From an uncultured Candidatus Saccharibacteria bacterium (lineage in GTDB: Bacteria; Patescibacteriota; Minisyncoccia; Phycocordibacterales; UBA9973): DNA of 64,000 nt. This document shows, piece by piece, positions 1 through 64,000 of this stretch (the first letter of the stretch is position 1; the number at the start of each line of letters is the position of its first letter). The notes beneath the pieces were generated by a model that worked only from the letters and a program-made list of their open reading frames with translations, was not told the DNA's origin and did not search any database. The DNA is taken from the NCBI GenBank assembly GCA_964441495.1, contig CAYTXV010000002.1, positions 9,168-73,167 on the forward strand, in the 5' to 3' direction. The position numbers were made by a program, and so were the translations under genes.

Positions 1-540
1 TGTTGCAATTGTCTTGTTGTCATCACGGAGGAATCGCAAGAGCGCGGTTTGGTTTTTGTCACCAAACACTGCTTCATATATGTTGGGGATATAGATGTTG
101 GTTATCTGAAGCGGTACTCCCCCATCCTCTATCTCATACACATACCCACTTGAGCGAGAAACGTATCGGATAATTTTTTTATATCGTGTTTCTGTGACTT
201 GTTTTGCTTTGGGGTTGGTAGTGTCTGCTGCGATCGTCACTTTGTATGGTTCGGTATATGCGACAAACCCTGCAACTGGGTGTGGGCTGAGTTGTTTGAG
301 TTTGGACTGAGTTTCTGGCGCAGGGTTGCTGTCTGTAGTGGGTGCTTCACCAACAACTCCAGGAATAGTCCCAGGATCTCCGAGGAGTGCAGGATCAGTC
401 ACTTCTCGTGTTGGGAAAAATGACGAGAAATCAGTGATCGACGGGACACCGTCTTGGGTTTGTGCTTGTCGACTATAAAAGTACCACCCTGCTGTACCGA
501 CAAGTGCAATACCGATGATGATAATGAGAATCTTTCGCAT
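1..540 (-). CDS. membrane-anchored hypothetical protein, N-terminal 180 aa only (gene runs off the left edge); last visible gene of the T4SS-like operon
   Basis: The reverse-strand ATG at 540..538 opens an uninterrupted frame to position 1 (MRKILIIIIGIALVGTAGWYFYSRQAQ...). It has an N-terminal TM helix. It is absent from the ORF track because no stop lies in the window. It starts 22 nt downstream of the preceding same-strand gene. Confidence 0.5.
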   Translation of the reverse strand, partial: MRKILIIIIGIALVGTAGWYFYSRQAQTQDGVPSITDFSSFFPTREVTDPALLGDPGTIPGVVGEAPTTDSNPAPETQSKLKQLSPHPVAGFVAYTEPYKVTIAADTTNPKAKQVTETRYKKIIRYVSRSSGYVYEIEDGGVPLQITNIYIPNIYEAVFGDKNQTALLRFLRDDNKTIAT

Positions 541-562
541 GAGGGTATTGTACTATAAATAA

Positions 563-2365
563 CTATCGTATTTCACCCTTTGCTTTTGCTTCATCAATTT
601 GTTTTTGAATACTTATTTTTTTTCCAACCACCTGGTTTCCGTAAAATTCATTTGCAGGCCTTCTTCCTGGTGTACAAACTGACCCAGAGTAATATTTACA
701 CGCAGCATCTCTTTCGTTTTTATTTGGACCTTGAAGTTTTTTTAGATAAACAGCGGATACCATTAGTGCATCATTTAATACCCAAGGATTTGGCCTGTGT
801 CCAAGATACTGCTCAGCTTCTGCTCTTTGCTCAAGCCATGTTGTAGGGATAAATTGTGTATAACCAATTGCTCCACCCCACCCTTCTCCAAATGGACAAG
901 AGACTGATTTTGTTGAAGGGTTGATACCTAATTCTTGCATTATTGTTAGATATGCCGTCTTATCTTTTCTTTGATTGTCTTCTCGCATAACTCGAGGCGC
1001 GTCCCACTTACAAGCACCTAAGTTTGTACCACTACCGGTTTCTTGCGCAAAGATTGCTAGTATAAAAGCGGTGTCTACTCCTGTTTTTTCAGAAGCTAAT
1101 TTTGCAGCAGGATAAGCGTTTTTATTAAAATTAACCTTAACAGGTTTACCATCAAAATTACCAGTAAGAGATCCTGTAAGAACAAACTCTTTAACTCCCA
1201 CCGCAACCTGATCAATATTGATCGTATTTGTCACCAGTTTGGGATTGATAGTGTTGAGTATCACATATGCAGACAGTGCGATCAGGAGTCCTATAAGCGC
1301 TGAGCTAAAGTTGCTCTTTGCATTTGCTTTCAAGAATGGCACATCGGTGACTATGTATTGATACCCCTCGTATATGAGGCGAAGCACAAGCATCACAGCG
1401 GTAAGTCCTATAAGTACCTTAAATGCAAAATTGAGAAAGCCGTTTACGTCACAAACAGCGTTTGGGTCAAGTGTCCCCCTTGCCTTTTCTTCTGCACAGA
1501 GACCTGGATCCATAAGCACAGACAGTTGTGGCCATGGTGCAAGCAGTCGGTACTCGCGCTCACTCAATGCTTTGTCTGCTGCTGCGCTTCCTGAGGGGGT
1601 ATATGTTTGCCCTGCTCTGAAACTATCTCCTGGTACAACAGTAACAACACCTCGGTTACGAACTACTTGTCTAAAAAAGTAAAGCTGGTTTGGGGTGAGT
1701 CCTTGAAGTCTGAAAAAGTATGATCCGTCACCGGCAACACCTTCTATGCTTCCGCTGTTTGCTTGTGTTGCAACCTTGAACTGAGCTCCTTGAGGAAGTG
1801 CTTCATTTGTATCGGTAAATCTTGCAAGACTGTATTGGAGCTCAACACGAATCCCAGTCATCGTCCCATATTTGGTTGTATCAAGTTTACCCGAGAAACT
1901 TGCTTGTTGTCCGTTTGTTGTTATCTTGAGAGGTTCTCCATAAAAGTTTGTGATCTTGGGTGTAGTGACTATTTTGGTTCCGGTGACAAGTTGTGGGGAT
2001 TGGATGTTTGCTATGTTGTACACGCGTATGTAGTACGTTGTGTTGGGGAGTGTGGCAAACTCCCATGTTGCAGTACCGCCCACATCAACCTGACGCACCC
2101 TGTTTGCAGGAGAAGGTATCGCGCTGTATGCATCGATAAAGCGAACGATGCCGTTGTTGCGCACATAATCAAGTGCGCCTGTAGATTGTTCGGTTTGTGC
2201 AAGTATCGCAAGTGGTGCTGTTTGCCCTGCTGCACCAGAGAGGGTCACTTTCATACTTGTTTCTGTGGTGGTTACTTCAAGTGGATACGGCGGGGCTGCG
2301 CGCGATACACCGACGATGCTTACAAAACACACTACAACCAAAAAGAAAAATCGTTTCATACTCAA
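563..2365 (-). CDS. secreted/membrane protein with a C-terminal lytic transglycosylase (SLT, VirB1-like) domain
   Basis: 600 aa with a signal peptide (MSMKRFFFLVVVCFVSIVGVSRA). Two central hydrophobic helices (LIGLTAVMLVLRLIY, LIGLLIALSAYVIL) are followed by a C-terminal FAQETGSG...GAIGYTQFIPTTW segment typical of SLT-type muramidases. The start overlaps the upstream gene by 4 nt. Confidence 0.7.
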   Translation of the reverse strand: MSMKRFFFLVVVCFVSIVGVSRAAPPYPLEVTTTETSMKVTLSGAAGQTAPLAILAQTEQSTGALDYVRNNGIVRFIDAYSAIPSPANRVRQVDVGGTATWEFATLPNTTYYIRVYNIANIQSPQLVTGTKIVTTPKITNFYGEPLKITTNGQQASFSGKLDTTKYGTMTGIRVELQYSLARFTDTNEALPQGAQFKVATQANSGSIEGVAGDGSYFFRLQGLTPNQLYFFRQVVRNRGVVTVVPGDSFRAGQTYTPSGSAAADKALSEREYRLLAPWPQLSVLMDPGLCAEEKARGTLDPNAVCDVNGFLNFAFKVLIGLTAVMLVLRLIYEGYQYIVTDVPFLKANAKSNFSSALIGLLIALSAYVILNTINPKLVTNTINIDQVAVGVKEFVLTGSLTGNFDGKPVKVNFNKNAYPAAKLASEKTGVDTAFILAIFAQETGSGTNLGACKWDAPRVMREDNQRKDKTAYLTIMQELGINPSTKSVSCPFGEGWGGAIGYTQFIPTTWLEQRAEAEQYLGHRPNPWVLNDALMVSAVYLKKLQGPNKNERDAACKYYSGSVCTPGRRPANEFYGNQVVGKKISIQKQIDEAKAKGEIR

Positions 2366-3297
2366 AATACTAGTGTAAATGTTTTTGTAAGATTTTGTAA
2401 GCTATAGACAAGTGTCGTGATTGCTACAGTGAGCTTGCTTTGCCCTCCTAGCTCTGGGCGAGTGAGCGCAAACTCATTGGGTATATCACTTGTAAACGGT
2501 GATCCATCGATTGTTGTTTCAAATGAAAGGTCTGCAAGTGTGTTTTTGACAAGACTGAAATAGTACGGTTCTACTCTAAGAATCGCTCCAGGTTCAGTAA
2601 AGGGAACAGTAGAATCGTAGCCTTTTGTATGATCAATAAATCCACTTGTTACTTTGTACAGCACGGCCTGTGGATCGGTTGGAGTGAGTGCGGTGCTTGC
2701 AGTTGCACTATAAGTGCCACTTTGTGCATTAACAGATATTTTTGTTGTTTGATCAAACGCGCTGTGTCTGATCGCAATGCTTGATTTGTTGTAGCCAGAG
2801 ACTGTAGTGAGCGCACTTCCATTTTTGGACCAGTTGTATGAAAGATTTTTGGGAGTGCTTGGGTTTGGGATTGCGGTGAGCCTCACTGCGCCTCCTACTG
2901 GCATGAGCGCTTTGCCTTTATAAAAGGGCGGTGTGTATGCGTCAATTGCTTCCCAGAGGAGGTCGATACTTCCTGGTCGCAAGATAACAGTGTCGCTTCC
3001 TGATTCAAGTCCTGCACCAGATGCGGTCACGGTGATAGTCCCAGTTGCACCACTTGCTGGTGCGATGACTGACACGCTTGATTTGCCAGTACCAGAAGCA
3101 ATCACTTTGCCGTTGTATGTCCAGGTGAGTGATGATTGGTTGATATCAGCACCATAGCTTTGTGCGGTGAGCGTCACTGTCTCGCCTGGTTGCGGATTTG
3201 TCGGGATCATCTCTATAGAGACGTCAACAGCTTGCGCGTGTAGAGCAACCGTGAGCACACTCCATCCGAGACATGCAAGCAAAACTAATCGTTTCAT
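2362..3297 (-). CDS. secreted protein with Ig-like beta-sandwich repeats (hypothetical)
   Basis: ORF 2362..3315; the internal start MKRLVLLACLGWSVLTVALHAQA at 3297 gives a clean signal peptide. The T/S/G-rich repeats look like Ig folds. No named family recognised. Confidence 0.55.
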   Translation of the reverse strand: MKRLVLLACLGWSVLTVALHAQAVDVSIEMIPTNPQPGETVTLTAQSYGADINQSSLTWTYNGKVIASGTGKSSVSVIAPASGATGTITVTASGAGLESGSDTVILRPGSIDLLWEAIDAYTPPFYKGKALMPVGGAVRLTAIPNPSTPKNLSYNWSKNGSALTTVSGYNKSSIAIRHSAFDQTTKISVNAQSGTYSATASTALTPTDPQAVLYKVTSGFIDHTKGYDSTVPFTEPGAILRVEPYYFSLVKNTLADLSFETTIDGSPFTSDIPNEFALTRPELGGQSKLTVAITTLVYSLQNLTKTFTLVF

Positions 3298-3320
3298 TAC
3301 TCCAAAGTATAGCACCTGTG

Positions 3321-5147
3321 CTACTGATTTTGCTCTTGAAACTCACGCTTTGCGTTTCTGATTGAGATCACTTGTGATGGATCTGAGGTGATGATCTGGT
3401 CTTCGGTATAGGACGCGATGATTTTGATCGCGACGTGTTTGAGTCCTGCAAAGAAAATCCCTTCCCCTACCCCTGATTCGAGCAAGAGAAACTTTTCTTC
3501 ATCGGTGAGGTTAAACGTCTTTTGGAGGACGTCGATGGTCGATGGGGATTGCTTGAGGAGAAGCTGGATCGATGAGTTGGTAACGATCGGTACACCGTAC
3601 GGACTTTTCATAAAGTCGCCCACGTCTTGGGTGATCGTGCAGAGCCCGAGATAGTATTTGCGACCACGCTTTGCGATCGAGTAGAGAAACGATGCAGTAT
3701 CTTCTGATTTCATCATCCACCACGCCTCATCGACGACGAGGAGTCGTTTCTTGAGCTCTTTGCGGACTGCGTTCCAGATGAAGTGCGTGACGATATACAT
3801 CGCCGCTGGTTTGAGATCGTCTTCCATGTCGCGGACAGAAAACACTACAAACTTTTTATTGATATCGACATTGGTTGGTTGGTTGATGAAACTTGCCCAT
3901 GAACCATGCGTGTATTTGGTGAGGCGCTGGAGGATGCTCTCTGTCCCTTCCATACCGGTGAGCACCATCTCAAAGTCTGAGAGGAGTGGTGGCTCAATCG
4001 TAGAGAAGTCGCTCTCAGGAGTGATGTCTTTGAGTGAGTAGGTCTCGGTGATTGCGCGATCGATGAGTGAGTCTTCTTCTGGAGTAAGTCCGCCGAGCAT
4101 GATGCGAAACAGTCCCACAAGGTTGATCACGTTGCTGCGGAGCACGTCAGCAGGAGCTTCGTCAGGTCGTGGGATCGGCAAATCAAACGGGTTGATATGG
4201 TTGTCTGATGAGAGTGAGATGTTGAAGTATCGCCCCCCTACTGCTTCGGCGAGGTACTCGTACTCTCGTTCAGGGTCGATCACGATGACATCGGTGTCAA
4301 ACATGAGCGTGCGGATTATCTCAAGCTTTGTTGCGTATGACTTACCAGCACCAGACTTGGCAAAGATGATGGAGTTGTAGTTTTCGAGAGAAAATCGATC
4401 AAAGATAACAAGTGATGAGTTGTGACGGTTCACGCCATAGAGGATCCCGGTCTCACTCGTGAGGTCAAACGATACAAATGGAAACATACTCGAGATCGGC
4501 TCTGAGTTGAGTTTCTGGGTGATACCAAGCTTGTCAGAGCCAAGCGGGACGACGGTTTTGAAGCCGTCTTCTTCTTGAAACAGTGCTGGTTTGATGTAGA
4601 TCATGCGACTCTCGAGCATGCTTTTGATCTCGCTCTCTGTACGGAACAGATCGTTTTCGTTGTCGGCATAGATAGAGATATAAAAGCCGATATCAAACAT
4701 CTTTTCCTGTGCTTGGGTGAGGTTGTCACGGAGCTCCTCGAGGTCTTGGTATGCGGTGTCGAGCATTGGGTCACGGACAAGACCTTTTTGCTGACGGACG
4801 ATGATCTGACTTTCTACTTCAGCAATCTTTTTTTGGAAGTGTTTCAAGAGCTCGGCGGTCTCTATCGGGTTGATATAGATCGCAACGTCAAAAATCTTGT
4901 CGAGGTTGATGATCGGTGTCATCCAGTTGTCAGTGAGGTAGCGCGGGTATGAGATAACAAAAAACGTGCGCACAGTCTTGTCTCCGATGCGCATTGATTT
5001 GGGAGTGATCTCTATCGCAGAGGGCGCAATCTTGTCAGCGAGCTCCATCGTTGCCCACTCGTAGATCTTGCTCGGTGAGATAGGAAGCGCTTTATCTTCT
5101 TTTTTTTCTTTCGATCCAAAGAGGCCCATTGCCTTTGTAGTATACAC
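3321..5147 (-). CDS. virB4: VirB4/TrbE/TraC-family type IV secretion ATPase
   Basis: 608 aa with Walker A FAKSGAGKSYATK and Walker B LLVVDEAWWMM. The N-terminal region resembles Gram-positive VirB4 proteins (...YPRYLTDNW...). The start is GTG at 5147 (1-nt overlap with the upstream stop) or ATG at 5129. Confidence 0.9.
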   Translation of the reverse strand: MYTTKAMGLFGSKEKKEDKALPISPSKIYEWATMELADKIAPSAIEITPKSMRIGDKTVRTFFVISYPRYLTDNWMTPIINLDKIFDVAIYINPIETAELLKHFQKKIAEVESQIIVRQQKGLVRDPMLDTAYQDLEELRDNLTQAQEKMFDIGFYISIYADNENDLFRTESEIKSMLESRMIYIKPALFQEEDGFKTVVPLGSDKLGITQKLNSEPISSMFPFVSFDLTSETGILYGVNRHNSSLVIFDRFSLENYNSIIFAKSGAGKSYATKLEIIRTLMFDTDVIVIDPEREYEYLAEAVGGRYFNISLSSDNHINPFDLPIPRPDEAPADVLRSNVINLVGLFRIMLGGLTPEEDSLIDRAITETYSLKDITPESDFSTIEPPLLSDFEMVLTGMEGTESILQRLTKYTHGSWASFINQPTNVDINKKFVVFSVRDMEDDLKPAAMYIVTHFIWNAVRKELKKRLLVVDEAWWMMKSEDTASFLYSIAKRGRKYYLGLCTITQDVGDFMKSPYGVPIVTNSSIQLLLKQSPSTIDVLQKTFNLTDEEKFLLLESGVGEGIFFAGLKHVAIKIIASYTEDQIITSDPSQVISIRNAKREFQEQNQ

Positions 5148-5785
5148 TACGGTTTTGCTTGCGTCGTGTTTTCGCCGGGGTTAAATGTCTTGTAGAGGAG
5201 TTCAATCACCTCTTCGGTACCGAGTTGTGCAACACGAAGTCCAACACGACTGAGTCCTTGTTCAACAACAGACACGCGCTCTTCGAGTTGTGTGCGCTGC
5301 TCTTCAAAATCAGATACACCTTCCCCTTGCACGCTTGTCGGGGTTTTGTTGAGGAATGAAAATACTTTGGAAATCCCCTTCTGCTGACTCAATATCGGTG
5401 GGATATATGGTACGACCACAAAGAAACTCTTGCGCATGATGTTTACCTGGTCAGTAAACGACTGGATGAACTGGATGTACTCACGGGTTTGCACTTGGAG
5501 GAGTGGCTCAGTCTGCTCACGCAAACGGTTTTCGAGCGTCAGGATATACGGTCTGATGTCGTAGCGGCGTGATTGGATGACGATCTGGATTGGGAAATCA
5601 AGTGTGTTGAGGAAGCTCTGAAACTGCATGAGTGTCGCACGTTGCTCGTCTGCACTCTTGAGCGAGAGGTTGATAGACGAGACAAGCACTGCCATCGCAA
5701 GCGTGCCGTCTTTCATGACGATGATCCCGTCGCGAACTTCTTTGACGGGGACGAACTGTTGAGCTGGTGTGCCGACGAGTGCCAT
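5147..5785 (-). CDS. hypothetical T4SS accessory protein (loosely resembles a VirB4 N-terminal-type domain)
   Basis: 212 aa with no TM segment, translationally coupled to virB4. The pattern VKEVRDGIIVMKDGTLAMAVLVSSINLSLKS..EQ recalls N-terminal regions of conjugative ATPases. The assignment is weak. Confidence 0.45.
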   Translation of the reverse strand: MALVGTPAQQFVPVKEVRDGIIVMKDGTLAMAVLVSSINLSLKSADEQRATLMQFQSFLNTLDFPIQIVIQSRRYDIRPYILTLENRLREQTEPLLQVQTREYIQFIQSFTDQVNIMRKSFFVVVPYIPPILSQQKGISKVFSFLNKTPTSVQGEGVSDFEEQRTQLEERVSVVEQGLSRVGLRVAQLGTEEVIELLYKTFNPGENTTQAKP

Positions 5786-5813
5786 TGTGTTAAGTATACC
5801 TTATATATGTCGA

Positions 5814-6212
5814 TTATTTCTTGGGATCGATCACATCGAGACTCCAAGAGAGTGTCTTGAGTTTGCTTTCGGTGAGGCTCGTGCGCGCTTGACTTGCAGC
5901 TGCTTCGGGTACTGTTTGTTTGGGAGCAACAGGGTCCTGCTTGCGCCACAGGTAGAGGCGTGATCGCGTGTAGTAGCGGACAAATGACTCAACGACGTGG
6001 ATGAACGGCTTGTCATTGTACTTCATAAACGTAAGCGCAAGCGCAAATCCTGCACAGACTGGAGCGACGATGAGCGCGATAAATATCGGGAGGAATTTGA
6101 ACGACAGATACACGAGCCCTGCCCCGCCCGCGAGGTAGACAAACTGTCGAAACGTAAATGGTCCAAAGACTTTGTCTTCGATATCGATAAACTGTGGCAC
6201 CTTGAACTGCAT
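5814..6212 (-). CDS. PrgI-family (VirB3-like) small membrane protein
   Basis: 132 aa. MQFKVPQFIDIEDKVFGPFTFRQFVYLAGG followed by two TM helices matches the PrgI/VirB3-like architecture usually found upstream of virB4. Confidence 0.7.
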   Translation of the reverse strand: MQFKVPQFIDIEDKVFGPFTFRQFVYLAGGAGLVYLSFKFLPIFIALIVAPVCAGFALALTFMKYNDKPFIHVVESFVRYYTRSRLYLWRKQDPVAPKQTVPEAAASQARTSLTESKLKTLSWSLDVIDPKK

Positions 6213-6236
6213 GTATGTAGTGTACTACACAGAGCG

Positions 6237-6725
6237 CTACTTTTCAGGGATTTCTCGGTATGGATCTACGACAGGTTTTGCAGCAGCAGGTGCACTGTCG
6301 CCATACTCACGTTTGATCGGTGCGGTTGTTGTGGGGGTGATGAGAGGGTCGGTGAGGTGTTTTATTACATTAGAAACCTTATCTTTTATTGGTGAAGGTG
6401 TGTTTTCCATATCTCTATGAACCTCAAGAATTGTAAGTATTTCATCGATAATGTGTTGTTGTATGCCAAGCTTAAGTTCCGCGGCAAGTTCTTTAGTTGA
6501 GATGTTTTGTTCAATTGTTGTTTTTACTTCAACCAAAGGTGTTATTCCAAGTATAAACTGCAAGGTTTTGTTGCGTATATCGGTAAGCACATCTTCATTT
6601 TGAAATTTTGGCTTATATGAATCAAAAAAGACATCAAATTCTCCACCAAATAGAAAAGAATACAGCTCTTCCGGAATAGTTTCGAGTGCCTCATCTATTT
6701 GATTATTTAATTCTTTTGCATCCAT
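6237..6725 (-). CDS. hypothetical protein
   Basis: 162 aa, acidic, AT-rich codons, with no TM segment and no recognised motif. Called on operon context only. Confidence 0.45.
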   Translation of the reverse strand: MDAKELNNQIDEALETIPEELYSFLFGGEFDVFFDSYKPKFQNEDVLTDIRNKTLQFILGITPLVEVKTTIEQNISTKELAAELKLGIQQHIIDEILTILEVHRDMENTPSPIKDKVSNVIKHLTDPLITPTTTAPIKREYGDSAPAAAKPVVDPYREIPEK

Positions 6726-6734
6726 AAAATGATG

Positions 6735-9700
6735 TTATTCTTTACCTTCTAATTTTTTCTTCTGTTCTTCAATATACTTATCGAGATCTTGCCATTTCTT
6801 TTGTTCATTTTTGAGTTTGACGCGTTTTGCCTTAAGATCAGTTAGCTTTTTGAGGTTTTGAGGATTTGGTGTGTTTGCGTAAGTATCTTCTGCATCTTTG
6901 ATTTCTTTATTAAGTTCCTTAAAGTCAAATTTAAATTGTTGACGCGCCTTAATTTGTTCCAAAATTTCTTTCTTTCTGTCTTTATCGTTTTCGGCAGCTG
7001 TTACATCTACATCGAGTGCTTTTGCGGTATTTATATCTCTATCTTTTACAAAATCATAGAAACCACCATTTACTTTTTTACCAGTACTGTCTATAAATTC
7101 AATCTTTTCTCCTCGGAGTAAAGATTTTCTTTGGTCTGCTGTGAGACTTGTCGTCCAAAGCCTATCGTTTTTAAGCTTCTCCATTGCGACCACTTCCCTA
7201 AAGCCATCTTTAAGAGTTTGGTTGATTTCAGTGAGATCTTTTTCGATTTTTGCTGACTCAGTAATCTTTTTTGCGGCTTTTTTATTTGCTTCTCGTCGAG
7301 TATTTACTCCAACCATTGCTCCAATCAAAGAGTCTTCCCCCAAGAAATCACCAAGAGCATCACCTTTTTTCAGGTTTTCCGCAAATTTATCTCTTCGCTC
7401 CGCATTCATTTCTTGTACAGATTTTTTCTCCTGAGGTTTTTCAATTGCAGCAATAGCTGTTTGTGTAACATCCATTTTCAATATCGACATACGTTCCTGC
7501 TCGTACCTGTCTTTATCATTTGTTTTCCATTTATCAACTTGTGCCTTACCGTAAGCTTTAACCATTTTTTCTTCGACGATAGCATCAACTTTTGATTGGT
7601 ATTCTTTCTTAACTTTTTCGTTGTAGGCATCGATATCACCCTGACTTTGCTTGCTTTCGAGTAGTTTTGATTCAGCTTCTTGTTTTTTTTGATACCGTTC
7701 TATTTGACCATGATATCCACCTGCTGTACTTGAGGTACCAAGCCCAAGACCCATACCAGACAGAGCACTAAGCGCTTTTTGGTCCGTGTTTATACCCATT
7801 TCTTTAAATAGTGTTGATCCAAGTTGAGTTTTTCTTGCATCGAATGAAGACTTTTCTGTTGCATTGAGAGTACTAATACTGCGACGAGCTAGCCAACCAC
7901 CCATACCACTAGATTTTCCTTTGTCACGAAGCCATTCCCCTGCTTTTGATTTGTTCAGAGATGTTGCCATGCCACCTATAACCCTACCACCCATGAGGGC
8001 GCCAGCTCCAAGTGCTGCTCCACCAACAAGTCCAGTAGCTTTTTGGGCATAGTTTTGCACCATCGTTCCAAACTTGCCAGCATAGCTTTCCGCTAACCCT
8101 ACTCCTTGCTTGATCATAAAGTACACGATGAGCATAGGGATCGCGATGTAGACCACTGTTTCAAAGAAGTTTGTACCCACACGGTCTTGGTAGACCTTGA
8201 TAAAGTCAGTTTCAAGGAGTGAGTAGATCACATATAGGAAAAAGACAAAGATAGGTGCAAGTGTTGCGTATTTGGTCAAGTCACTCCACCAGTTGTTCCA
8301 GGAGAGTTCTTTGATACCGCTTACAAGCGGGACACCTCCCCTTCCGAGAAATGCAAATGGTGCAAATATCATCGCCATATACAGGCCAATCACTCGCCCG
8401 AGGAAAAAGAATGCAGTCTTCCAAAACATCATCGCAACTGCAAAGAGTATGACTGCCGCGATCAAACTCACAACGGTGTAGTACCCAGCGTACTCACTAT
8501 CGCCGACACTCAGTGTCTTGGCGCCGCCCTGGGCGGTTGTGCCATTGTCAGGGAGCATGCTCGAAGTACTGAGTACATTCATGCTAAATATCTTTTGAGG
8601 GTTAAACGATGAAACAATCTTTTCGGAGAGTGGTGTATACCCTGCGATACCTGGTTTAGGGTTTTTGACTGCGCCGGTGTTTTCATCTTTTTGGCATTCA
8701 CCATCACATACTTGTACCGAATGATAAAAGACTCGCGCGACGATATTGGATACATCAATGACAACCCGCGTAGCAAGGAGAGAAAAGTTGATGAGAAGCG
8801 CGTTGAGGATGAGCGTCACGAGGACCTTTTTGGGATTGAAGCTGCTCGTGTTAAAGACAGTCGCAAGTCCCACATAGACGAGGATAATGATGAAAAATAT
8901 ATTGCAGATGTCTCGTACGATTTGCCAACCACGGATTGCAAACTCGGCTCTGTAGGAGCTATCGCTGAGTGAATACCCGAGGAAGAAGTCGAACAGGTTA
9001 CCCATAACCCCCGCAAACCATGCAACCGGTCTATACACGAGATAGTACACAATTTGTGCAACACACCCCATAATGCTTCCGTTGAAGACTCCGCAGCTTG
9101 GGATAGCGCTCTGTGTCGGTGTTGTATCAACTGGTGTGATAGCGCCCGGAGTTTGCGCTTGCGCCTCAGCAGCAGTCTGTGGCATCCGAAACTCGGCAGA
9201 AGTTGCTATTTTGAAGTATGGCCTATTATCTCCACAAAGATTGTTAAACATCCTATAATTGGGATTTGATGGATTGTCTTGGGTCGGCAATTGTTCACCG
9301 CTTACTTCTCCCGCGCAGTACCAAGCATCGGCTTTATAGATTTCTCGATCTCCAATAGCCATAAATGTAGAGATGGGAGATGGTCTACTCCACTGTCCAG
9401 TTGTTGGGTCTGTTGTATATACCTCAGTAACAGGAAAAAGAACATTAAATTTGTCGTTTTGGAGTGTTCCGCCTGGTCGGTAGTGGTATATCTTGTCAGA
9501 ACTTTGATTTGTTGGAGTATTTTGTAATTCTTGTGTTTCGTGTGGGATTCTTGCGAACACACAAAGGTTTTCGTTTTGAGATTTACAAATACGAAGTATA
9601 AACACATAGTAACTTCCACCAGACAATCGGAAGTCGCGTATGTGATTCCACGCAGCTTCTTTTGTTCCGACAGGTTCGGTTGTTGGATCGCCAAACAGGT

Positions 9701-9956
9701 CAAGCTTAAAGCTCATCTGTAGGTTGAACCGCACGTTTGGTGTTGTTGTGTTTGGTTCAAATAAGCTATAGAGCGATAACAAAGGGTTTGGGTTTGTTCC
9801 CTTAAATAGGTTTGTATAACTTTGGTAGTCAATAGATTGCTGCGCATACGCAGGTGCAACTGACCCAAGAAGAGACGCCATAAGTACAAGCGAAAGCACG
9901 ACTACTTTTGTAGTGCGAGCGCAGAGTGTACTGAACCGACGCCAGAGATGTTTCAC
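6735..9956 (-). CDS. polytopic membrane protein, VirB6/TrbL-like channel component with a long C-terminal K/E-rich coiled coil
   Basis: 1073 aa: signal/TM, an extracytoplasmic domain of about 300 aa, at least 6 TM helices (e.g. YYTVVSLIAAVILFAVAMMFW, YATLAPIFVFFLYVIYSLL), a Gly-rich segment, then about 380 aa of charged heptad-like sequence. Confidence 0.6.
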   Translation of the reverse strand: MKHLWRRFSTLCARTTKVVVLSLVLMASLLGSVAPAYAQQSIDYQSYTNLFKGTNPNPLLSLYSLFEPNTTTPNVRFNLQMSFKLDLFGDPTTEPVGTKEAAWNHIRDFRLSGGSYYVFILRICKSQNENLCVFARIPHETQELQNTPTNQSSDKIYHYRPGGTLQNDKFNVLFPVTEVYTTDPTTGQWSRPSPISTFMAIGDREIYKADAWYCAGEVSGEQLPTQDNPSNPNYRMFNNLCGDNRPYFKIATSAEFRMPQTAAEAQAQTPGAITPVDTTPTQSAIPSCGVFNGSIMGCVAQIVYYLVYRPVAWFAGVMGNLFDFFLGYSLSDSSYRAEFAIRGWQIVRDICNIFFIIILVYVGLATVFNTSSFNPKKVLVTLILNALLINFSLLATRVVIDVSNIVARVFYHSVQVCDGECQKDENTGAVKNPKPGIAGYTPLSEKIVSSFNPQKIFSMNVLSTSSMLPDNGTTAQGGAKTLSVGDSEYAGYYTVVSLIAAVILFAVAMMFWKTAFFFLGRVIGLYMAMIFAPFAFLGRGGVPLVSGIKELSWNNWWSDLTKYATLAPIFVFFLYVIYSLLETDFIKVYQDRVGTNFFETVVYIAIPMLIVYFMIKQGVGLAESYAGKFGTMVQNYAQKATGLVGGAALGAGALMGGRVIGGMATSLNKSKAGEWLRDKGKSSGMGGWLARRSISTLNATEKSSFDARKTQLGSTLFKEMGINTDQKALSALSGMGLGLGTSSTAGGYHGQIERYQKKQEAESKLLESKQSQGDIDAYNEKVKKEYQSKVDAIVEEKMVKAYGKAQVDKWKTNDKDRYEQERMSILKMDVTQTAIAAIEKPQEKKSVQEMNAERRDKFAENLKKGDALGDFLGEDSLIGAMVGVNTRREANKKAAKKITESAKIEKDLTEINQTLKDGFREVVAMEKLKNDRLWTTSLTADQRKSLLRGEKIEFIDSTGKKVNGGFYDFVKDRDINTAKALDVDVTAAENDKDRKKEILEQIKARQQFKFDFKELNKEIKDAEDTYANTPNPQNLKKLTDLKAKRVKLKNEQKKWQDLDKYIEEQKKKLEGKE

Positions 9957-9986
9957 ACTAGCAGTGTATCACGGAGTGCAAAGTCT

Positions 9987-10952
9987 TTACCACAGATTGA
10001 GCTTGAGTCCGTACTCGAGACGTCGCTTGAGCATGTTGATGATAAAGTCATCGGGAAACGCTATAGTGAGAGATTGCTCTCGATTGTTTGCTTCGGTGAA
10101 AAATCCTGCTCGATCTGTGGTTGTATCGTTCCAAAACGGAGTTGGTACACGTCGTTGGTAGGTTGTCTGTGTGAGCCGAGGAGACTTTTGCGCGCAGTAG
10201 TTGTAAAGCTCAAGGATTTCGTCGCCCTTGAGTTTGAAGGTGTCGTGGTTTGTCACTTCACGAGCGATATCTTCGTCGGTACGGATAGATTCAGCGATCG
10301 TGTAGAAACGTCGCTCGAGTGTCTTGATATCAGCGAGCTCCTCTGGGGTAAAGACGATGTTGACATCCGCATCGCTACACTGTGGAGCTGGTGTGTTTGG
10401 ACCTGAGGGTGGTGTTGGTGGGGGTGGCACGGTTCCACCAGGAGTCGGTGTTGTCCCAGGTGGTGTGTTTGATGGAGGTGTCGGTGTCCCTGGCGTGGTT
10501 CCTGCGTTTGGATCGATATCTGCTACAAGTGTCCCGCCAGGAGTCGGTGTTGTCCCAGGTGGTGTGTTTGATGTAGGTGAATTTGTTCCAGTTGTTGTGC
10601 TAGACGGGCTTGTCGGGATAAGTGTGTCATTGGTAAACGTACTTGTCTGTGTACCAGGTGCACTAAGCGATCCATCGATAGGTGGTGTCTGTCCAGGAGT
10701 GAGTGCACCTGGTGAAGTCGGTTGTCCTGGCGGTGTCTGTCCAGATGCACCTTCATCAAACGAAGAGTTTAGTGTCCCACCAGGTGCTTCAGTACCCTGC
10801 CCTTGTTTGGTTGAACCTGTCACAAATTCACGAAAGGTAGGTTTAGGCGCATTGTTTTGTGTTGCGGTCTTGCGCGCACCAAGCCACAGGATGCCAAGCA
10901 CGATAGCCACGATGATGATGAGTATGAAGATGATAGTGAAAAATCGACGCAT
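9987..10952 (-). CDS. membrane-anchored Pro/Thr-rich protein (hypothetical)
   Basis: 321 aa with an N-terminal TM (FFTIIFILIIIVAIVLGILWL), a long P/T/G low-complexity linker with duplicated NTPPGTTPTPGGT, and a globular C-terminus. Confidence 0.55.
   Translation of the reverse strand: MRRFFTIIFILIIIVAIVLGILWLGARKTATQNNAPKPTFREFVTGSTKQGQGTEAPGGTLNSSFDEGASGQTPPGQPTSPGALTPGQTPPIDGSLSAPGTQTSTFTNDTLIPTSPSSTTTGTNSPTSNTPPGTTPTPGGTLVADIDPNAGTTPGTPTPPSNTPPGTTPTPGGTVPPPPTPPSGPNTPAPQCSDADVNIVFTPEELADIKTLERRFYTIAESIRTDEDIAREVTNHDTFKLKGDEILELYNYCAQKSPRLTQTTYQRRVPTPFWNDTTTDRAGFFTEANNREQSLTIAFPDDFIINMLKRRLEYGLKLNLW
10438..10573. repeat. 37-bp perfect direct repeat (10438..10474 and 10537..10573), 99 bp period
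   Basis: ccaggagtcggtgttgtcccaggtggtgtgtttgatg occurs twice. The copies are in frame (33 codons apart) inside the P/T-rich linker of the 321-aa protein. Confidence 0.9.
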
Positions 10953-10955
10953 ATA

Positions 10956-13091
10956 TTATAGAGTACTATAGAAATACTGACTTGAGAGTATCGACTGCTC
11001 TACAAATGGGTTTGGCGCATCGCTCTCTACTCGGGCAATGGGGACAATTGGTGATGTATCAACAACATAGGCATTGTTGATACAAGTAGCATCTACAGGT
11101 GTACCAGCTGCTGCTTGAGATGCGATGTAGCGAGTCTTTGCTCTTCCGACGATTCGCTGTATCTCATCATAGATCGCTTGGAGTTGTTCAACAGCGTCTT
11201 CGGTGTCGGTGATATTTTGCGCGTACTGACGATCGTACGCAGAGATGTTTCTATTGTACGATACGAGGCGCTCTGTTTCTCTGTATGCGCTTCGTGCAAA
11301 TGCACGCGCATCCGCTTGTGCAAACGCTCCGGACTCGAGTGCTGCATACGCGTTTGCAAGAGAATCCCTATCAAACCCAGCATTTGTATACTCCTGAATA
11401 AGTGAATCAAATGATCTCTGCAAAAAACCGGGTATTTCGCGAAAAATGCCAGATGCACCAAACCCTGTCGCAGCATATACATGAGGACTCGTTGATCGTT
11501 GTGTATCAGTAACTTTGTCATAGATAACTGGAGTACCAGCGAGTATTGGTGGTGGCCCATCATTTCCTCCAAAGAGCCCACCAAGAATTGGGATACTACT
11601 CAAGAATCCTTGCACAGCGTTTGGACCGTTGGGTGATGGTTGTTGGAGCGAGCCAAGTATGGTTTGAAAGTTTTCTGAGAGCCCGCTTTGCCATGTCGGG
11701 TTGGGCCCAGGGAGACAGTAATCAAGTGCGCCGAGTGTAGGAACGATACGGTTCATCGCTACTTGGGCATCTTTTGCGCGGTTGATGTAGTCAAGCTGTG
11801 TCTTGATGATCGCGCGGAGTTGTTGTGGTCGACTGATATCGAGGTCTCCGGTGAATCCCCCACTTACTGAACCTACCTGTCCACCAAGCTGGTTTGCGGT
11901 ATCTGCGAAGCTTCCGAGTGGTGCGCCGTTGGTACCGAGGACTACGTTTGTACCCATCCCTGTACCTGCGCTTATTCCTGCCCTCCCTCCTCTACTCAAG
12001 CTTCCGAGCCCGTTTCTAAAGAGGTTGTTGAGCAGATTATCAAAAAACGATCCAAGCACCTCGTTTATCTTGTCTGCTTGCTCGAGCTGGCGAACCGCAG
12101 AGTTGGTCACGTATGCAGTTTGCTGCGCGATGAGGGCGCCAGGTGTCACTGTTTCGTATCGCAGGCATTTACGACCTGCTTGTGTAGTCGATGCGGTTGT
12201 CGGAGCACTTGTATCTACCATACCTGGAGGGATTTCATCGAGCGGTGTTCCGTTTACTGTATTTGCACCCGCAGTTTGCACGCCCCACTCCACACACTTT
12301 TTCATTGAGAGGAAGCCATCACCTTGTTGGAGTTCGTTTTGTACGTTTTCTTGCGCAGTGTCGATGTTTTTGCTGACCTGCTGTACCGCGTCAAAGTATG
12401 CACTGAGTGGATTGTTTTGCGGATTCAAGAGACTGTTCCACCCACCTTGTGTGAAGTCTTGTTGGAAGCTCTGGTACGCACGAGCCTGAGGCGTGTTCAT
12501 CACTTGGTTGATACGACCATCACTATACCCAGTCACCTGCTGTGTCACCACTGAACGGATCGCATTGCCAAAGATAGGGTTTGTTGTTGGGACCTGACTC
12601 AAGAAACTTTGGAGCTTCTGATCACGGATCGATCGGAGGTATGAATCAATATCCCTGACATAGAGTGGGTTGCCGTCAAACCCTGTGTTGACCCAGTTGA
12701 GTGTTTTGTTCGACACTTGCTGGAGTACATTTTTGGCCATCGAGTATGCGATACCGTCGAGACAGTTTTCTTTTTTTGCCTGCTTTTTTTGCTGATCAAG
12801 CGCTTTTTGATCTATAGTTGGTACTTCCTGGCTTACTCCAACTGCTTTATAAAGAGCGCCTGTTGCTGGTTCTACTGTTGTTTTGAATAAGTCTCGTGCA
12901 GCACTTGAGATAGTACTGCCGATGTTGGTGCAGTTGAGGATCGCACTACCGACTCCACTAAAGCTCATCCCTTGGAAACTACTCCCTGTACCACTGTTTG
13001 TAGAAAAGCTTGGGTTAAAGGTTTGCGCACTCACCCCCTGCGGGATGAGGAGAAGTGCTATATATATACCAAGTGATAGTTTCCGGAGCAT
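10956..13091 (-). CDS. large secreted hypothetical protein
   Basis: 711 aa with a signal peptide (MLRKLSLGIYIALLLIPQGVSAQ). No family recognised. Tightly packed in the T4SS-like operon. Confidence 0.55.
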   Translation of the reverse strand: MLRKLSLGIYIALLLIPQGVSAQTFNPSFSTNSGTGSSFQGMSFSGVGSAILNCTNIGSTISSAARDLFKTTVEPATGALYKAVGVSQEVPTIDQKALDQQKKQAKKENCLDGIAYSMAKNVLQQVSNKTLNWVNTGFDGNPLYVRDIDSYLRSIRDQKLQSFLSQVPTTNPIFGNAIRSVVTQQVTGYSDGRINQVMNTPQARAYQSFQQDFTQGGWNSLLNPQNNPLSAYFDAVQQVSKNIDTAQENVQNELQQGDGFLSMKKCVEWGVQTAGANTVNGTPLDEIPPGMVDTSAPTTASTTQAGRKCLRYETVTPGALIAQQTAYVTNSAVRQLEQADKINEVLGSFFDNLLNNLFRNGLGSLSRGGRAGISAGTGMGTNVVLGTNGAPLGSFADTANQLGGQVGSVSGGFTGDLDISRPQQLRAIIKTQLDYINRAKDAQVAMNRIVPTLGALDYCLPGPNPTWQSGLSENFQTILGSLQQPSPNGPNAVQGFLSSIPILGGLFGGNDGPPPILAGTPVIYDKVTDTQRSTSPHVYAATGFGASGIFREIPGFLQRSFDSLIQEYTNAGFDRDSLANAYAALESGAFAQADARAFARSAYRETERLVSYNRNISAYDRQYAQNITDTEDAVEQLQAIYDEIQRIVGRAKTRYIASQAAAGTPVDATCINNAYVVDTSPIVPIARVESDAPNPFVEQSILSSQYFYSTL

Positions 13092-13093
13092 AT

Positions 13094-13975
13094 CTATGAT
13101 CCAAGTATACCGTACTCAGCCAGATAATCACGCATGGTAGCTGCTGCGGTATCAAATGATAGGCTGTACTCTTTGTAGATAGCAACCCCGACAAGTGCAG
13201 AGAGTCCGTTATCAGAGAGTTCTTGGATATATCCAAACGAATCTGCAACTCCTGCAACTGCATTGGTCATCTCAAGGTGGTACGGCGCCACACCGATTGG
13301 TGTTTTGGTTGCGATGAGTTCTTTGGCAAGCGCGCGGTATGAGGCTGCTGTTGTATCAAGTTCTGCGAGTCCACTCTCGTCGCCGTTTTCGACTGCTTGG
13401 ACGATCACGTCGAGTTCCGCTTGCCCTTTGTCGTATTTGGTAAGGATCTTTTGTAGTGTTGTACTGTAAGCGATGAGTGATTGACTTGTTGTTTTGATAG
13501 TCTGAACGTCTTTGGCAGAGTATCTATTGGTGACAAGGTCTGTTTGGATGTTTGTTCCAAACTGGGCTGCGATTTGATTAAGGGTTGTGTTGTCTACCTC
13601 GTCTGATTGACCAAGTGCTGTTGCGAGAGTAAACAGTTCTCGAGAGAGCTTGTCGGTTTCGTTGAGCGTGCTTGTATCTACTGGTGCGACACCGAGCGAC
13701 TGTTTCTTTTCTTCAATGATTTGCTTGTTAGGTACACCATTTGTATACAGGACGGTTGGATCAAGTCCCCAGAGGCGCTCTTCCCAGTCTGCGATGCCGT
13801 TACCGTTAGAGTCTTTGTCGATGACGTCTCCTACTGTTGGTGAGTCTGCAACGATATTTTTTGGTGCTTTGTTAAACAAGGCGCGGAACCATGTTGTCTG
13901 GACGACAAGTACAACTGCAACAACCGCGATTGCGATACTTCCTCGAACGATAAATTGTTTACTTGGTTTGTGCAT
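13094..13975 (-). CDS. membrane-anchored hypothetical protein
   Basis: 293 aa with an N-terminal TM anchor (GSIAIAVVAVVLVVQTTWF). It ends 2 nt before the next gene. Confidence 0.5.
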   Translation of the reverse strand: MHKPSKQFIVRGSIAIAVVAVVLVVQTTWFRALFNKAPKNIVADSPTVGDVIDKDSNGNGIADWEERLWGLDPTVLYTNGVPNKQIIEEKKQSLGVAPVDTSTLNETDKLSRELFTLATALGQSDEVDNTTLNQIAAQFGTNIQTDLVTNRYSAKDVQTIKTTSQSLIAYSTTLQKILTKYDKGQAELDVIVQAVENGDESGLAELDTTAASYRALAKELIATKTPIGVAPYHLEMTNAVAGVADSFGYIQELSDNGLSALVGVAIYKEYSLSFDTAAATMRDYLAEYGILGS

Positions 13976-13980
13976 ACAAT

Positions 13981-14535
13981 CTATCTAGATACTCCGTACT
14001 TAACCACCTTGAATGCTGGTAAAGGAGTTCCTGTTTCCGGATTGTAACATGTAGACATATTAGGAATCGCGTTGTACATACCCAGGACATACCCACTACT
14101 CCTTGGTGTACCACCACCAAAATTAGATGCAATAGATTGTTGTGCAGCACGAGAATCTTTTAATTGATTTACAAGACGCTGTTCTTCTTGGAGTTGGCTC
14201 GAGGTGGGGTTTCCACTCATATAACTACTACTGGTTCGAATATTTCTTAATTGGTCTAAAATATTTTTTTCTCTTGTTCCCTCCGAACTAAACTTATCTG
14301 TAGTTATAAAATACGGTCCAAATGTTGCAATATTAAACGGTTGGATTGTGAATGGTCCATGAATTGCGCTACATACAATTGTTGACGCCATTTGTGGAGC
14401 AGTTAACAGTACTCTCCCACCAAATGGCACAGTGAGAGCTGATGATCCGCCAGAAAACCCTAGTGTCGCATGGGTGATATATGGCACAGTGAGCATGCCG
14501 AGAAAGAGAAGAATGAGTTGTCGGTGATGTTTCAT
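13981..14535 (-). CDS. secreted hypothetical protein
   Basis: 184 aa with a signal peptide (LILLFLGMLTVPYITHA). It starts 6 nt downstream of the rsmA stop. Confidence 0.5.
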   Translation of the reverse strand: MKHHRQLILLFLGMLTVPYITHATLGFSGGSSALTVPFGGRVLLTAPQMASTIVCSAIHGPFTIQPFNIATFGPYFITTDKFSSEGTREKNILDQLRNIRTSSSYMSGNPTSSQLQEEQRLVNQLKDSRAAQQSIASNFGGGTPRSSGYVLGMYNAIPNMSTCYNPETGTPLPAFKVVKYGVSR

Positions 14536-14541
14536 GTGTAG

Positions 14542-15351
14542 TTATTGTACACCGTTTTGTATGAAATGTTGTACAAGATCTTTCCATGTATCGAGCGCTA
14601 TATCTTCTGGACGAGTAGCTGGAGCGATATGTGCATCCTCAAGGATCTGTGCTGCGCGTGCTTTGTCTCCGACAAGCTCGGTCAAGCTTTTGCCGATCTG
14701 TTTGCGCTTCATACCAAACACTGCTTTGAGCACTTTGAAAAATACTCTTTCATCCACATCTCCAAAAAAGTCTCGAGAGATCCCCTCGATCACCAGGATC
14801 GCAGACTCGACCGATGGTGGCGGGACAAATGCGCCACGCGGCACGCGTGCAACGATCGATGGTGTGCCGTATGTATGGACCGCGATCGAAAGCACGCTCT
14901 CTTTACCGTCTCGCGCGACGATACGCTCTGCGACTTCGCGCTGCATGAGGAGTACCATACGCTCTGGTTGGTGTTTTGTACTTAAAAATTTCTCAATGAT
15001 TGCACCAGTGATGTAATACGGAATATTTGCGATGAGTTTGTATGGCTTGTTGTACGGGCGTAGTGTTTCTGGATCAAAGTCGAGTACGTCTTGCTCGAGG
15101 ATATCGAGGCGGGTCTTTGCGATAGCCTCAGCAAACGTTTGCTGGAGTATCGGAATAAGTTCTCGGTCTTTTTCTAGTGCGATCACTTTGCCAGCAAGTT
15201 GTACAAGTCGCTCTGTAAGCACCCCTTTGCCTGGTCCGATCTCAAGGACGAGGTCGTCTGCATGGATATCTCCTGCGTCTACTATCTGTGAGAGCGCTTT
15301 GTCGCTCGTGAGGAAATGTTGCCCGAGGGATTTTTTGGCGCGCATGCTCAT
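14542..15351 (-). CDS. rsmA: 16S rRNA (adenine1518/1519-N6)-dimethyltransferase
   Basis: 269 aa with the N-terminal KKSLGQHFL signature and the SAM-binding motif VLEIGPGKGVLT. Confidence 0.9.
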   Translation of the reverse strand: MSMRAKKSLGQHFLTSDKALSQIVDAGDIHADDLVLEIGPGKGVLTERLVQLAGKVIALEKDRELIPILQQTFAEAIAKTRLDILEQDVLDFDPETLRPYNKPYKLIANIPYYITGAIIEKFLSTKHQPERMVLLMQREVAERIVARDGKESVLSIAVHTYGTPSIVARVPRGAFVPPPSVESAILVIEGISRDFFGDVDERVFFKVLKAVFGMKRKQIGKSLTELVGDKARAAQILEDAHIAPATRPEDIALDTWKDLVQHFIQNGVQ

Positions 15352-15354
15352 ATA

Positions 15355-17292
15355 TTATATGAATACCGTCCCAAACCCTACTTCCCCGGCACGTGTCTCT
15401 CGAGTGATGATCTCTTCGGGGATGTCGAGGAGGAACTCACTCGGAAGTCTGATGTCGCGCATACCATATATAGTACGCATGCTCGCGTAGGTGATATAGA
15501 GTTTGTGCCGTGCTCGAGTGACTGCGACGTACATGAGTCTGCGCTCTTCTTCGGCATCTGCGCCGGTTGCGCCCCTGTCTCTGCCGCTCGGGAACAGTCC
15601 TTGTTCGAGTCCAACGAGAAACACAACTGCAAACTCAAGCCCCTTTGCTGCGTGTATCGTCATGAGCTTGACTCCTTTTGCCTGCTCGAGGTTGTCTTGA
15701 TCGCTCATAAGTGTCGCCTCTTCGACGAGACGTTCAACACCGTCGATACTTGGGAGATGATCGTACCGTGTTGCAAGTGTGACGAGCTCGCCGAGGTTTT
15801 GCAAACGCTCCTCACCTTCTATCTTGTCGTCTTTGTATGCGCGCTCCATACCACTTATTTCGATGACATATTTGATCGTTTCAGAGACAGTGTGTGATTC
15901 GAGATACACCTTGATCTTTTCAAGTATCGCAAAAAACTCATCTACACCAACTTTTACCTTGCCGGTGAGTACTTCTTTGCCTGCCTGCGCAGGCAGGGCA
16001 AACAGTTTTGTGACGGTGACTTTGCCGATACCGCGTGCGGGTACGTTGATGATACGTTTGATATCAACAAGACTTTCTGGGTTGAGGCTCGCGCGGATGT
16101 ATGAGAGCACGTCTTTGATTTCTTTGCGTTCAAAGAACCGCACACCGAGTACTTGGTACGGTATGTGATATGAGAGAAATGCCTCTTCGAGTGCGCGTGA
16201 CTGCGCATTGGTGCGAAAGAGTATTGCGATGTCACTTGCTGCTACCCCACTATCGATGTGTTCGATACAACGCTCAACAACAAACGATGCTTCATCACTC
16301 TCATCATATGCGGTGTACATCGAGATGAGTTCGCCGTCCGCGTTGCTCGTGAAAAGGTTTTTGGGAGTACGGTAGTTGTTCTTGTTGATGATTTTGTTTG
16401 CTGCAGTGAGTACTGTTTTGGTTGAACGGTAGTTTTCTTCGAGTACGACGACAGTTGCTTCTGGGTAGTCGTGTTCAAACTCAAGTATGTTTTTGATATT
16501 GGCACCACGCCATGAGTAGATACTCTGGTCACTATCGCCAACCACACAGATGTTCTTTTTGTCTGCGGCGAGTGCGCGTGCGATACGATACTGCACTTCG
16601 TTGGTGTCTTGGTACTCATCGATGTGGATGTGAGACCACGTATTGTGGCACCATGTGCGTGCCTGATCGTTTTTCTCAAGGAGCTCAACTGTCTGCGTGA
16701 GGAGGTCGTCAAAGTCGAGTGCTTTTTGTGATACTTTGAGCGATCGATAGGCACGCCAGATACGCCCTGCCATTCGGTAGGATGGATTTGCTTCCCCTTC
16801 AAGCTCTTCAGGAGTTTGTGATGCATTTGCAGCACGGCTGATGATTGAGCGGATACTGCGCGGATCAGTTGTCTTGGGGTCTATCCCAAACGAAAGGAGT
16901 GCTTCTTTGACAAGTGACATACTGTCTGCGTCGTCAAGGATGGTAAATCGTGGTGCTGTGCCACCATATGCACCAAACTTACGGAGCAAAAACACTCCCA
17001 AACTATGAAACGTACTGATAAAGGGTACTTGCCCTGGTTCGATATGAGGAAGCTGGTGCATCATGTGTGAGATGCGTTCGCGCATTTCTTTGGCAGCCTT
17101 GTTGGTAAATGTCACTGCAAGGATCTGTGACGGGTGTACTCCGAGTGTGATGAGGTGCCCGATGCGGTGTACGATTGTTTTGGTCTTGCCCGCTCCCGCA
17201 CCTGCCACGATGAGGAGTGGTCCGTCAGTAGCAAGCACCGCTTTTTTTTGCGCATCATTGAGCCCCTGTGTAAAGTCTCGGGTAAGGTCCAT
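15355..17292 (-). CDS. uvrD: UvrD/PcrA-family ATP-dependent DNA helicase
   Basis: 645 aa with AGAGAGKTKT (Walker A), HIHIDEYQDTN (motif II) and C-terminal VAVTRARHKLYI. Confidence 0.9.
   Translation of the reverse strand: MDLTRDFTQGLNDAQKKAVLATDGPLLIVAGAGAGKTKTIVHRIGHLITLGVHPSQILAVTFTNKAAKEMRERISHMMHQLPHIEPGQVPFISTFHSLGVFLLRKFGAYGGTAPRFTILDDADSMSLVKEALLSFGIDPKTTDPRSIRSIISRAANASQTPEELEGEANPSYRMAGRIWRAYRSLKVSQKALDFDDLLTQTVELLEKNDQARTWCHNTWSHIHIDEYQDTNEVQYRIARALAADKKNICVVGDSDQSIYSWRGANIKNILEFEHDYPEATVVVLEENYRSTKTVLTAANKIINKNNYRTPKNLFTSNADGELISMYTAYDESDEASFVVERCIEHIDSGVAASDIAILFRTNAQSRALEEAFLSYHIPYQVLGVRFFERKEIKDVLSYIRASLNPESLVDIKRIINVPARGIGKVTVTKLFALPAQAGKEVLTGKVKVGVDEFFAILEKIKVYLESHTVSETIKYVIEISGMERAYKDDKIEGEERLQNLGELVTLATRYDHLPSIDGVERLVEEATLMSDQDNLEQAKGVKLMTIHAAKGLEFAVVFLVGLEQGLFPSGRDRGATGADAEEERRLMYVAVTRARHKLYITYASMRTIYGMRDIRLPSEFLLDIPEEIITRETRAGEVGFGTVFI
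15980..15997. repeat. 18-bp perfect palindrome CCTGCCTGCGCAGGCAGG, copy 1 (in frame in uvrD, encodes LPAQAG)
   Basis: Read directly from the sequence. The Leu codon begins at 15996, and (17292-15996) is divisible by 3. Confidence 0.95.
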
Positions 17293-17504
17293 ACGTCCGT
17301 AGAGTGTACCTGATTTATTGATAAACCAAAAATATCCTTTGTTTACAATGCTTTTGTGGGTATCTGCATCAGGGTATAACCTCTTGCGCTCGTCAAATCA
17401 CTCAAAAACAAGGTTTTTTTGGCAAAAATCTATTGACCATATGCTTTATATATTGTGATATCACAAACCTGCTCGACTTCTTGGTAAACTAGAAACCTAC
17501 CCGT

Positions 17505-18566
17505 ATGTTATCTACAGATTCATCGAGTCCCGCTCCCAAACGATTCAATAAACGATTTGGACACAACAAAAAGCGCGGACTCTCTATAGTACTTAGTGCC
17601 TTCCTCCTGTGTATCGCAGTGGGGTATCCACTCTACAAGGTGCTTTCCAAAGACGCAGGTGCTAACCAAACACAAGTCAAAGACGAAACAGTTGCTGTTG
17701 GTTCTGAATCAGAACTTGCAAACGATCAGCCTGCAGAAACAGAGCTTGCTACAGAAGATACGGCAACAATCACTACATATATAGTACAAAGTGGCGACAC
17801 CCTCTCTGGGATTGCAAGCAAGTTTGGCATCTCGGTCAACACGATCCGCTGGGCCAACGACCTCACCGAAAAGACCTCCAAAATCAAGCCTGGCGATGAG
17901 CTTGTGATCCTCCCTGTCTCGGGTATCGAGTACACAGTCAAAAAGGGCGACACTCTCTCTGGGATTGCTGCTCGGTACGATACTGACCAAGAAGATATCC
18001 TCAAATACAATGATGTTGACGCTGATGCGATCAAGGTTGGTATGAGTCTTATCATCCCGGGCGCTGAGCCGGTCAAAGCGAGTACCCCAAAGCAACCCTC
18101 AAAACCTGTAGCTACAGCACCAAAGCAGCAAGCAACACAAACAGCACCAACAAAAGTTGCACAAACAACAACTAGTGATGATAGTGATGAAAAACCAGAA
18201 ACAGATAGTGGATACGCTGTCCCTGTGAGCGGTGTGCTTACACAAGGTATCCACGATAGAAATGCAGTTGACTTTGGTGTTCCAACAGGTACTTCAGTCA
18301 AAGCATTCAAGAGTGGTGTTGCCAAAAGCTCTGGATACAACGGTGGGTATGGTTCATACATCGTGATCAACCACGCAGGAAGTTGTCAGACGCAGTACTC
18401 ACACCTTTCCAAAGTATCTGTGTCAGTTGGAGACACAGTGACGCAAGGAGAAGTGATCGGTCTTTCTGGAAACACTGGACGATCAACTGGTCCACACCTA
18501 CACTTCAACGTTCGCAACTGTGGTGGCAACCCATTTACCAAATACAAAATCGGTACACGATTCTAA
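17505..18566 (+). CDS. LysM-domain peptidoglycan hydrolase, peptidase M23 family
   Basis: 353 aa with a TM anchor, two LysM repeats (YIVQSGDTLSGIASKFGISVNTI..., YTVKKGDTLSGIAARYD...) and a C-terminal M23 motif (GNTGRSTGPHLHF). Confidence 0.85.
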   Translation: MLSTDSSSPAPKRFNKRFGHNKKRGLSIVLSAFLLCIAVGYPLYKVLSKDAGANQTQVKDETVAVGSESELANDQPAETELATEDTATITTYIVQSGDTLSGIASKFGISVNTIRWANDLTEKTSKIKPGDELVILPVSGIEYTVKKGDTLSGIAARYDTDQEDILKYNDVDADAIKVGMSLIIPGAEPVKASTPKQPSKPVATAPKQQATQTAPTKVAQTTTSDDSDEKPETDSGYAVPVSGVLTQGIHDRNAVDFGVPTGTSVKAFKSGVAKSSGYNGGYGSYIVINHAGSCQTQYSHLSKVSVSVGDTVTQGEVIGLSGNTGRSTGPHLHFNVRNCGGNPFTKYKIGTRF

Positions 18567-18615
18567 AACAAAATCTCCGCTCACTGCGGGGATTTTTCAT
18601 ACAAAAATAAGTTGG

Positions 18616-18825
18616 CTATACGAGTGCAGGGATTTTGAACTTGAGTTCGATCGGTTTTTTGTTAGCAATTTGTGTGCTCGCATGCAGTATCTCGATACCG
18701 AGCACTGTACCCTTTTTGTCGGTATCGACAACGAGCCGATCGTCGAGTTTGAGTGTGCGCGCAACAGTTCCCTTTTTAAAGGTGATATAGAGCGCATCTG
18801 CAATTTTGTCGTGGGTGATTTTCAT
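18616..18825 (-). CDS. DUF2283-family small protein (putative antitoxin-like partner)
   Basis: 69 aa. MKITHDKIADALYITFKKG... is the typical DUF2283 N-terminus. It overlaps the upstream DUF4258 gene by 4 nt. Confidence 0.65.
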   Translation of the reverse strand: MKITHDKIADALYITFKKGTVARTLKLDDRLVVDTDKKGTVLGIEILHASTQIANKKPIELKFKIPALV

Positions 18826-19037
18826 AATCGGTACGCAGTTATGATGACAGCTGTAGTATGGCTTTTCTTACAAATAATTTCAAGAGTGTAGTTTTTAAGT
18901 GATTTTCTTATGACATACAACCCTTCTATTCCGAGACGCTCACTTGTTGGATCAGAGAGTGCAGCCTTGATATCGCGTTGCAATATACTACGTTCTCTCA
19001 TCCGTTCTTTTGCGTGTTTTGTGTACACAATCCGCAT
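18822..19037 (-). CDS. DUF4258-family small protein (putative toxin-like partner)
   Basis: The internal start MRIVYTKHAKERMRERSI... (71 aa) begins at 19037, directly after the comM stop at 19039. The longer track ORF (to 19154) would overlap comM. Confidence 0.6.
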   Translation of the reverse strand: MRIVYTKHAKERMRERSILQRDIKAALSDPTSERLGIEGLYVIRKSLKNYTLEIICKKSHTTAVIITAYRL

Positions 19038-19038
19038 A

Positions 19039-20544
19039 TCAATCAATCTTTGGTCGGTACTGGAGCGCTTCAAGGATGTGCGGGAGTTCGACAGTTTCGC
19101 TTCCCTCAAGGTCTGCAATCGTGCGCGCAACTTTGATCGTACGCAGGTATACACGTGGAGAGAGTTTGAGTTTCTCCGCGTAGAGTTTCAGTTGCGCGCG
19201 TGCATCATCGCGAAGCGTTGCAAGTGTGTGTACTTCTGTTGGTGTGAGTTTGTTGTTAAGCTTCCCGTTTCTTTGCTGTTGTATGGCGCGCGCACGAGCA
19301 ACTGTTTCCCGGATCGTTTCACTTTCGCTGCGTGCGCGCGCCTCATGCAGTGTGTCGTACTCAACGTGTTGTACTGGCACCCACAGATCGATGCGATCCA
19401 TGATCGGTCCAGAAATCTTTTTGGTATAGCGAGCTATCTCCATACCGCTACAAACGCAGTGCTTGATCCCGCTTCCACGATACCCGCACGGACACGGATT
19501 CATCGCAGCAAGTAATAGAAACTCCGCAGGATATCTGACACTTCCTTTTGCGCGAGCGATGGTGATTGCGCCGTCTTCGATTGGTTCACGCAGTGCCTCG
19601 AGGACTCTTCGATCAAACTCTGGAAACTCATCGAGGTATAGTACGCCACGATGTGCGAGTGTGATGTCACCAGGACGAAGCGCTTGTCCACCACCGATGA
19701 TCGCAACATGTGATGCGCTGTGGTGCGGAGATCGCAGTGGTGCTGTGCCACCGAGTGCATCATTTATCAAACCTATCGATGAGTAGATCGTTGCGACTTC
19801 GAGAAACGTTTGTGGATCAAGGAGTGGCATGATCCCATGAAACGCTTTGGCAAGCATTGTCTTGCCGGTACCAGGTGGACCGTAAAGTACGATGTTGTGT
19901 CCACCTGCTGCAGCTATCGTGAGTGCACGCTTTGCTTGGAGTTGTCCGCGCACATCTCCGATGTCGACAGTGCTCGGTGTGAGTGTTGGTGTCGGAGGTG
20001 CATACATCGCTTCGTGTAACACAGATGCGCCAGAGAGGTGTGAAACAAGTGATGCAAGTGTCGGCACCAGATAGCACGTGATACCTTGCACAAGTGTTGC
20101 TTCGGTTTGATTTGTCTCTGGTATGTAGAGCTCGTGATACCCGTGTGCGATCGCCCACGCAGCGATCGAAAGTACTCCGCGCACAGGACGTACGTCACCG
20201 TTGAGTGCAAGTTCTCCGACAAATACTTTGTCTGATGGATCAAACACAAGCGCGTCACTTGCGCACAGGTATCCAAGTGCGATCGCAACATCGCAGTATG
20301 CACCTTCTTTGCGAAGTTCTGCCGGTGAGAGTGACACAATCACTTTGTGATTTTCTGCTTTGGGATTTTTGTCCAGACTATTACGTAGTGCACTCACGAC
20401 ACGCTCGCGAGACTCTTCCACACTTTTGTCTGGAAGCCCGACGATTTGAAACACATACAATCCGCGATTGATATCTGTCTCGACAACAACACCTGTTGCA
20501 CTCAGTCCCGAAAGCTGCGCGCTATTGATCCGCGAAAATGCCAT
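19039..20544 (-). CDS. comM: YifB/ComM-family Mg-chelatase-like AAA+ ATPase
   Basis: The N-terminus MAFSRINSAQLSGLSATGVVVETDI matches the family. Walker A is GPPGTGKTM and Walker B is VLYLDEFPEF. The track ORF begins 9 codons earlier, at 20571. Confidence 0.85.
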   Translation of the reverse strand: MAFSRINSAQLSGLSATGVVVETDINRGLYVFQIVGLPDKSVEESRERVVSALRNSLDKNPKAENHKVIVSLSPAELRKEGAYCDVAIALGYLCASDALVFDPSDKVFVGELALNGDVRPVRGVLSIAAWAIAHGYHELYIPETNQTEATLVQGITCYLVPTLASLVSHLSGASVLHEAMYAPPTPTLTPSTVDIGDVRGQLQAKRALTIAAAGGHNIVLYGPPGTGKTMLAKAFHGIMPLLDPQTFLEVATIYSSIGLINDALGGTAPLRSPHHSASHVAIIGGGQALRPGDITLAHRGVLYLDEFPEFDRRVLEALREPIEDGAITIARAKGSVRYPAEFLLLAAMNPCPCGYRGSGIKHCVCSGMEIARYTKKISGPIMDRIDLWVPVQHVEYDTLHEARARSESETIRETVARARAIQQQRNGKLNNKLTPTEVHTLATLRDDARAQLKLYAEKLKLSPRVYLRTIKVARTIADLEGSETVELPHILEALQYRPKID

Positions 20545-20595
20545 GAAACAATCATCGCAAATCGAGTTCAAGAAAAGTTCAAGATGGTGAAACAG

Positions 20596-20940
20596 TTAGT
20601 TGTAGCGGTAGTATTTTTGTTGGAAGTGTTTGATATACCCTTTTGCATCGACTTCGATGTTTTCTTTTTTGTAAAACTCCATTCGCTTCTTTTCATATTG
20701 TGGTGTGAGCCAGACACGTCCGCCTGCGTATACGATCCGGTGAAACGGTATCTGTGTCACTCCATGTTCAGATGCTTTTCCAAGTATTGCAGTAACGGAT
20801 CGTGCCGCCTGTCCGCCACCACCAGCTGCGCGGGCGATGTCTCCATATGTTGTCACTTTGCCATGTGGGATCATGAGTGCACACGCAATCACTCTTTCAG
20901 AAAACGTTTTTCCAATTTCTTTTTTTACGATTTTTTTCAT
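20596..20940 (-). CDS. MGMT-family DNA-binding protein lacking the acceptor cysteine (alkyltransferase-like, ATL)
   Basis: 114 aa with IPHGKVTTYGDIA and IPFHRIV where active methyltransferases have PCHRV. Confidence 0.65.
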   Translation of the reverse strand: MKKIVKKEIGKTFSERVIACALMIPHGKVTTYGDIARAAGGGGQAARSVTAILGKASEHGVTQIPFHRIVYAGGRVWLTPQYEKKRMEFYKKENIEVDAKGYIKHFQQKYYRYN

Positions 20941-20981
20941 GACTTAATAGTAAAACAACCCCTCAGTGTGAGGGGGATGTT

Positions 20982-21335
20982 TTACTCATTCATATGTGCT
21001 TTGCTTGTGCGTGCTGCTGGGTTGGCTTCGAGACGGTCCTGCTCGATCGGTTCACCAGATACTTCGCAGATGCCGTATGTTCCTTTCTCTATTTTTTCGA
21101 GAGCATCTTTTATGTCGACAAGTCTTTTCTGTAGAGTGCTTACCATAGCACTTCTTTCTTCAAAGTCTTCAAATCGATCTGCTGCGTCATTGTCATCGAT
21201 CTCTCCCATAAGGTCCTGATCAGGCGTTGCCTCCCAGACACCGGTTTCGGTGTTAAAGAGCGCGATGCTGCCGAGCTCTTCTTCGAGTGTTGCCTTTTCT
21301 GCCAAGAGTTTTTCTTTGTAGTCTGATGTCTTCAT
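20982..21335 (-). CDS. DksA/TraR-like protein with a degenerate zinc finger
   Basis: A coiled-coil N-terminus is followed by GTYGICEVSGEPIEQDRLEANPAARTSKAH; only 1 of the usual 4 Cys residues is present. Start taken at MKTSDYKE; the track ORF extends to 21383. Confidence 0.5.
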   Translation of the reverse strand: MKTSDYKEKLLAEKATLEEELGSIALFNTETGVWEATPDQDLMGEIDDNDAADRFEDFEERSAMVSTLQKRLVDIKDALEKIEKGTYGICEVSGEPIEQDRLEANPAARTSKAHMNE

Positions 21336-21388
21336 GAGCGATATAGTAGCACGCCTGTCCCAAAGCACAATAGGGTTTTGCACACCAC

Positions 21389-22261
21389 TTACCGCTGGCG
21401 GATGATGGTGTCGTAGACCGACTTGAGTACTTGTGGGTTGCTTGCAATCACCACGGTTTGGTCAGTTGCGTAGCCGTAGTAGAGGGTAATCGTTTCGATG
21501 TTTGTATCGATGTTGCGAGAGATGAGTGTGCGTACAGGGAGGTTGTACATGTAGGTGCTGGTGAAGCTCGTACCAACTTCATTGATTGGTTGGAGTGTGT
21601 CTATGCGCAAGAGTGGTGCAAGTGCTTCGAGGAGTTTGGGTTCGGCGATGAGGAGCTCTTTGGAAGCGATTTCTGGATTGGGAGCATAGAGTATGACAAA
21701 CGGTGATGCGCCATCATCGGTGCGATAGATCCCGAGTCGCGCAATACTAAATGCTGCAGCAAACGGTTCACCAAATTCCATACCGAGGTATGTCAGTGTG
21801 TCTTCATATGAACGAGGTGCTCCATCTAGGGTCAGTGGTACAAGGACCGGTTTGTTGAGCGGGATGCTTGTGTCAGTGTCTGCATTTGTCACGATCTGCA
21901 GCGGTGTCGCGCTCTCAGTTGCAACAGGTGCAGTTGATTGAAACACTCCCACTGATGCAGTTGGTACAACAGGTACTGTAAGTGTTCGGAAATAATACAC
22001 TCCATATGTAGCTGCCCCCAGCCCAAGTAGGATGAGTATGACGGCACCGGCCGTGTACCAGCGCTTTTGTTTGTGCGTCTCGATGCGGTTGCGCTCACCT
22101 TCTTCTCGTTCGCGTGCTGTTTTGAGAAGGTCTTGCACTACAGAAGCCTCGGTAGTGTTCATCGCAAGCGAGAGATCATCCTCGTACGTGTGGATGATTG
22201 GGCCCTGCGGCTCGGGTGCGTGTGGTTCTTGTGGATGTGTTGGGAGTGGTGTTTCAGGCAT
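21389..22261 (-). CDS. membrane-anchored hypothetical protein
   Basis: 290 aa with a single TM (WYTAGAVILILLGLGAATYGVYYF) after a cytoplasmic N-terminus. No family recognised. Confidence 0.5.
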   Translation of the reverse strand: MPETPLPTHPQEPHAPEPQGPIIHTYEDDLSLAMNTTEASVVQDLLKTAREREEGERNRIETHKQKRWYTAGAVILILLGLGAATYGVYYFRTLTVPVVPTASVGVFQSTAPVATESATPLQIVTNADTDTSIPLNKPVLVPLTLDGAPRSYEDTLTYLGMEFGEPFAAAFSIARLGIYRTDDGASPFVILYAPNPEIASKELLIAEPKLLEALAPLLRIDTLQPINEVGTSFTSTYMYNLPVRTLISRNIDTNIETITLYYGYATDQTVVIASNPQVLKSVYDTIIRQR

Positions 22262-22267
22262 ACTATG

Positions 22268-22777
22268 TTAGTAACCGATCAGGTACTTTTTGGCGTGTGT
22301 TGATAGATCAAAGAAATCATCAGCAACCCCTTTGAGCGATGTAGAGGCACTTTGACCAAACGTTGCAACTTCAACTTGGACACCGTGATGGTAGCGCAAG
22401 TAGTTGCATAGCGGGACAAAGTCCCCATCGCCAGAGACGATGATGATCGCATCGAGCTTGGGAGCCATTGTGACGCAGTCGATCGCAAGGCCGATGTCCC
22501 AGTCTGCTTTCTTGCTTCCGTCATAAAAGATTTGGAGGTCTTTGCTTCGTGTTTCGATGCCGGCTTTGTTGAGTGCTGCGAGGAATGCTTTTTCATCTTC
22601 GTTTTCTGTGGTGATGACGTACGCGATTGCGCGCACGAGCGATCGTCCTGCGAGCACGTCTTTGACGACGTTTGCAAAGTTTACTTTGCGTTTATAAATG
22701 TGTTTTGCGGTGTGATAGAGGTTTTGTGCGTCGATAAATATCCCAACGCGCTGATCTTTGTGTTTGATGATTGCCAT
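22268..22777 (-). CDS. NYN/LabA-like (PIN-related) domain protein
   Basis: 169 aa with RVGIFIDAQNLYHTAK...IIIVSGDGDFVPL, typical of NYN domains. Confidence 0.75.
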   Translation of the reverse strand: MAIIKHKDQRVGIFIDAQNLYHTAKHIYKRKVNFANVVKDVLAGRSLVRAIAYVITTENEDEKAFLAALNKAGIETRSKDLQIFYDGSKKADWDIGLAIDCVTMAPKLDAIIIVSGDGDFVPLCNYLRYHHGVQVEVATFGQSASTSLKGVADDFFDLSTHAKKYLIGY

Positions 22778-22870
22778 ACAGTATAAAAATAACTATGCTA
22801 CGTATTTAAATAAAAAGAGACACCTATAAGTATACAGCAAAACACTCCGTCTGTACGGAGTGTTTGTGTA

Positions 22871-23131
22871 TTATCCTTTGATAAGTTTTGCAACTTCTTT
22901 GTGTTGCTCAGGGTTTGTCTTTTCGAGTACCTTGAGGTGACTTCGTCGATCAGCAACCATTTTGATGAGGCCGCGTCGTGAGTGATTGTCTTTCTTGTGC
23001 TTTTTGAGGTGAGTCGCAAGAAGATCAATCTTTTCGCTCAGCATTGCCACCTGCACTTTCTTGCTTCCGGTGTCGGATGCGTGCACTTGGTGCTTTTTGA
23101 TGATTGTCTGCTTTTTCTTGGTTGATAGCAT
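22871..23131 (-). CDS. rpsO: 30S ribosomal protein S15
   Basis: The internal start MLSTKKKQTIIKKHQVHASDTGS...HLKKHKKDNHSRRGL gives 86 aa, which matches S15. The track ORF (to 23284) is over-extended. Confidence 0.9.
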   Translation of the reverse strand: MLSTKKKQTIIKKHQVHASDTGSKKVQVAMLSEKIDLLATHLKKHKKDNHSRRGLIKMVADRRSHLKVLEKTNPEQHKEVAKLIKG

Positions 23132-23203
23132 AGTGGAGACATCATACCACACCCGTGTCAAAAATGCAAGTACTCCCCTATACGTCGCACAATAGTTCCG
23201 CGG

Positions 23204-23209
23204 TATACT
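23204..23209 (+). promoter_or_regulatory. -10 box TATACT, 7 nt upstream of the xerC ATG (leaderless-type arrangement)
   Basis: ggTATACTctggtgtATG. The same geometry recurs at several genes in the window. Confidence 0.4.
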
Positions 23210-23216
23210 CTGGTGT

Positions 23217-24131
23217 ATGGATTTTGCATCTGCCAAACGGCAATTTTTGGAATACATAGAGATAGAAAAGGGTCGCTCGCTCAAAACGGTTGAGAACTAC
23301 GACCACTACCTTACCCGCTTTGCTGTCGATATGGGGATCAAGCGTGTCAAAGACATCACCGAGGACACATTGCGTGAGTTTCGTCTCAAGCTCAACCGTG
23401 CCTCCGGTGTCAAAGTCCGCGGGCAAGCCTCTGCCACGATGAAGAAAAACACACAAAACTACTACATGATCGCAGTCAGATCATTTCTCAAGTACTGTCG
23501 CAAGCGAAACATCGATGCGGTTGCACCGGACGCCATAGAGCTTGCCAAGACTGGGGCGCGACACCTCGATCTCATCTCAACAGACGAACTCAATCGCCTT
23601 CTCAAAGCTCCCGATACAACGACGATCAAAGGGCTTCGTGACAAAGCACTGCTTGAGCTGTTTTTCTCTACAGGGCTTCGTCTCGCAGAACTATGCTCGC
23701 TCAACAACGATCTCGACCTTTCGCGCGATGAGTTTTCTATACGGGGTAAGGGTGAAAAAGTGCGCGTCGTGTTTATCTCAAATGATGCGCGCAGTGCGAT
23801 CAAGGCGTACCTCAAAGCCCGCAAAGACATGGAGGAAGCAATGTTTGTTGACCTTGCCAAAAATGGTGCAGGTCGCAAAGATCGTCGCCTCACCCCCCGC
23901 TCTATCGAGCGCATCGTCCGCGAGTACGCGATCAAGGCCGGGATAAGCAAAAAGGTTACCCCACACGTCTTGCGTCACTCATTTGCGACCAACCTGCTCT
24001 CCAACGGCGCCGACATCCGCTCAGTCCAGATGATGCTCGGGCATGCCAACATCGCCACCACCCAGGTCTACACCCACATCACCGACAAACAACTGCGCGA
24101 AGTACACAAGAAGTTTCATAGCAAGAAGTAG
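23217..24131 (+). CDS. tyrosine recombinase, XerC/XerD family
   Basis: 304 aa with an N-terminal SAM-like domain and the C-terminal catalytic region HVLRHSFATNLLSNGADIRSVQMMLGHANIATTQVYTHI. Confidence 0.85.
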   Translation: MDFASAKRQFLEYIEIEKGRSLKTVENYDHYLTRFAVDMGIKRVKDITEDTLREFRLKLNRASGVKVRGQASATMKKNTQNYYMIAVRSFLKYCRKRNIDAVAPDAIELAKTGARHLDLISTDELNRLLKAPDTTTIKGLRDKALLELFFSTGLRLAELCSLNNDLDLSRDEFSIRGKGEKVRVVFISNDARSAIKAYLKARKDMEEAMFVDLAKNGAGRKDRRLTPRSIERIVREYAIKAGISKKVTPHVLRHSFATNLLSNGADIRSVQMMLGHANIATTQVYTHITDKQLREVHKKFHSKK

Positions 24132-24160
24132 TTGACAAAACTATATAAAAATGCTATAAT
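24132..24160 (+). promoter_or_regulatory. consensus sigma70-type promoter TTGACA-N17-TATAAT
   Basis: TTGACA at 24132..24137 and TATAAT at 24155..24160 with an exact 17-nt spacer, 78 nt upstream of the 24238 ATG. Confidence 0.6.
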
Positions 24161-24237
24161 AAATTTAGATTAAAAATGGTGTATAGTCCTACCAAAAGAT
24201 AAGTGGACTGATCTTTCAAAAAACAAAATCAAAAATA

Positions 24238-24915
24238 ATGAAAAAAATCTTTTTTCTCGGACTGTTGTCCTTGGTATTTTTTGCTTCATATGCTCAGCAA
24301 GTGCAAAATAAACCCGATTTTCCTGTTACCATCCCGGATCAGCCTGTGGTGAGCAATGCGGTAAATAACACAATCAATGTGTACCCGCCGGCAACGATCA
24401 CCGCTGGAAAATCCAGTAAAGGTTACAACAAGCAGCACCAGAAGGTTGAACACTGTACATCGTACCCCTCCCAGTACCCCTCCCAGAAAAATGAATACTG
24501 GAGAGGTAAGTATGAAGGCTTTAATGAAGGGTTGAGGTATAACGACACTTTGAAACAAGTACCCACCCCTGTTACTACCAGATGGTACGATGATCCGTTT
24601 CTACTAATGTTGTCTCTGTTGTTGTTTTTTGCAGGTATATGGTTGGTTACAATTGTTTTATACGCTGCAAAACGGCAACAACAACCGCCATCAGTGACGG
24701 TGCACAACAACATCCCGTCGACACCGCCCGCATCACCCGCCCCGTCAGCTATTGTTCCTCTTTCAAAAGAAGAACTCGAAATAGCAATGGAAAAGGCAAA
24801 AAGTTCTGGCTCAGTGTTCAGCCGCAAGGCTGATGGTTCATACGAGATCTGCTTTATGGATCCGAAGCCGAAAGAGGTGTCAGCAGCGGATACTGGTGAA
24901 AAAAAGAAAGATTGA
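24238..24915 (+). CDS. secreted/membrane hypothetical protein
   Basis: 225 aa with a signal peptide (MKKIFFLGLLSLVFFASYAQQ), one central TM (LLMLSLLLFFAGIWLVTIVLYA) and a Pro-rich segment. It has its own promoter and terminator. Confidence 0.55.
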   Translation: MKKIFFLGLLSLVFFASYAQQVQNKPDFPVTIPDQPVVSNAVNNTINVYPPATITAGKSSKGYNKQHQKVEHCTSYPSQYPSQKNEYWRGKYEGFNEGLRYNDTLKQVPTPVTTRWYDDPFLLMLSLLLFFAGIWLVTIVLYAAKRQQQPPSVTVHNNIPSTPPASPAPSAIVPLSKEELEIAMEKAKSSGSVFSRKADGSYEICFMDPKPKEVSAADTGEKKKD

Positions 24916-24937
24916 TTTTGTGAAGTGTGAATTAGAG

Positions 24938-24965
24938 CCGCAACCTACGGGTGTGCGGTTTTTTT
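24938..24965 (+). terminator. intrinsic terminator
   Basis: Hairpin ccgcaacctacgggtgtgcgg followed by T7. Confidence 0.6.
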
Positions 24966-25248
24966 GTTAGTTATACACACCCCGCGCTATTGCCCAGTTT
25001 TGGTGCTGTTGGTACACTGTACCCAGAATAGAGTTGTTTGAAATCTATATATCAAACCATCAACGACCATCATGTCGTCCCACAGCATTGTGTGCGCCCG
25101 TAGTCATACGAGTATCTCAAACAAAAACATCGTAGTTCTTTAACTTTTTATCTCCTATGGAATAATTTTTCCATCTCCAATATATTTAAAAGCCCTTTTC
25201 TTTACAGAGGGCTTTTCTTTTTTCAATTTTTGTGGTTTAATATGAAAA

Positions 25249-25422
25249 ATGATCTTTATTATGAACAAGAACCAACCGAATGGATTAATTGTAGTAATTA
25301 CTGTTACCCTTTTGTACACAACTGCCGTATTTGCGTGGGAATATCGTGACGAGATTTCCCGTGCTCAAAAAACCAGCTTGGTGCTTCAAACACCATTAAA
25401 AGATACCTCTCAGGCAAATTAA
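25249..25422 (+). CDS. small membrane protein (57 aa), candidate
   Basis: MIFIMNKNQPNGLIVVITVTLLYTTAVFAWEYRDEI... has one TM helix and is below the track's size cutoff. TGgTTTAAT (25233..25241) lies 7 nt upstream of the ATG, and the hairpin cccttctcaccgaagggg follows the stop. Confidence 0.35.
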   Translation: MIFIMNKNQPNGLIVVITVTLLYTTAVFAWEYRDEISRAQKTSLVLQTPLKDTSQAN

Positions 25423-25500
25423 TTTTTTCACCAAAACCCCCTTCTCACCGAAGGGGTTCTTTTATTGCTCGCTTGTGGATGCAGAGTATACTTCTCCCAT

Positions 25501-26271
25501 ATGCGCATCATCTCCTGGAATACCAACGGCCTCCGAGCGACTGCCAAGCAGGGGTACTTTGATCCCCTCTTTAGCGATTACGACCCCGATATCGTTTGTC
25601 TCCAGGAGGTCAAGGCGACTCCGGAGCAGCTTCCGCTTGAGGTTCGTGATGTGTTTGGGTATGAGAGTTATTTCCTCGCACCACAAGAGAAAAAGGGCTA
25701 CAGCGGGGTTGCCGTCTATACGAGAGAGTCTCCTATAGCAGTCACCTATGGCATGGGCATACCCGAGCTCGATACCGAAGGACGCCTCATCACCTGTGAG
25801 TACGCGGACTTTTATCTCGTCAACGGTTACTTCCCCAACGGCGGCGGTGCTCCCGAGCGCCTCGAGTACAAACTCGCGTTTTATGATGCATTTCTTGCCT
25901 ATATAGAGAGACTCCAAAAGAAAAAGCCGGTCATCTGGTGCGGCGACGTCAATGTCGCCCATACTGAGATAGATCTCGCCCGCCCCCGAGAAAACGTTGA
26001 TCACGTCGGCTTCCTCCCTATCGAACGTGCATGGATGGACAAGGTAGTTGATCGTGGATGGGTAGATGTGTTTCGTCACCTACACCCTCAAGATATAGAG
26101 GTATATACATACTGGGACCAAAAGACTCGTGCTCGAGAGCGCAATGTCGGCTGGCGCATCGATTACTTCTTTGTTTCCCCTACCCTCATCGACAAAGTAA
26201 AAGGGTTTCAAACGATCACTGACTACTACGGGAGTGACCACTGCCCTATCCTCCTCGAGATCAAGCAATAA
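25501..26271 (+). CDS. xth: exodeoxyribonuclease III (AP endonuclease)
   Basis: The start MRIISWNTNGLRA is canonical. The protein also has ...CLQEVK... and a C-terminal SDHCPI. The track ORF begins 12 codons earlier. Confidence 0.9.
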   Translation: MRIISWNTNGLRATAKQGYFDPLFSDYDPDIVCLQEVKATPEQLPLEVRDVFGYESYFLAPQEKKGYSGVAVYTRESPIAVTYGMGIPELDTEGRLITCEYADFYLVNGYFPNGGGAPERLEYKLAFYDAFLAYIERLQKKKPVIWCGDVNVAHTEIDLARPRENVDHVGFLPIERAWMDKVVDRGWVDVFRHLHPQDIEVYTYWDQKTRARERNVGWRIDYFFVSPTLIDKVKGFQTITDYYGSDHCPILLEIKQ

Positions 26272-26323
26272 CTGTACAAAAAAGGATTTTGTGCTATAGT
26301 TGGTGCAAAACCCCTTGCAAAAT

Positions 26324-26551
26324 ATGAAAATGTTTACGTTAAACTCGTCAAAAATCAAAAGACCCGCTTATGTTCGTAGAATCTTTCAATTTAAAAAACC
26401 ACTGGATCCCCGTTTCGACGGCACAGTCAAAAACCACGAATCAGCCATAGGAGCTGAAGACGAAGCAAGAGTAATCGACCTTAAGCAGTCTATCCCTGGA
26501 AAAGATTACCATAATGCGATGGAGCACTTTGTTCCTGAAGGTCGTTATTGA
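26324..26551 (+). CDS. hypothetical small protein
   Basis: 75 aa from the first ATG, with TGcTATAGT at 26292..26300 upstream and a strong terminator downstream. No family recognised. Confidence 0.4.
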   Translation: MKMFTLNSSKIKRPAYVRRIFQFKKPLDPRFDGTVKNHESAIGAEDEARVIDLKQSIPGKDYHNAMEHFVPEGRY

Positions 26552-26558
26552 AATCAAA

Positions 26559-26585
26559 GCCCCGCAATATTGCGGGGCCATTTTT
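26559..26585 (+). terminator. intrinsic terminator
   Basis: 20-nt perfect palindrome gccccgcaatattgcggggc (26559..26578) followed by a T-rich run. Confidence 0.75.
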
Positions 26586-26818
26586 ATTTCATGCCCGTTT
26601 GAGTGGGCGGGGTCGGTATCAGCATACTTGTCGTTGCACATATACCGTTTTGAGTTTGCGGTCATGTAAAGGTGCTGCTGCAGCGAGCTTGGCTGTTTCG
26701 GTCGTTATAGACCTGATAGGTTTCTTTCTTATCATAAATAGATACAATTTGTGCTTAGTATACAAAAATCACCTTGTATTGCAAGGTAAAAAGAGTATAG
26801 TTATAAAAACACGCACTA

Positions 26819-27270
26819 TGAAACGTATCAAAAAGATCTGGGAACAGCTCTTTGGTGATTTGCCCTACCCACCGCATACGACACTGTGCCAAGATATACT
26901 TTATCGCGCACTTTGTTACAGAGAAGATTATATGCGGATTGTTTTTGATGTAGAAAATCATCGTATTTCTAACGAAAATGATCAGGTTGAAGTTCTTACA
27001 AAAGTAGAAGACAATATCCGCGCTCTCCATGAGATGTTGTTGCAGTTTCGAAACCTTCTACACTGCGTTTCCCATGAGCCGATTCATCGTAAGGAGCTCA
27101 ATAGCCTTATTGAAGATGTTCAGTTTGATTATGAACGGGTTGCTACAGAAATTGATTTGATTTGCGATGATTTTGACAGACTTTATGGGCATCTCCTGTG
27201 GACCATGGGGTGTTTCCCTACCGCAAAGATTCGCTGCGAAGAGCAGTACTACGTTCCTCAAAACAACTAA
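26819..27270 (+). CDS. hypothetical protein
   Basis: 150 aa from MKRIKKIWEQLF. The upstream part of the track ORF (from 26548) overlaps the terminator and is unlikely to be coding. The hairpin aacaccccTTTGTATggggtgtt follows the stop. Confidence 0.45.
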
Positions 27271-27291
27271 CACCCCTTTGTATGGGGTGTT

Positions 27292-27660
27292 TTATTTGTC
27301 TGTTATGTTGAGGTAGTGCTGGTATTCGAGTGCGGTTTCGGGGACATGGTACTTGTTTGCTTTGCACCAAGCGATGAATGCTTCGACAGAGTGAGGGTCG
27401 AGGACTTCCCTCTCGTGTGTTTCTGGGCGACTTTTGGCAAATGGGTCCACTGCCCGATAGGTTGCTTTGGGAGAAGTGCCCTCTTTGATGACCCATCCGT
27501 TTTGCATGAGGCGTTTGAGGACTGATTGGATGGTTACACGACTTTTGCCGAGGATGAGCGCGAGTTCATGAGGTGATGCTGGTCGTTTGATCCGAGTGAG
27601 ATACTGCAGTACCGCAACGTATGCTACCTGTTCCCCGCCTACTTTGATGCTTTCTTGCAT
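27292..27660 (-). CDS. winged-helix (MarR/IclR-N-like) DNA-binding protein
   Basis: 122 aa. VAYVAVLQYLTRIKRPASPHELALILGKSRVTIQSVLKRLMQNGWVIKEG is a typical wHTH. The C-terminal 50 aa are unassigned. Confidence 0.65.
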   Translation of the reverse strand: MQESIKVGGEQVAYVAVLQYLTRIKRPASPHELALILGKSRVTIQSVLKRLMQNGWVIKEGTSPKATYRAVDPFAKSRPETHEREVLDPHSVEAFIAWCKANKYHVPETALEYQHYLNITDK

Positions 27661-27662
27661 AG

Positions 27663-27695
27663 TTACACTTTACAGTAAAGTGTAAAGTATTGCAA
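27663..27695 (-). promoter_or_regulatory. promoter of the wHTH gene overlapped by a 23-bp perfect palindrome (putative operator)
   Basis: The minus strand reads TTGCAA(27695..27690)-N17-TAAAGT(27672..27667)-6 nt-ATG(27660). The palindrome TTACACTTTACAGTAAAGTGTAA spans 27663..27685, covering the spacer and -10. Confidence 0.5.
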
Positions 27696-29207
27696 TTACT
27701 TACGAACGCCGTGTTTCATGTGTAACTTTCCAACTTCTGCCTCGTTTACTTTCTCCTTTGTATCTTTTGCCTTTTCTCCAAGTACTTTGAGGTCTTTGTC
27801 CTCGAGCTCGTCCAGATCTTTGGCTCGTTCAGTGAGGGTTTCGATAGTATTAAGGTTAGGGTTTTCGAGGACTTCTTCGAGAAGGGCGTGGAGTATCCAA
27901 CCCATACGGGGTCCCGGTTTCATGTGTAACGTTTGTATAAGGTAGGCGCCGTCTATCGCAAGTTGCGATACAGAGATCGGGTCGCGAAGCGCTTCTTCGA
28001 TCATTGCGTGGTATTTGCGCAGGCGATAGGGGGCTTCTGCCTTTTTCATACCGACACGGTCGCACTCGCGTACCTGCATCAGTGTCCAGATGTGCTCAGG
28101 ACCAACTTTTTGGATGATTCTTCGGACAGCAGAGAGGGTGATCTGCTCAGTATCTGAGAAAAACATATGGTTTCGCACAAGAGAGGTTACACGTGTAACT
28201 GTTTCACGTGAAAAGCGAAGCCTATCGAGTATCATCCGTGCCATACGAGCACCGACCACTTCATGCCCAAAAAAGGTGTATTTATCGCGCGATCGGTCAT
28301 ATCTGCGGGTTGCAGGCTTGCCGATGTCATGAAACAAGGCTGCGAGACGGACTTCCAGAGGATATCCTTTGTCTGCTGCATGCTGGAGTGCGTGCAGGAG
28401 GTGTTCATAAACATCGTATATATGGGCACCTTTTTGGTCGCACCCGATACCTTGCTGGAGTTCTGGGATGATGTGTTTGAGGAGTCCGGTCTTTTCGAGC
28501 AGGGCTACTCCGAAGCTTGGAGTAGGGGAATTGATGATTTTGACCAGTTCATCTCGGATACGTTCTCCAGATATTTGTGCCAGGAGGTCTGCATGTTTTG
28601 TGACAGCACCAAGTGTTTCATGTGTAACGGTAAACCCAAGTGTTGTGGAAAACCTGACTGCTCGGAGCATCCGGAGCGCATCCTCTTGGAAGCGTACCTC
28701 TGGGTAAAGGACACATTTGATAGATTTGTCCTTTATGTCTTTTTGTCCATTATACGGGTCTACAATAGTGTCCGAGATAGGATCCCAGGCGATTGCGTTC
28801 ATCGTGAAGTCTCGTCGCTCGAGGTCTTTGGTAAGCTCTGTTTCATATGAAACGCTATCTGGACGGCGATTGTCGCTATAGGAGCCTTCGGATCGGTAGG
28901 TGGTTATCTGTACAGTATTGTCCTGGTCAGGTGTTACACCTGCCTGCGCAGGCAGGCGTGAATCCTTGTCTGGAGGCATATTGAGCACGGTGACTGTTCC
29001 AAATGCATTTTCGTGTACTGTCTTGAGGGTTGGGAACAGTGCAACAACTTCCTCAGGGTGAGCATTTGTGGTGATGTCCCAGTCTTTGGGAGTACCACCC
29101 ATAAGGAGATCTCGAACACAGCCGCCAACCAGGTACGCCTCAAAACCCGCTTCTTGCAGGGTAGTGGTTACACGTGTAACAAATGAGGGTATTGATGAGA
29201 TATCCAT
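27696..29207 (-). CDS. cca: CCA-adding tRNA nucleotidyltransferase with a C-terminal HD domain
   Basis: 503 aa with GGCVRDLLMG..PKDWDITT, ...RRDFTMNA... and HD-domain residues (LFHDIGKP). Confidence 0.9.
   Translation of the reverse strand: MDISSIPSFVTRVTTTLQEAGFEAYLVGGCVRDLLMGGTPKDWDITTNAHPEEVVALFPTLKTVHENAFGTVTVLNMPPDKDSRLPAQAGVTPDQDNTVQITTYRSEGSYSDNRRPDSVSYETELTKDLERRDFTMNAIAWDPISDTIVDPYNGQKDIKDKSIKCVLYPEVRFQEDALRMLRAVRFSTTLGFTVTHETLGAVTKHADLLAQISGERIRDELVKIINSPTPSFGVALLEKTGLLKHIIPELQQGIGCDQKGAHIYDVYEHLLHALQHAADKGYPLEVRLAALFHDIGKPATRRYDRSRDKYTFFGHEVVGARMARMILDRLRFSRETVTRVTSLVRNHMFFSDTEQITLSAVRRIIQKVGPEHIWTLMQVRECDRVGMKKAEAPYRLRKYHAMIEEALRDPISVSQLAIDGAYLIQTLHMKPGPRMGWILHALLEEVLENPNLNTIETLTERAKDLDELEDKDLKVLGEKAKDTKEKVNEAEVGKLHMKHGVRK
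28186..28199. repeat. 14-bp perfect palindrome GTTACACGTGTAAC (copy 1), followed by palindrome TTTCACGTGAAA at 28202..28213
   Basis: Read directly from the sequence. Lies inside cca and encodes VTRVT. Confidence 0.95.
28939..28956. repeat. 18-bp perfect palindrome CCTGCCTGCGCAGGCAGG, copy 2 (in frame in cca, encodes LPAQAG)
   Basis: Read directly from the sequence. It overlaps the 15-bp palindrome CAGGTGTTACACCTG (28928..28942). (29207-28955) is divisible by 3. Confidence 0.95.
29167..29180. repeat. 14-bp perfect palindrome GTTACACGTGTAAC (copy 2)
   Basis: Read directly from the sequence. Lies in codons 10-14 of cca and encodes VTRVT in the same frame as copy 1. Confidence 0.95.
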
Positions 29208-29225
29208 AGGATATTAAGAATATAG

Positions 29226-29297
29226 TGCACCTACCAGGATTCGAACCCAGAATAACGGTTCCGAAGACCGCTGTGATATCCATTTCACCATAGGTGC
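29226..29297 (-). tRNA. tRNA-Arg (anticodon TCG), CCA not encoded
   Basis: Manual cloverleaf on the reverse complement: acceptor GCACCTA/TAGGTGC, anticodon arm GCGGT-CTTCGGA-ACCGT, T-loop TTCGAAT. The T stem has two G-U pairs. Confidence 0.75.
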
Positions 29298-29382
29298 GTA
29301 CCCGCACTATACCACTATTTATCCAACCAATAAAGTATCGTTGCAAAATACACAATCATGCGTATACTAGGGATGTCTAACC

Positions 29383-29453
29383 GCAGTCATAGTTTAGTGG
29401 TAGAACGACTCGTTGCCAACGAGTAGGTTGGGGTCCGATTCCCCATGATTGCA
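29383..29453 (+). tRNA. tRNA-Gly (anticodon GCC), CCA not encoded
   Basis: Acceptor GCAGTCA/TGATTGC, anticodon arm ACTCG-TTGCCAA-CGAGT, T arm TGGGG-TCCGATT-CCCCA. Confidence 0.85.
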
Positions 29454-29467
29454 CAAAATAGATCGAT

Positions 29468-29498
29468 ACAAAAAGACCGGGAAAACCGGTCTTTTTGT
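29468..29498. terminator. intrinsic terminator (bidirectional shape)
   Basis: acaaaaagaccgg-gaaaa-ccggtctttttgt forms a 13-bp stem flanked by A and T runs. Confidence 0.7.
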
Positions 29499-29648
29499 AT
29501 GAAACATGACTGTCTATTAGACAAAATGCGTCTAATATGGGGATAAAACTGTTATTTTTCAACAAAACTGTGGATAACTCGGGGTATAAGTGGGATAACA
29601 GACATCCTATAGACGTACTTTATCAGTCCTTGAACTCGATACAGTACG

Positions 29649-30011
29649 ATGGTACACGTGAAACGGTTTACTTCTCCAACACAAAAACGTGGCGCCCGTG
29701 GTGAAGCACTTGCAGTCGAGTTTCTCCAGAGAGAGGGTTTCACCATAGTCGCTCGAAACGTTTCAGGAAGCTATGGCGAGATAGATATCATCGCCAAAAA
29801 GGGTGGCGTGTACTACTTTTTTGAAGTAAAAGCAGGCAATCCTGCAACTGGTATACACCCCGCAGAAAACCTCACTCCTACCAAGATCCGCAAAGTCCTT
29901 GGCACAGTAGCGTACTACGCCATGATTCACCATATAGGGGAGTACAGAGTAGAAGGGGTCATTGTACTTATGGGGGACAATCCTTCTATATACCGAACAG
30001 AGCTTTTTTAG
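29649..30011 (+). CDS. yraN: YraN-family (UPF0102) endonuclease-like protein
   Basis: 120 aa with RGARGEALAVEFLQREGFTIVARN...GEIDIIAKKGGVYYFFEVKA. Confidence 0.8.
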   Translation: MVHVKRFTSPTQKRGARGEALAVEFLQREGFTIVARNVSGSYGEIDIIAKKGGVYYFFEVKAGNPATGIHPAENLTPTKIRKVLGTVAYYAMIHHIGEYRVEGVIVLMGDNPSIYRTELF

Positions 30012-30055
30012 GCTTTATTTTGAAGGCGGCTTCTGCTATGATGCAAACGCTCGCA

Positions 30056-30129
30056 CGGGCTATCGTACAGTGGTAGTATTTGCCCATGGGGTGGGTAAGG
30101 CTTGGGTTCGATTCCCAATAGCCCGACCA
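30056..30129 (+). tRNA. tRNA-Pro (anticodon GGG), CCA encoded
   Basis: C1-G72 acceptor pair (CGGGCTA/TAGCCCG) and A73 are typical of bacterial tRNA-Pro. The anticodon arm is TGCCC-ATGGGGT-GGGTA, the T-loop is TTCGATT, and the 3' end is ACCA. Confidence 0.85.
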
Positions 30130-30181
30130 AAAAGAAAAAACACCGCGGGGTGTAAGACAAGCTTGCACCCCTCGTAGTTCG

Positions 30182-30209
30182 GTCATAAAAATGCTAGCAT
30201 TTTTATGAC
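30182..30209. repeat. 28-nt perfect palindrome GTCATAAAAATGCTAGCATTTTTATGAC between the two tRNA-Pro genes
   Basis: Read directly from the sequence. Possibly a processing or terminator hairpin. Confidence 0.9.
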
Positions 30210-30219
30210 ACTCACCACT

Positions 30220-30290
30220 CGGGGTGTAGTATATCGGTAGTATACATGTTTTGGGAACATGAGGGCAGGGTTCGATTCCCTGCACCCCGA
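30220..30290 (+). tRNA. tRNA-Pro (anticodon TGG), CCA not encoded
   Basis: Acceptor CGGGGTG/CACCCCG plus A73, anticodon arm CATGT-TTTGGGA-ACATG, T arm CAGGG-TTCGATT-CCCTG. Confidence 0.8.
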
Positions 30291-30339
30291 CACGGTGAAG
30301 CAGATGCTTCACAAAAGAGTTTGATACAATACAAATAGC

Positions 30340-30413
30340 GCGGGATTAGTTTATCGGTAAAACATCAGTTTTCCAAACTGAGGTGAAGGGTTCGACTCCC
30401 TTATCCCGCACCA
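30340..30413 (+). tRNA. tRNA-Gly (anticodon TCC), CCA encoded
   Basis: Acceptor GCGGGAT/ATCCCGC, anticodon arm TCAGT-TTTCCAA-ACTGA, T arm AAGGG-TTCGACT-CCCTT, 3' ACCA. Confidence 0.9.
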
Positions 30414-30484
30414 AAAAAGTTTTGCACAAAGATACGAACAAATCTTTGTCTCTATAGATATATGTTTGGTATACTTGATGCATA

Positions 30485-32263
30485 ATGTTCGCGTCTATCA
30501 AACAGTTCTATCGATCGCACAACAAAACACTCATCGCGCTTGCGGCCGCAAGTGTGTTCTCGGTACTCACTGCATACGCAACTCCTCCTGGATCTCCATA
30601 CACCGCAGGTGCAACCCTTGATCCTGCATGTGCACCAGGAGATACCAACTGTAGTGTACTCATCATCCCTGATCAGACAGGGAACAGCGGAGAGTATTTG
30701 ACAACTAACGGCACGACTCTAAGCTGGGCGAGTGTACCCGGAGGAAGTTCGCTTATCGGATCAACATCAGCTAGTGGAAGTGGTGAGACATGGCTTGGGT
30801 ACGGCGCCGGGACAGGAGGTTCAGCTAGTGATACTGTATTTATAGGGAACGATGCTGGTGGTAATGCGACCAGCGCAACTAACGCGGTATTTGTGGGTGG
30901 AGGTGCGGGGTATCTTGCAACAAATGCTCAAGTTTCAAACTTTATTGGAAGTCAAGCAGGGCTTAACGCTACAAATGCACAGTATTCAAACTTCATTGGA
31001 TCCCAAGCTGGAAAAAATGCATTAAATGCTTTTAGTTCAAACTTTATTGGGGATCAAGCAGGGTACGGAGCAGCAAATGCAACGAATTCTGTTTTTATCG
31101 GAAAAAGCGCTGGACTTAATGTCGCAAGTGATAATACCTATAGCACGAGTTTTCCGCCAGCATATTTTTGGAGTGTTTTTATTGGAGATAGCGCTGGTAG
31201 TGCTGCAACTGATGCGTATCGATCTGTTTTTATCGGCTCTTTCAGTGGTCAAAATGCAGTAAATGCTTCAGAGAGTGTTTTTATAGGAGAACAAGCTGGT
31301 GCGGGTGCTGGAAACGCAACCTATTCGATTGCTATTGGTAAGAAGGCTGGATTTAACGCCACAAATGCAGACGAAGCAACATTTATAGGTGCTTTTTCGG
31401 GAAACACTGCTGCAAATGCAGACAATTCAACTATGCTTGGTTTTAATGCAGGAAACGGTGCAACCAATGCTGCAAACTCAATTTTTATTGGTTACGAGGC
31501 AGGGCTGAGTGATACAGTCGACAATACCGGAGGTTCAACTTCTATCTTGATTGGAAATAGTACTGCTACTGGTGGTTTTGTAGATAGTATTGCGCTTGGT
31601 ACTGGCGCAACCAACACCGCCTCCAACCAGTTCATGATCGGCTCCACCACGCGCCCTATCGACATCACCCGTTGGAACGGGAGTGCAAGCACGCAATGTA
31701 CGCTCACCACTGGTACTGGTATCGCGTGTACTTCAGATGAACGTCTCAAGGAAAACATCACTACACTCGGAGACGACACACTTTCTAAACTTCGAAACAT
31801 CGACACCGTCACCTTCACCTGGAAGAACGCACTCTCAGATACCACGCAGATCGGTTTCATCGCACAGAACCTTGAACAATACTTCCCTCAGCTTGTTGCA
31901 ACAGACACTGACGGCTACAAGAGTGTCTACTACGCACAGATGACCCCGATCCTTACCAAAGCATTGCAGGAGCTTGATAGCAAAGTCGATGCGCTTGCTG
32001 GGCTTGATACTGCAACAAGCTTTATGGAAAGTATCGCTGCATGGCTTGCAGATGCTGCAAATGGTATACAGAAACTCTTTGCAAAAGAAATTGAAACAAC
32101 AACGCTTTGCGTCGCAGATGAGTCTGGCGCCAAGACATGTATCACCAAAGCGCAGCTCGACACACTCCTCGGACAGCAACAGGAAGTACTGCCACCTCAA
32201 GACCTACAAAAAACTACTCCCGAAGAAATAACTACATCACCATCCGATGAAACAAGTAACTAA
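30485..32263 (+). CDS. tail-fibre-like surface protein with a C-terminal peptidase-S74 intramolecular-chaperone domain
   Basis: 592 aa with a signal/TM. About 15 degenerate repeats follow the pattern N(A/S)xxSxFIGxxAGxxATNA. The C-terminus has TSDERLKENITTL...IGFIAQNLEQYFPQLV...YKSVYYAQMTPILTKALQELDSKVDAL, the hallmark of the endosialidase/tail-fibre chaperone. Confidence 0.75.
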   Translation: MFASIKQFYRSHNKTLIALAAASVFSVLTAYATPPGSPYTAGATLDPACAPGDTNCSVLIIPDQTGNSGEYLTTNGTTLSWASVPGGSSLIGSTSASGSGETWLGYGAGTGGSASDTVFIGNDAGGNATSATNAVFVGGGAGYLATNAQVSNFIGSQAGLNATNAQYSNFIGSQAGKNALNAFSSNFIGDQAGYGAANATNSVFIGKSAGLNVASDNTYSTSFPPAYFWSVFIGDSAGSAATDAYRSVFIGSFSGQNAVNASESVFIGEQAGAGAGNATYSIAIGKKAGFNATNADEATFIGAFSGNTAANADNSTMLGFNAGNGATNAANSIFIGYEAGLSDTVDNTGGSTSILIGNSTATGGFVDSIALGTGATNTASNQFMIGSTTRPIDITRWNGSASTQCTLTTGTGIACTSDERLKENITTLGDDTLSKLRNIDTVTFTWKNALSDTTQIGFIAQNLEQYFPQLVATDTDGYKSVYYAQMTPILTKALQELDSKVDALAGLDTATSFMESIAAWLADAANGIQKLFAKEIETTTLCVADESGAKTCITKAQLDTLLGQQQEVLPPQDLQKTTPEEITTSPSDETSN

Positions 32264-34187
32264 CATGAAATGGTATATCACTGGCATCATCTGCGCACTG
32301 ATGGTTGCAGCAGGGGTTTCTGCAGCGAGTGTGGGCACAATCGATCCAAACAATGTCGGTAACTACAAAGCGGTCATACTCAACACAGACCTCGGCAGTG
32401 CAACAACGATCAACTTTGGCAAGTTCACGACGCAAGCAAGTAAAAACATCACTGTTTCAAACACTGAACTTCGCGGGTACGCATGGGGAGATGGCGTCGG
32501 CTGGATTGTGATGAACTGTGCTGATACGACCAGTGGATGTAGTAGCACCAACGGCAACTTCAAAGTTGCAAACGATGGTGCTGGCAATCTCTCGGGATAC
32601 GCGTGGGGAGAAAATACTGGCTGGATCAACTTTGGACCATTTGCAAACTCTGGTGCTTCTCCGATCAAGATAGATAGTGATGGAAAGTTTACTGGATACG
32701 CGTGGGGAGAAAATACTGGCTGGATCAAGTTTGACTGCGGTAGTGCAGGGAGCTGCGTCGAAACCAACTGGCGTGCACCTTCTGGACCATCAGGAGGTGG
32801 TGGAGGAAATCCGCCACCAGTGGTATGTACAGATCCGTTTGCACTTAATCTAGGCGGTGCGCTTCCATGTGTATATCCCACAACACCGACACTTTGTACT
32901 GATCTTGGAGCAACAAACTTTGGTGGGACACTTCCATGTACGTATGCACCCGTTTGTACTGATGTTGCCGCAACAAATCAAGGTGACCCACTTCCGTGTG
33001 TGTACCCGCAGACAACGTGTACTGACCCTGATGCGCTCAACGTCGGCAACCCGCTTCCATGTCAGTACCCAACTCCGTTTTGTGTACAAAACCCAACAGA
33101 TCCTGCATGTGTCGGCACCAACCCACCAACACTGACGTTTTGTGAGCAGTATCCAGAAGCCTGTGTCCCGCCAAATGGCCCCACAACAACAGAGGTGATC
33201 ACCAACTCTGTCGCAGGAGGAGTGCAGTACTTTGTCGGAAGTGCAGTACAAAAGGCGATCGCAGCAACAGGTATCGCTGCGGTCGGTGTCGGATCGATAG
33301 CGCTCATGCTTGTAGGGACACCGTTCTCACTTGTGGATCTCGCGCTCTGGATCAGTCGACTCTGGTCACTCATCCTTGTTGCATTTGGTATCAAGCGCAA
33401 GGCAAACCCATGGGGGACTGTGTACGATTCAGTCACCAAGCAACCGATTGATCCCGCATATGTTGTGCTCTATGGTGCTGATGGCAAAGAGATAGCAACA
33501 TCGATAACAGACATCGAAGGTCGCTATGGATTTGCAGTCCCACCAGGCACTTATACGATCGTTGCCAACAAGACAAACTACGTGTTCCCATCGGTCAAGC
33601 TCGCAGGCAAAAGCGAAGACGAGCTCTACAACAACCTCTACTTTGGCGGACAGATTGTGGTTGAAAAAGATGGTGAGATCATCGGCAAAAACATCCCGAT
33701 GGATGCTATAGGCTTTGACTGGAACGAGTATGCAAAGGATGAGCAGCGTAGACTGAGACATTTCCATCGTCGTGACGTGCTCATCGCACAGATTTCACAC
33801 GGACTCTTTGTGGCAGGGTTTATCATCACCGGAGTTGCAACGATTGTCTCTCCAACGACGTTCAACATCATCATGAGCGCACTCTATGTGATCCTTGCGG
33901 TGCTCCAGATCCTCGGTATATCAGTACGCCCGATGGGAGGAGTTGCTGACTATACGACCAACATGCCGCTCCCGTTTAGTGTTGTGCGTGTGTACTCAAC
34001 TGCAACCAACAAAGAGCTCATGCATCGGGTCGCAGATGCGCGAGGTAGGTACTACGCACTTATCGCAAACGGTACGTACCGTATTGTCGTTGATCGCAAA
34101 AACCCAGATCAGTCATATACACCGACTCCAGTCAATGATCCAGTGCCGGTCAAGCGCGGATATCTCAAACAGATATTTCGTATCTAA
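32247..34187 (+). CDS. surface/membrane protein with GYAWG..GWI.F repeats, Cys-containing CTD..A.N.G..LPC.YP repeats, TM helices and a CarboxypepD_reg-like domain
   Basis: 646 aa with a signal peptide, 3 GYAW repeats, 5 short Cys repeats, at least 4 TM helices, and ITDIEGRYGFAVPPGTYTIVANKTNYVF. It overlaps the upstream gene by 17 nt. Confidence 0.6.
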   Translation: MKQVTNMKWYITGIICALMVAAGVSAASVGTIDPNNVGNYKAVILNTDLGSATTINFGKFTTQASKNITVSNTELRGYAWGDGVGWIVMNCADTTSGCSSTNGNFKVANDGAGNLSGYAWGENTGWINFGPFANSGASPIKIDSDGKFTGYAWGENTGWIKFDCGSAGSCVETNWRAPSGPSGGGGGNPPPVVCTDPFALNLGGALPCVYPTTPTLCTDLGATNFGGTLPCTYAPVCTDVAATNQGDPLPCVYPQTTCTDPDALNVGNPLPCQYPTPFCVQNPTDPACVGTNPPTLTFCEQYPEACVPPNGPTTTEVITNSVAGGVQYFVGSAVQKAIAATGIAAVGVGSIALMLVGTPFSLVDLALWISRLWSLILVAFGIKRKANPWGTVYDSVTKQPIDPAYVVLYGADGKEIATSITDIEGRYGFAVPPGTYTIVANKTNYVFPSVKLAGKSEDELYNNLYFGGQIVVEKDGEIIGKNIPMDAIGFDWNEYAKDEQRRLRHFHRRDVLIAQISHGLFVAGFIITGVATIVSPTTFNIIMSALYVILAVLQILGISVRPMGGVADYTTNMPLPFSVVRVYSTATNKELMHRVADARGRYYALIANGTYRIVVDRKNPDQSYTPTPVNDPVPVKRGYLKQIFRI

Positions 34188-34190
34188 TAC

Positions 34191-34219
34191 AAAACCACCC
34201 TTCGATGAAGGGTGGTTTT
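34191..34219. terminator. bidirectional intrinsic terminator between convergent genes
   Basis: aaaaccaccctt-cgatg-aagggtggtttt. Confidence 0.75.
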
Positions 34220-34226
34220 GTAGTAA

Positions 34227-34592
34227 TCATTTGATTAGTTCGTTTATCTTGGTGATGACATCGTCGAGGGTGAAGTTGCTTTTGACCATGAAGTCTGCAG
34301 CACCTGCATCCATCACACGCTTCATCTCTACATCATCAGAGAGGTTTGAAAATACAATCACAGGGATGGCTTTTGTCTTTTCATCAGACTTGAGCTCTTG
34401 GAGGATAGTGTGTCCGTCTACGTCGGGGAGCATGAGGTCAAGGAGGATCACATCAGGGAGTCCTGCTGCAAGAGCTGCGTCAACCTCTCTTTTGGTTGTT
34501 GCACTTGCTACTTCAAAACCGCTCTGGGTGAGTTTTGCGCTTTCAAGGTTTTTTAAAAATGAATCGTCTTCGATGGTCAGTATCTTTTTCAT
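34227..34592 (-). CDS. single-domain response regulator (CheY-like receiver)
   Basis: 121 aa with KILTIEDD...PDVILLDLMLPDVDG...KAIPVIVFSN. No output domain. Confidence 0.85.
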   Translation of the reverse strand: MKKILTIEDDSFLKNLESAKLTQSGFEVASATTKREVDAALAAGLPDVILLDLMLPDVDGHTILQELKSDEKTKAIPVIVFSNLSDDVEMKRVMDAGAADFMVKSNFTLDDVITKINELIK

Positions 34593-34615
34593 ATGGGTAG
34601 AGTATAGCAGACTTG

Positions 34616-35314
34616 CTAGCCCAAGGGGAGGGCGATGGTAAATGTGGTTCCGTCGCTCGGGGTGCTGGTGCAGGTGAGGGTACCGCCATGGCGCTCGACG
34701 ATATGCTTGCTCGCATAGAGCCCAAGCCCAACACCGGGGTAGTCTCGGGCAGTTGTTGCTCGGAAAAACTTGGTAAAGAGGTTGCGCTGCTCGCTCGACG
34801 GTACCGTGATCCCGTGATCAGTAACACTCAGATACACCCTGCCATCATCCACGCGGAGGTCAACGACGATGTCGGTTCCTTTTGAACCATACTTGATCGC
34901 GTTTTCGAGGAGGTTGTGGATGACGATGCGGAGTTTGTCTGTATCTGCATGGACAATGATCGGTGCTTCGGGCGGCGCATAGCGGATATGCATGTCTTTG
35001 GCACTTGCTTCGCTTGTGAAGTCTTTGATGGATTCTTCGATCAGAGATGAAAACAAAAGCGGAGAGAGGGTATAGGCAACAGTAGAGCCTTCGGTTTTGA
35101 CCACATCCATCGTATCGTTGATAAGTCCAATCATGCGCTCAGTAGAGCCAGATGCTTGCGAGAGCATCGCACGCTGCGTTTCGGTCAGTGGGCCGAAGTC
35201 ATCCGCAAGGAGCATCTTGAACAGCCACTTCATCGCAGCGAGTGAGGTCCGCAGCTCGTGTGCCGACACGAGGAAAAAGTCGAGTTTGTCTTGAGGGTCT
35301 CTAGAAGAGTTCAC
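34616..35314 (-). CDS. cytoplasmic sensor histidine kinase (HisKA + HATPase_c only)
   Basis: 232 aa with the H-box FLVSAHELRTSL, the N-box HNLLENAIKY and the G-boxes DHGITV / GVGLGL. It has no TM segment and no sensor domain. Confidence 0.85.
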   Translation of the reverse strand: MNSSRDPQDKLDFFLVSAHELRTSLAAMKWLFKMLLADDFGPLTETQRAMLSQASGSTERMIGLINDTMDVVKTEGSTVAYTLSPLLFSSLIEESIKDFTSEASAKDMHIRYAPPEAPIIVHADTDKLRIVIHNLLENAIKYGSKGTDIVVDLRVDDGRVYLSVTDHGITVPSSEQRNLFTKFFRATTARDYPGVGLGLYASKHIVERHGGTLTCTSTPSDGTTFTIALPLG

Positions 35315-35347
35315 ATCTACAGTGTAGCATTCTGTGTATAAAAATAA

Positions 35348-35365
35348 CCCCCTTATCTAAGGGGG
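35348..35365. terminator. intrinsic terminator hairpin downstream of the 101-aa gene
   Basis: ccccctta-tc-taaggggg with A/T runs on both sides. Confidence 0.6.
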
Positions 35366-35390
35366 CTTTTGTACATAAAATATGTAGTTA

Positions 35391-35696
35391 CTATGCAGCA
35401 ACTACTCTTCCAATCAGATCTCTGGCCGCGCTCCAGTCGTTTTCGACATACAAAAATTTTGTTTCAGGACAGGATGTGCCAACCTGTTCGATAAAGTCTT
35501 TTGCGACCTGTTTGTCGATGTAATGAAAGGCGATAACCGCCGGTTTCTCATTTTTGACAATGTTGCACAACCCTTTTGCATTTGGTGGGTACTTTTTGAG
35601 CCGCTGCTTCGGGACGATCCCGGACATGGCATTTTTAATAGTTTTGGAGGTTGTGGATTTGCTCAATTTTGAGGAAATAATAAACACTTTTTTCAT
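35391..35696 (-). CDS. hypothetical protein
   Basis: 101 aa, basic N-terminus, no recognised motif. Bounded by hairpins at 35348..35365 and 35757..35780. Confidence 0.4.
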   Translation of the reverse strand: MKKVFIISSKLSKSTTSKTIKNAMSGIVPKQRLKKYPPNAKGLCNIVKNEKPAVIAFHYIDKQVAKDFIEQVGTSCPETKFLYVENDWSAARDLIGRVVAA

Positions 35697-35756
35697 AAAT
35701 AGAAAGAATTTAAGTTTCCAAATACATTACCATATCATTTCACTAAGTCAAACAAA

Positions 35757-35780
35757 CCCACCACCCGGGTGGGTGGTGGG
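35757..35780 (-). terminator. intrinsic terminator downstream of the 309-aa gene
   Basis: cccaccaccc-gggt-gggtggtggg. On the minus strand it is followed by tttgtttg. Confidence 0.6.
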
Positions 35781-35797
35781 GAAGGTTCATACTGAGT

Positions 35798-36727
35798 TTA
35801 TTTGTTTGTCTGAGCAAAGTCTGCACCAGGCATTTGCACAGTATTTTCTTTTTGCTTTTTTACTTTGACGAGGATCGCGTACTCACCATACTTGAAATCT
35901 TTACCCATCATGTTGTGTTCGTATCGGTTGATTTTCCCTGTAGGGTTAAATGTTGTGAAGTTTTCAATTGTTGCAGTGCCAATGTTGTCGTTGATGTTTG
36001 TATCTTGCGTATCGTCTGATTCGATATGCGCTGTATCGAGTGCCATACCGTACCCAATCTTTTCGGTAAGCACTTTTTGGTTTTTATTAAAAACTTCACG
36101 CAAATCATCTGAGCTTGCAAGTTCAAACCCAAGCTCTTTTGCGGCTTGTTTCATGTGTGCTGCTTTATTTTCTTCTGCATCATTTCCATCAAGTCCGATA
36201 AAGAAGTAATCATACTCTTTGTCATCTGAAGGTACACTGAGCGCTCCTTTGTACATAAGCCCGCCAACCTCTTTGTTTGCTTCGATGAATTTAAACTGTT
36301 CGGTTTTTGCTTTGGTAGAATCGCTCGGATTTGTTTCTACTGAAGCAGCCTTGCCGGTAGTAGTCGTTGCTACTGCCAATCCAAATATTGCAGCCCATTT
36401 CCTAAGCGCTTTTTTGAAGCCACTCGATCCTTTTTCGGGTGGATTAATATCTTCTGGAGGAGTTTGTTTTTCATGTGTAGCGCGGGTGTCAATATACAAT
36501 TCATCCTCCTCGATACCTTCTTGAAGCCTTTCAGATCCATCAGGCTTTTTTGCCATCGCGCGCTCAATCTCCTCGTTGATACTTGAGATTTGTTCTTCGC
36601 GAGCCTCCGGTGTTTCTATTGTTACCTCTTCTTGATTTTTGAGCGATTCTTTTATAGATTCGAGCGCTTCGTCATGTTGCTCTTTGTTTTCTACTGATGG
36701 TGTTGGGGGAAATTCTGCTTTGTTCAT
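35798..36727 (-). CDS. hypothetical protein with an acidic N-terminus and one TM helix
   Basis: 309 aa with WAAIFGLAVATTTTG as a TM or lipobox-like segment. It lies directly downstream of the VirD4-like gene. Confidence 0.5.
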   Translation of the reverse strand: MNKAEFPPTPSVENKEQHDEALESIKESLKNQEEVTIETPEAREEQISSINEEIERAMAKKPDGSERLQEGIEEDELYIDTRATHEKQTPPEDINPPEKGSSGFKKALRKWAAIFGLAVATTTTGKAASVETNPSDSTKAKTEQFKFIEANKEVGGLMYKGALSVPSDDKEYDYFFIGLDGNDAEENKAAHMKQAAKELGFELASSDDLREVFNKNQKVLTEKIGYGMALDTAHIESDDTQDTNINDNIGTATIENFTTFNPTGKINRYEHNMMGKDFKYGEYAILVKVKKQKENTVQMPGADFAQTNK

Positions 36728-36748
36728 ACCCTCACACTATAGCATGCA

Positions 36749-39463
36749 CTACTGAAATCGTGCCATGATCTCGGCTTCGACTTCCTCTTTAGGACGGCCG
36801 TACTTGAGGTATGAGAGCTCTTTGAGTTTCTCGGCAACAGTCGGGTTGCCCTGCGGAGGAAATGGGGTGACGGAGTTGAACGGCTTGGCAGGGACGCCAC
36901 CGACGAGCATTTTGATATAGCAGTTGAGGTTTTGGAGCTTGATGATGTCAGCTGGGGTAAAGACAGGTGCAAACTGCTGCTCAAACACCGCTGCATTCTC
37001 AGGTGAGACGCGGTGTACCACCATCGTGCCGACGTTTCCAAAGATTGCGTTTTTGATGTTTTCTTGGAGCTGTTCGATGTACTGATGGGCGACAGTGAGC
37101 GATAGGCGGTACTTGCGTGCTTCTGAGAGGATCGTCGAGATAGAGTCGGTGGTGACGTTCTGAAACTCATCGATGTAGAGATAGAAGTCGTTCACTGCTT
37201 GTTTGCCGACGATGTCCACACGAGAGAGTGCTGCCATCGTTATCTTGCCGACGAGGAGGAGGCCGATGAGGTTTGAGTTGATGTCACCAAGCCGACCTTT
37301 GGAGAGGTTCACAAGGAGGATTTTCTTTTCATCCATGATTTGGCGGAAGTTGAGTACGCTTTGTTGCTGCGCAACAACCGGGCGCATGATGTCGTTGGAG
37401 ATGAAGACATCAAACTTGTTGGTGATGTAGGGGACGAAGTTGGCAAGCGCACTCTCACCAGTTGTCTTTTCGGCATTTTGCCAGAACTGTTTGATGATCG
37501 GGTTTTTGCAGCGCTCAAGTTTCATATCGCGAAATGCTTTGTCAGAGAGGACGCGTCCGATCTCAAGGAGTGTCGAGCCAGATGCGGGGTCCTCCATCAC
37601 AAGTCCGCACGCATTGCGGAAGTACTGTTCAAACATCGGACCACCAGCAACCTTCATATCAAAGAGTTTGTTAAAGATCGCAAGGAGTTCGTTGATAACA
37701 AAGATCTTTTGCTCAGGGAAGCGCTCGTCGTACTCGAGCATGTTGAGCCCCATCGGACGCGCAGTATGTGCTGGATCAAAGTAGATGACGTCGTCGATGC
37801 GCTCAGGAGGGATGTTGGCAAGGATGTGATCGATATCGGTGCCGTGTGGATCGATGAAGCAGACACCATCACCGTTTTTGATGTCTTGGATAATCATGTT
37901 TTTGAGAAAGACGGTCTTACCAGTACCAGTCTGACCGATGACATAGCAGTGACGAACACGGTCTTCGCGGGCAAAGATAATCGGTGTTTGCTGTCCGCGG
38001 TATGTGTTGGTACCAAGTGTGATACCTGTCTGCGCAGGCAGGCCTGAACCTTGCGAAAAGGTGGGCGCGGGTGCACTTGCTGCAGAGGATTCTCGGAGTT
38101 CGGGTGCAGGAGTGATGCCGACGGGGAAATGAAAGAGTGTCGCGAGCTCGTCGATGTTGAGCGGAAACTGCGCATCTTGGCGAAGTGTACGAAATGTAAA
38201 GTCGCGGATTGTTTGGGGAAGCGCTTTGGCAGAGACGTCATACCAGACGAGTGAGTTGCCACCGACGAGTGCAAACTGCGCAAACGATGCCTTGATAGTC
38301 TGCAGGATGCTCGCTGCGCGAGTACTCGCTCCAGCAGTTGCGATGATGCGGATACCTGTACCGACAACCTGAGATTTGTTTTTGGTGTTCAACAGCTCAA
38401 GAGTACGCGTGTCGAGCGGCTTTGGTTCGTCGGACTTTTCTTCTTTGGGTGACTCAAAGAGTGAGAGAAATGTTTTGCCAAACTCTGCACCGATTGACGC
38501 GTTTGCTTCTTTGTAGAGCTCTTTGACGGTGGTACCAGGCGTTTGCGCACCTTCGGCGAGCTTGGTGTAGAGCGCGTTTGCACCCCACTGGTCGCGACTG
38601 ATCACAAACTGTATCGCTGCGCCTTCACCAGACTGTTCGAGTTGTGAAAGGGACGCGATGAGTGCTGCGAGTGGATCGTGTTCGAACTGTGCATCGGTGT
38701 TGAGCGGCAGGTAGTGATCTTCTTTGAGACCTGCGACACTTGCGGCGATGGCAGGACTTGCAGTGCCAAATATATTGTAGTCATCGACAACCTCATCGAT
38801 GATCGCAGTTGGGTAGTATGCGTGGACCAGCTTCTCAAATGTCGCGCCATACTCAGCTGGTACTGCTCCATAGAGCGCGATATCACGCGAACTGTTCTGT
38901 ACTGCAAGCTCAAGGACATAGTAGTCTCTATCGAGGAGTCCGATCATACCCGCATAGAACTGCTTCATCGCTTGGATGAAGCTTTTGAACGCAACATCAC
39001 CTGCTCCTGTCGGAAGTGTCACCGCAAAGAGTGAGTGACGAAGTTCACGTTCAAGCGTGCTACGGTCTTTGAGTCCCGGGATCGCGCCAACGGTGTGCAG
39101 GTACTGCACGAGGAAGCGGTGAAAGTCATCCGCAAGGTGTGGGTCGTTCATTGCTTGGACAACATCGAGCGCATTTTTTACTCCTTTGTCGAGCATGAGC
39201 GCAAAGAGTTCTTCTATCTTGTGGTCGTGTGTTTCAGGTTTGAGTCTTAGAATGATACGCTCTGTTTCATGAGGAGCGAGCTTTTGTGTTTCATGGATGA
39301 AGTTTGTTGCTTCGGCATGCGCGTACTGTTCGATCGTTGTTTTTGCAGCACTTTCGATGTTGGCATGAGGCACTGATTGCGCGATGTACTCTCGGTGTGA
39401 CTGGGCACCGAGCCACGCGATTTCTTGCTTTGGCGTTGCAAGTGTTTCTTTGGGAGCGAGCAT
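36749..39463 (-). CDS. VirD4/TraG/TraD-like coupling-protein ATPase with a large atypical N-terminal domain
   Basis: 904 aa. The C-terminal half has Walker A VIGQTGTGKT, Walker B FYLYIDEFQN and ARKYRLSLTVAHQYIEQL. The N-terminal ~470 aa have no TM helices and no family I recognise. Confidence 0.75.
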   Translation of the reverse strand: MLAPKETLATPKQEIAWLGAQSHREYIAQSVPHANIESAAKTTIEQYAHAEATNFIHETQKLAPHETERIILRLKPETHDHKIEELFALMLDKGVKNALDVVQAMNDPHLADDFHRFLVQYLHTVGAIPGLKDRSTLERELRHSLFAVTLPTGAGDVAFKSFIQAMKQFYAGMIGLLDRDYYVLELAVQNSSRDIALYGAVPAEYGATFEKLVHAYYPTAIIDEVVDDYNIFGTASPAIAASVAGLKEDHYLPLNTDAQFEHDPLAALIASLSQLEQSGEGAAIQFVISRDQWGANALYTKLAEGAQTPGTTVKELYKEANASIGAEFGKTFLSLFESPKEEKSDEPKPLDTRTLELLNTKNKSQVVGTGIRIIATAGASTRAASILQTIKASFAQFALVGGNSLVWYDVSAKALPQTIRDFTFRTLRQDAQFPLNIDELATLFHFPVGITPAPELRESSAASAPAPTFSQGSGLPAQTGITLGTNTYRGQQTPIIFAREDRVRHCYVIGQTGTGKTVFLKNMIIQDIKNGDGVCFIDPHGTDIDHILANIPPERIDDVIYFDPAHTARPMGLNMLEYDERFPEQKIFVINELLAIFNKLFDMKVAGGPMFEQYFRNACGLVMEDPASGSTLLEIGRVLSDKAFRDMKLERCKNPIIKQFWQNAEKTTGESALANFVPYITNKFDVFISNDIMRPVVAQQQSVLNFRQIMDEKKILLVNLSKGRLGDINSNLIGLLLVGKITMAALSRVDIVGKQAVNDFYLYIDEFQNVTTDSISTILSEARKYRLSLTVAHQYIEQLQENIKNAIFGNVGTMVVHRVSPENAAVFEQQFAPVFTPADIIKLQNLNCYIKMLVGGVPAKPFNSVTPFPPQGNPTVAEKLKELSYLKYGRPKEEVEAEIMARFQ
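38025..38042. repeat. 18-bp palindrome copy 3, one mismatch (CCTGTCTGCGCAGGCAGG), in frame in the VirD4-like gene, encodes LPAQTG
   Basis: Read directly from the sequence. (39463-38041) is divisible by 3. Confidence 0.95.
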
Positions 39464-39525
39464 GTATACAAGTATAGCAAAAACACTCCGAACATGTCGG
39501 AGTGTTGTTGCAAAAGAAACCAGTG

Positions 39526-39798
39526 TTACTTCACTGCATCCTTGAGTGCCTTTGCAGCGCGGAACTTTGGAACGCGAGTCGCAGCGACTTTGACTGATTC
39601 ACCAGTCTTGGGGTTGCGAGCAGTGCGTGCTGCGCGAGTCTTCACCGAAAAGATTCCGAGACCTGCGATAGAGACCTCATCACCCTTTTTGAGCGTTTTG
39701 GTGATGTTTTCGATGATGCTCTCGATTACTTCTTCGGCTTGGACCTTGGTCCCGCCGATGAGAGAGTGTACGAGCTCAACAAGTGCTTGTTTGTTCAT
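39526..39798 (-). CDS. hup: HU-family DNA-binding protein
   Basis: 90 aa with MNKQALVELV...GLGIFSVKTRAARTARNPKTGE. Confidence 0.9.
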   Translation of the reverse strand: MNKQALVELVHSLIGGTKVQAEEVIESIIENITKTLKKGDEVSIAGLGIFSVKTRAARTARNPKTGESVKVAATRVPKFRAAKALKDAVK

Positions 39799-39863
39799 AG
39801 TGTAGGGAACGTAAACTGATAATCTCGTCAGTGTGCTTTTGCTTGGTGCATAAAGCTTTGAGC

Positions 39864-39892
39864 ATTATATAGCAAGGAATTTTAATACCCAA
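39864..39892 (-). promoter_or_regulatory. candidate hup promoter TTGGGT-N17-TATAAT
   Basis: On the minus strand, -35 is at 39892..39887 and -10 at 39869..39864. Confidence 0.4.
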
Positions 39893-39895
39893 ATA

Positions 39896-39923
39896 TTGAC
39901 AATATACAAAAAATGATTATAAT
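39896..39923 (+). promoter_or_regulatory. near-consensus promoter TTGACA-N16-TATAAT, divergent from hup
   Basis: TTGACA at 39896..39901 and TATAAT at 39918..39923. Confidence 0.5.
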
Positions 39924-39955
39924 ATAACTAAGTTTTTATTTAAATCCAATTCAAT

Positions 39956-40084
39956 ATGAATCAAGTACTTCTGAAATTTGGTATTTTTGCAGGATGTTTC
40001 ATTGTCCTCTGTGCAGTTGCAGGCCACGTTACTGCATGTATACAAATACGAAAATCAAAAAGAACTAAAAACCCCTTCAGCTGA
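39956..40084 (+). CDS. 42-aa hydrophobic peptide with a basic tail (candidate small membrane protein or type I toxin-like)
   Basis: MNQVLLKFGIFAGCFIVLCAVAGHVTACIQIRKSKRTKNPFS lies between the consensus promoter and the 26-nt terminator palindrome. It is below the track's size cutoff. Confidence 0.35.
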   Translation: MNQVLLKFGIFAGCFIVLCAVAGHVTACIQIRKSKRTKNPFS

Positions 40085-40093
40085 AGGGGTTTT
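40068..40093. terminator. bidirectional intrinsic terminator
   Basis: 26-nt perfect palindrome aaaaccccttcagctgaaggggtttt, shared by the small ORF (+) and rny (-). Confidence 0.8.
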
Positions 40094-40094
40094 C

Positions 40095-41528
40095 TTATCG
40101 TGCGTAGTCGATGATACGCGTTTCTCGGATGATGGTGACCTTGATCTCACCAGGGTAGCGGAGCTCTCCTTCGATAGAGAGCGCGATATCGCGGGCGAGG
40201 CGTTTGGCTTGTATATCAGAGACATCGCTCGGGTGCACAAAGATGCGCACTTCACGTCCTGCTTGGAGGGCGTACGCCTTTTGGACGCCACCAAATCTTG
40301 TGGCAATTTGTTCAAGCTCAGCGAGGCGTTTGATATATGCTTCTGCCGAATCACGACGTGCACCAGGACGAGCCCCCGAGATCATGTCGGCGGTTTGGAC
40401 GATCACCGCTTCGATACTCTGGTGCGGACAATCATCATGGTGACTTTTCATCGCGGTGATGATGCGCTCATCTGTCCCAAATCGCTCCATCACTTTGATA
40501 CCGATATCGATATGCGTACCCTCAAACTCGTGATCGAGTGCTTTGCCGATGTCGTGCACGAGTGCGCCTGCTTTGGCGATGTAGGGATCTGCACCGACTT
40601 CACTTGCGATCATCTCGGCCAGATGCGCCATCTCTATCGAGTGCGCAAGCACGTTTTGTCCATAACTTGTCCGGAAGTGAAGTCGCCCGAGGATCGCAAC
40701 GAGGCGTGGATCGAGGTTGTAGATACCACACTGATACACTGCATCAGCACCCTTTTGTTTGATGATCTCGTGGATGTGCGCACGTGCCTTTTCTACTTCT
40801 TCTTCGATGCGAGCAGGTTGGATGCGGCCGTCTGTAACGAGCGCTTCGAGTGCGTGTACTGCGATCGCGCGGCGTACTGGATCAAAGCACGATACGACGA
40901 TCGCCCCAGGTGTCTCGTCTACAAGGAGCTCGACTCCTGCGAGTCGTTCAAAGGTACGAATGTTGCGACCTTCTTTGCCGACGATCTTGCCTTTGAGTTC
41001 ATCTGACTCGAGCGGGACGCTGCTTGTGGTGAGTTCGTTTGCCGTAGGGACGGCGAGGCGCTGGATACTGCTCATGAGGATGTCGCGCGCACGCGCGTCG
41101 AGCGTCTCACGGACCTCTCGTTCGAGTTTCTGGCTGCGTACGAGGAGGTCTTCGCTATAGCGGGCCTCTGCATCACGGATGAGTGCTTCGCGTGCGTCAA
41201 GTACGCTCATCCCAGCGATACTCTCGAGTACTTCGCGTTCACGCTCTGCGATTGCATCGAGCTCTTTTTGCCTTATAAAGAGGTCTTCAGCCTTTTGCTC
41301 AAGTGCTGCAGCGCGCACATCGAGCTCTATCCCACGAGCCTCAATGAGAGATGCGCGATCGTTTGCGTCATCGATGATCTTTTGCGCTGCAGTGCGCGCG
41401 TCCATGATGCGCTTGTTGATCGCAAATTCGATCCCGTTTTTGCGAACGATAAATATCACTGCGCGGATGCTGTACCCGAGGAGTGCCCCACCGAGAAACA
41501 TCGCAAGTGCGAGTACATAATCGTCCAT
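40095..41528 (-). CDS. rny: ribonuclease Y
   Basis: 477 aa with an N-terminal TM, a coiled coil, a KH domain (GKIVGKEGRNIRTFE) and an HD domain (LVHDIGKA). Confidence 0.9.
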   Translation of the reverse strand: MDDYVLALAMFLGGALLGYSIRAVIFIVRKNGIEFAINKRIMDARTAAQKIIDDANDRASLIEARGIELDVRAAALEQKAEDLFIRQKELDAIAEREREVLESIAGMSVLDAREALIRDAEARYSEDLLVRSQKLEREVRETLDARARDILMSSIQRLAVPTANELTTSSVPLESDELKGKIVGKEGRNIRTFERLAGVELLVDETPGAIVVSCFDPVRRAIAVHALEALVTDGRIQPARIEEEVEKARAHIHEIIKQKGADAVYQCGIYNLDPRLVAILGRLHFRTSYGQNVLAHSIEMAHLAEMIASEVGADPYIAKAGALVHDIGKALDHEFEGTHIDIGIKVMERFGTDERIITAMKSHHDDCPHQSIEAVIVQTADMISGARPGARRDSAEAYIKRLAELEQIATRFGGVQKAYALQAGREVRIFVHPSDVSDIQAKRLARDIALSIEGELRYPGEIKVTIIRETRIIDYAR

Positions 41529-41529
41529 G

Positions 41530-42117
41530 TTACTTACTACTTGGTTTGGTAATGACTCCGTCGATGATGCCGTACTTTACACCTTCTTCTGCACTCAAGA
41601 AGAAATCACGCTCAATGTCTTTATCTATCTTTGCGGTAGTTTGGCCAGTATTTTTCGCCATTATTTTTACGAGGTTCTCTCGAAGTTTTAAAATTTGACG
41701 AGCTTGGATATTGATATCGGTTGCTTGACCTTCAGCACCGCCGAGCGGTTGGTGAATCATGATTTCAGCATTTGGTAGCGCATAACGCTTTCCTTTTTTG
41801 CCAGCAGAAAGAAGCCATGCTCCACCTGACGCAGCCATACCAACACAGATAGTAGATACATCTGGTTTGATGAAGTTGATCGTATCAATCATTGCAAGTG
41901 TTGCTGAAGCTGATCCTCCCGGAGAATTGATGTAAAGCTGAATATCCTTTTTAGGATCTTCATTAGCAAGGAACAAGAGCTGAGCAATGATAAGATTTGC
42001 GGCTTGATCATTGATCGGTCCACCGAGGAAGATGATGCGTTCTTTGAGGAGGCGAGAGTAGATGTCATATGCTCGATCGCCCATTGGGTTCTTTTCGATA
42101 ACAGTTGGGATAATCAT
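41530..42117 (-). CDS. clpP: ATP-dependent Clp protease proteolytic subunit
   Basis: 195 aa with [26 protein letters not shown] (catalytic Ser) and IMIHQPLGG (His). Confidence 0.95.
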
Positions 42118-42180
42118 AGGGTCAAATATACAAAATGGATAAATGGTCGTACGGTCAAAGCAGTCATTCTGAATGCCACA

Positions 42181-42209
42181 ACTATACGCTCATTTGACTT
42201 TTTTTGCAA
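42181..42209 (-). promoter_or_regulatory. candidate clpP promoter TTGCAA-N17-TATAGT
   Basis: On the minus strand, -35 is at 42209..42204 and -10 at 42186..42181, about 65 nt upstream of the clpP ATG. Confidence 0.4.
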
Positions 42210-42421
42210 AAGTACTAGAGTTTATGAAAACAAAGCACCATGTTTGCATACGAAACACTCATAAAGCTACAGGAACCCTGCAGTCAAACTGTCTCAATTA
42301 AAAAAATAACAAAAACATTAGGTGAAAGATTTCGCATACTACGGTTTTTGGTACGATTGAGACAGTCAGATTTTCTCGGTTGTCTGACATGAACAATCCC
42401 CGCTACGGCGGGGATGTTTTA

Positions 42422-43459
42422 TTATGAGAGGGATTCGAGCATCGAGAGAACCTTTTCGTTGGTGAGCATCATGTCTGCATATGCTTTGGTGCGAGCCGGG
42501 TCTGCAGTAGGGTACATAGCGATGAGCTTTTGTGCTTCTGCTTCTACTTCTGCCTCGGTAGGGAGTGTTTGCTCAGCACGAGCGATAGCATTGAGGAGGA
42601 GCTGGAACCGTGCACGCTTCTCTGCTTCAGGAGCAAATTCCTTGAGGAGCCCTTCCTTTGTTTTGTTGATATGGGTGAGATAGTCGGCAAGCGTTGCTCC
42701 AGAGCGAGCAACTTCTGATTCTATCTGCGCGAGCATCTTGTCGGCCTCCGCATCGAGCACTATCTGTGGGACATCAAAGGTGGTTTTGCCAAGGATAGCC
42801 TCGATGATTGCAACGCGGCGCTTGTCATGGACTGCTTGTGCTGCCTCCGTGGTGAGGTTTTCGTGGATTTTGGCGCGTAGGTCTGCAACTGTAGCAAAGT
42901 CGCCAAAGCTTTTGGCAAATTCGTCATTTACCTCAGGGAGCTCCTCGGTGTGTTGGTGATCGTCGTGGTCTGCATGGATGTGTCCGTATGCACGGATCTG
43001 GCGGAGATCATGGATCACCTTGTCGACGTCTTCCTCGGTTATTTCCTTGGGCGTGTCGAGGGCGACGCCTTTGGCGATAGCTTTGTAGTCAGGGAGCGTG
43101 ATCGCAGGGACGACTGCAGTGGTGATCGTGTACTCGAGTGGGTTATCCTTGACGAGTTTGGTGATGGCGACCACCGGTTTGCCGATAGGGTCGATCCCAG
43201 CCTCAGTGATAAGGCGAGGGTAGATGTCGTTTACTGCAAGTTCTGCCGCCTCTCCGAGGACGAGCTCCTCAGGGATGTGTTTGCGTGCGATTTCAGGAGG
43301 GATTTGTCCTTTGCGGAAGCCGTCGAGGGTCAGATGCTCGGCAAGCTTCTTGAATGCGACTTCTTGGAACGGCGCGACATGGTTCCAGTCAAGGGATACC
43401 TTGATCTCGACAGTACTTCCTGGAGTGTGGGTGAGGGTATGGGTGTATGGTGTTGACAT
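42422..43459 (-). CDS. tig: trigger factor lacking the PPIase domain
   Basis: 345 aa from MSTPYTHTL (alternative start at 43468). The N-domain has the GFRKGQIP motif, and the C-domain begins LPEVNDEFAKSFG. Between them is only a short His/Asp-rich linker (YGHIHADHDDHQHTE). The track ORF start at 43651 is over-extended. Confidence 0.8.
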   Translation of the reverse strand: MSTPYTHTLTHTPGSTVEIKVSLDWNHVAPFQEVAFKKLAEHLTLDGFRKGQIPPEIARKHIPEELVLGEAAELAVNDIYPRLITEAGIDPIGKPVVAITKLVKDNPLEYTITTAVVPAITLPDYKAIAKGVALDTPKEITEEDVDKVIHDLRQIRAYGHIHADHDDHQHTEELPEVNDEFAKSFGDFATVADLRAKIHENLTTEAAQAVHDKRRVAIIEAILGKTTFDVPQIVLDAEADKMLAQIESEVARSGATLADYLTHINKTKEGLLKEFAPEAEKRARFQLLLNAIARAEQTLPTEAEVEAEAQKLIAMYPTADPARTKAYADMMLTNEKVLSMLESLS

Positions 43460-43582
43460 GGCTGGCATTCTAGCACAGCACGCTCGAGAGACAAGTTTGT
43501 GGATAATGCGCTTGTCCTTTGATAAAAATACCTGGTACACTGAAGTGTTATTAGTAAGTGAGTATGTAACACAATTATAAAT

Positions 43583-46222
43583 ATGAAATATTTTATTCGC
43601 GCAATAGCATTTGTTATTGCAATCATGGCGTTTGGAGTGAGCTCTGCACACGCAGCGCAGTACTATGTTGACTCGACATATACGGGTTCAACATCAAACG
43701 GGGCACTCGCAACTCCATGGAAGACACTCTCACAAGTGCAAGCAGCAGCACTGCAGCCAGGTGATATCGTGAGCTTCAAGCGTGGCACTAGCTATCCTGG
43801 CACTCTTACCATCAACCGCTCTGGTACTGCTGGAAACCCTATTACTTTCAATGCCTACGGTACTGGCGCAAACCCAAGGCTTGTTGGTTCATATGATGCG
43901 ACGACCAATACATCAACGAGTATCACAAAGCTCGTATATGCCTACAATCGAGGCTATCTCACGTTTGACGGTATCGATGTGATCGACCCTGCAATGGATC
44001 CAAACAATCGTACGCTCCAGTCAAAGATTGAGCGGGCGTTTTATATGGATGGTACGACAAACAATGTCATCATCAAAAACTGCAAAATCAGCCTTGTTGG
44101 TGTCGCTATCTATCTGGTTGGCCCTAACAACACTGTAGAGAACTGTACGATCGAAAATCTCCGTATGGTGAGAAACACAAATGATGGCCCACCACCAGGC
44201 AACGATGATGACTATGGTGCAAACCCGCTCGTAATCTCTAGTTCAAATAACAGGATCATCAATAACTATTTCAGTAGTTGTTGGGCACAGTCGTACGACT
44301 ATGGTGTTGACGGTGGGGCAGTAGATATCTACGCAGACAAACCGCTTATCGAAAATAACTTTATCGGATACAACACGTTTGTAGACTGTAATGGTGTTCT
44401 TGAGATAGGTGGAAGTGGTGGAAATACTGTAAACAATACAGTAGTTGCGTATAATAAAGCTATCAATAACGGTTCTACTCTCTATGTAAGTAATTCAGGA
44501 ACCTTCTTGACGTATACAAACAATACACAATTTTATAACAACGTGTTTGTAGAAACAGAACCATATCGTGTTTCTTCAAGTTCGATGTTTGCATTTAAAT
44601 CTGCACCAACAGCTGCAAATAGTTTGGTTTTGAAAAACAACATCATTCAACTTTACGGTACGATCGATGTTGGGCGAAGTCAGTGGTCAACCCCTGGAGC
44701 TCTTGTAAACCAAAACAATGTGTATAAGCTTGGTTCAGGAAGTGTGCTCAACTTTACACAAAGTCCAACTGAAGTCATTACGACAAGTAACTTCTGGACC
44801 AACACTTCTGCAACCGATCCCGCAAGTTGGGATTATCGACCACTTGCAGGAAGCACAATCGTTGATCGCGGTACCAACATTGGGTACACCACAGACTTTG
44901 GTGGTAACAATGTTCCTCAAGGCGCTGCACCAGACGCTGGTATCTACGAATACTCAAGTACAACAACTCCTGACACTACTGTACCAACCGTCTCACTCAC
45001 CGCACCAACTGCAGGTGCAACTGTCTCAGGTACCGCAACAACACTCTCTGCAAATGCAACAGACAATATCGGTGTTGTTGGTGTGCAGTTTAAGCTCAAC
45101 GGTACCAACCTTGGCTCAGAAGACACTGCTGCACCATACACAACCTCATGGAACACAACTACTGTTGCAAACGGTACCTACACCCTCACTGCAGTTGCAC
45201 GCGACGCAGCAGGGAATAGTAGTACCAGTACTGGAGTATCGGTAACAGTATCAAACACTACTGCCGATACTACCGCACCAACAGTAACCTTTACTGCACC
45301 AGCGGCAGGGGCAACAGTTAGCGGAACAGTTTCAGTAACTGCAGACGCAACTGACAACGTCAGTGTTACAAGTGTTACCTTCAACCTTGATGGGCTCCTT
45401 CACACAACCGATACAACTGCACCATATAGTGCAAACTGGATCACTACAGGTATCGGTGATGGTGTGCACACATGGACCGCAGTTGCGCGTGATGCAGCAG
45501 GCAATGTCAGTACAACCGCAACACGAAGCTTTACCGTTAATAATGCAGTAGCTGCAAACCCATCAGTCCCAACAGGTCTTACAGCAACTGCTGTTACTCC
45601 AACACAGATAAATCTTTCATGGAACCCTTCAACAGGTAGTGTTGGTGGATATGAGATTTATCGAAATGGAGTAAATATCACACACACCATCGGTGCTGGC
45701 GCTACTAGTTATGTTGATACTGAAGTACTTGCGTCGACAACGTATACTTATGCTGTGTCTGCATATCACGCATCAACGTCATGGGAATCAGCTCAATCTG
45801 GTGCAGTTTCTGTCACTACCCCAAGCGCAGGAAGTATGTATAAAACAACTGCAAAAGTTAATGTTCGCGCAAATCCGAGTGTCGGTGTTACAGGGACAAT
45901 CCTCGGTACTCAAGCAAAAGGATCAATCGGTACAGTAACCGGTGGACCAGTTAATAACAACGGGTACACATGGTACAAACTCGATTTCCCTTTTGGAGCA
46001 GATGGATGGGTTGCTACAAGAAATCTCGTATTATATTCAGCTGCTCGAACAGCTTCAAGTAGTACAGCTCTTACAGACCCCTCAACGTCAACCGCAAAAA
46101 CAACAGGCAGTACTTCAGTTTCATCACTTGAAGCACTCGAACTCCTTCAACAAGCGTCTCGTTCAACTTCAACCGCGGAAGCACTCCGTTTGATTGAACA
46201 AGCAAAACAGTTGATGCAATAA
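43583..46222 (+). CDS. large secreted multidomain protein: parallel beta-helix + 2 Ig-like + FN3-like + SH3b-like domains
   Basis: 879 aa with a signal peptide. It has beta-helix-type N-rich repeats, two tandem ~95-aa repeats (TAPTAGATVSGT...TAVARDAAGN), an FN3-like segment (PTGLTATAVTPTQINLSWNPS) and an SH3b-like segment (AKVNVRANPS...GYTWYKL). Confidence 0.65.
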   Translation: MKYFIRAIAFVIAIMAFGVSSAHAAQYYVDSTYTGSTSNGALATPWKTLSQVQAAALQPGDIVSFKRGTSYPGTLTINRSGTAGNPITFNAYGTGANPRLVGSYDATTNTSTSITKLVYAYNRGYLTFDGIDVIDPAMDPNNRTLQSKIERAFYMDGTTNNVIIKNCKISLVGVAIYLVGPNNTVENCTIENLRMVRNTNDGPPPGNDDDYGANPLVISSSNNRIINNYFSSCWAQSYDYGVDGGAVDIYADKPLIENNFIGYNTFVDCNGVLEIGGSGGNTVNNTVVAYNKAINNGSTLYVSNSGTFLTYTNNTQFYNNVFVETEPYRVSSSSMFAFKSAPTAANSLVLKNNIIQLYGTIDVGRSQWSTPGALVNQNNVYKLGSGSVLNFTQSPTEVITTSNFWTNTSATDPASWDYRPLAGSTIVDRGTNIGYTTDFGGNNVPQGAAPDAGIYEYSSTTTPDTTVPTVSLTAPTAGATVSGTATTLSANATDNIGVVGVQFKLNGTNLGSEDTAAPYTTSWNTTTVANGTYTLTAVARDAAGNSSTSTGVSVTVSNTTADTTAPTVTFTAPAAGATVSGTVSVTADATDNVSVTSVTFNLDGLLHTTDTTAPYSANWITTGIGDGVHTWTAVARDAAGNVSTTATRSFTVNNAVAANPSVPTGLTATAVTPTQINLSWNPSTGSVGGYEIYRNGVNITHTIGAGATSYVDTEVLASTTYTYAVSAYHASTSWESAQSGAVSVTTPSAGSMYKTTAKVNVRANPSVGVTGTILGTQAKGSIGTVTGGPVNNNGYTWYKLDFPFGADGWVATRNLVLYSAARTASSSTALTDPSTSTAKTTGSTSVSSLEALELLQQASRSTSTAEALRLIEQAKQLMQ

Positions 46223-46232
46223 CTCATATGCA

Positions 46233-46260
46233 AATCACCACCCAGAGATGGGTGGTGATT
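46233..46260. terminator. bidirectional intrinsic terminator between convergent genes
   Basis: aatcaccaccca-gaga-tgggtggtgatt followed by T-rich sequence. Confidence 0.75.
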
Positions 46261-46284
46261 TTGTTTTTGAATATTTGTTTAGTT

Positions 46285-46794
46285 TTATTGAACAGCTTCT
46301 ACAGTACTTGATACTGATGATTTGAGGGTGGTTAAGCTCTCGATGAGGTGTGTACGTACTTGTTTAAGGTTCTCCTCGAGTGTTTCAAGAGATTTTTTGA
46401 GCTCAGTAGTATCCTTTTGATCATCAGTGACAACGAGGGCTGCAAATAGTTCGATGTTTTTCTTGGTAGCGTCGAGCGCAGTCGTTGCAAGGGTAAGTTC
46501 AGTAGTTGCCTTGGTGGTATCCACACCTTTTGCCGTGAGTCGATCTATAGTGAGCTGTGTGCGAGTGATGAGGAGTGCAAACTGTGCTTGTACCGCACGG
46601 AGGTTCTTTTCAAGGAACGCTTTGCGCTGTATGAGTGTCATAGGGACAGAGGCCATATCTGCTTGAGGAGCTGTTTCGGTAGGCGCAGGGGCAGCTACGG
46701 CTACAGGTGTAGCTTTTGTGGTTTCTGCACTTGCTGCAAGAGGAGATCCGAGCGCAAGGAGTGCGATGAGTATATAGACGAGTTTGCGATTCAT
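46285..46794 (-). CDS. secreted helical hypothetical protein
   Basis: 169 aa with a signal peptide (LIALLALGSPLAASA). The remainder is predicted alpha-helical or coiled coil. Confidence 0.5.
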   Translation of the reverse strand: MNRKLVYILIALLALGSPLAASAETTKATPVAVAAPAPTETAPQADMASVPMTLIQRKAFLEKNLRAVQAQFALLITRTQLTIDRLTAKGVDTTKATTELTLATTALDATKKNIELFAALVVTDDQKDTTELKKSLETLEENLKQVRTHLIESLTTLKSSVSSTVEAVQ

Positions 46795-46862
46795 AAGCGT
46801 ATTGTACCCTTAGGTATACCATACAGACGACCAACTGGCTAGAGTGTTACACTGGACTGGAT

Positions 46863-47186
46863 ATGGCAACACGTCCAGAAATAGCCGAATTTATCCTAGA
46901 GAAGCTTACTCAGCAGGTGGGTGAGGGGCGATTTGCAACCCGCAAGATGTTTGGGGAGTATGCGCTCTATGCCGATGGAGTCACGGTGGCACTCATCTGT
47001 GATGATCAGCTCTATGTCAAGATGCTTCCACAGAGCGCCTCGCTTGCGGATATGTGCGAGCAAGACACACCGTTTCCCGGCGCCCGCCCGCACTACCTGG
47101 TGGAGGAATATCAACTCTCGATACTGCCGGACCTGGGAGAGATACTTATCGAAATCGCGAAGGAGTTAGACAAGAAAAAGAAGTAA
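46863..47186 (+). CDS. TfoX N-terminal-domain protein
   Basis: 107 aa with FATRKMFGEYALYADGVTVALICDDQLYVK, typical of TfoX_N. Confidence 0.7.
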   Translation: MATRPEIAEFILEKLTQQVGEGRFATRKMFGEYALYADGVTVALICDDQLYVKMLPQSASLADMCEQDTPFPGARPHYLVEEYQLSILPDLGEILIEIAKELDKKKK

Positions 47187-47304
47187 TATTGAATTTTCTA
47201 TACAAAAATGATACAAAATATCTAACAAGGAAAGTTGTTCTCGTCTACAACTACAAGGCAAGTATGGCATCTTAAGACCATGAACTCGAAGACCTTGTAG
47301 ATAT

Positions 47305-48813
47305 ATGACCAAAACAATCTCACTCAAAAACATATCGCACTCTTTTCTAGAGAGACCAATCCTCGAAGGTGTTTCATTTAAAGTCGACGCGGACGAACGT
47401 CTCTGTATCGTGGGTGATAACGGTACCGGCAAGTCGACCCTCCTCAAAATCATTACCGGTGCAATTGAGCCCAGTAGCGGCACTGTTGCAACTACTGGAC
47501 ATGTGCGCACGTACTATGTTTCGCAGGAGTTTAGCAAAGAAGACGCAGTGCGTACTATAGAAGAATACATACTTGCACACGCATCAGTGACGCTCTACAA
47601 AAAGATTTTTGCCTTTGGTAAAACACTCGGCTTTGATCTTGAGAAAAATACCACAAAAGAATGCGGACTACTCTCCGGGGGACAACAAAAAATTCTTGCA
47701 CTCTCTGTTGGACTTGCTGTTGCACCAGATTTTTTATTACTCGATGAACCAGAAAATCACCTTGATATTGTTTCTCGTCTTGAGCTTGTCAAACTACTGA
47801 AAGCATATCGCGGAGGTGTTCTTTTTGTTTCACACGATCGACTCATGATCGATAGTATTGCAAGCAAGGTTGCCGAAGTGACCCAAAAGAAAGTATTTAT
47901 CTCTGAAGGCGGCTACCAAGACTACATCGACAAGCGGCTCGAGCGCATTGCGGGGCTCCAGCGTGCATATGATCAGGTTACCAAACGTATCAGAGCGCTC
48001 GAAGCGATGCTTCCCATCCTTGAAGCAAAAGCGTTTCGCGGTAAAGATGTGCCGACTTATCTCAAAAGGAAAGCTGAGCTTGTAGAGCTCAAAGCACAAC
48101 AAAAAGAAGAAGGTCGAGCAGACGATCGGCGTACTTCGATCAGACTCCAAAAGAGTACAAGTGATCTTCATAACGGTAAACTTCTTTGTCGTATCACTGA
48201 TGCATCTTTTAAATACGATGATGCTAAGGGTTTCATCTTTAAAGATATTTCAGTCGACATCCGTACCGGAAGCCATATCGTACTCCTTGGTCGCAATGGA
48301 TCAGGGAAGTCAACCTTTCTCAAGGGTCTTACTGGTAACTTGGCACTAAGCACTGGAAGTATGAGCTGGGTAGAAGGTATACAAACGAGCTACTTCGACC
48401 AACATGCAGACTTTGATCCACAGAAGACCGCGCTTGAGGTTGTAACCGAAGCACTTGGTAAGCCTGACAAAGAAAGTCGCGCAGCGCTTGGTGCGATGAA
48501 GTTTGCCTCTGACAAAATGGAGACGTGCACGGGCGAACTCTCGGGAGGCGAGCGTATGAGACTTCGTTTTGCAATCGTATTTGGAAAGAACCCTGACTTC
48601 ATCATCCTTGACGAGCCGACGAATCACCTCGACGAAGTGACCTGGCAGATCCTCCTTGATGCCTGCAACAACACCAAGAGCACCATCCTGCTCGTGACCC
48701 ACGATTACGAATTTATCCAAGAATTCAAAAACAAAACCTTTTGGCTGATCAAAAACCAGACGATAAAGGAGAGACATAAGGATTTGGAGGAATTGATTGA
48801 GGAATTGCGGTAA
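47305..48813 (+). CDS. ABC-F family ATPase (two ABC domains, no TM domain)
   Basis: 502 aa with two Walker A motifs (GDNGTGKST, GRNGSGKST), two LSGG signatures (LSGGQQ, LSGGER) and two Walker B motifs (LLLDEP, IILDEP). Confidence 0.85.
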   Translation: MTKTISLKNISHSFLERPILEGVSFKVDADERLCIVGDNGTGKSTLLKIITGAIEPSSGTVATTGHVRTYYVSQEFSKEDAVRTIEEYILAHASVTLYKKIFAFGKTLGFDLEKNTTKECGLLSGGQQKILALSVGLAVAPDFLLLDEPENHLDIVSRLELVKLLKAYRGGVLFVSHDRLMIDSIASKVAEVTQKKVFISEGGYQDYIDKRLERIAGLQRAYDQVTKRIRALEAMLPILEAKAFRGKDVPTYLKRKAELVELKAQQKEEGRADDRRTSIRLQKSTSDLHNGKLLCRITDASFKYDDAKGFIFKDISVDIRTGSHIVLLGRNGSGKSTFLKGLTGNLALSTGSMSWVEGIQTSYFDQHADFDPQKTALEVVTEALGKPDKESRAALGAMKFASDKMETCTGELSGGERMRLRFAIVFGKNPDFIILDEPTNHLDEVTWQILLDACNNTKSTILLVTHDYEFIQEFKNKTFWLIKNQTIKERHKDLEELIEELR

Positions 48814-48830
48814 GGTGATATATTTGTTAT

Positions 48831-49421
48831 ATGAAAAAAATCGGACAAGGGTGGCAATACTCAGTGTATGATCTTGAAAACGGAAGAGTGTATAAACGAA
48901 AGAATTCTCGATGGGAAGCATATAAAGTTATGTGGCGAAGCACTCTTCCGTTTCCTCCAATATGGAAGTTTGCCAAGTTCTATGATTCAGTAGGGAATGA
49001 AGCAAGAGATTCTTTAAAGAAAATTGAAGAGACATCACTAGATGCAGGTTTATTTGCAAATTCTAAAATACTTTCAAATGGTATAGATTACGAACAAGAT
49101 AAAATAATTCCAATTCAAGATTATTTCCAATCGCACAGCATCGAGGAAGGAAAAGTTGTAATCGATAAGTTTATTGTGTTTGTAAAATTTCTTATGGCAC
49201 ACAATATGGTTGATAAAAGTTTTGCAATCGGAAAAAACTTCGGACTTAATAGTAACGGAGAAGTCGTGCTTTGTGATATAGGTGAGATTTGGTCCGATCC
49301 AGAAAATATTCAAAAATTGATTATGGAAAAAATATGGTCGAAGCACTATGTTGTAAAAATATTTCCAAATAATCACCTGAAAGATTATTTCTTGCAAGAA
49401 ATGGATAAACATTTCAAGTAA
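48831..49421 (+). CDS. hypothetical protein (possibly a minimal kinase-like fold)
   Basis: 196 aa, AT-rich. The N-terminal GQGWQYSVY...VYKRK resembles a G-loop plus Lys, and VLCDIGE resembles DFG. The assignment is weak. Confidence 0.4.
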   Translation: MKKIGQGWQYSVYDLENGRVYKRKNSRWEAYKVMWRSTLPFPPIWKFAKFYDSVGNEARDSLKKIEETSLDAGLFANSKILSNGIDYEQDKIIPIQDYFQSHSIEEGKVVIDKFIVFVKFLMAHNMVDKSFAIGKNFGLNSNGEVVLCDIGEIWSDPENIQKLIMEKIWSKHYVVKIFPNNHLKDYFLQEMDKHFK

Positions 49422-49422
49422 T

Positions 49423-49451
49423 AAAAAACCACTCATCTCGAGTGGTTTTTT
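49423..49451. terminator. bidirectional intrinsic terminator between convergent genes
   Basis: aaaaaaccactc-atctc-gagtggtttttt. Confidence 0.75.
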
Positions 49452-49462
49452 ATTTGCAGGAA

Positions 49463-49993
49463 TTATTTCCCAAACTTTTCTTTGTAGAGCTCTTGGGATT
49501 TTTGGATTGCTTTGAGGGCTTCAGCTTTGTCTCCGATAGAGTCTATAGCTACTTCTTTCTTTTGGATTTGCTTGTAGGTGAGGAAGAAGTGTTCGATCTC
49601 TTTGAGAGTGTGCTTGTTTACATCAGCGAGATCTTGGACATGATCCCAGCGCGGATCTTTCTCGGGGACTGCGATGATCTTGGCATCTGAGTCGCCGTCA
49701 TCGACCATGTTGACGATTGCAACAGGGCGGACTTTGACAAGTACTCCTGGGGCAAGTGCATATGTGGTGAGGACTACCACGTCGAGTGGGTCGCCGTCGA
49801 GCCAGTGAGATTGTGGCATGAAGCCATAGTCAAACGGATAGTCTTGTGATGTGTGCATCGCACGATCGAGCGCGATAAGTCCTGTTTCTTTGTCGATCTC
49901 GTACTTGTTTTTGGATCCTTTGGGGATCTCGATGATGACATTGATGCTGTTTGGGGCATCTTTGCCAGCAGTGATATCGTGGAGGAGATTCAT
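49463..49993 (-). CDS. ppa: inorganic pyrophosphatase (family I)
   Basis: 176 aa from MNLLHDITAGKDAPNSINVIIEIPKGSKNKYEID, with DGDPLDVVVL. The start lies 4 nt after the nusA stop. The track ORF is over-extended. Confidence 0.9.
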   Translation of the reverse strand: MNLLHDITAGKDAPNSINVIIEIPKGSKNKYEIDKETGLIALDRAMHTSQDYPFDYGFMPQSHWLDGDPLDVVVLTTYALAPGVLVKVRPVAIVNMVDDGDSDAKIIAVPEKDPRWDHVQDLADVNKHTLKEIEHFFLTYKQIQKKEVAIDSIGDKAEALKAIQKSQELYKEKFGK

Positions 49994-49997
49994 ATGA

Positions 49998-51191
49998 TTA
50001 TGCGTGTGTTTCGTCTGATATTTCTTCTGTTGATAGCGTTTTGAGTGAGTCGAGAGATTGGAAGTCGTCACCTTCGAGGTTGTCGCCTTCGGTTTCAACT
50101 GGTGCGTCAGAGCCTTTGATGTCTATCTTCCATCCAGTGAGCCGCGCAGCGAGGCGTACGTTTTGTCCACCTTTACCGATAGCGAGGGAGAGCTGGTCAG
50201 GAGTGACTTCGATGGTTGCCTTGTGTTCTTCTTCGCTGAGCTCGATACCGATGACTTTTGCAGGAGAGAGTGATTTTGTCACAAACTCTTCTGGGTCAGG
50301 AGACCATTCGATGATGTCGATTTTCTCACCAGAGAGTTCGTTCATGACTGTTGAGACGCGAACACCTTTCTGGCCGACACATGAGCCGACTGGATCGATG
50401 TTTGCGTCCTCAGTCCATACTGCGATCTTGCTTCGACTACCTGGTTCGCGAGCGATTGATTTGATCTCAACAACACCACTTGCTACTTCAGGAGACTCAT
50501 ATGCAAAGAGTTTCTCAAGAAACTTGGGGTGTGTGCGTGAGATGCGAAGTGTGATACCACGAGGAGATTCTTCGACATGGTAGAGGTAGCCGCGGATACG
50601 TGAGCCCCGAGTGTAGCGCTCACCAGGGATCTGCTCCTGAGGAGGGATGATACCTGTTGCGCGGTTAAAGTCGACGTAGACCATGCCACGTTCAACCTTT
50701 TGGACATAGCCAGAGATGATGTCTCCCTCGCGAGTACCAAATTCATCGAGGATCGAGGTGCGCTCTGCTTCGCGGATGCGCTGCATGATGACCTGCTTTG
50801 CAGTTTGTGCAGCAATACGACCAAAGTCGTCTTTGGGTTCGAGAGAGAACACGATCTCGTCACCGACAACAGCGTTTGCTTTGATGATGCGCGCATCTTC
50901 AAGGAGGATGTGCTTCTCTTCGTTGTAGTGTTCGCGCTCATCTGTTTCGCTTGCTGGTTCTTCTTCGAATCGTACGAGTGTCTCGTCGACAACAGTCTTG
51001 ACCTGTTCAAAGTCGACAGTGCCCGCATCGAGATTTATCTGCGCGCGAACGATCTGTCCCTTTTTTCCGTATTCTTTCTTGTATGCAGCAGCGAGTGATT
51101 GTTCAATCGCATCGATAAGTTTGTCTCGAGCGATACGACGTTCGCTTTCGAGTTGTTCGATTGCTGCTTTGAGTGCTTTGATATCCAACAT
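49998..51191 (-). CDS. nusA: transcription termination/antitermination factor NusA
   Basis: 397 aa from MLDIKALKAAIEQLESERRI, with S1 and two KH domains (GSCVGQKGVRV, AIGKGGQNVRLA). Confidence 0.9.
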   Translation of the reverse strand: MLDIKALKAAIEQLESERRIARDKLIDAIEQSLAAAYKKEYGKKGQIVRAQINLDAGTVDFEQVKTVVDETLVRFEEEPASETDEREHYNEEKHILLEDARIIKANAVVGDEIVFSLEPKDDFGRIAAQTAKQVIMQRIREAERTSILDEFGTREGDIISGYVQKVERGMVYVDFNRATGIIPPQEQIPGERYTRGSRIRGYLYHVEESPRGITLRISRTHPKFLEKLFAYESPEVASGVVEIKSIAREPGSRSKIAVWTEDANIDPVGSCVGQKGVRVSTVMNELSGEKIDIIEWSPDPEEFVTKSLSPAKVIGIELSEEEHKATIEVTPDQLSLAIGKGGQNVRLAARLTGWKIDIKGSDAPVETEGDNLEGDDFQSLDSLKTLSTEEISDETHA

Positions 51192-51310
51192 ATTTGTTAT
51201 TGTTATGTGATTTGTATAAACGAAAGTGCAAGTTATCAACAGAAATGCCCACCTTTCGGCGGGTTGACTCTTGCGTATGCATCATACCATAGCATATACT
51301 TTATATCAAC

Positions 51311-52384
51311 ATGACATATATACGTATACCCCACTCGATCAAGCGCGCATTGTTAGTAGTTGGAAGTTTGGTGATTGCAGGACTTGTTGCAACCAATGTT
51401 GTACTTGCAAGTGCAACTGACAATTTCTTTGGGTATGCGTGGTCAACTAACGTCGGATGGATCAAGGTCAACAACTGTGAAAGTGCAACCGATTGTACCG
51501 GACAGGGATACGGACTTCGTATAGCAACCAGCGGAGGAGATCGCAGGATCACTGGGTACGCATGGTCACCAAATATCGGGTGGATTACGTTCAATACATA
51601 CCCTCAAACCCCATGGGATCCGCGACAGTCAGGAGATACAGACGAGCAAAGACTTGCGCTTCGTTGTCCGGTTAGTACTGGGCCCGATTGTGGTGTATAC
51701 GCCAACTTTGACGCACCTGGAACTGATGCACCGCTCAGGGGCTGGGCTCGCGCATGTTCTGTATATGCCAATAACTGTGATCCTTCTAGAGGAGTTAAAC
51801 CAGATTGGATGCGTGGCGGATGGGATGGATGGATATCGCTCGGAGATACTAATCCTACTGATGGGATAAACTATGGTGTCAAAATCAACAAAACAACTGG
51901 ATCGATGAGCGGATACGCATGGGGCTCTGGTGTTGTTGGGTGGGTAGATTTTAGTGGTGTTTCTAATACAATTATTGATCAGTGTCCTATTACTCCACCA
52001 GCTCCACTCCCAGGAGGTTTTATCAACAACTGTCAAACTTGTAACCCTGGAGACCCTTGTTGGTGTGAAAAGTATCCAGGAGATCCGTTGTGTGTCGCTG
52101 TTCCTCCGTGCCCTAACCCAGTAAACGGTCAGTGTCCAAATGATCCAGGTGATCCAAACGACCCAAACAATCCTCCAGGATGTCCTGGTGGTCCGAGCGG
52201 TGGCCCAACAGGGGGCGGATGTGGTACTGATCAGTGCACAAATATCCCACCAGAATACGAGCCAGCAAACATTCTTCCACCCTATCGCCAGCTCTCCGAC
52301 GGTCGATGTCTCTGCATCCCCGGATATGTACTCAATGCTCAGTATCAGTGCGTCAAACCAGTCTACGTCGAACCAAAGCAATAA
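51311..52384 (+). CDS. secreted protein with GYAW..GWI.F repeats and a Cys/Pro-rich C-terminus (paralogue of the 32247 N-terminal region)
   Basis: 357 aa with a TM/signal. Repeats: FGYAWSTNVGWIKVNN, TGYAWSPNIGWITFN, SGYAWGSGVVGWVDFSG. The C-terminus is a CP-rich region ending in the EGF-like CLCIPGYVLNAQYQC. Confidence 0.6.
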   Translation: MTYIRIPHSIKRALLVVGSLVIAGLVATNVVLASATDNFFGYAWSTNVGWIKVNNCESATDCTGQGYGLRIATSGGDRRITGYAWSPNIGWITFNTYPQTPWDPRQSGDTDEQRLALRCPVSTGPDCGVYANFDAPGTDAPLRGWARACSVYANNCDPSRGVKPDWMRGGWDGWISLGDTNPTDGINYGVKINKTTGSMSGYAWGSGVVGWVDFSGVSNTIIDQCPITPPAPLPGGFINNCQTCNPGDPCWCEKYPGDPLCVAVPPCPNPVNGQCPNDPGDPNDPNNPPGCPGGPSGGPTGGGCGTDQCTNIPPEYEPANILPPYRQLSDGRCLCIPGYVLNAQYQCVKPVYVEPKQ

Positions 52385-52395
52385 TATACACATAT

Positions 52396-52719
52396 ATGCA
52401 AGACATCATCACTCCAACCTCATATCAGACTTCAGTCACAGAGCCACAACACCCCAAGCACAAGACACTCATCTGGGCACTCAGCGCGTTTATACTTCTT
52501 GTGGTAGTTGTCGTACTTGTCATGCAGTACAACAAACGTCCTGCACTAGCTCCACTTTCTCCGCTTGAGCAATTGGAACTTCTGGAAAAATCTTCACAAC
52601 CAGTATCTCTCTCACCTGAACAACAGTTTGAGCAGGTGCGGAAGCTTGAAGCCGTAGGAGGTAGCACGCAATCTTCATCGGTATCTGATAAACTAGAGAT
52701 GCTTAAAAAACTGCAATAA
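52396..52719 (+). CDS. small membrane-anchored hypothetical protein
   Basis: 107 aa from the ATG at 52396 (MQDIITPTS...), with the TM LIWALSAFILLVVVVVLVM. The upstream part of the track ORF overlaps the previous gene. Confidence 0.4.
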   Translation: MQDIITPTSYQTSVTEPQHPKHKTLIWALSAFILLVVVVVLVMQYNKRPALAPLSPLEQLELLEKSSQPVSLSPEQQFEQVRKLEAVGGSTQSSSVSDKLEMLKKLQ

Positions 52720-52724
52720 TAACT

Positions 52725-53588
52725 ATGAAACAATCACTTAAACTTTTTATACTACTTTTGACGATTGGTCTCGGTATGGCCTCTATCGGTAATGCTGCGC
52801 GATACGGTGGCTTCTATACAGAACCGACTCTATCTGCTCCTCCTGGTAACAATGCAGAGGTTGAACCGATTAATACTAGCGAACAGCTTCAAGCAAAAGG
52901 TGGGTCACTTACCGTTACAACATTTGTCAATGAGGGTGGGGCGATTATACAAGGAGAAACCTTTTTCAAAGGATATCTTTATGGTGGGGTACCTTTAGGT
53001 AATACTACTCCTATTGCTTTTGGTGATATTTCTAACCCTACGTCTATTGAGGCAACAGGAACTATCGGTATTGCTTATCCACAACAGGTACCACTAGAAA
53101 GACTGACATTTCAATCAGATACACTCATCCCTCAACAGGGTAGCTGGTCATATGTGTGTGCAGATAGTGAAGGGACGCTAACTACTGACTGTCCAGACAT
53201 GTGTCCAAATATTGATGGAGTACAGCCTACTATTCCTTTAGATATGTCTATCAATCCTCAAACAGGAAACTGTGACCTTGAGCTTACGGTCAACGCCCCG
53301 ACAAGTTGTCAGTATCAAATGATTGCTCGCAAGCTCGATGATACGCATGCGAAGTTTACACTCGAACCAATCGGACAAGATGGTACCCCGTATCTATACA
53401 GTCCAACTACTGGAAGTAATATCATGTCTATAGTTATAAAGTTTGAAAATGGTGCAATGAGAACACTCAGTGCACCCCAAGGGCAAATTGCAAGCTATGA
53501 CTTTGGGGCAGTTACCAATCACATCAGGATACTCGGAGTACTTCCCGGTACCATCAACGGTAGAGAGGTTTGTTGGAGGGGTTATTAA
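52725..53588 (+). CDS. secreted hypothetical protein sharing an N-terminal module with the next two genes
   Basis: 287 aa with a signal peptide, then TEPTLSAPPGNNAEVEPINTSEQLQAKGGSLTV. Confidence 0.5.
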   Translation: MKQSLKLFILLLTIGLGMASIGNAARYGGFYTEPTLSAPPGNNAEVEPINTSEQLQAKGGSLTVTTFVNEGGAIIQGETFFKGYLYGGVPLGNTTPIAFGDISNPTSIEATGTIGIAYPQQVPLERLTFQSDTLIPQQGSWSYVCADSEGTLTTDCPDMCPNIDGVQPTIPLDMSINPQTGNCDLELTVNAPTSCQYQMIARKLDDTHAKFTLEPIGQDGTPYLYSPTTGSNIMSIVIKFENGAMRTLSAPQGQIASYDFGAVTNHIRILGVLPGTINGREVCWRGY

Positions 53589-53609
53589 TTAAACAGTATT
53601 GGTATAACT

Positions 53610-54968
53610 ATGAAGCACAACATTGGTACATCTATAAAACTCGTCATCATCGGACTCTTGGTTGCAGGAACAATCAGCTATGTCTCCGCAACAGAGTGGG
53701 TGCCTCGTCCTGTCAACCCTCCAAATAACAACAGGCCAACACTTCTTAATGTTGGTAGTACTCGACAAGTGAAAATAGGCGGGTTCGCGCTTGGTTCGTT
53801 TAATACACTTCAAGGTGCTCAGTTTAATTCAACACTACACCTTGCTGGTATGGTACGAGGAGGTACCCCAGATATGGTAAATTCTGTTGTCTACTTTGGA
53901 CAAGATGCAGGAGTTGCACCATTTGTTGATTCTCTTGTAGAGGGGGGCTTGTTTGCAAAAAAGGGGCTTCGTGCGGGATCGCTTTCAAACTATAGCAATA
54001 AAGCCGTATGCGCAAATATAGAGGGTAAACTCATGCTTTGTGACTCAGGAGGTGTTCCGTTTGTAGGTCTTGGGGCATTTCCAAACCCTGTTTCTTCTGG
54101 AAGCACCACACAACTTTCTGTTACTGCAAAAAAGTTCGATACGATAAGTAGTTGCGTGATCGATCAAGGTGTGGGTGCGGTTAGTATGACTCAGGTAGCA
54201 ACAGGTACATGGCAGGGTACGATATCATCAACACCTATTACTACGCCTACTATATTTACTGTTGAGTGTACAGGAACATCTTCTGGTATACCTACCACCT
54301 TGTCAGCAACTCGTTTTGTAGGTATCACCAATGCAACTTCTGGATACTACGCCCACTGTTTCATTGCAGATACTCAGGTCACCATGGCTGATGGTTCCAA
54401 GAAAAACATTCAAGATGTGAAAATCGGTGATGTGCTCAAGGGCGAGACAACCAACAATACAGTCCTCGGGTATCATCAGCCAACACTCGATGACGGCAAG
54501 TTGTATGGGTTCAACGGTGGGGAAGCGTTTGTAACCGCAGAACACCCGTTCATGACAACCGAAGGGTGGAAGTCTATCAATCCAGAAAAGACGCGCAGAG
54601 AACACATCGGTCTACTTGTGAACAAGCTTGAACTTGGTGATGTTCTTGTAACAGAAAAAGGATTGGTCACCGTCAAAAGTATCGAGAGTAAAGATGCTCC
54701 AAGTACCACCAAGCTGTACAACTTTATCCTCGACGGTGATCACACGTACTATGCTGATGGGTACCTTGTGCACAACAAAGAAATCTGTAACCAACAGTAC
54801 GCATGTGGTGAAAATATGATCTGTATCGATGGAGATGGTATGGCTACTCCAGGCGCCGGCTCCTGCTCACTTCCTTGTGATCCAAGCGATCCAATTACTG
54901 AGGGGGGTGTTTGTAAGCCAGGAGATGTCCTTACTTGCTCTCCACAAGGAATTAAGGTTTGTCTATAA
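53610..54968 (+). CDS. secreted protein with an internal Hint (bacterial intein-like) domain and a Cys-rich C-terminal tail
   Basis: 452 aa. The N-terminal module reads WVPRPVNPPNNNRPTLLNVGSTRQVKIGGFAL. The Hint domain spans 54357..54776: CFIADTQVTMADGSKKNIQDVKIGDVL ... TAEHPF ... HTYYADGYLVHN, followed by K rather than C/S/T. A 64-aa tail with 9 Cys follows. Confidence 0.75.
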   Translation: MKHNIGTSIKLVIIGLLVAGTISYVSATEWVPRPVNPPNNNRPTLLNVGSTRQVKIGGFALGSFNTLQGAQFNSTLHLAGMVRGGTPDMVNSVVYFGQDAGVAPFVDSLVEGGLFAKKGLRAGSLSNYSNKAVCANIEGKLMLCDSGGVPFVGLGAFPNPVSSGSTTQLSVTAKKFDTISSCVIDQGVGAVSMTQVATGTWQGTISSTPITTPTIFTVECTGTSSGIPTTLSATRFVGITNATSGYYAHCFIADTQVTMADGSKKNIQDVKIGDVLKGETTNNTVLGYHQPTLDDGKLYGFNGGEAFVTAEHPFMTTEGWKSINPEKTRREHIGLLVNKLELGDVLVTEKGLVTVKSIESKDAPSTTKLYNFILDGDHTYYADGYLVHNKEICNQQYACGENMICIDGDGMATPGAGSCSLPCDPSDPITEGGVCKPGDVLTCSPQGIKVCL

Positions 54969-54973
54969 AATAT

Positions 54974-55423
54974 ATGAAAAAATATCAAGTCATCATTACT
55001 ATATGTGCGATCGCGATTCTAGGATTCACTGCTGTTCGAGCAGAATGGTCTGATCCACAGTCTGGAGAAGGTAGCGATACTGTGTACATACCAGTAAACT
55101 CAAGTTCTGCTCTTCAAATAAAAACCGAGGGACTTGCTGTCGGGGGAACGTTTCTTGTAACCGATAACGCACAGTTTGACCAGGGTGTATTTATACCCGA
55201 AACAGCGACAATTTTCGGAGGAGATCCTTTATATGTTACGCAAGGAACTCCAAACAATCCTTCTCCTAGAACTATTTACTTTGGTGGTCCAAACAATGAG
55301 GTGGGTATTGAAGCAAACGGTACTTTTTATGTCAGAAATGAAATTACAACTCCTACACTCTCTAACACAACATTAAAACAAGTCTGTGCCGATCAGTACG
55401 GATACCTCAGTCTCTGTCAGTAA
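54974..55423 (+). CDS. small secreted hypothetical protein with the same N-terminal module
   Basis: 149 aa from MKKYQVIITICAIAILGFTAVRA, then EWSDPQSGEGSDTVYIPVNSSSALQIKTEGLAV. Confidence 0.5.
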   Translation: MKKYQVIITICAIAILGFTAVRAEWSDPQSGEGSDTVYIPVNSSSALQIKTEGLAVGGTFLVTDNAQFDQGVFIPETATIFGGDPLYVTQGTPNNPSPRTIYFGGPNNEVGIEANGTFYVRNEITTPTLSNTTLKQVCADQYGYLSLCQ

Positions 55424-55434
55424 ACGATAGCCAC

Positions 55435-55460
55435 AAAAACCGCTCGATTGAGCGGTTTTT
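55435..55460 (+). terminator. intrinsic terminator
   Basis: aaaaaccgctc-gatt-gagcggttttt. Confidence 0.8.
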
Positions 55461-55465
55461 GCTTG

Positions 55466-55474
55466 TGCTATACT
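55466..55474 (+). promoter_or_regulatory. extended -10 box TGcTATACT, 7 nt upstream of the tpiA ATG at 55482
   Basis: cttgTGcTATACTcatgcgtATG. Confidence 0.45.
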
Positions 55475-55481
55475 CATGCGT

Positions 55482-56234
55482 ATGAACTATCTTGTTGCAA
55501 ACTGGAAAATGGCACCCGAGACGCTCGGTGAAGCGCTTCGCCTTGCCAAGGCAACAACATCGCTTGCCAAAACATACAAAAAATCCCTCACAACTATCGT
55601 TGCTACGCCGTACTTGTATATCCCATCTATCATTGCAAAGCACCGCACGCTTGCTATAGCCGTACAAGATGTTAGTACCGCAACAACAGTAGCGGCAACC
55701 GGATCGATCGGTGCCTCTATACTCAAAGCAAACAAGGTTGGGTACTGTATCATCGGACACTCGGAGTGTCGCGCACAAGGTGATACAAACGAAATAGTAA
55801 AGACAAAATTTGACCTACTCCTTGAAAAAAAGATTGTTCCTATCTTATGTGTCGGAGAGCGGGTTCGTGACGAGCAAGGGTGGTACTTGAGTGGTATCAA
55901 GGATCAGATAGAAACAGCGTTTGCTGGTGTACCCAAGCAGACGCTCAAACGTGTCATCATCGCATATGAACCAGTATGGGCGATTGGCGCCGATGCTGTG
56001 CGCGAAGCGACACCGGTGGAGTGTCGTGAAATGATCATGTTTATCCGTAAACTCCTCAGTGATCTCTATGATCACAAAACCGCCGAGCAGGTTGCGATCC
56101 TCTACGGTGGTTCAGTATCCGAAGATAATGCAAAACTGTTTGTCGAGGAAGGACAGGCGGACGGACTGCTTGTCGGGCGAGTCAGTCTCGATAGTAAACG
56201 GCTAACCAAACTCGCGGCACGTATGAGTGCATAA
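55482..56234 (+). CDS. tpiA: triosephosphate isomerase
   Basis: MNYLVANWKM..., IIGHSECR, AYEPVWAIG, YGGSV. An alternative ATG lies at 55476. Confidence 0.9.
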   Translation: MNYLVANWKMAPETLGEALRLAKATTSLAKTYKKSLTTIVATPYLYIPSIIAKHRTLAIAVQDVSTATTVAATGSIGASILKANKVGYCIIGHSECRAQGDTNEIVKTKFDLLLEKKIVPILCVGERVRDEQGWYLSGIKDQIETAFAGVPKQTLKRVIIAYEPVWAIGADAVREATPVECREMIMFIRKLLSDLYDHKTAEQVAILYGGSVSEDNAKLFVEEGQADGLLVGRVSLDSKRLTKLAARMSA

Positions 56235-56239
56235 CATAT

Positions 56240-57367
56240 ATGAAAACAGTTTCTCAACTTCCCAAACTTACTGGCGCTCGTGTCCTTGTGCGTGTGGACT
56301 ACAACGTCCCATTTGTCGGCACCAAGATCCGCGATACGCGTCGTATCGATGCGAGCTTTGATACGATACGCGCGGTGATCAAAAAGGGTGGCACTCCTGT
56401 ACTTGTAGCACACCTTGCAGATGCTACAGCGAGCCTTCGCCCTGTTGCGACATACTTGTCCAAGACATTCAAGACAGTATTTGTCACGCACGACCTCACC
56501 GATGCACGCATCATCGAGATACTCCAAGAGGTACCACGCGGCACTGTGGTACTCCTCGAAAACATCCGACGTTATGAAGGAGAAACTGCAAACGTTGCAT
56601 CGTTTGCAAAAGCACTTGCTCGACTTGCACAGATGTACGTCAACGATGCGTTTTCTGTATCACACCGAGCACATGCTTCTGTTGTGGGGGTCCCTCGATA
56701 CCTCGAGTCGTACGCTGGACTTCAACTTGTTCGCGAGGTCAAAGCACTCACGAGCGCAGTACAGAACACCAAGCATCCATTTGTGTGTATCCTCGGAGGG
56801 GCAAAGTTTGCAACCAAGATCCCACTCCTCAAACGTTTTGTCGAAACTGCAGACAAGCTCGTCATCACTGGTGCGATCCTCAACAACTTCTACCAAGTCG
56901 CAGGATTTGAAGTAGGTAATTCGGTTGTCGAAGAAGGGTACGATACGCCGATCAAGAAACTCCTCAAAAACGAAAAGGTGCTCCTCCCAGTTGACCTCGT
57001 CGTTGTCCGCGGTACCAAAAAGGTCGTAGTGACTCCGCTTGAAGTCGCACCTGCTGACGTGATCGTCGACATTGGTCCGCAGAGTATCGATCTCATCAAC
57101 CGAGAGGTTGCAAAAGCAAAGCTTGTCGTGTGGAACGGCCCGACAGGTTGGTATGAGAAAAGATTTGATAAAGGCACAATCGCAGTTGCTGATGCTATCC
57201 TCGCATCTCGCACAAAGGCAGTGATCGGCGGGGGAGATACTGGGGCTGTTGTTGAGAAACGACTTATAGGCAAAGAAACCGCACGCGTTTTTGTCTCAAC
57301 AGGTGGTGGTGCTACACTCGACTTTTTGAGCGTGGGGACGCTCCCGGGGATCAAGGCACTCAAGTAG
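56240..57367 (+). CDS. pgk: phosphoglycerate kinase
   Basis: 375 aa with RVDYNVP, AHLADA..., VLLENIR and GGGDT. Confidence 0.9.
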   Translation: MKTVSQLPKLTGARVLVRVDYNVPFVGTKIRDTRRIDASFDTIRAVIKKGGTPVLVAHLADATASLRPVATYLSKTFKTVFVTHDLTDARIIEILQEVPRGTVVLLENIRRYEGETANVASFAKALARLAQMYVNDAFSVSHRAHASVVGVPRYLESYAGLQLVREVKALTSAVQNTKHPFVCILGGAKFATKIPLLKRFVETADKLVITGAILNNFYQVAGFEVGNSVVEEGYDTPIKKLLKNEKVLLPVDLVVVRGTKKVVVTPLEVAPADVIVDIGPQSIDLINREVAKAKLVVWNGPTGWYEKRFDKGTIAVADAILASRTKAVIGGGDTGAVVEKRLIGKETARVFVSTGGGATLDFLSVGTLPGIKALK

Positions 57368-57647
57368 TTTGCCCAAGCATCCGTCGTCCTGTATACTCCT
57401 TTAAACAAGTAGATAGTCCTGAAAAGCCATATAGTTGTATTGCTCACCAATATCCGAAGAGCCCTGGAGTGTCCCCAGGGCTTTCGCTTGCTTTATTTTT
57501 TAAGTGTGCTATACTACAAGAGGTTTTTCATAGGATATTGGACAAAAACGGGGCGAGATTTCTATCTCAGCCCATTCTTTTAAAGAAAATAAAGCTCAAT
57601 ATATTTATTTGGGGGTTAGTAAGTGAGGACAGAACGTTCTTACTTGA

Positions 57648-57674
57648 CCGGTGATGTTTATCACCGGCCTTTTT
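57648..57674 (+). terminator. intrinsic terminator ending an apparently non-coding plus-strand transcript
   Basis: ccggtgat-gttt-atcaccgg followed by ccTTTTTaTTTT. A T-run is present only on the plus strand. Confidence 0.65.
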
Positions 57675-58083
57675 ATTTTGTGTTGACCGCACTTACTATT
57701 TTGTCTGCGTAGGATTGTGCCTCCTCGGTAGAGTCGTATGGTGTGTGTGGGCGGGTGGTTTGTACTACTGTTTCACTTAAAAACCGCGGGATGAGGTGTA
57801 CGTGTAGGTGTGGTACTTCGTTGCCGACGACGCCGATCTGCACATAATCGCAAGGGAGTCCTGCGCGCATCGCGTTGATGAGCGTCTTTGCTTTGACAAA
57901 GAGTGCTGCAACGAGCTCGTCTGGTGCTTCGTGGATCCATGCGTAGTGCTCTTTGGGGATGAGGAGAGTGTGTCCTTTTGCTACAGGGCTGATATCGAGA
58001 AATGCGAGAAATTGCTCGTCTTCATAAACTTTTGTCGCAGGTATCTCTCCGCGAATGATTTTGCCAAATACGGTGTCGTTCAT
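57673..58083 (-). CDS. HIT-family nucleotide hydrolase
   Basis: 136 aa from MNDTVFGKIIRGEIPA, with the histidine triad HLHVHLIP. The track ORF (to 58263) is over-extended across the recJ start. Confidence 0.85.
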   Translation of the reverse strand: MNDTVFGKIIRGEIPATKVYEDEQFLAFLDISPVAKGHTLLIPKEHYAWIHEAPDELVAALFVKAKTLINAMRAGLPCDYVQIGVVGNEVPHLHVHLIPRFLSETVVQTTRPHTPYDSTEEAQSYADKIVSAVNTK

Positions 58084-58089
58084 GCATAG

Positions 58090-58104
58090 AGTATATGGTA
58101 GAAT
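58090..58104. promoter_or_regulatory. face-to-face divergent -10 boxes for the HIT gene (minus, TATACT at 58095..58090) and recJ (plus, TGgTAGAAT at 58096..58104)
   Basis: The whole intergenic region is 28 bp. Each -10 box lies 6-7 nt from its ATG (58083 and 58112). Confidence 0.45.
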
Positions 58105-58111
58105 TTGACCC

Positions 58112-59770
58112 ATGCAACCCACGCTCCCGACACCTGCCGACCTTACGCAGTTGTTGATCGATCGGCTCGGACTCTCTGATCCCAAAGCGTTTCTCGAACC
58201 TGAGTATACACTTGGCGATCTGTTTGCATTTGCTGACATGGAGCGTGCGATCGAGCGACTCAAGAGGGCCGTAGATACTGGTGAGCAGATCGGTATCTAT
58301 GCTGACTATGACTGTGACGGTATCCCGGGCGCAGTCGTACTTGTTGATCTTTTCAAGAAGCTCGAGGTTATGGATCGCGTACATATATACATACCCGATC
58401 GCCACGATGAGGGGTATGGGGTGAGCGCGCTCGGCATCGATGCGCTCGAAGCAAAAAGGGTGACGCTCATGATCACGGTTGATGTGGGGATCACAGCACT
58501 CGCTGAGATAGCCGATGCACAGAGTCGTGGTATCGATGTGATCCTGACCGATCACCATCAACCACTTCCAGAGTTCCCGGCATCGTACGCGGTTGTGCAC
58601 CCTGCAAAAGGAACGTATCCCAACCAAGATCCGTGTGGTGCTGCAGTTGCGTTTTATCTTGTATGCGCATTTCTCGATCGGTTTCGAGATGTGTATGGTG
58701 TGTCGGAAGGATGGGAGAAGTGGCTGCTTGACCTTGTTGGGTTTGCGACGCTTTCAGATATGGTGCCGCTCACTGGTGAGAACCGCATGCTCGCATACTA
58801 CGGCCTCCATGTCATGAAGAAAACTCGTCGCATCGGCTTACGACTTCTCCTTGAGAAAAACAACATATATCTACACAACATCACCGAAACCGATCTCACG
58901 TTTACGCTTGCGCCGAGGCTCAATGCAGCATCTCGCATGGATACACCCATGCTTGCGTTTACACTCCTTGCAACAGATGACCCTACAGAAGCAAAAGAGA
59001 TCGTTGGTAAACTCGAAGAGATCAACACACTACGCAAGACACTCGTCGCGCAGATCACCAAATCTGCGCATGCAAGTCTCGAACACCGCGCGCTCGCAGG
59101 TACGCTCCGAGATATCGTCGTCATCGGCAACGCAGAGTGGCGACCTGCGGTACTTGGACTTGTCGCCAACAAGCTCGTTGAAACGTACAGCAAAAGCTTC
59201 TTTGTTTGGGGAGAAGCAGGGGACGGTACGATCAAGGGTTCGTGTCGCATGATCGATGAACACCATGCGGCACTCCTCTTCCAAGCACTTCCCGAAGGAG
59301 CCATACTTCACGCTGGTGGACACCAGGCAGCAGGAGGATTTGCAGTTGCCAAAGAACAGATTCATTTCCTTGAAGACGCACTCAATGACGCTGTCGCCAA
59401 AGTTGATCACAATGGCAAAGACACTGGCACGCTCGATACAATCTCGGTTCCACTCGCATCCTCTACTACGCGACACCTCTCGGTCGTGCGGAAGTTCGCA
59501 CCGTTTGGTGTGGGTAACACAGAACCGCTTTTCTTATTTAAGGATGTTACGATCGTCAGCACAAAAATGTTTGGCAAAGCCAAAGAACACATCGAGTGCG
59601 TCGTGCGCGACACGACAGGCACCGCAACCGCATTCACGTTCTTTGCAACAGACGCACTCATACAAAAGCTTGCGCCGAACGAAACCGTGTCACTGATAGG
59701 TACACTCGAAGCAGGATGGAGAGGGGGGGTGCGGGTGCGGATCAAGGATTGCCAAAAAAACAATATATAG
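58112..59770 (+). CDS. recJ: single-stranded-DNA-specific exonuclease RecJ
   Basis: 552 aa with the DHH motifs IYADYDCDGI, VDVG and ILTDHH, plus the DHHA1 motif GGHQAAGG. Confidence 0.9.
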   Translation: MQPTLPTPADLTQLLIDRLGLSDPKAFLEPEYTLGDLFAFADMERAIERLKRAVDTGEQIGIYADYDCDGIPGAVVLVDLFKKLEVMDRVHIYIPDRHDEGYGVSALGIDALEAKRVTLMITVDVGITALAEIADAQSRGIDVILTDHHQPLPEFPASYAVVHPAKGTYPNQDPCGAAVAFYLVCAFLDRFRDVYGVSEGWEKWLLDLVGFATLSDMVPLTGENRMLAYYGLHVMKKTRRIGLRLLLEKNNIYLHNITETDLTFTLAPRLNAASRMDTPMLAFTLLATDDPTEAKEIVGKLEEINTLRKTLVAQITKSAHASLEHRALAGTLRDIVVIGNAEWRPAVLGLVANKLVETYSKSFFVWGEAGDGTIKGSCRMIDEHHAALLFQALPEGAILHAGGHQAAGGFAVAKEQIHFLEDALNDAVAKVDHNGKDTGTLDTISVPLASSTTRHLSVVRKFAPFGVGNTEPLFLFKDVTIVSTKMFGKAKEHIECVVRDTTGTATAFTFFATDALIQKLAPNETVSLIGTLEAGWRGGVRVRIKDCQKNNI

Positions 59771-59790
59771 TATAGTTTTGAAAAACTAAA

Positions 59791-60102
59791 ATGAATACAA
59801 CAAGTACTATTGGACTAGGAAAAACCTTAGGATCAATTCGTCGATTGTCTGGCATAAAACAAAAAGTATTTGCTCAAAAGATAGGTATATCGACAGCGTA
59901 TCTTTGTCAGGTTGAAAAAGAACGCCGAGTACCGAGTCTTGCGCTACTTATATCTTTTGCAGAAGCCCTAAATACAACTCTTGAAGCTGTTCTTATTGAA
60001 TGGCATAAAATAAACAACCCGGAAGTAGAATATTCTTCTGAAGAATGGGGGGAAATAAAAAATGTAATAGGTGATTGTGTAAATCTATTGGTTGCCAGAT
60101 AA
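59791..60102 (+). CDS. XRE-family helix-turn-helix transcriptional regulator
   Basis: 103 aa with LGSIRRLSGIKQKVFAQKIGISTAYLCQVEKERRVPSL. Confidence 0.75.
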   Translation: MNTTSTIGLGKTLGSIRRLSGIKQKVFAQKIGISTAYLCQVEKERRVPSLALLISFAEALNTTLEAVLIEWHKINNPEVEYSSEEWGEIKNVIGDCVNLLVAR

Positions 60103-60132
60103 GTAAGGAGTTCATTCAAAGAGCTCCTTTTT

Positions 60133-60141
60133 TGTTATACT
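60133..60141 (+). promoter_or_regulatory. extended -10 box TGtTATACT, 6 nt upstream of the rnhA ATG
   Basis: ttTGtTATACTacccctATG. Confidence 0.45.
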
Positions 60142-60147
60142 ACCCCT

Positions 60148-60873
60148 ATGAAATCTACAATCACACTCTATACCGACGGCGCATCACGGGGCAATCCTGG
60201 TCCTGGAGGGTGGGCGGCAGTCATCATCTCTGACAAAGAAGTCGTCGAGCTTGCTGGTGCAAAGAATCCTGCAACCAACAACCAGATGGAGCTCGAGGCG
60301 GTCATCCAAGGACTTGCATATATTGAGAAAAAATTTGGAACAGTAACTGTCGAGCTCCATGCAGACTCGCGCTATGTGCTAAGCGGTATCGAAAGCTGGA
60401 TCGACGGGTGGGTGAAAAAAGGATGGGTGACCATGACCAAAAAGCCGGTCGAAAATAAACCGCAATGGATGAAGCTGATGAAGCTTCGCGATGCATTTGG
60501 TCGTAAACTCTCGCTTACCAAAGTCGATGGGCACTCGGGGCACACGTACAACGATCGCTGTGATGAACTCGCGGTTGCTGCAGCGCTGGGCAAAAAGCCG
60601 AAACTCTTTAGGGGAAGTGTAAAAGATTATGAGGCGCAACTCGGCGATACGCCACCCGCATCTCCTGTAAAAAAATCAAGCTCAAGTAGCAAAAACAAAG
60701 GTACTGCATACTCATACGTTGCACTTGTCGATGGCAAGGTCTATGTCGACAAAGACTGGGCAACCTGCGAGAAGCGTGTGAAAGGCAAAAACGCAAAGTT
60801 CAAAAAAGTATTTTCAAAAGAAGAAGAAACCGCACTCGTCCAAGACTACACACTCGCTGCACTGCTCGGATAA
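60148..60873 (+). CDS. rnhA: ribonuclease HI with a C-terminal hybrid-binding (Cauli_VI/HBD-like) domain
   Basis: The N-terminal 150 aa read ITLYTDGASRGNPGPGGWAAVI...NNQMELEA...DSRYV...HSGHTYNDRCDELA. After an S/K-rich linker comes YSYVALVDGKVYVDKDWATCEKRVKGKNAKFKKVFSKEEE. Confidence 0.85.
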   Translation: MKSTITLYTDGASRGNPGPGGWAAVIISDKEVVELAGAKNPATNNQMELEAVIQGLAYIEKKFGTVTVELHADSRYVLSGIESWIDGWVKKGWVTMTKKPVENKPQWMKLMKLRDAFGRKLSLTKVDGHSGHTYNDRCDELAVAAALGKKPKLFRGSVKDYEAQLGDTPPASPVKKSSSSSKNKGTAYSYVALVDGKVYVDKDWATCEKRVKGKNAKFKKVFSKEEETALVQDYTLAALLG

Positions 60874-60912
60874 CTTCATAAAAATTTGAACTCGATACAC
60901 TAGAGTACACTC

Positions 60913-62367
60913 ATGCTCGAGTTGTTTGCAGGTGTCCTCACACTAGGCGCGCTTATGTACCACACGTTTGGGATGTCGGTTGTTGATGTCGCATATGTTG
61001 GCGTGGTCGGCGCGATCAGTATCGGTATCATCCTTCGCTCACGAGCTGGAGTAGTGCTCGCAGTTATCGCAGGAGCGACATTTGTGCTTGGTGCGGTCGC
61101 AGTATGGAGAGTCGATACACCAGTTGATGCGCACATCTACGGCAACCGAGCATTTGATGCACGCGTCGTCTCTGTCGATCGCAGACTCGACAAGACAAAC
61201 CTCATTGTTTTGGACAAGGTATACAATGCCAAGCTCCAAGCAAGTGTTTCTGGGCGAACCCTTGTACTTCCGGGGGACACTGTCACTGTACGTGGATCTG
61301 TCACTTTGCCACAAGATTTTGTGACAGATAGTGGGCGAATGTTTGGGTATGAAGCGTACCTCAAGAGCAAAGGTATCGTCGGTATCGTACAGCAATCAAT
61401 CATCGGTCCGGTAACCGCATCACAGATGAGTCTTGCGCGTATACCAACGATCATTAGGTATTGGGTCGCGGATACGTTTGCGTCGTACATAGCATTTCCA
61501 TTTGACGGCGTAGTTGCAGGGATGACGGTTGGCTATCAAGGAGGACTTCCAGAGTATATCGCTGATCTGTTTCGAGATACTGGGGTACTGCACGTACTGG
61601 TACTCTCAGGATACAACATCACACTTCTTGCAGGATTTCTCGCTGTTCTCTTGAGAGGACTCTCCTTTAAACTGAGAAGTGCGATCACAGTTGTAGCGAT
61701 ACTCATGCTTGTCCTTGTCAGCGGTGCCGGTGTTGCCTCTGTGCGCGCCGGAGTGATGGGAAGTATTGCGGTTGCTGCAGGGCTATGGGTGAGGAGTTAT
61801 CAACCGATGCGCGCACTCGTTGTTGCGTATATCTGTTTCTTTTTCCTCTCGCCAACGATGATCTTTGTAGATCCTGGGTTTCATCTTTCATTTCTTGCGA
61901 CGATGTTTATGATTCTCATCCTTCCCAAGATCGAGCATATGTTTCACTGGATCCCGCGCACCAGACACGTTGATCTGCGAGAGCTTCTCATGCTTGCACT
62001 CACTGCACCAGTATTTATGCTGCCGTACCTTATGTACTTTTCTGGGACATTTCCGGTTGCATCGCCACTTGCAAATATACTCTTTGCACTCGTAACACCA
62101 CTCATCATGAGCGCAGGGATCGTACTTGTTGTATGTAGTATCATTCCACCTCTAGCAGGACTTGTTGGATCAATCGTTTCCTTTGGTGGCACTGCAGTGC
62201 TTAGGCTCCTTGGTCTATGCGCACGACTTCCTATATGGGAAACCCCACCAGTGCCATGGTGGGGTGTTGTAGGTGTGTATGGGGCGCTCGTCTGCGTGTT
62301 GTTTAAGCGAGAAATTGCTGCGTATGTTTTGCATCAGTATAGAAGGCTTCGGCGCGTTCCCAGTTGA
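60913..62367 (+). CDS. comEC: ComEC/Rec2 competence channel protein, membrane portion only (OB/DUF4131-like + competence domain)
   Basis: 484 aa, polytopic, with TGVLHVLVLSGYNITLLAG, typical of the ComEC competence domain. It lacks the metallo-beta-lactamase domain. Confidence 0.8.
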   Translation: MLELFAGVLTLGALMYHTFGMSVVDVAYVGVVGAISIGIILRSRAGVVLAVIAGATFVLGAVAVWRVDTPVDAHIYGNRAFDARVVSVDRRLDKTNLIVLDKVYNAKLQASVSGRTLVLPGDTVTVRGSVTLPQDFVTDSGRMFGYEAYLKSKGIVGIVQQSIIGPVTASQMSLARIPTIIRYWVADTFASYIAFPFDGVVAGMTVGYQGGLPEYIADLFRDTGVLHVLVLSGYNITLLAGFLAVLLRGLSFKLRSAITVVAILMLVLVSGAGVASVRAGVMGSIAVAAGLWVRSYQPMRALVVAYICFFFLSPTMIFVDPGFHLSFLATMFMILILPKIEHMFHWIPRTRHVDLRELLMLALTAPVFMLPYLMYFSGTFPVASPLANILFALVTPLIMSAGIVLVVCSIIPPLAGLVGSIVSFGGTAVLRLLGLCARLPIWETPPVPWWGVVGVYGALVCVLFKREIAAYVLHQYRRLRRVPS

Positions 62368-62905
62368 GCTGTGCGATAAAGTCTGCGATGTACTGCTTTT
62401 TGCCGCTTGGTTGATAGTCTGCAACGTATGCGTGTTCCCACATGTCGAGTGCGATGATCGGTGTTGTGCCTTGGAGCTGCCCGAGGTGCTGTTCATCGAT
62501 CCAGTGCATGATGAGACTAGAAGCTTTGGCATCATATGAAAGTACTGCCCAGCCGACACCACGAGTAAGTGCAAGTACTCCAAAGAGCGCAGTGAACTGG
62601 TCGAGGCTACCCCACTTTGCTTGTATCGCAGCAACAAGTGTCGGTGCACTTGTGGTCGCAGTTGTTCCGTCAACGAGTGCAAAGTACACTTCATGGTTGC
62701 GCATACCGTTGTACTCAAATGCAAATCTGCGGTAAAGCTCACCGGCTTCGTATACTTTGGATTCATCGCCTTGGTACTCCTCTAGCTTGGTAAGGATAGT
62801 GTTTGCATTTTTGACATAACCACTGTAGAGCTTCTGGTGTTCGTCGTGAGTCATCTGGGAAATCTTGCCAAAAGGGCGTGGTGTCATTTGTTGTTCGGTA
62901 AACAT
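62303..62905 (-). CDS. sod: Fe/Mn-family superoxide dismutase
   Basis: 200 aa with NGMRNHEVYF, GVGWAVL and DMWEHAYVADY. Its 3' end overlaps the 3' end of comEC by 65 nt (convergent). Confidence 0.85.
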   Translation of the reverse strand: MFTEQQMTPRPFGKISQMTHDEHQKLYSGYVKNANTILTKLEEYQGDESKVYEAGELYRRFAFEYNGMRNHEVYFALVDGTTATTSAPTLVAAIQAKWGSLDQFTALFGVLALTRGVGWAVLSYDAKASSLIMHWIDEQHLGQLQGTTPIIALDMWEHAYVADYQPSGKKQYIADFIAQLNWERAEAFYTDAKHTQQFLA

Positions 62906-62920
62906 ATACTTGGAGTATAC

Positions 62921-63775
62921 ATGAAACGTCAGTATCGTTCACTTCTTATATTGTGTTTTGTTGTTGCCATACTTTTTGTGGCTATTTTGGTGCTTCGTCC
63001 CAAAGATACGCAGGAGACCGGATCACTTGCGATGCTCAACATCGGGCAAGGCGATAGTTTCCTCATCACCGCACCGAGCGGTGCACAACTCCTGATTGAT
63101 GGCGGCAAAGATAGTAAGGTGCTCACTGAGCTTGCGCGCGTCATGCCACGAGGAGACTTTTCTATCGATGTTGTGATCGGGACACATCCAGATGCAGACC
63201 ATATCGGTGGGTTACCACTTGTGTTTGACCGGTATCGTGTAGGACTGTATCTCACTACCGAAGCACAAAGTGAATCAAAAGTGTTTGACGATCTCAATGC
63301 GATCATTGCTCAAAAAGGTATACCTGCATACTACGCACGCGCAGGGATGCGAGTCATACTTGATCCAACGACGAGCTTCACAGTACTTTTCCCAGATCGT
63401 GATACGACAGGATGGGAGACCAACACCGCGTCTGTCGTCGGTCGGCTCGACATCGGCGAGGCGAGCGCGCTCATGACCGGTGACTCGCCGACCTCCATCG
63501 AAACATACCTTGCAGCCAACAACCCAAAAGTAATCGACGTCGACATCCTTAAGCTTGGACATCACGGTTCCAAGACCTCAAGTAGTGAGGCATTTCTCCG
63601 CGCAACGAGTCCGTCACTTGCGCTCATCTCTGCTGGTGTAAACAACCGATATGGTCATCCTGCACCTGAGGTGATCGATAGGCTTACCAAACTCAAGATC
63701 CCTTGGGTTTCCACGCAAGACAAGGGGACCGTGGTATTTATTCCTTCTGGAACAAGCTGGAGTATCAAAAAGTAA
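62921..63775 (+). CDS. membrane-anchored metallo-beta-lactamase-fold protein (ComEC C-terminal-domain homologue)
   Basis: 284 aa from MKRQYRSLLILCFVVAILFVAILVL, with NIGQGDSFLITAP..LLIDGG, GTHPDADHIGG, LKLGHHGS and NRYGHP. Confidence 0.8.
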   Translation: MKRQYRSLLILCFVVAILFVAILVLRPKDTQETGSLAMLNIGQGDSFLITAPSGAQLLIDGGKDSKVLTELARVMPRGDFSIDVVIGTHPDADHIGGLPLVFDRYRVGLYLTTEAQSESKVFDDLNAIIAQKGIPAYYARAGMRVILDPTTSFTVLFPDRDTTGWETNTASVVGRLDIGEASALMTGDSPTSIETYLAANNPKVIDVDILKLGHHGSKTSSSEAFLRATSPSLALISAGVNNRYGHPAPEVIDRLTKLKIPWVSTQDKGTVVFIPSGTSWSIKK

Positions 63776-63799
63776 AACCACCTCGGGTGAGGTGGTTTT
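63774..63799. terminator. bidirectional intrinsic terminator between convergent genes
   Basis: aaaaccacctc-gggt-gaggtggtttt. Confidence 0.75.
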
Positions 63800-63812
63800 G
63801 AGCGGTATGGTT

Positions 63813-64000
63813 ATTTGATAACACCAGCTTTTTTGAGAGTTGCGTACGCGCCGTTTTTGGCAAGTGTGCGGATACCTTTTGCAGATACGACGAGTGCTAC
63901 ACTTTTGCCGAGCTCAGGAACGTACACACGCTTCTTTTGGAGGTTTGCGTACTTGCGACTAGGGGTGATCGGGTTAAACTTGGTCGCACGAACCTTGGTC
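63813..64000 (-). CDS. rpmB: 50S ribosomal protein L28, C-terminal part (gene runs off the right edge)
   Basis: The reverse-strand frame reads ...TKVRATKFNPITPSRKYANLQKKRVYVPELGKSVALVVSAKGIRTLAKNGAYATLKKAGVIK*, which matches the L28 C-terminus. It is absent from the ORF track because it is open at the edge. Confidence 0.8.

Follow-up and report, generated by a model that had tools for sequence, protein, structure and literature searches.

Three copies of an 18-bp palindrome

The window, meaning the whole stretch of 64,000 nucleotides analysed here, carries a perfect palindrome of 18 bp, CCTGCCTGCGCAGGCAGG (hereafter the 18-mer), in two exact copies and one variant copy, each of them inside a protein-coding gene. 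The host genes, the copies and the site that is split by the second copy are the following.

15355..17292, minus strand: host gene 1, UvrD/PcrA-type helicase (Pfam UvrD-helicase 3e-83, UvrD_C 1e-67)
15980..15997, no strand assigned: copy 1, exact, in uvrD/pcrA; minus-strand reading L-P-A-Q-A-G
27696..29207, minus strand: host gene 2, CCA-adding enzyme with HD domain (Pfam PolyA_pol, PolyA_pol_RNAbd, HD)
28932..28938, no strand assigned: left half of the split parS-like site, TGTTACA on the plus strand
28939..28956, no strand assigned: copy 2, exact, in cca, reading LPAQAG; at the centre of an in-frame parS-like palindrome
28957..28963, no strand assigned: right half of the split parS-like site, CGTGAAT on the plus strand; boundary ambiguous by 1 nt
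36749..39463, minus strand: host gene 3, VirD4/TraG-like type IV coupling ATPase (Pfam TrwB_AAD_bind, T4SS-DNA_transf, TraG-D_C, all weak), whose orthologues carry the name TraM recognition domain protein
38025..38042, no strand assigned: copy 3, C5T variant CCTGTCTGCGCAGGCAGG, in the VirD4/TraG-like gene; minus-strand reading LPAQTG

On the whole, a search of the window confirms the preliminary description of this DNA, which had reported two exact copies and one single-mismatch copy at these positions. The mismatch of copy 3 lies at 38029, and beyond the three copies the window has no match with up to 3 mismatches. The description had also held that such recurrence is not expected by chance, and this agrees with our estimate of about 0.01 copies in the window against the 3 seen, none of 100 shuffles having given 3. 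All three genes read the palindrome in one shared frame (c CTG CCT GCG CAG GCA GG), encoding LPAQ(A/T)G as had been noticed, and the flanked peptides are A-LPAQAG-K in UvrD, R-LPAQAG-V in the CCA enzyme and G-LPAQTG-I in the VirD4-like protein. The remark that all three genes lie on the minus strand is true as well; since a perfect palindrome is identical on either strand, however, this coincidence carries no information for the two exact copies. The length of the 18-mer is a multiple of three and stop codons are absent from every frame on both strands, so that an ORF is never broken by its insertion. According to the annotation, no mobilising enzyme (transposase, RAYT or GIY-YIG) is encoded in the window.

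Insertion sites and empty orthologues

In an alignment of 119 uvrD orthologues, the closest ones (about 20, with 76-84% identity) read KLFA-KEEL without the insert. At the DNA level, the closest syntenic relative has TTT GCA AAA GAA where the window has TTT GC[18]C AAA GAA, copy 1 splitting the codon GC|C and giving GCC...GGC. The comparison of filled and empty DNA thus demonstrates an insertion of exactly 18 bp, by which target bases are neither duplicated nor lost. The 18-mer is absent, at up to 4 mismatches, from the 23-kb syntenic contig of this relative (84% amino acid identity), and the parS site interrupted by the 18-mer in the window is intact and in frame in the cca gene of the relative. 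At this cca position, the relative L151 has the uninterrupted GTT ACA CGT GTA ACA (VTRVT), and an independent assembly (L149) carries the 18-mer at the same cca site as the window, with one synonymous difference. Within ±30 nt of the cca site, the window matches L149 at 44 of 54 positions and L151 at 37 of 52. A local recombination patch carrying the cca allele is at most weakly supported, as the difference of L149 over L151 vanishes by ±150 nt. In the VirD4-like gene, the copy lies in a length-variable linker that exceeds the linker of the nearest orthologue (P0242, 81% identity) by 6 aa, which bears out its earlier placement at a linker. Among 360 orthologues, copies of the 18-mer occupy six different positions and are patchy. 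Presence/absence among orthologues, which the preliminary description had proposed to examine, is therefore seen as clean 18-bp differences in uvrD and cca and as 6 additional residues in the VirD4-like linker. The turnover of copies is thereby shown to be fast relative to the divergence of the host genes, and with such quick gain and loss close relatives differ in presence/absence.

A test for surface loops had further been proposed, and in two of the proteins the location of the insert agrees with such loops. The UvrD insert follows the GIG motif, in a part of the 2B domain that is variable. For the CCA enzyme, the AlphaFold model places residues 85-90 in a coil loop (residues 76-97) flanked by two strands, with pLDDT below 50 at residues 82-91, and the loop holding the insert is missing from solved homologues. 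The same loop had been described as about 15 aa longer than in other CCA enzymes. It is indeed longer, exceeding the solved enzymes by 17-18 aa, but only 6 of these residues are supplied by the 18-mer; the rest is lineage-specific and contains the in-frame parS site.

The cca gene in fact carries a cluster of parS-like sites, and parS, read in frame, gives the VSRET or VTRVT that most cca orthologues encode. The copy in cca hereby reveals parS centromere sites encoded in frame within a housekeeping gene. Across orthologues, the parS-like sites keep their position and vary in sequence, and the 18-mer shows the opposite pattern. A protein-binding site, one of the alternatives raised at the outset, is accordingly disfavoured in its position-specific form, because the positions of the 18-mer are unconserved and those of the parS sites in the same gene are conserved. 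Three things had escaped the preliminary description, namely the split parS site in cca, the sharing of the 18-mer across the entire CPR radiation (Patescibacteria), and the link to the tRNA-Gln/GIY-YIG cassette described below.

Reading frame and translation of the insert

Most CPR copies are located within long ORFs. In ORFs of at least 300 aa the three frames are used 37, 6 and 4 times, i.e. the LPAQAG frame accounts for 37 of 47 copies (p=2e-10), and in non-coding DNA the three frames are even (14/11/11). The other two frames read PACAGR or CLRRQ. The strong bias indicates, in the absence of transcript data, that a genic 18-mer is kept in the mRNA and translated as part of the protein. Selection is shown to retain, for the most part, copies whose surface segment is disordered or variable in length and whose reading is the mild LPAQAG, not PACAGR or CLRRQ.

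One hexapeptide common to three proteins might also mean that LPAQAG is a conserved peptide motif, or that the palindrome is an artefact of assembly or sequencing. We give almost no credence to either. The peptide motif, which had been listed as an alternative, is refuted, since LPAQAG is missing from orthologues and the 18-mer is also present in intergenic and tRNA-derived DNA; moreover, its codons are the same regardless of the GC content of the genome. As for an artefact, the frame bias would be unexpected, the independent assembly L149 shares the cca site with one synonymous difference, and the matches stem from many independent studies.

Target features and the tRNA-Gln/GIY-YIG cassette

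The landing sites are demonstrably unrelated: the 18-mer is found in protein genes, between genes, in redundant copies of tRNA-Gln and in the middle of other palindromes. At about 75-78% of sites, non-coding DNA included, position -1 is a purine and position +1 a pyrimidine, and no conserved flank is seen beyond these two positions. The 18-mer as part of a longer repeat or MITE is ruled out, the flanks being unrelated. Centres of longer perfect palindromes are over-represented as targets (3/127 vs 0.13%, p=6e-4), and further palindrome or loop targets are the parS centre, the anticodon loop and the T loop; a general preference for palindromic flanks is not significant across sites (p=0.07) and concerns a small subset only. 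There is no target-site duplication at the uvrD, cca or tRNA-Gln sites, and no transposase is seen near copies of the 18-mer. A tblastn search for Y1/RAYT over about 1 Mb of loci and the window, and not over whole genomes, gives nothing at E<0.4; with an IS200 TnpA sequence as query this is a weak test. The gene that recurs beside the 18-mer encodes a GIY-YIG protein and not a Y1 (HUH) transposase. In the 0.95 Mb around copies, no full-length transposon with matching ends is found, and 9-mer half sites occur singly only rarely and never as a pair. Rfam finds no known RNA family covering the intergenic copies, only tRNAs nearby. Among the 2,821 ORFs within 1.5 kb of sites, all-against-all BLAST reveals no dominant family of neighbour genes, the only recurring gene context being dnaX/tRNA-Gln/GIY-YIG.

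This context takes the form of a cassette recurrent in dozens of contigs: tRNA-Gln(1-10)-18mer-tRNA-Gln(11-25)-GIY-YIG-tRNA-Gln. The tRNA-Gln is split exactly between nt 10 and 11 at 5 genome loci and in 54 metagenome contigs, a set that was collected by exact pattern and thus has an ascertainment bias. A GIY-YIG ORF follows at least 31 of 57 tRNA-Gln junction sites, and in the cassette its gene lies 4-30 nt downstream of the 'master' copy of the 18-mer. Some tRNA-Gln sites adjoin HNH-like endonuclease genes, recognised by motif and without a Pfam match. Among the genome loci, only three cassette GIY-YIG genes adjoin the 18-mer and six other GIY-YIG genes do not, and GIY-YIG genes also adjoin tRNA genes without the 18-mer; the link may therefore reflect a single old insertion that a homing cassette has taken with it. 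A GIY-YIG protein of 80 aa has no obvious DNA-binding domain.

Two further explanations are to be weighed here. Firstly, the 18 nt could be intron-like and be removed from the RNA, in the manner of the short tRNA introns of archaea at non-canonical positions, so that interrupted tRNA-Gln genes, and perhaps mRNAs, stay functional. About 11 contigs have full-length tRNA-Gln genes interrupted solely by the 18-mer at nt 10/11, some interrupted genes carry a second copy in the anticodon loop or the T loop, and, with the 18 nt removed, ARAGORN recognises a normal tRNA-Gln. However, in every contig that extends far enough, an uninterrupted tRNA-Gln of identical anticodon is present at a distance of 25-370 nt, which makes the interrupted copies redundant, and several of these lack a proper 5' acceptor strand (L038, L188). 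Judged from the sequence, a bulge-helix-bulge cannot arise from a perfect, blunt hairpin whose exon flanks vary, and the strong frame bias in ORFs is that of a translated insert. We regard an intron-like nature as very unlikely.

Secondly, the palindrome could be a repair scar, either the footprint of an excised transposon with terminal inverted repeats starting CCTGCCTGC, or the filler of a double-strand break, in which identical 3' tails (...CCTGCCTGCGC) on both break ends would anneal via GCGC, the break possibly coming from a homing endonuclease at nt 10/11 of tRNA-Gln. A sequence followed by its own reverse complement is, by inference, what the joining of two identical inverted ends should leave; the insertion is clean and blunt, without duplication; and the recurrent tRNA-Gln site adjoins GIY-YIG or HNH-like endonuclease genes. 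Even so, we consider a scar distinctly unlikely, as the DNA around copies shows neither a full-length element with such ends nor paired half sites, and the supposed footprint lacks a flanking target duplication. The uninterrupted tRNA-Gln beside each cassette would, besides, stay cleavable, and we know of no end-healing enzyme that adds a defined sequence of 9-11 nt.

Spread and constancy across genomes

Overall, the exact 18-mer is found in at least 120 genome blocks (8 kb each), at least 71 of which are labelled Patescibacteria, the labels being the submitters' own. The density expected at 43% GC is 0.003 per Gb. Among the matches listed, the Patescibacteria blocks cover nearly all classes and 32-63% GC, and some Bacteroidota have the same sequence. 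The codons are identical throughout this range of GC content, and synonymous positions and non-coding DNA are likewise exact. Decayed copies are few, the 0.95 Mb around copies having 127 exact matches, 6 with one mismatch and none with two or three. From 12 secondary copies in the same 0.95 Mb, the density is roughly estimated at about 10 per Mb, no complete genome having been measured. The C5T variant of copy 3 recurs elsewhere, in the locus L118 and as the peptides LPAQTG in P0075 and LSAQAG in P0036, P0226 and P0239; it also occurs in 4 viral contigs vs 1 for a control variant. The 18-mer has 25 matches in viral contigs, mostly in phage contigs of 58-67% GC, which are uninformative because a GC-rich 18-mer has a higher chance frequency at such GC content. 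A literature search gave no description of the 18-mer, the exact sequence being unmatched, and nothing relevant on CPR palindromes.

Such constancy raises the explanation that the 18-mer is a genomic signal that works anywhere (a DNA-uptake, recombination or nucleoid-associated site, for example), to which a conserved dimeric protein binds and whose exactness selection maintains, its genic location merely reflecting compact genomes. A perfect 9+9 palindrome fits a dimeric binder; the sequence is near-exact, few copies being degenerate, and identical across phylum-level lineages. In two loci (L037, L042) the 18-mer is intact despite decay of the tRNA-derived flanks, the genome encodes the competence genes comM and comEC, and the three sites of the window lie inside 22 kb around the parS cluster. 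On the other hand, site positions are not kept even with respect to the closest syntenic relative, copies originate by an 18-bp insertion and not by substitution, a parS site is destroyed by one of the copies, half sites seldom occur alone, and the density is far under the roughly 1 per kb of known uptake sequences. A signal of this kind is in our view unlikely; in any case, a sequence that spreads by insertion is a mobile element, whatever its function.

A probable very small mobile element

Our preferred reading, to which we assign a probability of roughly 0.7, is that the 18-mer is a very small, non-autonomous, perfectly palindromic mobile DNA insertion element. It looks to be among the smallest mobile DNA elements known. 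The suggestion of an in-frame selfish palindrome, similar to the Rickettsia palindromic elements (RPEs) and much shorter, is hereby supported by clean presence/absence, patchy positions, identity at the DNA level and frame bias.

The constancy of the sequence across lineages points to recognition by a conserved trans-acting protein. We infer that this protein may handle the palindrome or its hairpin and cut at the blunt boundaries of the 18-mer (R^CC...GG^Y), and that the excised 18-mer would be joined into breaks or hairpin loops elsewhere. That a palindrome-specific nuclease moves the 18-mer is likewise an inference, for which the small GIY-YIG nuclease of the cassette is the most concrete candidate, its enzymology not being shown. 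It is possible, though doubtful, that the 18-mer and the tRNA-Gln-linked GIY-YIG form a new minimal 'cut-and-ligate' system, CPR-wide and of no known transposase family. In such a system the blunt palindrome of 18 bp would be cut out by a dimeric nuclease and pasted by host ligation into breaks or hairpin loops, and hexapeptide loops would keep being added to core proteins.

Several points count against this reading, besides the limits of the GIY-YIG link named above. The trans-acting enzyme is undemonstrated and none is encoded in the window, one identical 18-mer over such deep lineages is unusual for a selfish element, and the copy number per genome is seemingly low.

If this is confirmed, no mobile element smaller than the 18-mer would be on record from essential genes of bacteria, and the 18-mer would be unusual in that one exact sequence is kept across lineages as deep as the classes of Patescibacteria. 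It would then be a recurrent source of loop insertions, and hence of protein length variation in reduced CPR genomes, as well as an easy sequence marker by which very recent changes of the genome could be followed in uncultivated populations. A conserved activity that handles palindromes or hairpins, so far sought by nobody, would also be implied, with the tRNA-Gln/GIY-YIG cassette as a concrete and testable candidate.

Comparison with known systems

Several classes of short repeats are excluded by their own criteria. As a MITE, the 18-mer would need a target-site duplication and a parent element sharing its ends; the duplication is absent at the uvrD, cca and tRNA-Gln sites, and no such parent is seen in the 0.95 Mb around copies. 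The DNA uptake sequences (DUS/USS) have a density of about 1 per kb, originate by point substitution and have abundant single, non-inverted copies; the 18-mer, with 3 copies in 64 kb, an origin by 18-bp insertion and rare solitary 9-mers, does not meet this criterion. The parS/ParB criterion of conserved position and variable sequence is met by the parS-like sites in cca and not by the 18-mer.

Concerning inserts handled at the RNA level, a length of 18 nt cannot accommodate a group I intron, and there are no bulges in the blunt hairpin. The tRNA introns of Thermoproteales are reportedly transposing sequences of about 16-25 nt with a bulge-helix-bulge, spliced by EndA. They are similar as near-identical short inserts at several non-canonical tRNA positions, sometimes more than one per gene; they differ in that the tRNA-Gln interrupted by the 18-mer is redundant beside intact ones and that no BHB is possible. 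The mobile GC clusters and the hairpin inserts called byps in yeast mitochondria are organellar, 30-55 nt long and of diverse sequences, and the byps are bypassed by the ribosome. The likeness is that of short GC-rich palindromic inserts in AT-richer genomes, sometimes coding and optional between strains, whereas the frame bias of the 18-mer, unlike a byp, indicates ordinary translation.

REPs co-evolve with their RAYT and differ between species. REP/REPIN sequences are short GC-rich hairpins dispersed in trans by RAYT, the gene of which is flanked by copies, and REPs are extragenic, imperfect, with a conserved 5' tetranucleotide, hundreds of copies and species specificity (PMC3116915). The 18-mer beside the GIY-YIG gene at tRNA-Gln resembles the REPs flanking a RAYT gene, although GIY-YIG belongs to a different nuclease superfamily, and the criterion of extragenic location and high copy number is unmet, the 18-mer being mostly in long ORFs with about 12 secondary copies per 0.95 Mb.

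The small dispersed repeats (SDRs) of heterocystous cyanobacteria are said to be hairpin-forming, dispersed units of 21-27 nt, mostly intergenic, with clean insertions and mutual nesting, and with no encoded function and no known transposase. A hairpin unit below 30 nt, clean insertion and nesting in other palindromes are all met by the 18-mer, in kind only; the phylum and the sequences are different, and SDRs are not known to be kept in frame in core genes or to be identical across phyla. The RPEs are reportedly palindromic selfish DNA lying in frame in housekeeping and RNA genes of Rickettsia, about 100-150 bp long, imperfect and confined to that genus, with copies that diverge. The 18-mer has no sequence relation to them and is 18 bp long, perfect and superphylum-wide, so that the length criterion of an imperfect hairpin of 100-150 bp is unmet. 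It resembles the RPEs in being in frame, translated, tolerated at protein surfaces and patchy among orthologues, and it meets their criterion of in-frame presence/absence.

Copies of the palindrome in the window

The window carries three copies of an 18-bp palindrome, the 18-mer, each within a gene:

15980-15997: CCTGCCTGCGCAGGCAGG, exact, in the UvrD/PcrA helicase ORF (15355-17292, minus strand)
28939-28956: CCTGCCTGCGCAGGCAGG, exact, in the ORF of the CCA-adding enzyme with HD domain, cca (27696-29207, minus strand)
38025-38042: T for C at 38029, in the VirD4/TraG-like coupling ATPase ORF (36749-39463, minus strand)

The coordinates, the mismatch and the LPAQ(A/T)G reading given in the preliminary description are all reproduced, the translations with their neighbouring residues being A-LPAQAG-K, R-LPAQAG-V and G-LPAQTG-I, and no further match exists in the window at up to three mismatches. 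Shuffles give an expectation of 0.01 copies, which bears out its view that three copies are not expected by chance. It also remarked that all three hosts are minus-strand genes reading the palindrome in one frame; only the second part is informative, since a perfect palindrome is identical on both strands and codon phase alone counts.

The window is ordinary chromosome of Paceibacteria type, with T4SS-like genes, ksgA, uvrD, comM, a Xer-like recombinase, rpsO, cca, UPF0102, RNase Y, clpP, tig, nusA, ppa, tpiA, pgk, recJ, rnhA and comEC, and contains no transposase, RAYT or GIY-YIG nuclease gene. A type IV secretion-like set (SLT transglycosylase, TraG/VirB4-like ATPase, PrgI and the VirD4-like coupling protein) lies among large unannotated ORFs at 563-13975 and at 36749-39463; its synteny in the closest relative suggests a conserved part of the chromosome rather than a recent island. 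Three further perfect palindromes of 20 bp, GCCCCGCAATATTGCGGGGC (26559-26578), TAAAAATGCTAGCATTTTTA (30186-30205) and ACCCCTTCAGCTGAAGGGGT (40071-40090), are single-copy and probably terminator hairpins. A 452-aa ORF (53610-54968) has weak Hint/intein-like matches (Hom_end_hint, Vint) and is otherwise unannotated.

Insertion into host genes

The closest relative is a 23-kb contig (Logan SRR16308651) with the same gene order from cca to prgI and about 84% amino acid identity, in which no copy of the 18-mer is found even with four mismatches allowed. For UvrD (alignment, n=119), the window has KLFA-LPAQAG-KEVL against KLFA-KEEL in about 20 closest orthologues (76-84% identity). The relative's DNA reads TTT GCA AAA GAA and the window's TTT GC[CCTGCCTGCGCAGGCAGG]C AAA GAA, a clean 18-bp gain with neither target duplication nor deletion. 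The relative's cca has GTT ACA CGT GTA ACA, a 14-bp palindrome that resembles the ParB-binding parS and translates in frame to VTRVT. At this place the window shows TCA C[18 bp]GT GTA ACA, with the 18-mer occupying the centre of the parS-like site. Among 360 orthologues fetched, LPAQAG, LPAQTG or LSAQAG is also present at UvrD residues 86 and 510 and at VirD4-like residue 150, and recurs patchily at two window positions (P0014, P0075 and P0036 in cca; P0239 in UvrD). The orthologue comparison suggested earlier thus reveals presence and absence, and demonstrates that turnover of the 18-mer is faster than divergence of its host genes.

All three window sites are in exposed segments of variable length. 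As first surmised, the cca copy lies in an extra loop, between two β-strands, which is missing from solved CCA enzymes and is coil in AlphaFold (pLDDT <50 at residues 82-91), and the VirD4-like copy lies in a variable linker, 6 aa longer than the nearest orthologue's. In UvrD the copy falls within domain 2B, in a variable part that follows the GIG motif.

Distribution and variants

A scan for the exact 18-mer, with one genome per species and 8-kb blocks, gives at least 120 blocks. Among the matches listed, 71 are Patescibacteria by submitters' titles, from many classes (WWE3, Microgenomates groups, Paceibacteria/Parcubacteria groups, Saccharibacteria, Dojkabacteria, Uhr-, Kaiser-, Nomura-, Woese-, Gottesman-, Shapiro- and Magasanikbacteria, among others), with G+C content of 32 to 63%. 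The chance density at 43% GC is about 0.003 per Gb, so the excess is enormous. Also among the matches listed are Bacteroidota MAGs, including one Sphingobacteriales bin with the 18-mer on at least six contigs, where it lies between genes, inside larger repeats or terminator-like hairpins; some MAGs labelled Gammaproteobacteria (40-44% GC); and scattered high-GC genomes, where chance matches are plausible. The sequence is the same across the CPR radiation. The 0.95 Mb fetched around the genome matches contain 127 exact and six single-mismatch copies, whereas copies with two or three mismatches are absent. That the 18-mer is an artefact is refuted.

The variant C5T, which is the window's third copy, encodes LPAQTG or LSAQAG depending on the strand. 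Independent occurrences of C5T are seen in one other locus (L118) and five orthologues (P0075, P0036, P0087, P0226, P0239). It matches 4 viral contigs, whereas a control variant matches 1 and the exact 18-mer 25, and it represents a mobile subfamily or else a mutational hot spot. Other lineages have diverged 30-36-nt inserts at the same cca and UvrD sites (for example RLPAEALAKEG, APSIAEALAGEG):

cca orthologues: L121 (about 1240-1290), L122, L148
UvrD: P0165, P0167, P0182, P0192, P0213, P0223, P0232

Their peptides are of RLPAEALAKEG or APS[IV]AEALAGEG type and their ends resemble those of the 18-mer; at the cca site both orientations are seen, starting GCTTGCCCG (compare GCCTGCCTG in the 18-mer). 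The two positions are permissive hot spots, and these inserts may be older relatives of the 18-mer. A second GC-rich perfect palindrome, TCCGCCAGCTGGCGGA, is present in six unrelated loci not selected for it (L066 2079; L082 1715, 7273; L097 7450; L105 4962; L107 5738; L112 5470) and absent from the window. It is mostly non-coding, often centred in longer palindromes, and 40-65 nt from the 18-mer in three loci; it may be a sibling element.

Reading frame, flanks and folding

Taking the longest ORF spanning each of 127 sites, the frames in ORFs of at least 300 aa are LPAQAG 37, PACAGR 6 and CLRRQ 4 (p=2e-10), against 14/11/11 in ORFs below 100 aa, presumed non-coding. The bias is confined to long ORFs, and therefore the 18-mer has no intrinsic frame. 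Copies inside genes are, judging by this bias, translated and filtered by selection on the encoded peptide, their persistence depending on frame and loop location. With a length divisible by three and no stop in any of the three frames, an insertion truncates no protein. The alternative raised earlier, that LPAQAG is a conserved peptide motif, is refuted by orthologues without the insert and by non-coding copies in all three frames.

Beyond position -1, usually a purine, and position +1, usually a pyrimidine (about 75-78%), the flanks have nothing in common. The purine/pyrimidine pattern also holds at non-coding sites and in other frames, which points to a target or boundary preference at the DNA level. 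The 18-mer alone is computed to fold into a 7-bp stem with a GCGC loop (-6.5 kcal/mol as DNA). Overall, extension of the hairpin by the flanks is not significant (p=0.07), most flanks being non-palindromic. Perfect palindromic arms of at least 6 bp occur at 3 of the 127 sites (L065, L069, L077) versus 0.13% of control junctions (p=6e-4), and the parS centre as well as the anticodon and T loops of tRNA-Gln copies harbour further 18-mers; insertion thus seems to favour, or to be better tolerated at, hairpin tips or palindrome centres.

The parS-like sites as internal control

Seven parS-like palindromes (GTTWCAYRTGWAAC) lie in and around cca (27712-29665), at 27712, 28186, 28200, 28614, 28839, 29166 and 29650. 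Six of the seven match the parS consensus with up to three mismatches (0.54 expected), and several are in frame as VSRET, VTRVT or VSYET; no ParB-family (ParBc) domain is found among the window ORFs scanned with Pfam. In orthologues from other contigs these sites keep their position and vary in sequence, as expected of a functional binding site. The 18-mer shows the reverse, invariant in sequence and unstable in position, which argues for a mobile sequence and against a position-specific binding site. The insertional origin, the absence of conserved positions and the low density all count against a selected signal able to work anywhere.

The tRNA-Gln context

At five genome loci tRNA-Gln-derived sequence is split by the 18-mer precisely between nt 10 and nt 11, and a metagenome scan for that junction gives 57 sites on 54 contigs. 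At least 31 sites have a cassette form: tRNA-Gln nt 1-10, the 18-mer, nt 11-25, then, after a gap of 4-30 nt, the start of an ORF for a GIY-YIG protein of about 80 aa (Pfam-confirmed for representatives), and an intact tRNA-Gln about 280-300 nt downstream. The 10-nt 5' piece has more than a dozen versions across contigs and equals the start of the local intact tRNA in about 25 cases; at one locus an HNH-like ORF replaces GIY-YIG. This cassette is widespread in CPR, 3' of dnaX (L027 1725-2105; L110; L038; L157-L210), and tandem redundant tRNA-Gln copies have up to two palindrome insertions. The cassette looks like a homing-endonuclease system targeting tRNA-Gln.

About 11 full-length tRNA-Gln genes have the 18-mer as their only interruption, and ARAGORN calls normal tRNA-Gln after its removal. 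In three interrupted genes the anticodon loop holds another exact copy; in a different three the additional copies are diverged and lie just after the anticodon (L182), in the anticodon arm (L203) or in the T loop (L180). Where contigs allow, an uninterrupted tRNA-Gln with the same anticodon adjoins, so the interrupted genes are redundant and splicing is unnecessary. This redundancy and the frame bias in ORFs speak against removal of the 18 nt at the RNA level. L037 and L042 keep an intact 18-mer between decayed flanks of tRNA origin, which have changed at 2-3 of 10 and 2-5 of 13-16 positions. The tRNA-Gln context makes up about 4% of genome matches, the expectation for one 'master' locus per genome with 10-25 copies, which is arithmetic and not proof. 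Elsewhere in the fetched loci GIY-YIG genes are not adjacent to the 18-mer, and they also occur beside tRNA genes without it.

Inferred mobility and comparison with known systems

On the whole, a discrete 18-bp palindrome has been gained by clean insertion at many unrelated sites. We infer that a conserved trans-acting activity would recognise the palindrome or hairpin and mobilise it. If a blunt duplex or hairpin were excised and ligated back in elsewhere, this would be in keeping with blunt boundaries that show no duplication and with the preference for R^Y steps and hairpin tips. The best candidate mobiliser, by inference and with considerable doubt, is the GIY-YIG nuclease whose gene accompanies the tRNA-Gln copy. 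A transposon footprint or break-repair filler is disfavoured, since the 0.95 Mb around copies shows no parent element and its solitary half sites are rare and never paired.

A literature search finds neither the sequence nor a description of the element, which we rate among the very small palindromic mobile repeats. Like Rickettsia palindromic elements (RPE), to which it was at first likened, it is in-frame, tolerated and patchy, and the selfish reading gains support from clean insertion, patchy orthologues and frame bias, although it does not meet the RPE size. It resembles cyanobacterial small dispersed repeats in being very small, nested and without transposase, and would resemble REP/REPIN in pairing a hairpin with a nuclease gene that acts in trans and is flanked by copies. 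However, it lacks the duplication and parent element of MITEs, the extragenic location of REPs, the density and origin by substitution of uptake sequences, and the positional conservation of parS-type sites. For the Y1 enzyme of REPs, a weak tblastn test with an IS200 TnpA query gives nothing at E below 0.4 in about 1 Mb of fetched loci and the window. Unusual are its 18-bp length, perfect symmetry, open frames and residence in core genes, together with its identity across phylum-level lineages and its linkage to a tRNA-Gln/GIY-YIG cassette.

Follow-up and report, generated by a model that had tools for sequence, protein, structure and literature searches.

The parS sites of ParABS systems serve as chromosomal centromeres throughout bacteria. 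These sites can lie inside genes, and the parS inside spo0J of Bacillus subtilis is the classic coding example. Myxococcus xanthus, Corynebacterium glutamicum and Streptomyces carry dense parS arrays close to oriC, and Streptococcus pneumoniae has a ParB-parS-SMC system without ParA. To our knowledge, there is no experimental knowledge of how the CPR/Patescibacteria segregate their chromosomes or organise their origins. The conserved chromosomal parS is TGTTNCACGTGAAACA, and GTTTCAC and GTTCCAC are given as half-parS (review, PMC7022226); C. glutamicum is treated in PMC7083940. Our own full-text search of the literature found no paper that brings parS, ParB and Patescibacteria together, and none that connects parS with Parcubacteria.

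Here we analyse a window of 64 kb, the whole stretch of DNA under study, in which an earlier note had pointed out a cluster of short palindromes inside cca. We find that these palindromes are probably a parS array on the chromosome, in other words a centromere or cluster of ParB-binding sites, located at the YraN-tRNA-cca locus of Paceibacteria/Parcubacteria, a class of ultra-small CPR bacteria.

Results

A cluster of parS-like sites in and beside cca

The sites and the two genes that host them are as follows.

27696..29207, minus strand: cca, CCA-adding tRNA nucleotidyltransferase (503 aa), host of seven full sites and one remnant
27713..27726, no strand: parS-like site GTTTCATGTGTAAC in the C-terminal tail of cca (KLHMKH, frame 2)
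27917..27930, no strand: parS-like site GTTTCATGTGTAAC in cca (TLHMKP, frame 2)
28186..28199, no strand: parS-like site GTTACACGTGTAAC in cca (VTRVT), abutting the 28201 site, 15 bp from centre to centre
28201..28214, no strand: the window's best parS-like site, in cca (FSRET), with the core TTTCACGTGAAA at 28202
28615..28628, no strand: parS-like site GTTTCATGTGTAAC in cca (VTHET, frame 0)
28840..28853, no strand: parS-like site GTTTCATATGAAAC in cca (VSYET)
28928..28942, no strand: CAGGTGTTACACCTG, with one half-site only (GTTACAC), in the head domain of cca, on its variable surface loop
29167..29180, no strand: parS-like site GTTACACGTGTAAC in cca codons 10-14 (VTRVT)
29649..30011, plus strand: UPF0102/YraN-family gene, divergent from cca and the second conserved host of sites in relatives
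29651..29664, no strand: parS-like site GGTACACGTGAAAC overlapping the UPF0102/YraN start codon (ATG GTA CAC GTG AAA C), outside cca

When the window was scanned for 14-mers matching GTTWCAYRTGWAAC at ≤1 mismatch, eight were found, all in 27713-29664, and the remaining 62 kb held none. Shuffles gave an expectation of 0.27 ± 0.51 such matches, with a maximum of 2 in 100 shuffles. The textbook parS 16-mer TGTTTCACGTGAAACA, a motif that comes from outside the window and is independent of its sequence, matched six times in the 64 kb at ≤3 mismatches, against 0.54 expected, and all six matches lie in 27712-29665. Of the 13 copies of the heptamer GTTACAC on both strands of the window, 10 fall within 27533-29180, the isolated copy at 27533 among them. 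The others are at 7463, 20014 and 46846, just as the earlier note had reported. Its list of elements also holds (GTTACACGTGTAAC at 28186 and 29167, TTTCACGTGAAA at 28202, GTTTCATGTGTAAC at 27713, 27917 and 28615, CAGGTGTTACACCTG at 28928, GTTACAC at 27533 and a palindrome at 27663-27685), apart from having missed two sites, GTTTCATATGAAAC at 28840 and GGTACACGTGAAAC at 29651.

None of the window's sites is a perfect parS; they stand 2-4 mismatches from the 16-mer, and in four of the eight the centre is CATG or TATA-type, not CG. Such a centre would weaken binding in model ParB proteins. The two mismatches of TGTTTCACGTGAAAAG (28200-28215) to textbook parS are both outermost, and the 16-mer at the 27713 site, TGTTTCATGTGTAACT, has three. 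Two copies, 27711-27726 and 28613-28628, are identical over 16 nt. The remnant CAGGTGTTACACCTG is probably a decayed site; in relatives, the same head-domain loop holds 1-6 full in-frame sites.

Conservation of the array in Paceibacteria

We compared the window with 80 orthologous cca loci, each of 21 kb, from Paceibacteria (Parcubacteria) genomes. The array is present in 76 of them. Altogether the 80 loci contain 472 sites, about 463 of which lie within ±2 kb of the cca start. These sites are located in cca, in the divergent UPF0102/YraN gene, which is syntenic with the array in 65/80 loci, or between both. The background outside the cca zone is about 0.003 sites per kb. A locus packs 6-15 sites into about 4 kb; most of them are degenerate, with W at positions 4 and 11 and a CAYRTG centre. 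The symmetrised consensus of 470 sites from the 80 loci is a-t-GTTTCACGTGAAAC-a-t, which with its unconstrained flanks reads tGTTTCACGTGAAACa; these flanking T/A bases occur at 57%, against a background of about 30%.

The textbook 16-mer gives the same picture. Inside the zone (296 kb) there are 12 perfect, 44 one-mismatch and 150 two-mismatch matches, and outside it (1060 kb) 0, 0 and 3, which makes 206 matches within ±2 kb of the cca start versus 3 in the 1060 kb beyond. At least one site at ≤1 mismatch to the 16-mer is found in 43/80 loci. As a positive control, the same scan was run on 80 random metagenomic parAB loci, where it recovered 59 parS at ≤1 mismatch, among them arrays of up to 7 sites. 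Perfect sites make up 44/71 of the matches in these control loci versus 12/206 in the Paceibacteria loci.

Individual positions differ in how well they are kept. The most conserved is 29167..29180 (≤1 mismatch in 57/80 orthologues), and 28615..28628 and 27917..27930 are retained at ≤1 mismatch in 23/81 and 22/81. At the YraN start, or ≤60 bp upstream of it, relatives usually have the canonical GTTTCACGTGAAAC. A perfect palindrome is seen in 22/89 non-coding sites, and the coding sites are variants.

The array has two properties of parS: a 16-bp palindrome matching TGTTNCACGTGAAACA, in the window and in the consensus of the relatives, and few sites confined to one region, in the window and in the sampled flanks of the relatives. 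The phrase 'parS-like site set' in the earlier note named the right kind of element. The array is mostly written into the coding sequence of cca: a known kind of element in an unusual embedding in genes.

Codon usage and turnover of the sites

For a codon test we took 126 V[ST][HRY][EV]T peptide modules, picked by amino-acid sequence alone. Their codons differ strongly from background (background in brackets): GTT 98% (34%), TCA 83% (27%), ACA 95% (40%), CAT 100% (59%), CGT 76% (26%), GAA 100% (70%) and GTA 98% (30%). A Thr following the module, which supplies the 16th base of parS, is encoded by ACA in 71% of cases versus 40% in the background.

The peptide itself is less constant: at 29167..29180 the orthologues read VTHVT, VSHVT, VSYVT, VTRVT or VSRVT. 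The cca sites other than the first exist in just 4-23 of 81 orthologues, and those without them have unrelated residues there; sites turn over between orthologues. One reading frame is shared by 199/259 cca sites, and the motif also occurs in a second cca frame, in YraN and in non-coding DNA. In the window, the hybrid 14-mers use two cca frames (VTHET in frame 0, LHMK in frame 2), as had been noted before.

Compared with the solved enzyme 6ibp, the head-domain loop of cca stands out as an insertion of 17 aa. Across orthologues its length ranges from 8 to 75 aa and tracks the count of sites inside it (rho 0.60, p 2e-9), and all 68 of 68 loop sites are in frame 0. This surface loop of the CCA enzyme has expanded by in-frame tandem sites. 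Because the codons are near-fixed to the motif, the sites turn over and the loop grew with in-frame sites, the comparison of orthologues shows that the sites are maintained by selection on DNA rather than protein. This bears out the proposal of the earlier note that the conservation is on the DNA: codons are near-fixed, the peptide varies and a second frame is used.

ParB genes

Neither a six-frame search for the GERR motif nor tblastn with B. subtilis Spo0J and Soj, even at E ≤ 1, turned up a ParB or ParA gene, be it in the 64 kb of the window or in the stretches up to 10 kb from cca in the 80 loci. A homology search with Spo0J returned Bacillus proteins only and no Paceibacteria ParB. When metagenomes were scanned with an alignment of ParB from five species, the result was 80 ordinary parAB loci, which are the control loci used above; the miaA neighbourhood expected for Parcubacteria was seen in none of them. 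ParB is the putative binder of the sites.

ParB-family genes are nevertheless on record for Parcubacteria. COG1475 (ParB/Spo0J family) includes ParB-like proteins that do not bind centromeres. It is listed for 13 Parcubacteria genomes in a supplementary table of PMC4508563, which also has COG1475, smc, scpA and scpB in most of ten Parcubacteria genomes, including RAAC4_OD1_1, the genome of one of our array-bearing loci (L036). COG1192 is missing from the shared-gene table of that paper, which covers widely shared genes only. ParB is not mentioned in the Kantor 2013 paper. The TIGR-Tas paper mentions a ParB-like gene, which is irrelevant to the array.

Origin setting

A small DnaA-box element is conserved beside the array. 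In the window it lies 50-110 bp upstream of the YraN start and has one perfect and two imperfect boxes:

29538..29598, minus strand: three DnaA-box-like 9-mers in one orientation, TTATCCCCA at 29538, the perfect TTATCCACA at 29569 and TTATCCCAC at 29590

In relatives, perfect boxes are enriched right next to the array, and dnaA itself adjoins the array in one locus (L009). A check for oriC near 29.5 kb found just 1-3 DnaA boxes per locus, no sign change of GC skew within the 64-kb window and no dnaA in it. Since the window has neither a skew switch nor dnaA, origin proximity here rests on the gene order of relatives: in ten genomes of Parcubacteria, cca and dnaA-dnaN are 23-43 genes apart (PMC4508563, supplement).

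A wHTH gene and its palindrome beside cca

Two further features lie directly downstream of cca.

27292..27660, minus strand: wHTH gene (TrmB/MarR-like, 122 aa), between cca and exoIII
27663..27685, no strand: 23-bp perfect palindrome TTACACTTTACAGTAAAGTGTAA, directly upstream of the wHTH start codon and outside the parS array

In every wHTH orthologue, the sequence TTACACTTTAywGTAAAGTGTa stands 3-4 nt ahead of the ATG, the other intergenic sequence being unrelated, and the palindrome is kept with the gene in four lineages. Because it is conserved at the wHTH start amid unrelated intergenic sequence, the palindrome is probably the gene's own, autoregulatory operator. It overlaps a -10-like TAAAGT that is a weak promoter match (8/12 consensus positions) and was unlisted by the promoter scan. 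As an inverted repeat over its own promoter, directly upstream of the gene, it resembles the operators of autoregulated MarR/TrmB-type wHTH repressors, a likeness that holds for this palindrome only. The earlier note had taken it as kin of the 14-mers, which does not stand: the palindrome moves with the wHTH gene, and its half-sites are 11 nt apart (TTACAC-N11-GTGTAA) whereas those of the 14-mers abut.

Discussion

Alternative explanations

The earlier note favoured an array that serves the adjacent wHTH protein as operators, decoys or silencing sites. In the window and in a small subclade (L083-L086), cca is indeed followed directly by the wHTH gene, whose palindrome has the hexamer TTACAC in common with one variant half-site. 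Yet only nine homologous wHTH clusters exist in a database of 5.8 billion proteins at E ≤ 1e-5, and the single homologue among our 80 cca loci (L008) is separated from cca by 1.8 kb and two other genes, a place to which the palindrome, with its different half-site spacing, has followed it. Orthologues of cca without a wHTH neighbour carry the same sites, the outcome that the note had named beforehand as refuting. Because 79/80 loci lack wHTH while 76 carry the array, we regard this reading as refuted and very improbable; the wHTH gene is lineage-specific cargo, unrelated to the array. Palindromic mobile mini-insertions (MITE-like), also suggested by the note, or a genome-wide uptake, methylation or restriction motif could explain short perfect palindromes in identical copies, such as the three GTTTCATGTGTAAC. 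However, there are no copies in the other 62 kb of the window, and the flanks sampled from relatives, about 1 Mb, hold near-none. The sites are in frame and at the same positions among orthologues of 51-75% protein identity, they have no terminal repeats or target duplications, and they arose where aligned codons were substituted or the loop grew in frame. We give this explanation, too, scarcely any weight. RNA-hairpin, restriction-modification, uptake-sequence and MITE readings were rejected on arguments of distribution and frame.

Could the sites be a by-product of protein conservation, codon bias or chance, reflecting VTRVT and LHMK peptides? Most of them are coding, with the majority of cca sites in one frame, and some positions are partly pre-adapted, for example the 'ET' of an I-E-x-E-T motif. 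Against this, synonymous codons are near-fixed to the motif, the DNA is kept while peptides vary, orthologues without a site have unrelated residues, the motif recurs in a second frame, in YraN and in non-coding DNA, and eight window sites compare with 0.27 expected; the probability left to this idea is negligible. Binding by a protein other than ParB, such as the UPF0102/YraN nuclease-fold protein or a CPR factor with a parS-like target, serving local YraN/cca regulation or, with the DnaA boxes, replication control, seems quite unlikely. It would fit the lack of a ParB gene near the array, the synteny of YraN in 65/80 loci with the strongest site at its start or promoter, the DnaA boxes conserved alongside and the many non-canonical centres. 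We know of no sequence-specific binding by UPF0102, though, and the consensus, including its unconstrained flanks, is universal parS; ParB-family genes occur in Parcubacteria, one array-bearing genome included; and 6-15 sites over 3-4 kb of coding DNA are of the nucleation-centre type, not a promoter operator.

A possible centromere in coding sequence

The parS reading thus remains the one we prefer, and the most likely mechanism, going by the sequence patterns, would be ParB nucleation and SMC loading for segregation of the origin region. ParB dimers encoded elsewhere in the genome would nucleate on the sites, close as CTP-dependent clamps and then spread over the neighbourhood. They would recruit SMC-ScpAB, plus ParA if present, and the origin-proximal chromosome would be organised and segregated. 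The degenerate sites (W at 4 and 11, CAYRTG centre) may be a compromise of ParB recognition with cca codons, and the non-coding anchor site by the YraN start stays canonical in relatives.

It is tempting to speculate further, though we think it rather unlikely that all of the following holds. The sole centromere of Paceibacteria may be a 'coding centromere', in which degenerate parS sites in cca and YraN are kept by in-frame V-[ST]-[HR]-E-T cassettes that expanded the CCA loop from 8 to up to 75 residues, beside a DnaA-box mini-cluster and served by ParB and SMC without ParA. In that case, these minimal chromosomes might be organised, or even replicated, from the YraN-cca intergenic region and not from the dnaA locus.

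The array is a conserved, easily spotted landmark for the Paceibacteria segregation centre, of use in MAG orientation, origin finding and ParB-parS work. It is also a natural example of an array of DNA sites and a coding sequence under joint constraint, where codons are near-fixed, sites turn over and an enzyme loop grew by binding-site cassettes.

Comparison with known systems

The closest relative of the array is the chromosomal parS of ParABS as in B. subtilis and C. crescentus (TGTTNCACGTGAAACA), with which it shares the 16-bp palindrome, rarity, confinement to one region and tolerance inside genes. It differs in having 6-15 sites in about 4 kb, mostly degenerate and placed at YraN-tRNA-cca, not at parAB. 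Many sites in a few kb, forming one ParB nucleation zone, are also the likeness to the dense parS arrays of M. xanthus, C. glutamicum and Streptomyces, and to one of our control loci (L112, 7 sites in 2.1 kb). Those arrays adjoin parAB and are mostly perfect, whereas the Paceibacteria array runs in frame through a housekeeping enzyme. In its mode of action, it could resemble the ParB-parS-SMC system without ParA of S. pneumoniae, given that no ParA/Soj homologue was seen in the window or the loci.

Sites in the window

The window comes from an ordinary part of a CPR bacterial chromosome, with genes for KsgA, UvrD, a ComM-like protein, Xer, ExoIII, RNase Y, ClpP, trigger factor, NusA, TIM, PGK, RecJ and ComEC as well as type-IV-secretion-like genes. 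The last form two sets (563-5147 and 36749-39463) that include a TraG/VirB4-like P-loop ATPase, a pilin-like protein with an SLT domain and a TrwB/VirD4-like coupling protein. Several large ORFs at 5147-14535 have no Pfam match, among them one of 1073 aa (6735-9956) and one of 711 aa (10956-13091). A 452-aa protein at 53610-54968 matches Hint/intein-like and pretoxin-HINT domains weakly and is possibly a surface protein of the polymorphic-toxin or Hint-domain type. The features that concern us here are:

Features of the cca region
27292-27660, minus strand: TrmB/MarR-like winged helix (wHTH) gene, 122 aa, neighbour of cca
27696-29207, minus strand: CCA-adding enzyme gene (cca), host of the sites
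between cca and the YraN gene: tRNA-Arg and tRNA-Gly
29649-30011, plus strand: UPF0102/YraN gene

The palindromic elements that the earlier note had listed in and beside cca were all recovered at their positions, and the window has 13 copies of the heptamer GTTACAC, 10 of them in 27533-29180 and the other three at 7463, 20014 and 46846. When the 14-mers were generalised to the degenerate pattern GTTWCAYRTGWAAC and scored at ≤1 mismatch, we obtained eight matches (27713, 27917, 28186, 28201, 28615, 28840, 29167 and 29651) against 0.27 ± 0.51 expected from shuffles (maximum 2), and none in the other 62 kb of the window. Two of these were previously unlisted, GTTTCATATGAAAC at 28840 and GGTACACGTGAAAC at 29651; because the latter overlaps the start codon of the next gene, the cluster extends outside cca. 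A further element, CAGGTGTTACACCTG at 28928 in the head-domain loop of cca, looks like a decayed site.

The best site in the window, cTGTTTCACGTGAAAAg at 28200, comes close to the universal chromosomal parS. Conserved parS is TGTTNCACGTGAAACA, and half-parS is GTTTCAC/GTTCCAC (review PMC7022226). Searching with the textbook 16-mer, a query independent of this window, at ≤3 mismatches gave six matches, all in 27712-29665, against 0.54 expected.

The array in relatives

A scan with one genome per species yielded 80 cca loci with as much as 10 kb of flanking DNA on either side, all from Paceibacteria/Parcubacteria-type MAGs and with 51-75% cca identity. They hold 472 degenerate 14-mers at ≤1 mismatch, about 463 of which fall in a zone from -2000 to +2000 around the cca start, and essentially none in the remaining ~1 Mb of flank. 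The textbook 16-mer is confined in the same way: 12 perfect, 44 one-mismatch and 150 two-mismatch copies inside the zone (296 kb), against 0, 0 and 3 outside it (1060 kb). A symmetrised frequency matrix of 470 sites gives the consensus a-t-GTTTCACGTGAAAC-a-t, in which the flanking T/A, at positions left unconstrained by the search pattern, reaches 57% against a background of ~30% and so completes the 16-bp parS. This consensus matches chromosomal parS, and the 'parS-like' aside of the earlier note was correct.

In the non-coding DNA that separates YraN from cca, perfect GTTTCACGTGAAAC is the most frequent form (22 of 89) and clusters no more than 60 bp from the YraN start; within cca, GTTACACATGAAAC and GTTACACATGTAAC are the most frequent. 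With four of the 80 loci free of sites and a few others carrying only one or two, the array is widespread rather than universal. Locus L008 has parS-like sites outside cca (13578 and 12466), one within its wHTH homologue, where it reads QEVTHET, and one where the preceding ORF begins (FHMKPF), so the array is able to spread into neighbouring cargo genes. On one metagenome contig, L082 (JGI Ga0558120_00123, 9112-9962), cca is reduced to its C-terminal 189 residues and joined directly to the S74-peptidase gene. YraN and the tRNA genes are absent from it, as are the 5' two-thirds of cca, in which half of the parS array lies. Its sister contig from a related sample, L083, is intact, and the truncation is either a natural deletion variant or a misassembly.

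Selection on DNA within a coding sequence

When 81 cca genes were aligned by codon, the site at codons 10-14 (window 29167) proved to be retained in 57 of 80 orthologues, with a varying peptide (VTHVT, VSHVT, VSYVT, VTRVT, VSRVT). Each remaining window site is present in only 4-23 orthologues. Where sites are absent, unrelated residues stand in their place (VKFSD for VSYET, FPKKE for FSRET, TDLVV for VTRVT), so sites arise at tolerant positions and turn over. Modules chosen by peptide only, V[ST][HRY][EV]T (n = 126), have synonymous codons almost fixed to the motif:

Codon use in the 126 modules (module, background)
Val (position 1), GTT: 98%, 34%
Ser, TCA: 83%, 27%
Thr (position 2), ACA: 95%, 40%
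His, CAT: 100%, 59%
Arg, CGT: 76%, 26%
Glu, GAA: 100%, 70%
Val (position 4), GTA: 98%, 30%
Thr (position 5), ACA: 71%, 40%

The last base of the parS 16-mer comes from the ACA of the following Thr. With the motif kept as the peptide varies and synonymous codons near fixation, the DNA-level conservation claimed in the earlier note holds, and selection is acting on the DNA. The 'hybrid' 14-mer at 27713, 27917 and 28615 is read as GTT ACA CAT GAA AC (V-T-H-E-T) or G TTA CAC ATG AAA C (L-H-M-K); its orientation is constant because reversal would put a Cys codon into the V-T-H-E-T frame or a TAA stop into the L-H-M-K frame.

Part of the array lies in a variable loop of the enzyme. Residues ~77-93 of the window cca form a 17-residue insertion, relative to the solved CCA-adding enzyme 6ibp, in a hairpin of the head domain. 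Among the 81 orthologues the loop is 8 to 75 residues long, its length correlates with its site count (Spearman 0.60, p 2e-9), and 68 of 68 loop sites are in frame 0. The loop of L014 has six sites spaced 24-27 bp that encode VPHET..VSRET..VTHET..VSPET..VPHET..VPRVT. Among orthologues this loop (cca residues ~75-99, window 28911-28985; L014 10220-10359; also L043 and L051) consists mostly of V-[ST]-x-E-T modules; these modules are translated parS sites. E-T (GAAAC) motifs abound even in short loops.

The wHTH gene and its palindrome

The earlier note had proposed the array as operators of the adjacent wHTH. This does not hold: synteny of YraN, cca, exoIII and Xer extends over 60-66 of 80 loci, yet a wHTH homologue occurs in only one (L008, 1.8 kb from cca), and orthologous cca genes carry the sites with no wHTH neighbour, an outcome that the note itself had named as refuting its proposal. 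The protein is rare (9 clusters among 5.8 billion proteins), and in a small subclade its gene directly follows cca.

The 23-bp palindrome, TTACACTTTAywGTAAAGTGTa, stands 3-4 nt before the ATG in all four wHTH-bearing lineages (window 27663-27685; L008 13333-13355; L083 ~3540-3565; L086 ~1637-1662) amid otherwise unrelated intergenic sequence. The palindrome thus belongs to the wHTH gene as an operator-like element of its own and is independent of the parS array. A -10-like TAAAGT overlaps it; the promoter match is weak (8 of 12 positions) and is absent from the list of a consensus promoter scan. The 3-4 nt to the ATG leave no room for a ribosome-binding site, which suggests that the wHTH transcript may be leaderless and autoregulated. 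At the other end of the gene, a terminator-like bidirectional hairpin (27269-27291, AACACCCC...GGGGTGTT, T-runs on both sides) separates it from a convergent unknown ORF ending at 27270.

ParB, DnaA boxes and chromosome position

ParB and ParA genes were found neither in the 64-kb window nor within 10 kb of cca in any of the 80 loci. COG1475 is the ParB/Spo0J family. Indirect support for a ParB comes from a gene table in the supplement to Nelson and Stegen (2015, PMC4508563), which lists COG1475 in 13 Parcubacteria genomes, including RAAC4_OD1_1, and also lists smc, scpA and scpB; COG1192 (Soj/ParA) is absent from it. RAAC4_OD1_1 is the genome of an array-bearing locus, L036. The same table (PMC4508563) places cca 23-43 genes from dnaA-dnaN in ten Parcubacteria genomes. 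In L009, dnaA adjoins YraN directly.

Perfect DnaA boxes are strongly enriched in the 1.5 kb upstream of cca, with 60 in ~106 kb against ~20 in ~1200 kb, and 58 of 65 loci have one to three boxes in the 400 bp that precede YraN. In the window, TTATCCACA at 29569 is accompanied by two imperfect boxes, the three spanning 29538-29598. Across the loci this small, conserved element is situated ~80-240 bp before the YraN start, next to the parS anchor site, and often has two boxes, either in tandem (21 bp apart) or inverted (36 bp apart). Perfect TTATCCACA is ~30-fold enriched there. The element could belong to an origin, serve as a DnaA-regulated promoter of YraN or titrate DnaA. Two observations speak against an origin at exactly this spot: the window has no GC-skew switch, and the boxes are few.

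Interpretation and comparison with parAB loci

We think it likely that the sites are parS bound by ParB, and the array is, with good probability, a chromosomal parS centromere. ParB dimers would nucleate on it, with non-coding or near-canonical sites as strong anchors and the many coding variants raising local occupancy. ParB would then spread as CTP-dependent clamps and load SMC-ScpAB, which would organise and segregate the origin-proximal region. This may proceed without ParA, as in S. pneumoniae. The site over the YraN start codon could in addition repress YraN.

That a different protein binds these same sites is unlikely. Less probable still, even taken together, are the readings of the array as wHTH operators, with the homologue at a single locus, as a coding artefact, given codons nearly fixed to the motif, and as a mobile element.

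The literature searched gives no earlier description of a chromosomal parS centromere for this phylum, and the accommodation of the array inside a housekeeping gene is an interesting evolutionary twist. As a control, 80 random metagenomic parAB loci were scanned in the same way and gave 44 perfect and 15 one-mismatch parS in 635 kb, mostly 0-2 per locus; one locus had seven in 2.1 kb, so dense arrays exist elsewhere too. Compared with these loci, the Paceibacteria arrays stand out: most of their sites are degenerate, parB is far away, and they lie within coding sequence.

Follow-up and report, generated by a model that had tools for sequence, protein, structure and literature searches.

In the exosporium of the Bacillus cereus group, the collagen-like glycoproteins BclA and BclB carry a conserved N-terminal motif that targets them to the basal layer, and they are assembled inside the mother cell. 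Sortase-assembled pili of Gram-positive bacteria are built from base, shaft and tip subunits and depend on an LPXTG sorting signal, and SLH and other wall-binding modules head surface proteins of monoderm bacteria. Within Saccharibacteria, PilX1 and PilX2 of N. lyticus TM7x are known as type IV minor pilins or tip adhesins (PMC11623550). Finally, A-type bacterial intein-like (BIL) domains have been described in secreted bacterial proteins (Amitai 2003 and Dassa 2004, as summarised in PMC7765530).

A five-gene operon between nusA and tpiA

The operon analysed here, with genes G1 to G5, belongs to an uncultured Candidatus Saccharibacteria (Patescibacteria/CPR) bacterium and lies in a 64-kb stretch of DNA (the window). 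It had been predicted as a cluster of five secreted products between nusA and a terminator followed by tpiA. These boundaries are correct (Table 1), and the description as secreted needs amending for the second gene, which encodes a single-pass membrane protein instead of a classic secreted product. The divergent nusA-G1 intergenic region, which from its sequence presumably contains the operon promoter, gave only weak sigma-70-like matches in a promoter pattern scan. The terminator-like hairpin, CCGCTC GATT GAGCGG followed by TTTTTG, was recognized by eye; it is absent from the list of a pattern-based terminator scan, probably because A/T runs lengthen its stem.

Table 1. Features of the operon and its neighbours (window coordinates)
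Feature	Coordinates	Strand	Residues	Description
nusA	49998-51239	-		left neighbour
nusA-G1 intergenic region	51240-51310	.		presumed promoter region
G1	51311-52384	+	357 aa	N-terminal signal/anchor; ORF
G2	52396-52719	+	107 aa	membrane protein; TM about aa 25-43
G3	52725-53588	+	287 aa	paralogue 1; family HMM E=2.5e-31
G3 signal peptide		+	about aa 1-23
G3 N-domain	52794-53204	+	aa 24-160
G3 mature N-terminal motif	52818-52916	+	aa 32-64	originally predicted module
G4	53610-54968	+	452 aa	paralogue 2; family HMM E=5.6e-37
G4 signal peptide		+	about aa 1-26
G4 N-domain	53688-54044	+	aa 27-145
G4 mature N-terminal motif	53697-53792	+	aa 30-61	originally predicted module
G4 Ig-like region		+	~aa 178-237	beta-rich
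G4 Hint/BIL domain	54357-54776	+	aa 250-389	Pfam and PDB profile matches, catalytic residues
G4 tail	54777-54965	+	aa 390-452	Cys-rich
G5	54974-55423	+	149 aa	paralogue 3; family HMM E=1.2e-34
G5 mature N-terminal motif	55043-55141	+	aa 24-56	originally predicted module; most divergent copy
Terminator-like hairpin	about 55436-55462	+		operon end; by eye
tpiA	55476-56234			right neighbour

G1 contains four G(Y/W)AW...GW(I/V)xF repeat units (aa 41-53, 82-94, 144-177 and 201-214) and a C-terminal half rich in Pro and Cys (20 Cys), and it ends in the conserved tail VKPVYVEPKQ. It has no match in Pfam, NCBIfam, PHROGs or PADLOC. Orthologs at the same position are 39-55% identical, and the family alignment has invariant W and G columns and a (K)PxYxE tail at the C-terminus. 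The start of G2 was placed according to its orthologs, with which BLASTP matches set in at residue 55 of the GTG ORF; the membrane segment is followed by three amphipathic S/T-x-E-(E/Q)-x-x-x-L-x-x-L repeats.

Three paralogues share an N-terminal domain

G3, G4 and G5 had been predicted to share a module of about 40 residues behind their signal peptides, and to diverge completely beyond it. The three module peptides on which this prediction was based are indeed found in these genes; however, the size of the module was understated. The region common to the three products is a real, whole domain of about 120 residues, previously unannotated (the N-domain), with homology extending to about residues 145-160, where an invariant Cys...Cys pair (VCAD..G.L..C) closes it. 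Its opening motif is (A)W.xPxxxPPxxNxxxP(I/L)NxGxxxQxKxGxLxV. G5 consists of a signal peptide (aa 1-23) and the N-domain (aa 24-149) and nothing else, and its ATG start agrees with the starts of database proteins. In G3, a CxNIxGxQxxxPxD motif (aa 160-173) leads into a conserved C-terminal domain that ends in CWRGY. The family HMM finds no other N-domain gene in the window.

Pairwise BLASTP aligned G3 with G5 (E=2e-5, 126 columns) and G4 with G5 (E=4e-7, 115 columns), but gave only E=0.15 for G3 and G4, a value that could suggest a chance or compositional resemblance between signal peptides followed by Pro/Asn-rich low-complexity sequence. The probability of such an origin is negligible, because it is refuted by three further results. 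Profiles of the three ortholog sets matched each other in hhalign with probabilities of 98.1-99.3% (E=7e-14 to 3.8e-20) over 117-140 columns, which gives the predicted similarity its statistical support. A 40-state HMM restricted to the mature motif was built independently, from 46 metagenomic sequences that came from other lineages and had been stripped of their signal peptides. It matched G3 (E=2e-9), G4 (2e-8) and G5 (0.011-0.016), whereas the best of the other window ORFs (466 scanned) reached at most 5.0 bits (E=1.9) and none of 900 shuffles exceeded 3.7 bits; the motif is thus not a generic low-complexity region next to signal peptides. Finally, an exhaustive profile search recovered a family of 1008 protein clusters at E<=1e-3, 249 of them at <=1e-10.

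The signal peptides of G3-G5 are of Sec type with a small-x-small (AxA-like) cleavage site, as judged by eye, and suggest that the three products are secreted and cleaved, although the hydrophobic helix could alternatively be retained as a membrane anchor. When G5 and G4 were modelled as monomers in AlphaFold, with low to moderate confidence (pTM 0.41 and 0.30), an N-terminal helix led into a long chain nearly without secondary structure (pLDDT about 55-90), and the two invariant Cys flanked a terminal hairpin; such extended models are uninformative about the fold. The best explanation is an all-beta or irregular domain closed by a hairpin stapled by the Cys pair, and the extended, structure-poor chain is consistent with a segment whose folding depends on partners. 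Fold searches returned no significant match.

The paralogues are conserved in place and order

The original prediction envisaged alternative tips and proposed looking for cassettes shuffled among strains. At this locus, neither is supported: each gene has its own ortholog, and order and length are constant in every related Saccharibacteria contig examined. The five genes lie between nusA and tpiA in identical order and with identical lengths in L002-L009 and L012, from MAGs named Candidatus Saccharibacteria, with exactly three N-domain genes per locus, and the C-terminal parts of G3-G5 are conserved, not hypervariable. The plan of a G1-like gene, a G2-like gene and three N-domain genes recurs in two divergent loci (L015 and L014), and another (L016) has three N-domain genes in a row. 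Given the same gene order in relatives and the recurrence of the plan in distant contigs, G3, G4 and G5 are ancient, fixed paralogues, not shuffled cassettes, in an operon that, from these sequence comparisons, is vertically inherited. The three types form clear orthologous groups in the core clade; beyond it, support for position-specific grouping is only weak. The triplet is not obligatory, since L010 has a single family member, and in the cultivated Saccharibacterium S. epibionticum ML1 the operon is absent at nusA/tpiA. A G1-family gene adjoins genes with the N-terminal module in seven further metagenome loci (L018, L021, L031, L034, L038, L045 and L049), and small TM proteins like G2 occupy the equivalent place in L010, L014, L015, L038 and L046.

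Some of these loci point to type IV pili. In L010/L011 and L038, genes for PilB (T2SSE), PilC (T2SSF) and N_methyl pilins come directly after the G2-like, G1-like and N-module genes, on the same strand and in the same nusA-tpiA slot, as would fit non-canonical pilin-like subunits or substrates that the pilus machinery assembles or secretes. The N-terminal hydrophobic helix predicted in both models and a weak, sub-threshold Shufflon_N match in one family member (E=5.7e-4) are consistent with such a role, and minor pilins that lack a PilD signal have been proposed for Saccharibacteria (PMC11623550). Like PilX1/PilX2, the N-domain paralogues form a family whose N-terminus is conserved while the C-terminal domains vary. 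We nevertheless consider this role unlikely. Unlike type IV pilins, G3-G5 lack a class III signal peptide, an N_methyl motif (no match in Pfam or NCBIfam) and a long alpha-1 helix extending past the hydrophobic segment; the prepilin-peptidase site (Gly-1, Phe/Met+1, Glu+5) is absent from them and from the family consensus, and their cleavage site resembles that of signal peptidase I. Furthermore, L010 and L038 come from a single clade, their PilB proteins being 69% identical; in L046 the linkage is loose and interrupted by genes on the opposite strand; most N-module loci have no type IV pilus genes nearby; and the Pfam-scanned window ORFs include none.

The N-domain heads a large family with diverse distal parts

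The N-domain, which has no match in Pfam, NCBIfam, PHROGs, PADLOC or PDB sequences, nearly always occupies residues 1-145 of family proteins of 137-545 aa. The short motif is by itself a wider unit, with the consensus AWTGPTATPPGNNTDAPINVGSTSQVKTGGLSV, and in other metagenomic contigs it heads collagen-repeat, phage tail-collar and glycine-rich proteins. The regions that follow the N-terminal module include a collagen triple helix (Scl-like), Collar, Gly_rich_2 and Ig-like plus Hint, or are missing altogether; the first three are hallmarks of trimeric fibres. One N-terminal module in front of very different C-terminal regions is what one would expect if the module served for anchoring or assembly, so this part of the original prediction is supported at the level of the family.

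The phage-type Collar domain, a Peptidase_S74 gene beside the L015 operon, and the leaning of the non-significant fold-search matches towards fibre proteins might suggest that the cluster is left over from a prophage or a tail-fibre module. This origin is very improbable: N-domain proteins have no match in PHROGs, in tblastn against 50,697 phage records, or in IMG/VR, the chromosomal slot between nusA and tpiA is stable across divergent genomes, and the GC content of the operon resembles that of its flanks.

The N-domain could also be a cell-wall or S-layer binding module that tethers independent secreted proteins, in which case the paralogues would not co-assemble and G1 and G2 would be unrelated neighbours. 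As with SLH and other wall-binding modules, the N-domain stands directly behind the signal peptide of many otherwise unrelated proteins; numerous metagenome N-module genes are single, with no G1-family neighbour, and in two proteins (P0014 and P0016) the domain is tandemly duplicated within one chain, like repeated wall-binding modules. We regard this function as doubtful, since there is no similarity to known wall-binding families (SLH, LysM, GW, CWB) in Pfam or NCBIfam, the plan of G1-like and G2-like genes with three paralogues is kept in several divergent lineages, and the chain is predicted to be extended and non-globular, unlike compact helical or SH3-like binding domains.

A proposed surface fibre or appendage

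The reading we prefer, with about an even chance of being correct, is that the operon encodes parts of a cell-surface structure, a fibre or appendage, whose subunits the N-domain docks or co-assembles at the envelope. The N-domain (or, across a wider range of proteins, its first ~36 residues) would form the shared cell-proximal head of a large Patescibacteria-type secreted family that is unannotated and has fibre-like or adhesin-like distal parts, and probably has an anchoring or assembly role. G1, with its GYAWS repeats, and the small membrane protein G2 may take part as base or assembly factors, and the C-terminal domain of G3 and the Ig-like region of G4 would be on display. BclA and BclB offer a functional analogy, in which an N-terminal tag docks trimeric fibres: there too, fibre proteins with different distal parts have a short conserved N-terminal motif in common, and collagen triple-helix repeats occur in some N-module family members. 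However, there is no sequence similarity, and the N-domain proteins have a Sec-type signal peptide and are predicted to be Sec-secreted. The operon resembles those of sortase pili in its three paralogous predicted-secreted subunits, but LPXTG is absent from all C-termini and the operon has no sortase gene.

An intein-like domain in G4

G4, a predicted secreted, non-housekeeping protein, carries a Hint domain, a setting in which BIL domains are found. Five Hint-type Pfam families match it (E=4e-6 to 2e-3, all under the gathering score), and the ortholog profile matches solved Hint/BIL structures in the PDB (6y75/6tmm E=9e-10; 8w20 3.7e-6; 2lwy, 'bacterial intein-like domain', 1.2e-4). The residues typical of BIL domains are present, namely Cys1 (Cys250, AH|CFIADTQV), the block-B TxxH (TAEH, 309-312) and the C-terminal His-Asn (LVHN, 386-389), followed by a non-nucleophilic +1 residue, Lys390. 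The catalytic residues are invariant in six orthologs, as are the six residues ahead of Cys1 (SGYYAH). These features predict self-cleavage, in which Cys250 would undergo an N-S acyl shift and Asn389 would cyclise, so that an N-terminal fragment and the 63-aa tail are released or rearranged.

A pretoxin-HINT match (PT-HINT, PF07591, E=3.6e-4), the chemical plausibility of C-terminal cleavage given the conserved His-Asn, and the 10 Cys of the tail, all invariant as in small disulfide-rich effectors, might instead indicate a polymorphic-toxin-like pro-protein that frees its tail as an effector against the host bacterium, with the N-domain serving in trafficking. This seems quite improbable, as the tail is conserved among orthologs (0.57-0.67 identity), not polymorphic, the next gene encodes a secreted paralogue and no immunity protein, no toxin domain was detected in searches that included Pfam and NCBIfam, and few family members (4 of 150) have a Hint domain at all. 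BIL domains in the literature are situated in hypervariable parts of proteins that are not conserved, whereas the Hint domain of G4 is the most conserved stretch of a conserved operon (0.86-0.94 identity).

The five-gene operon and its shared N-terminal domain

The five genes of the operon (G1 to G5) lie on the plus strand, with intergenic gaps of 5-21 nt. Upstream of G1 are nusA and an inorganic pyrophosphatase gene, both on the minus strand, and on the 3′ side of G5 a hairpin with a run of T nucleotides is followed by tpiA and pgk. The GC content of the operon is about that of its flanks. Further upstream, an unannotated ORF for which a Pfam search gave no match lies within a dip in GC content (0.31-0.34, as against about 0.47 around it), and this low-GC stretch may be a recent acquisition.

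Features of the operon and of the remaining window (aa, amino acids)
Feature	Position	Strand	Remarks
G1	51311-52384	+	357 aa
(K)PxYxE tail of G1	52352-52381		
G2	52396-52719	+	107 aa; start set by ortholog alignment
G3	52725-53588	+	287 aa
CxNIxGxQxxxPxG motif of G3	53202-53243		aa 160-173
G4	53610-54968	+	452 aa
G5	54974-55423	+	149 aa; ATG is the start of database proteins
Hairpin and T-run	about 55436-55462		3′ of G5
Low-GC stretch	48750-49500		
ORF in low-GC stretch	48831-49421		196 aa
Type IV secretion-like genes	563-14535; 36749-39463	-	
SLT transglycosylase with T4SS_pilin-like segment	563-2365	-	
VirB4/TraG P-loop ATPase	3321-5147	-	
Large unannotated ORF	6735-9956		1073 aa
Coupling-protein-like ATPase (TrwB/TraG-D)	36749-39463	-	
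Tyrosine recombinase (Phage_integrase)	23217-24131		about 5 kb upstream of tRNA cluster
Five-tRNA cluster	29226-30410		
Peptidase_S74 and CarboxypepD_reg/SdrD_B-like genes	30485-34187	+	592 and 646 aa
Big_7/fn3 surface protein	43583-46222	+	879 aa

The original prediction was that the products of G3, G4 and G5 share a module of about 35-40 aa, and the three peptides that it quoted were found exactly in place in these proteins. Pairwise BLASTP comparisons gave E=2e-5 over 126 columns for G3 and G5 and E=4e-7 over 115 columns for G4 and G5, but merely E=0.15 for G3 and G4, and the alignments extend to a common ...VCA(D/N)..G.L..C end. In comparisons of ortholog profiles, all three pairs were related: G3 and G4 with a probability of 98.1% (E=7e-14, 140 columns), G3 and G5 with 99.1% (E=1.7e-18), and G4 and G5 with 99.3% (E=3.8e-20). 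We also used a 40-state HMM of the mature motif alone, leaving out the signal peptide, that was trained on 46 unique metagenomic sequences, all from other lineages. The E-values of this motif HMM were 2e-9 for G3, 2e-8 for G4 and about 0.01 for G5; among the 466 ORFs of the window, none beyond these three exceeded 5.0 bits (E=1.9), and none of 900 composition-matched shuffles exceeded 3.7 bits. The similarity is thus statistically supported by profile alignment, with which the motif HMM and the shuffle control agree. The proposed length, however, was too short, as the conserved unit is a domain of about 120 aa that follows a signal peptide of about 23-26 aa. We call this unit the N-domain.

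A large, unannotated domain family

Word-index homolog searches recovered only 7-10 close relatives, with one of these searches saturated at its candidate cap. The family became visible when 1.84 billion cluster representatives (clusters at 50% identity) were searched exhaustively with a profile: 1008 members at E≤1e-3, 249 at E≤1e-10 and 14 at E≤1e-30. The match almost always covers residues 1-145, in proteins of 137-545 aa. In an alignment of 150 sequences, two Cys are invariant (C138 and C148, in G5 numbering), and P40, Q48, K50, L54, F60, G82, G104, G116 and G143 are nearly so. G3, G4 and G5 align across the whole domain, conform to the family signature including the signal peptide, and match the family HMM with E-values of 2.5e-31, 5.6e-37 and 1.2e-34, respectively, all three having been part of the 150-sequence training set.

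Over the N-domain region, Pfam matches no member of this set, and the only Pfam matches anywhere in the 150 sequences are to Hint-type families (four members) and DUF4215 (three members). Searches of NCBIfam, PHROGs, PADLOC and PDB sequences likewise gave no match to the N-domain; the family profile produced only a spurious nanobody match in the PDB (E=0.32). Source names, where given, read 'hypothetical protein', and we found no description of the module in the literature. A defence system was rejected given the lack of a PADLOC match, and a phage tail fibre or prophage remnant was rejected because PHROGs, INPHARED (searched with tblastn) and IMG/VR contain no N-domain relative and chromosomal synteny is conserved.

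As judged from these sequence comparisons, the N-domain is a genuine, statistically solid, large and unannotated domain family, found here in a conserved operon of surface proteins in a Saccharibacteria genome. With at least 1008 clusters, this new family, absent from Pfam, NCBIfam and the PDB, comprises predicted secreted proteins in which a common N-terminal module precedes fibre- or adhesin-like distal parts.

A short module in front of variable distal parts

Starting from another sub-clade, a scan of metagenomes added 37 loci. In many of these, the match is limited to the first ~61 HMM positions, which comprise the signal peptide and about 36 mature residues with the consensus AWTGPTATPPGNNTDAPINVGSTSQVKTGGLSVNTF, and unrelated sequence continues from there. 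The short motif that had first been noticed is therefore an evolutionary unit in its own right. The distal parts include collagen triple-helix repeats (Scl-like matches), a phage tail Collar domain and Gly_rich_2 domains; the first two of these are features typical of trimeric fibres. Genes with the N-module occur singly or in arrays, such as six consecutive genes in locus L042 (3230-7432) and three in L016, and in two family proteins (P0014 and P0016) a single chain contains two complete N-domains, one after the other. Directly after the N-domain, several members have a CxNIxGxQxxxPxG motif, which is also seen in the C-terminal part of G1-family proteins, at times in two or three copies; its occurrences include G3, the loci L014 and L015, and P0119, P0144 and P0152.

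Conservation of the operon across genomes

On every contig with a G5 ortholog (34-61% identity), the space between nusA and tpiA is occupied by these five genes, unchanged in order and similar in length. GTDB-species representatives assign these contigs to uncultured Candidatus Saccharibacteria. Each of these loci has three members by the family HMM, no more and no fewer, and the rest of the 64-kb window has none. The same plan of a GYAWS/Cys-rich protein, a small transmembrane protein and three N-domain genes is seen in the more distant L014 (N-domain proteins of 141, 298 and 419 aa) and L015 (146, 350 and 145 aa, with tpiA and pgk behind them). In the core clade, each of the three paralogue types is an unambiguous orthologous group. 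Distances hint that the type-specific clades extend to L015 and L014, but bootstrap values are 0.65/0.48 (type 1) and 0.13-0.17 (type 3), so that outside the core clade the assignment of paralogue types by position has weak support.

The original prediction had raised the shuffling of cassettes among strains. Windowed identity between orthologs is 0.4-0.6 in the N-domains, 0.86 in the last residues of G3 and 0.75-0.85 at the C-terminus of G1. The C-terminal parts are therefore not hypervariable, which, together with the constant gene order, counts against cassette shuffling. This pattern of conservation favours three non-redundant, co-inherited subunits over cassettes. The Tn-seq tables of S. 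epibionticum ML1 place nusA and tpiA apart, with an equivalent cluster absent from both sites.

Partner genes and type IV pili

The G1 product consists of a signal or anchor segment, four G(Y/W)AW...GW(I/V)xF units, a Cys/Pro-rich half and a C-terminal (K)PxYxE tail. This tail is kept in G1-family proteins of L010, L012, L015, L021, L034, L038, L045 and L049, where the few hundred residues before it are unrelated between lineages, and it resembles a signal for sorting or docking. G1-family genes adjoin N-module genes in seven further metagenome loci. Small single-pass proteins resembling G2, each with three amphipathic repeats, are found in the window, L010, L014 and L015, and L038 and L046 have small transmembrane proteins in the G2 position. 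Genes for a GYAWS-repeat protein and for a small membrane protein are thus recurrent partners of the family.

The slot between nusA and tpiA is filled differently in one clade (L010/L011 and L038), where a G2-like and then a G1-like gene precede one or two N-module genes, which are directly followed by an operon for PilB, PilC and pilins; this arrangement was noted at 9350-15718 of L010 and 12880-14217 of L038. This arrangement could suggest that N-domain proteins are linked to the type IV pilus machinery. However, there is no type IV pilus gene among the window ORFs scanned with Pfam, and neither G3-G5 nor the family consensus has a prepilin-peptidase site, the hydrophobic segment ending in a small-x-small pattern; we consider such a link improbable. 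Class III signal peptides of prepilins were rejected as an identity for the N-termini (MKQSLKLFILLL..., MKHNIGTSIKLV... and MKKYQVIITICA...), which lack G|F..E and do not match N_methyl, the consensus ending in SYxxA|xW. Elsewhere, the window has two minus-strand regions of type IV secretion-like genes, and several large unannotated ORFs are interspersed among these genes.

An intein-like domain in G4

Residues 250-389 of G4 match five Hint-type Pfam families, all below gathering scores (E-values of 9e-6 to 2e-3 for Hom_end_hint, Vint, PT-HINT and Hint). Compared with the PDB, the G4 ortholog profile matches the Hint domains 6y75/6tmm (E=9e-10), the intein C-terminal protein 8w20 (E=3.7e-6) and the 'bacterial intein-like domain' 2lwy (E=1.2e-4). 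The N-terminal nucleophile (Cys250, AH|CFIADTQV), the Thr-x-x-His of block B (TAEH, aa 309-312) and the C-terminal His-Asn of A-type bacterial intein-like (BIL) domains and intein block G (LVHN, aa 386-389) are all present and do not vary among six orthologs. AlphaFold models this region with low confidence. With Lys at the +1 position, G4 is not expected to undergo canonical splicing. In A-type BIL domains, the C-terminal His-Asn is conserved and cleavage takes place at the termini, typically without ligation of the flanks (PMC7765530); on this basis G4 is predicted to cleave itself. The products would be an N-fragment, made up of the N-domain and an Ig-like beta region, and a tail of 63 aa in which ten Cys are invariant.

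One could imagine that this tail is a Cys-rich effector released by the Hint domain, in the manner of polymorphic toxins with a pretoxin-HINT domain. That is highly improbable, because the tail is conserved among orthologs rather than variable, the gene downstream of G4 encodes a secreted paralogue and not a cognate immunity protein, and no toxin family was detected in profile searches.

While described BIL domains lie in hypervariable regions, the Hint domain of G4 is the most conserved stretch of the operon (ortholog identity of 0.86-0.94), and the six residues before Cys1 (SGYYAH) are invariant in the orthologs. It is a rare case of an intein-like domain that is apparently fixed and functionally constrained in a surface-structure operon. 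An idea to which we give hardly any weight is that intein-like chemistry covalently joins subunits of an unrecognised, non-pilus surface appendage of Patescibacteria. The thioester that the G4 Hint domain would form at His249-Cys250 would then be resolved by an envelope component or by an amine of another subunit, for which the Lys in the Q-x-K motif of the N-module, nearly invariant, is a candidate. Such a mechanism would resemble the polymerisation or anchoring of Gram-positive pili, but without a sortase. The constancy of SGYYAH and the exceptional conservation of the Hint domain are compatible with such a linkage.

Structure and possible function of the N-domain

AlphaFold2 models of G5 (pLDDT 75, pTM 0.41) and G4 (pLDDT 58, pTM 0.30) both depict the N-domain as an N-terminal helix, corresponding to the signal peptide, and a long chain nearly without regular secondary structure, with pLDDT values of about 55-65 across the conserved motif and 70-90 further on. 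The two invariant Cys bracket a terminal hairpin, and neither model yields a fold for the N-domain. Foldseek searches of both models against the PDB and BFVD gave no match below E=1, and the fibre- or spike-like names among the matches are not evidence. From the models, we infer that this segment may need partners to fold, through oligomerisation, strand exchange or docking.

The N-domain would most likely serve in envelope anchoring and/or co-assembly of fibre-like surface proteins, with G1 and G2 as candidate base or assembly factors and putative Hint-mediated processing on one subunit, G4. That it is a simple wall-binding module is rather unlikely, as G3, G5 and the N-domain of G4 have no Pfam or NCBIfam match at E≤1, SLH, LysM, GW and CWB domains included. 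Two further identities were rejected. The C-termini (...EVCWRGY, ...GIKVCL and ...LSLCQ) have no LPXTG, hydrophobic stretch or basic tail of sortase substrates. As for lipoproteins, the signal regions of G3, G4 and the family consensus contain no Cys, and Cys11 of G5 (ITIC) is unlike the lipobox [LVI][ASTVI][GAS]C.

Patescibacteria (CPR) are mostly obligate epibionts, and to our knowledge their host-attachment molecules beyond type IV pili are largely unknown. The operon and its family may encode a second class of surface appendage or an anchoring system, a possibility that can be put to the test. If the anchoring or assembly role is correct, the module could flag the surface proteome of uncultured CPR genomes by sequence alone.

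Other parts of the window also encode surface proteins. A protein with a Peptidase_S74 intramolecular chaperone (fibre/spike type), followed by a CarboxypepD_reg/SdrD_B-like protein, marks a second candidate surface-fibre locus, without the N-module; in L015, a 649-aa Peptidase_S74 protein lies directly after pgk, adjoining the operon. A large Big_7/fn3 surface protein of the window has orthologous large Big_7 proteins near the operon in L002, L003 and L012. Finally, a cluster of five tRNA genes lies downstream of a tyrosine recombinase gene.
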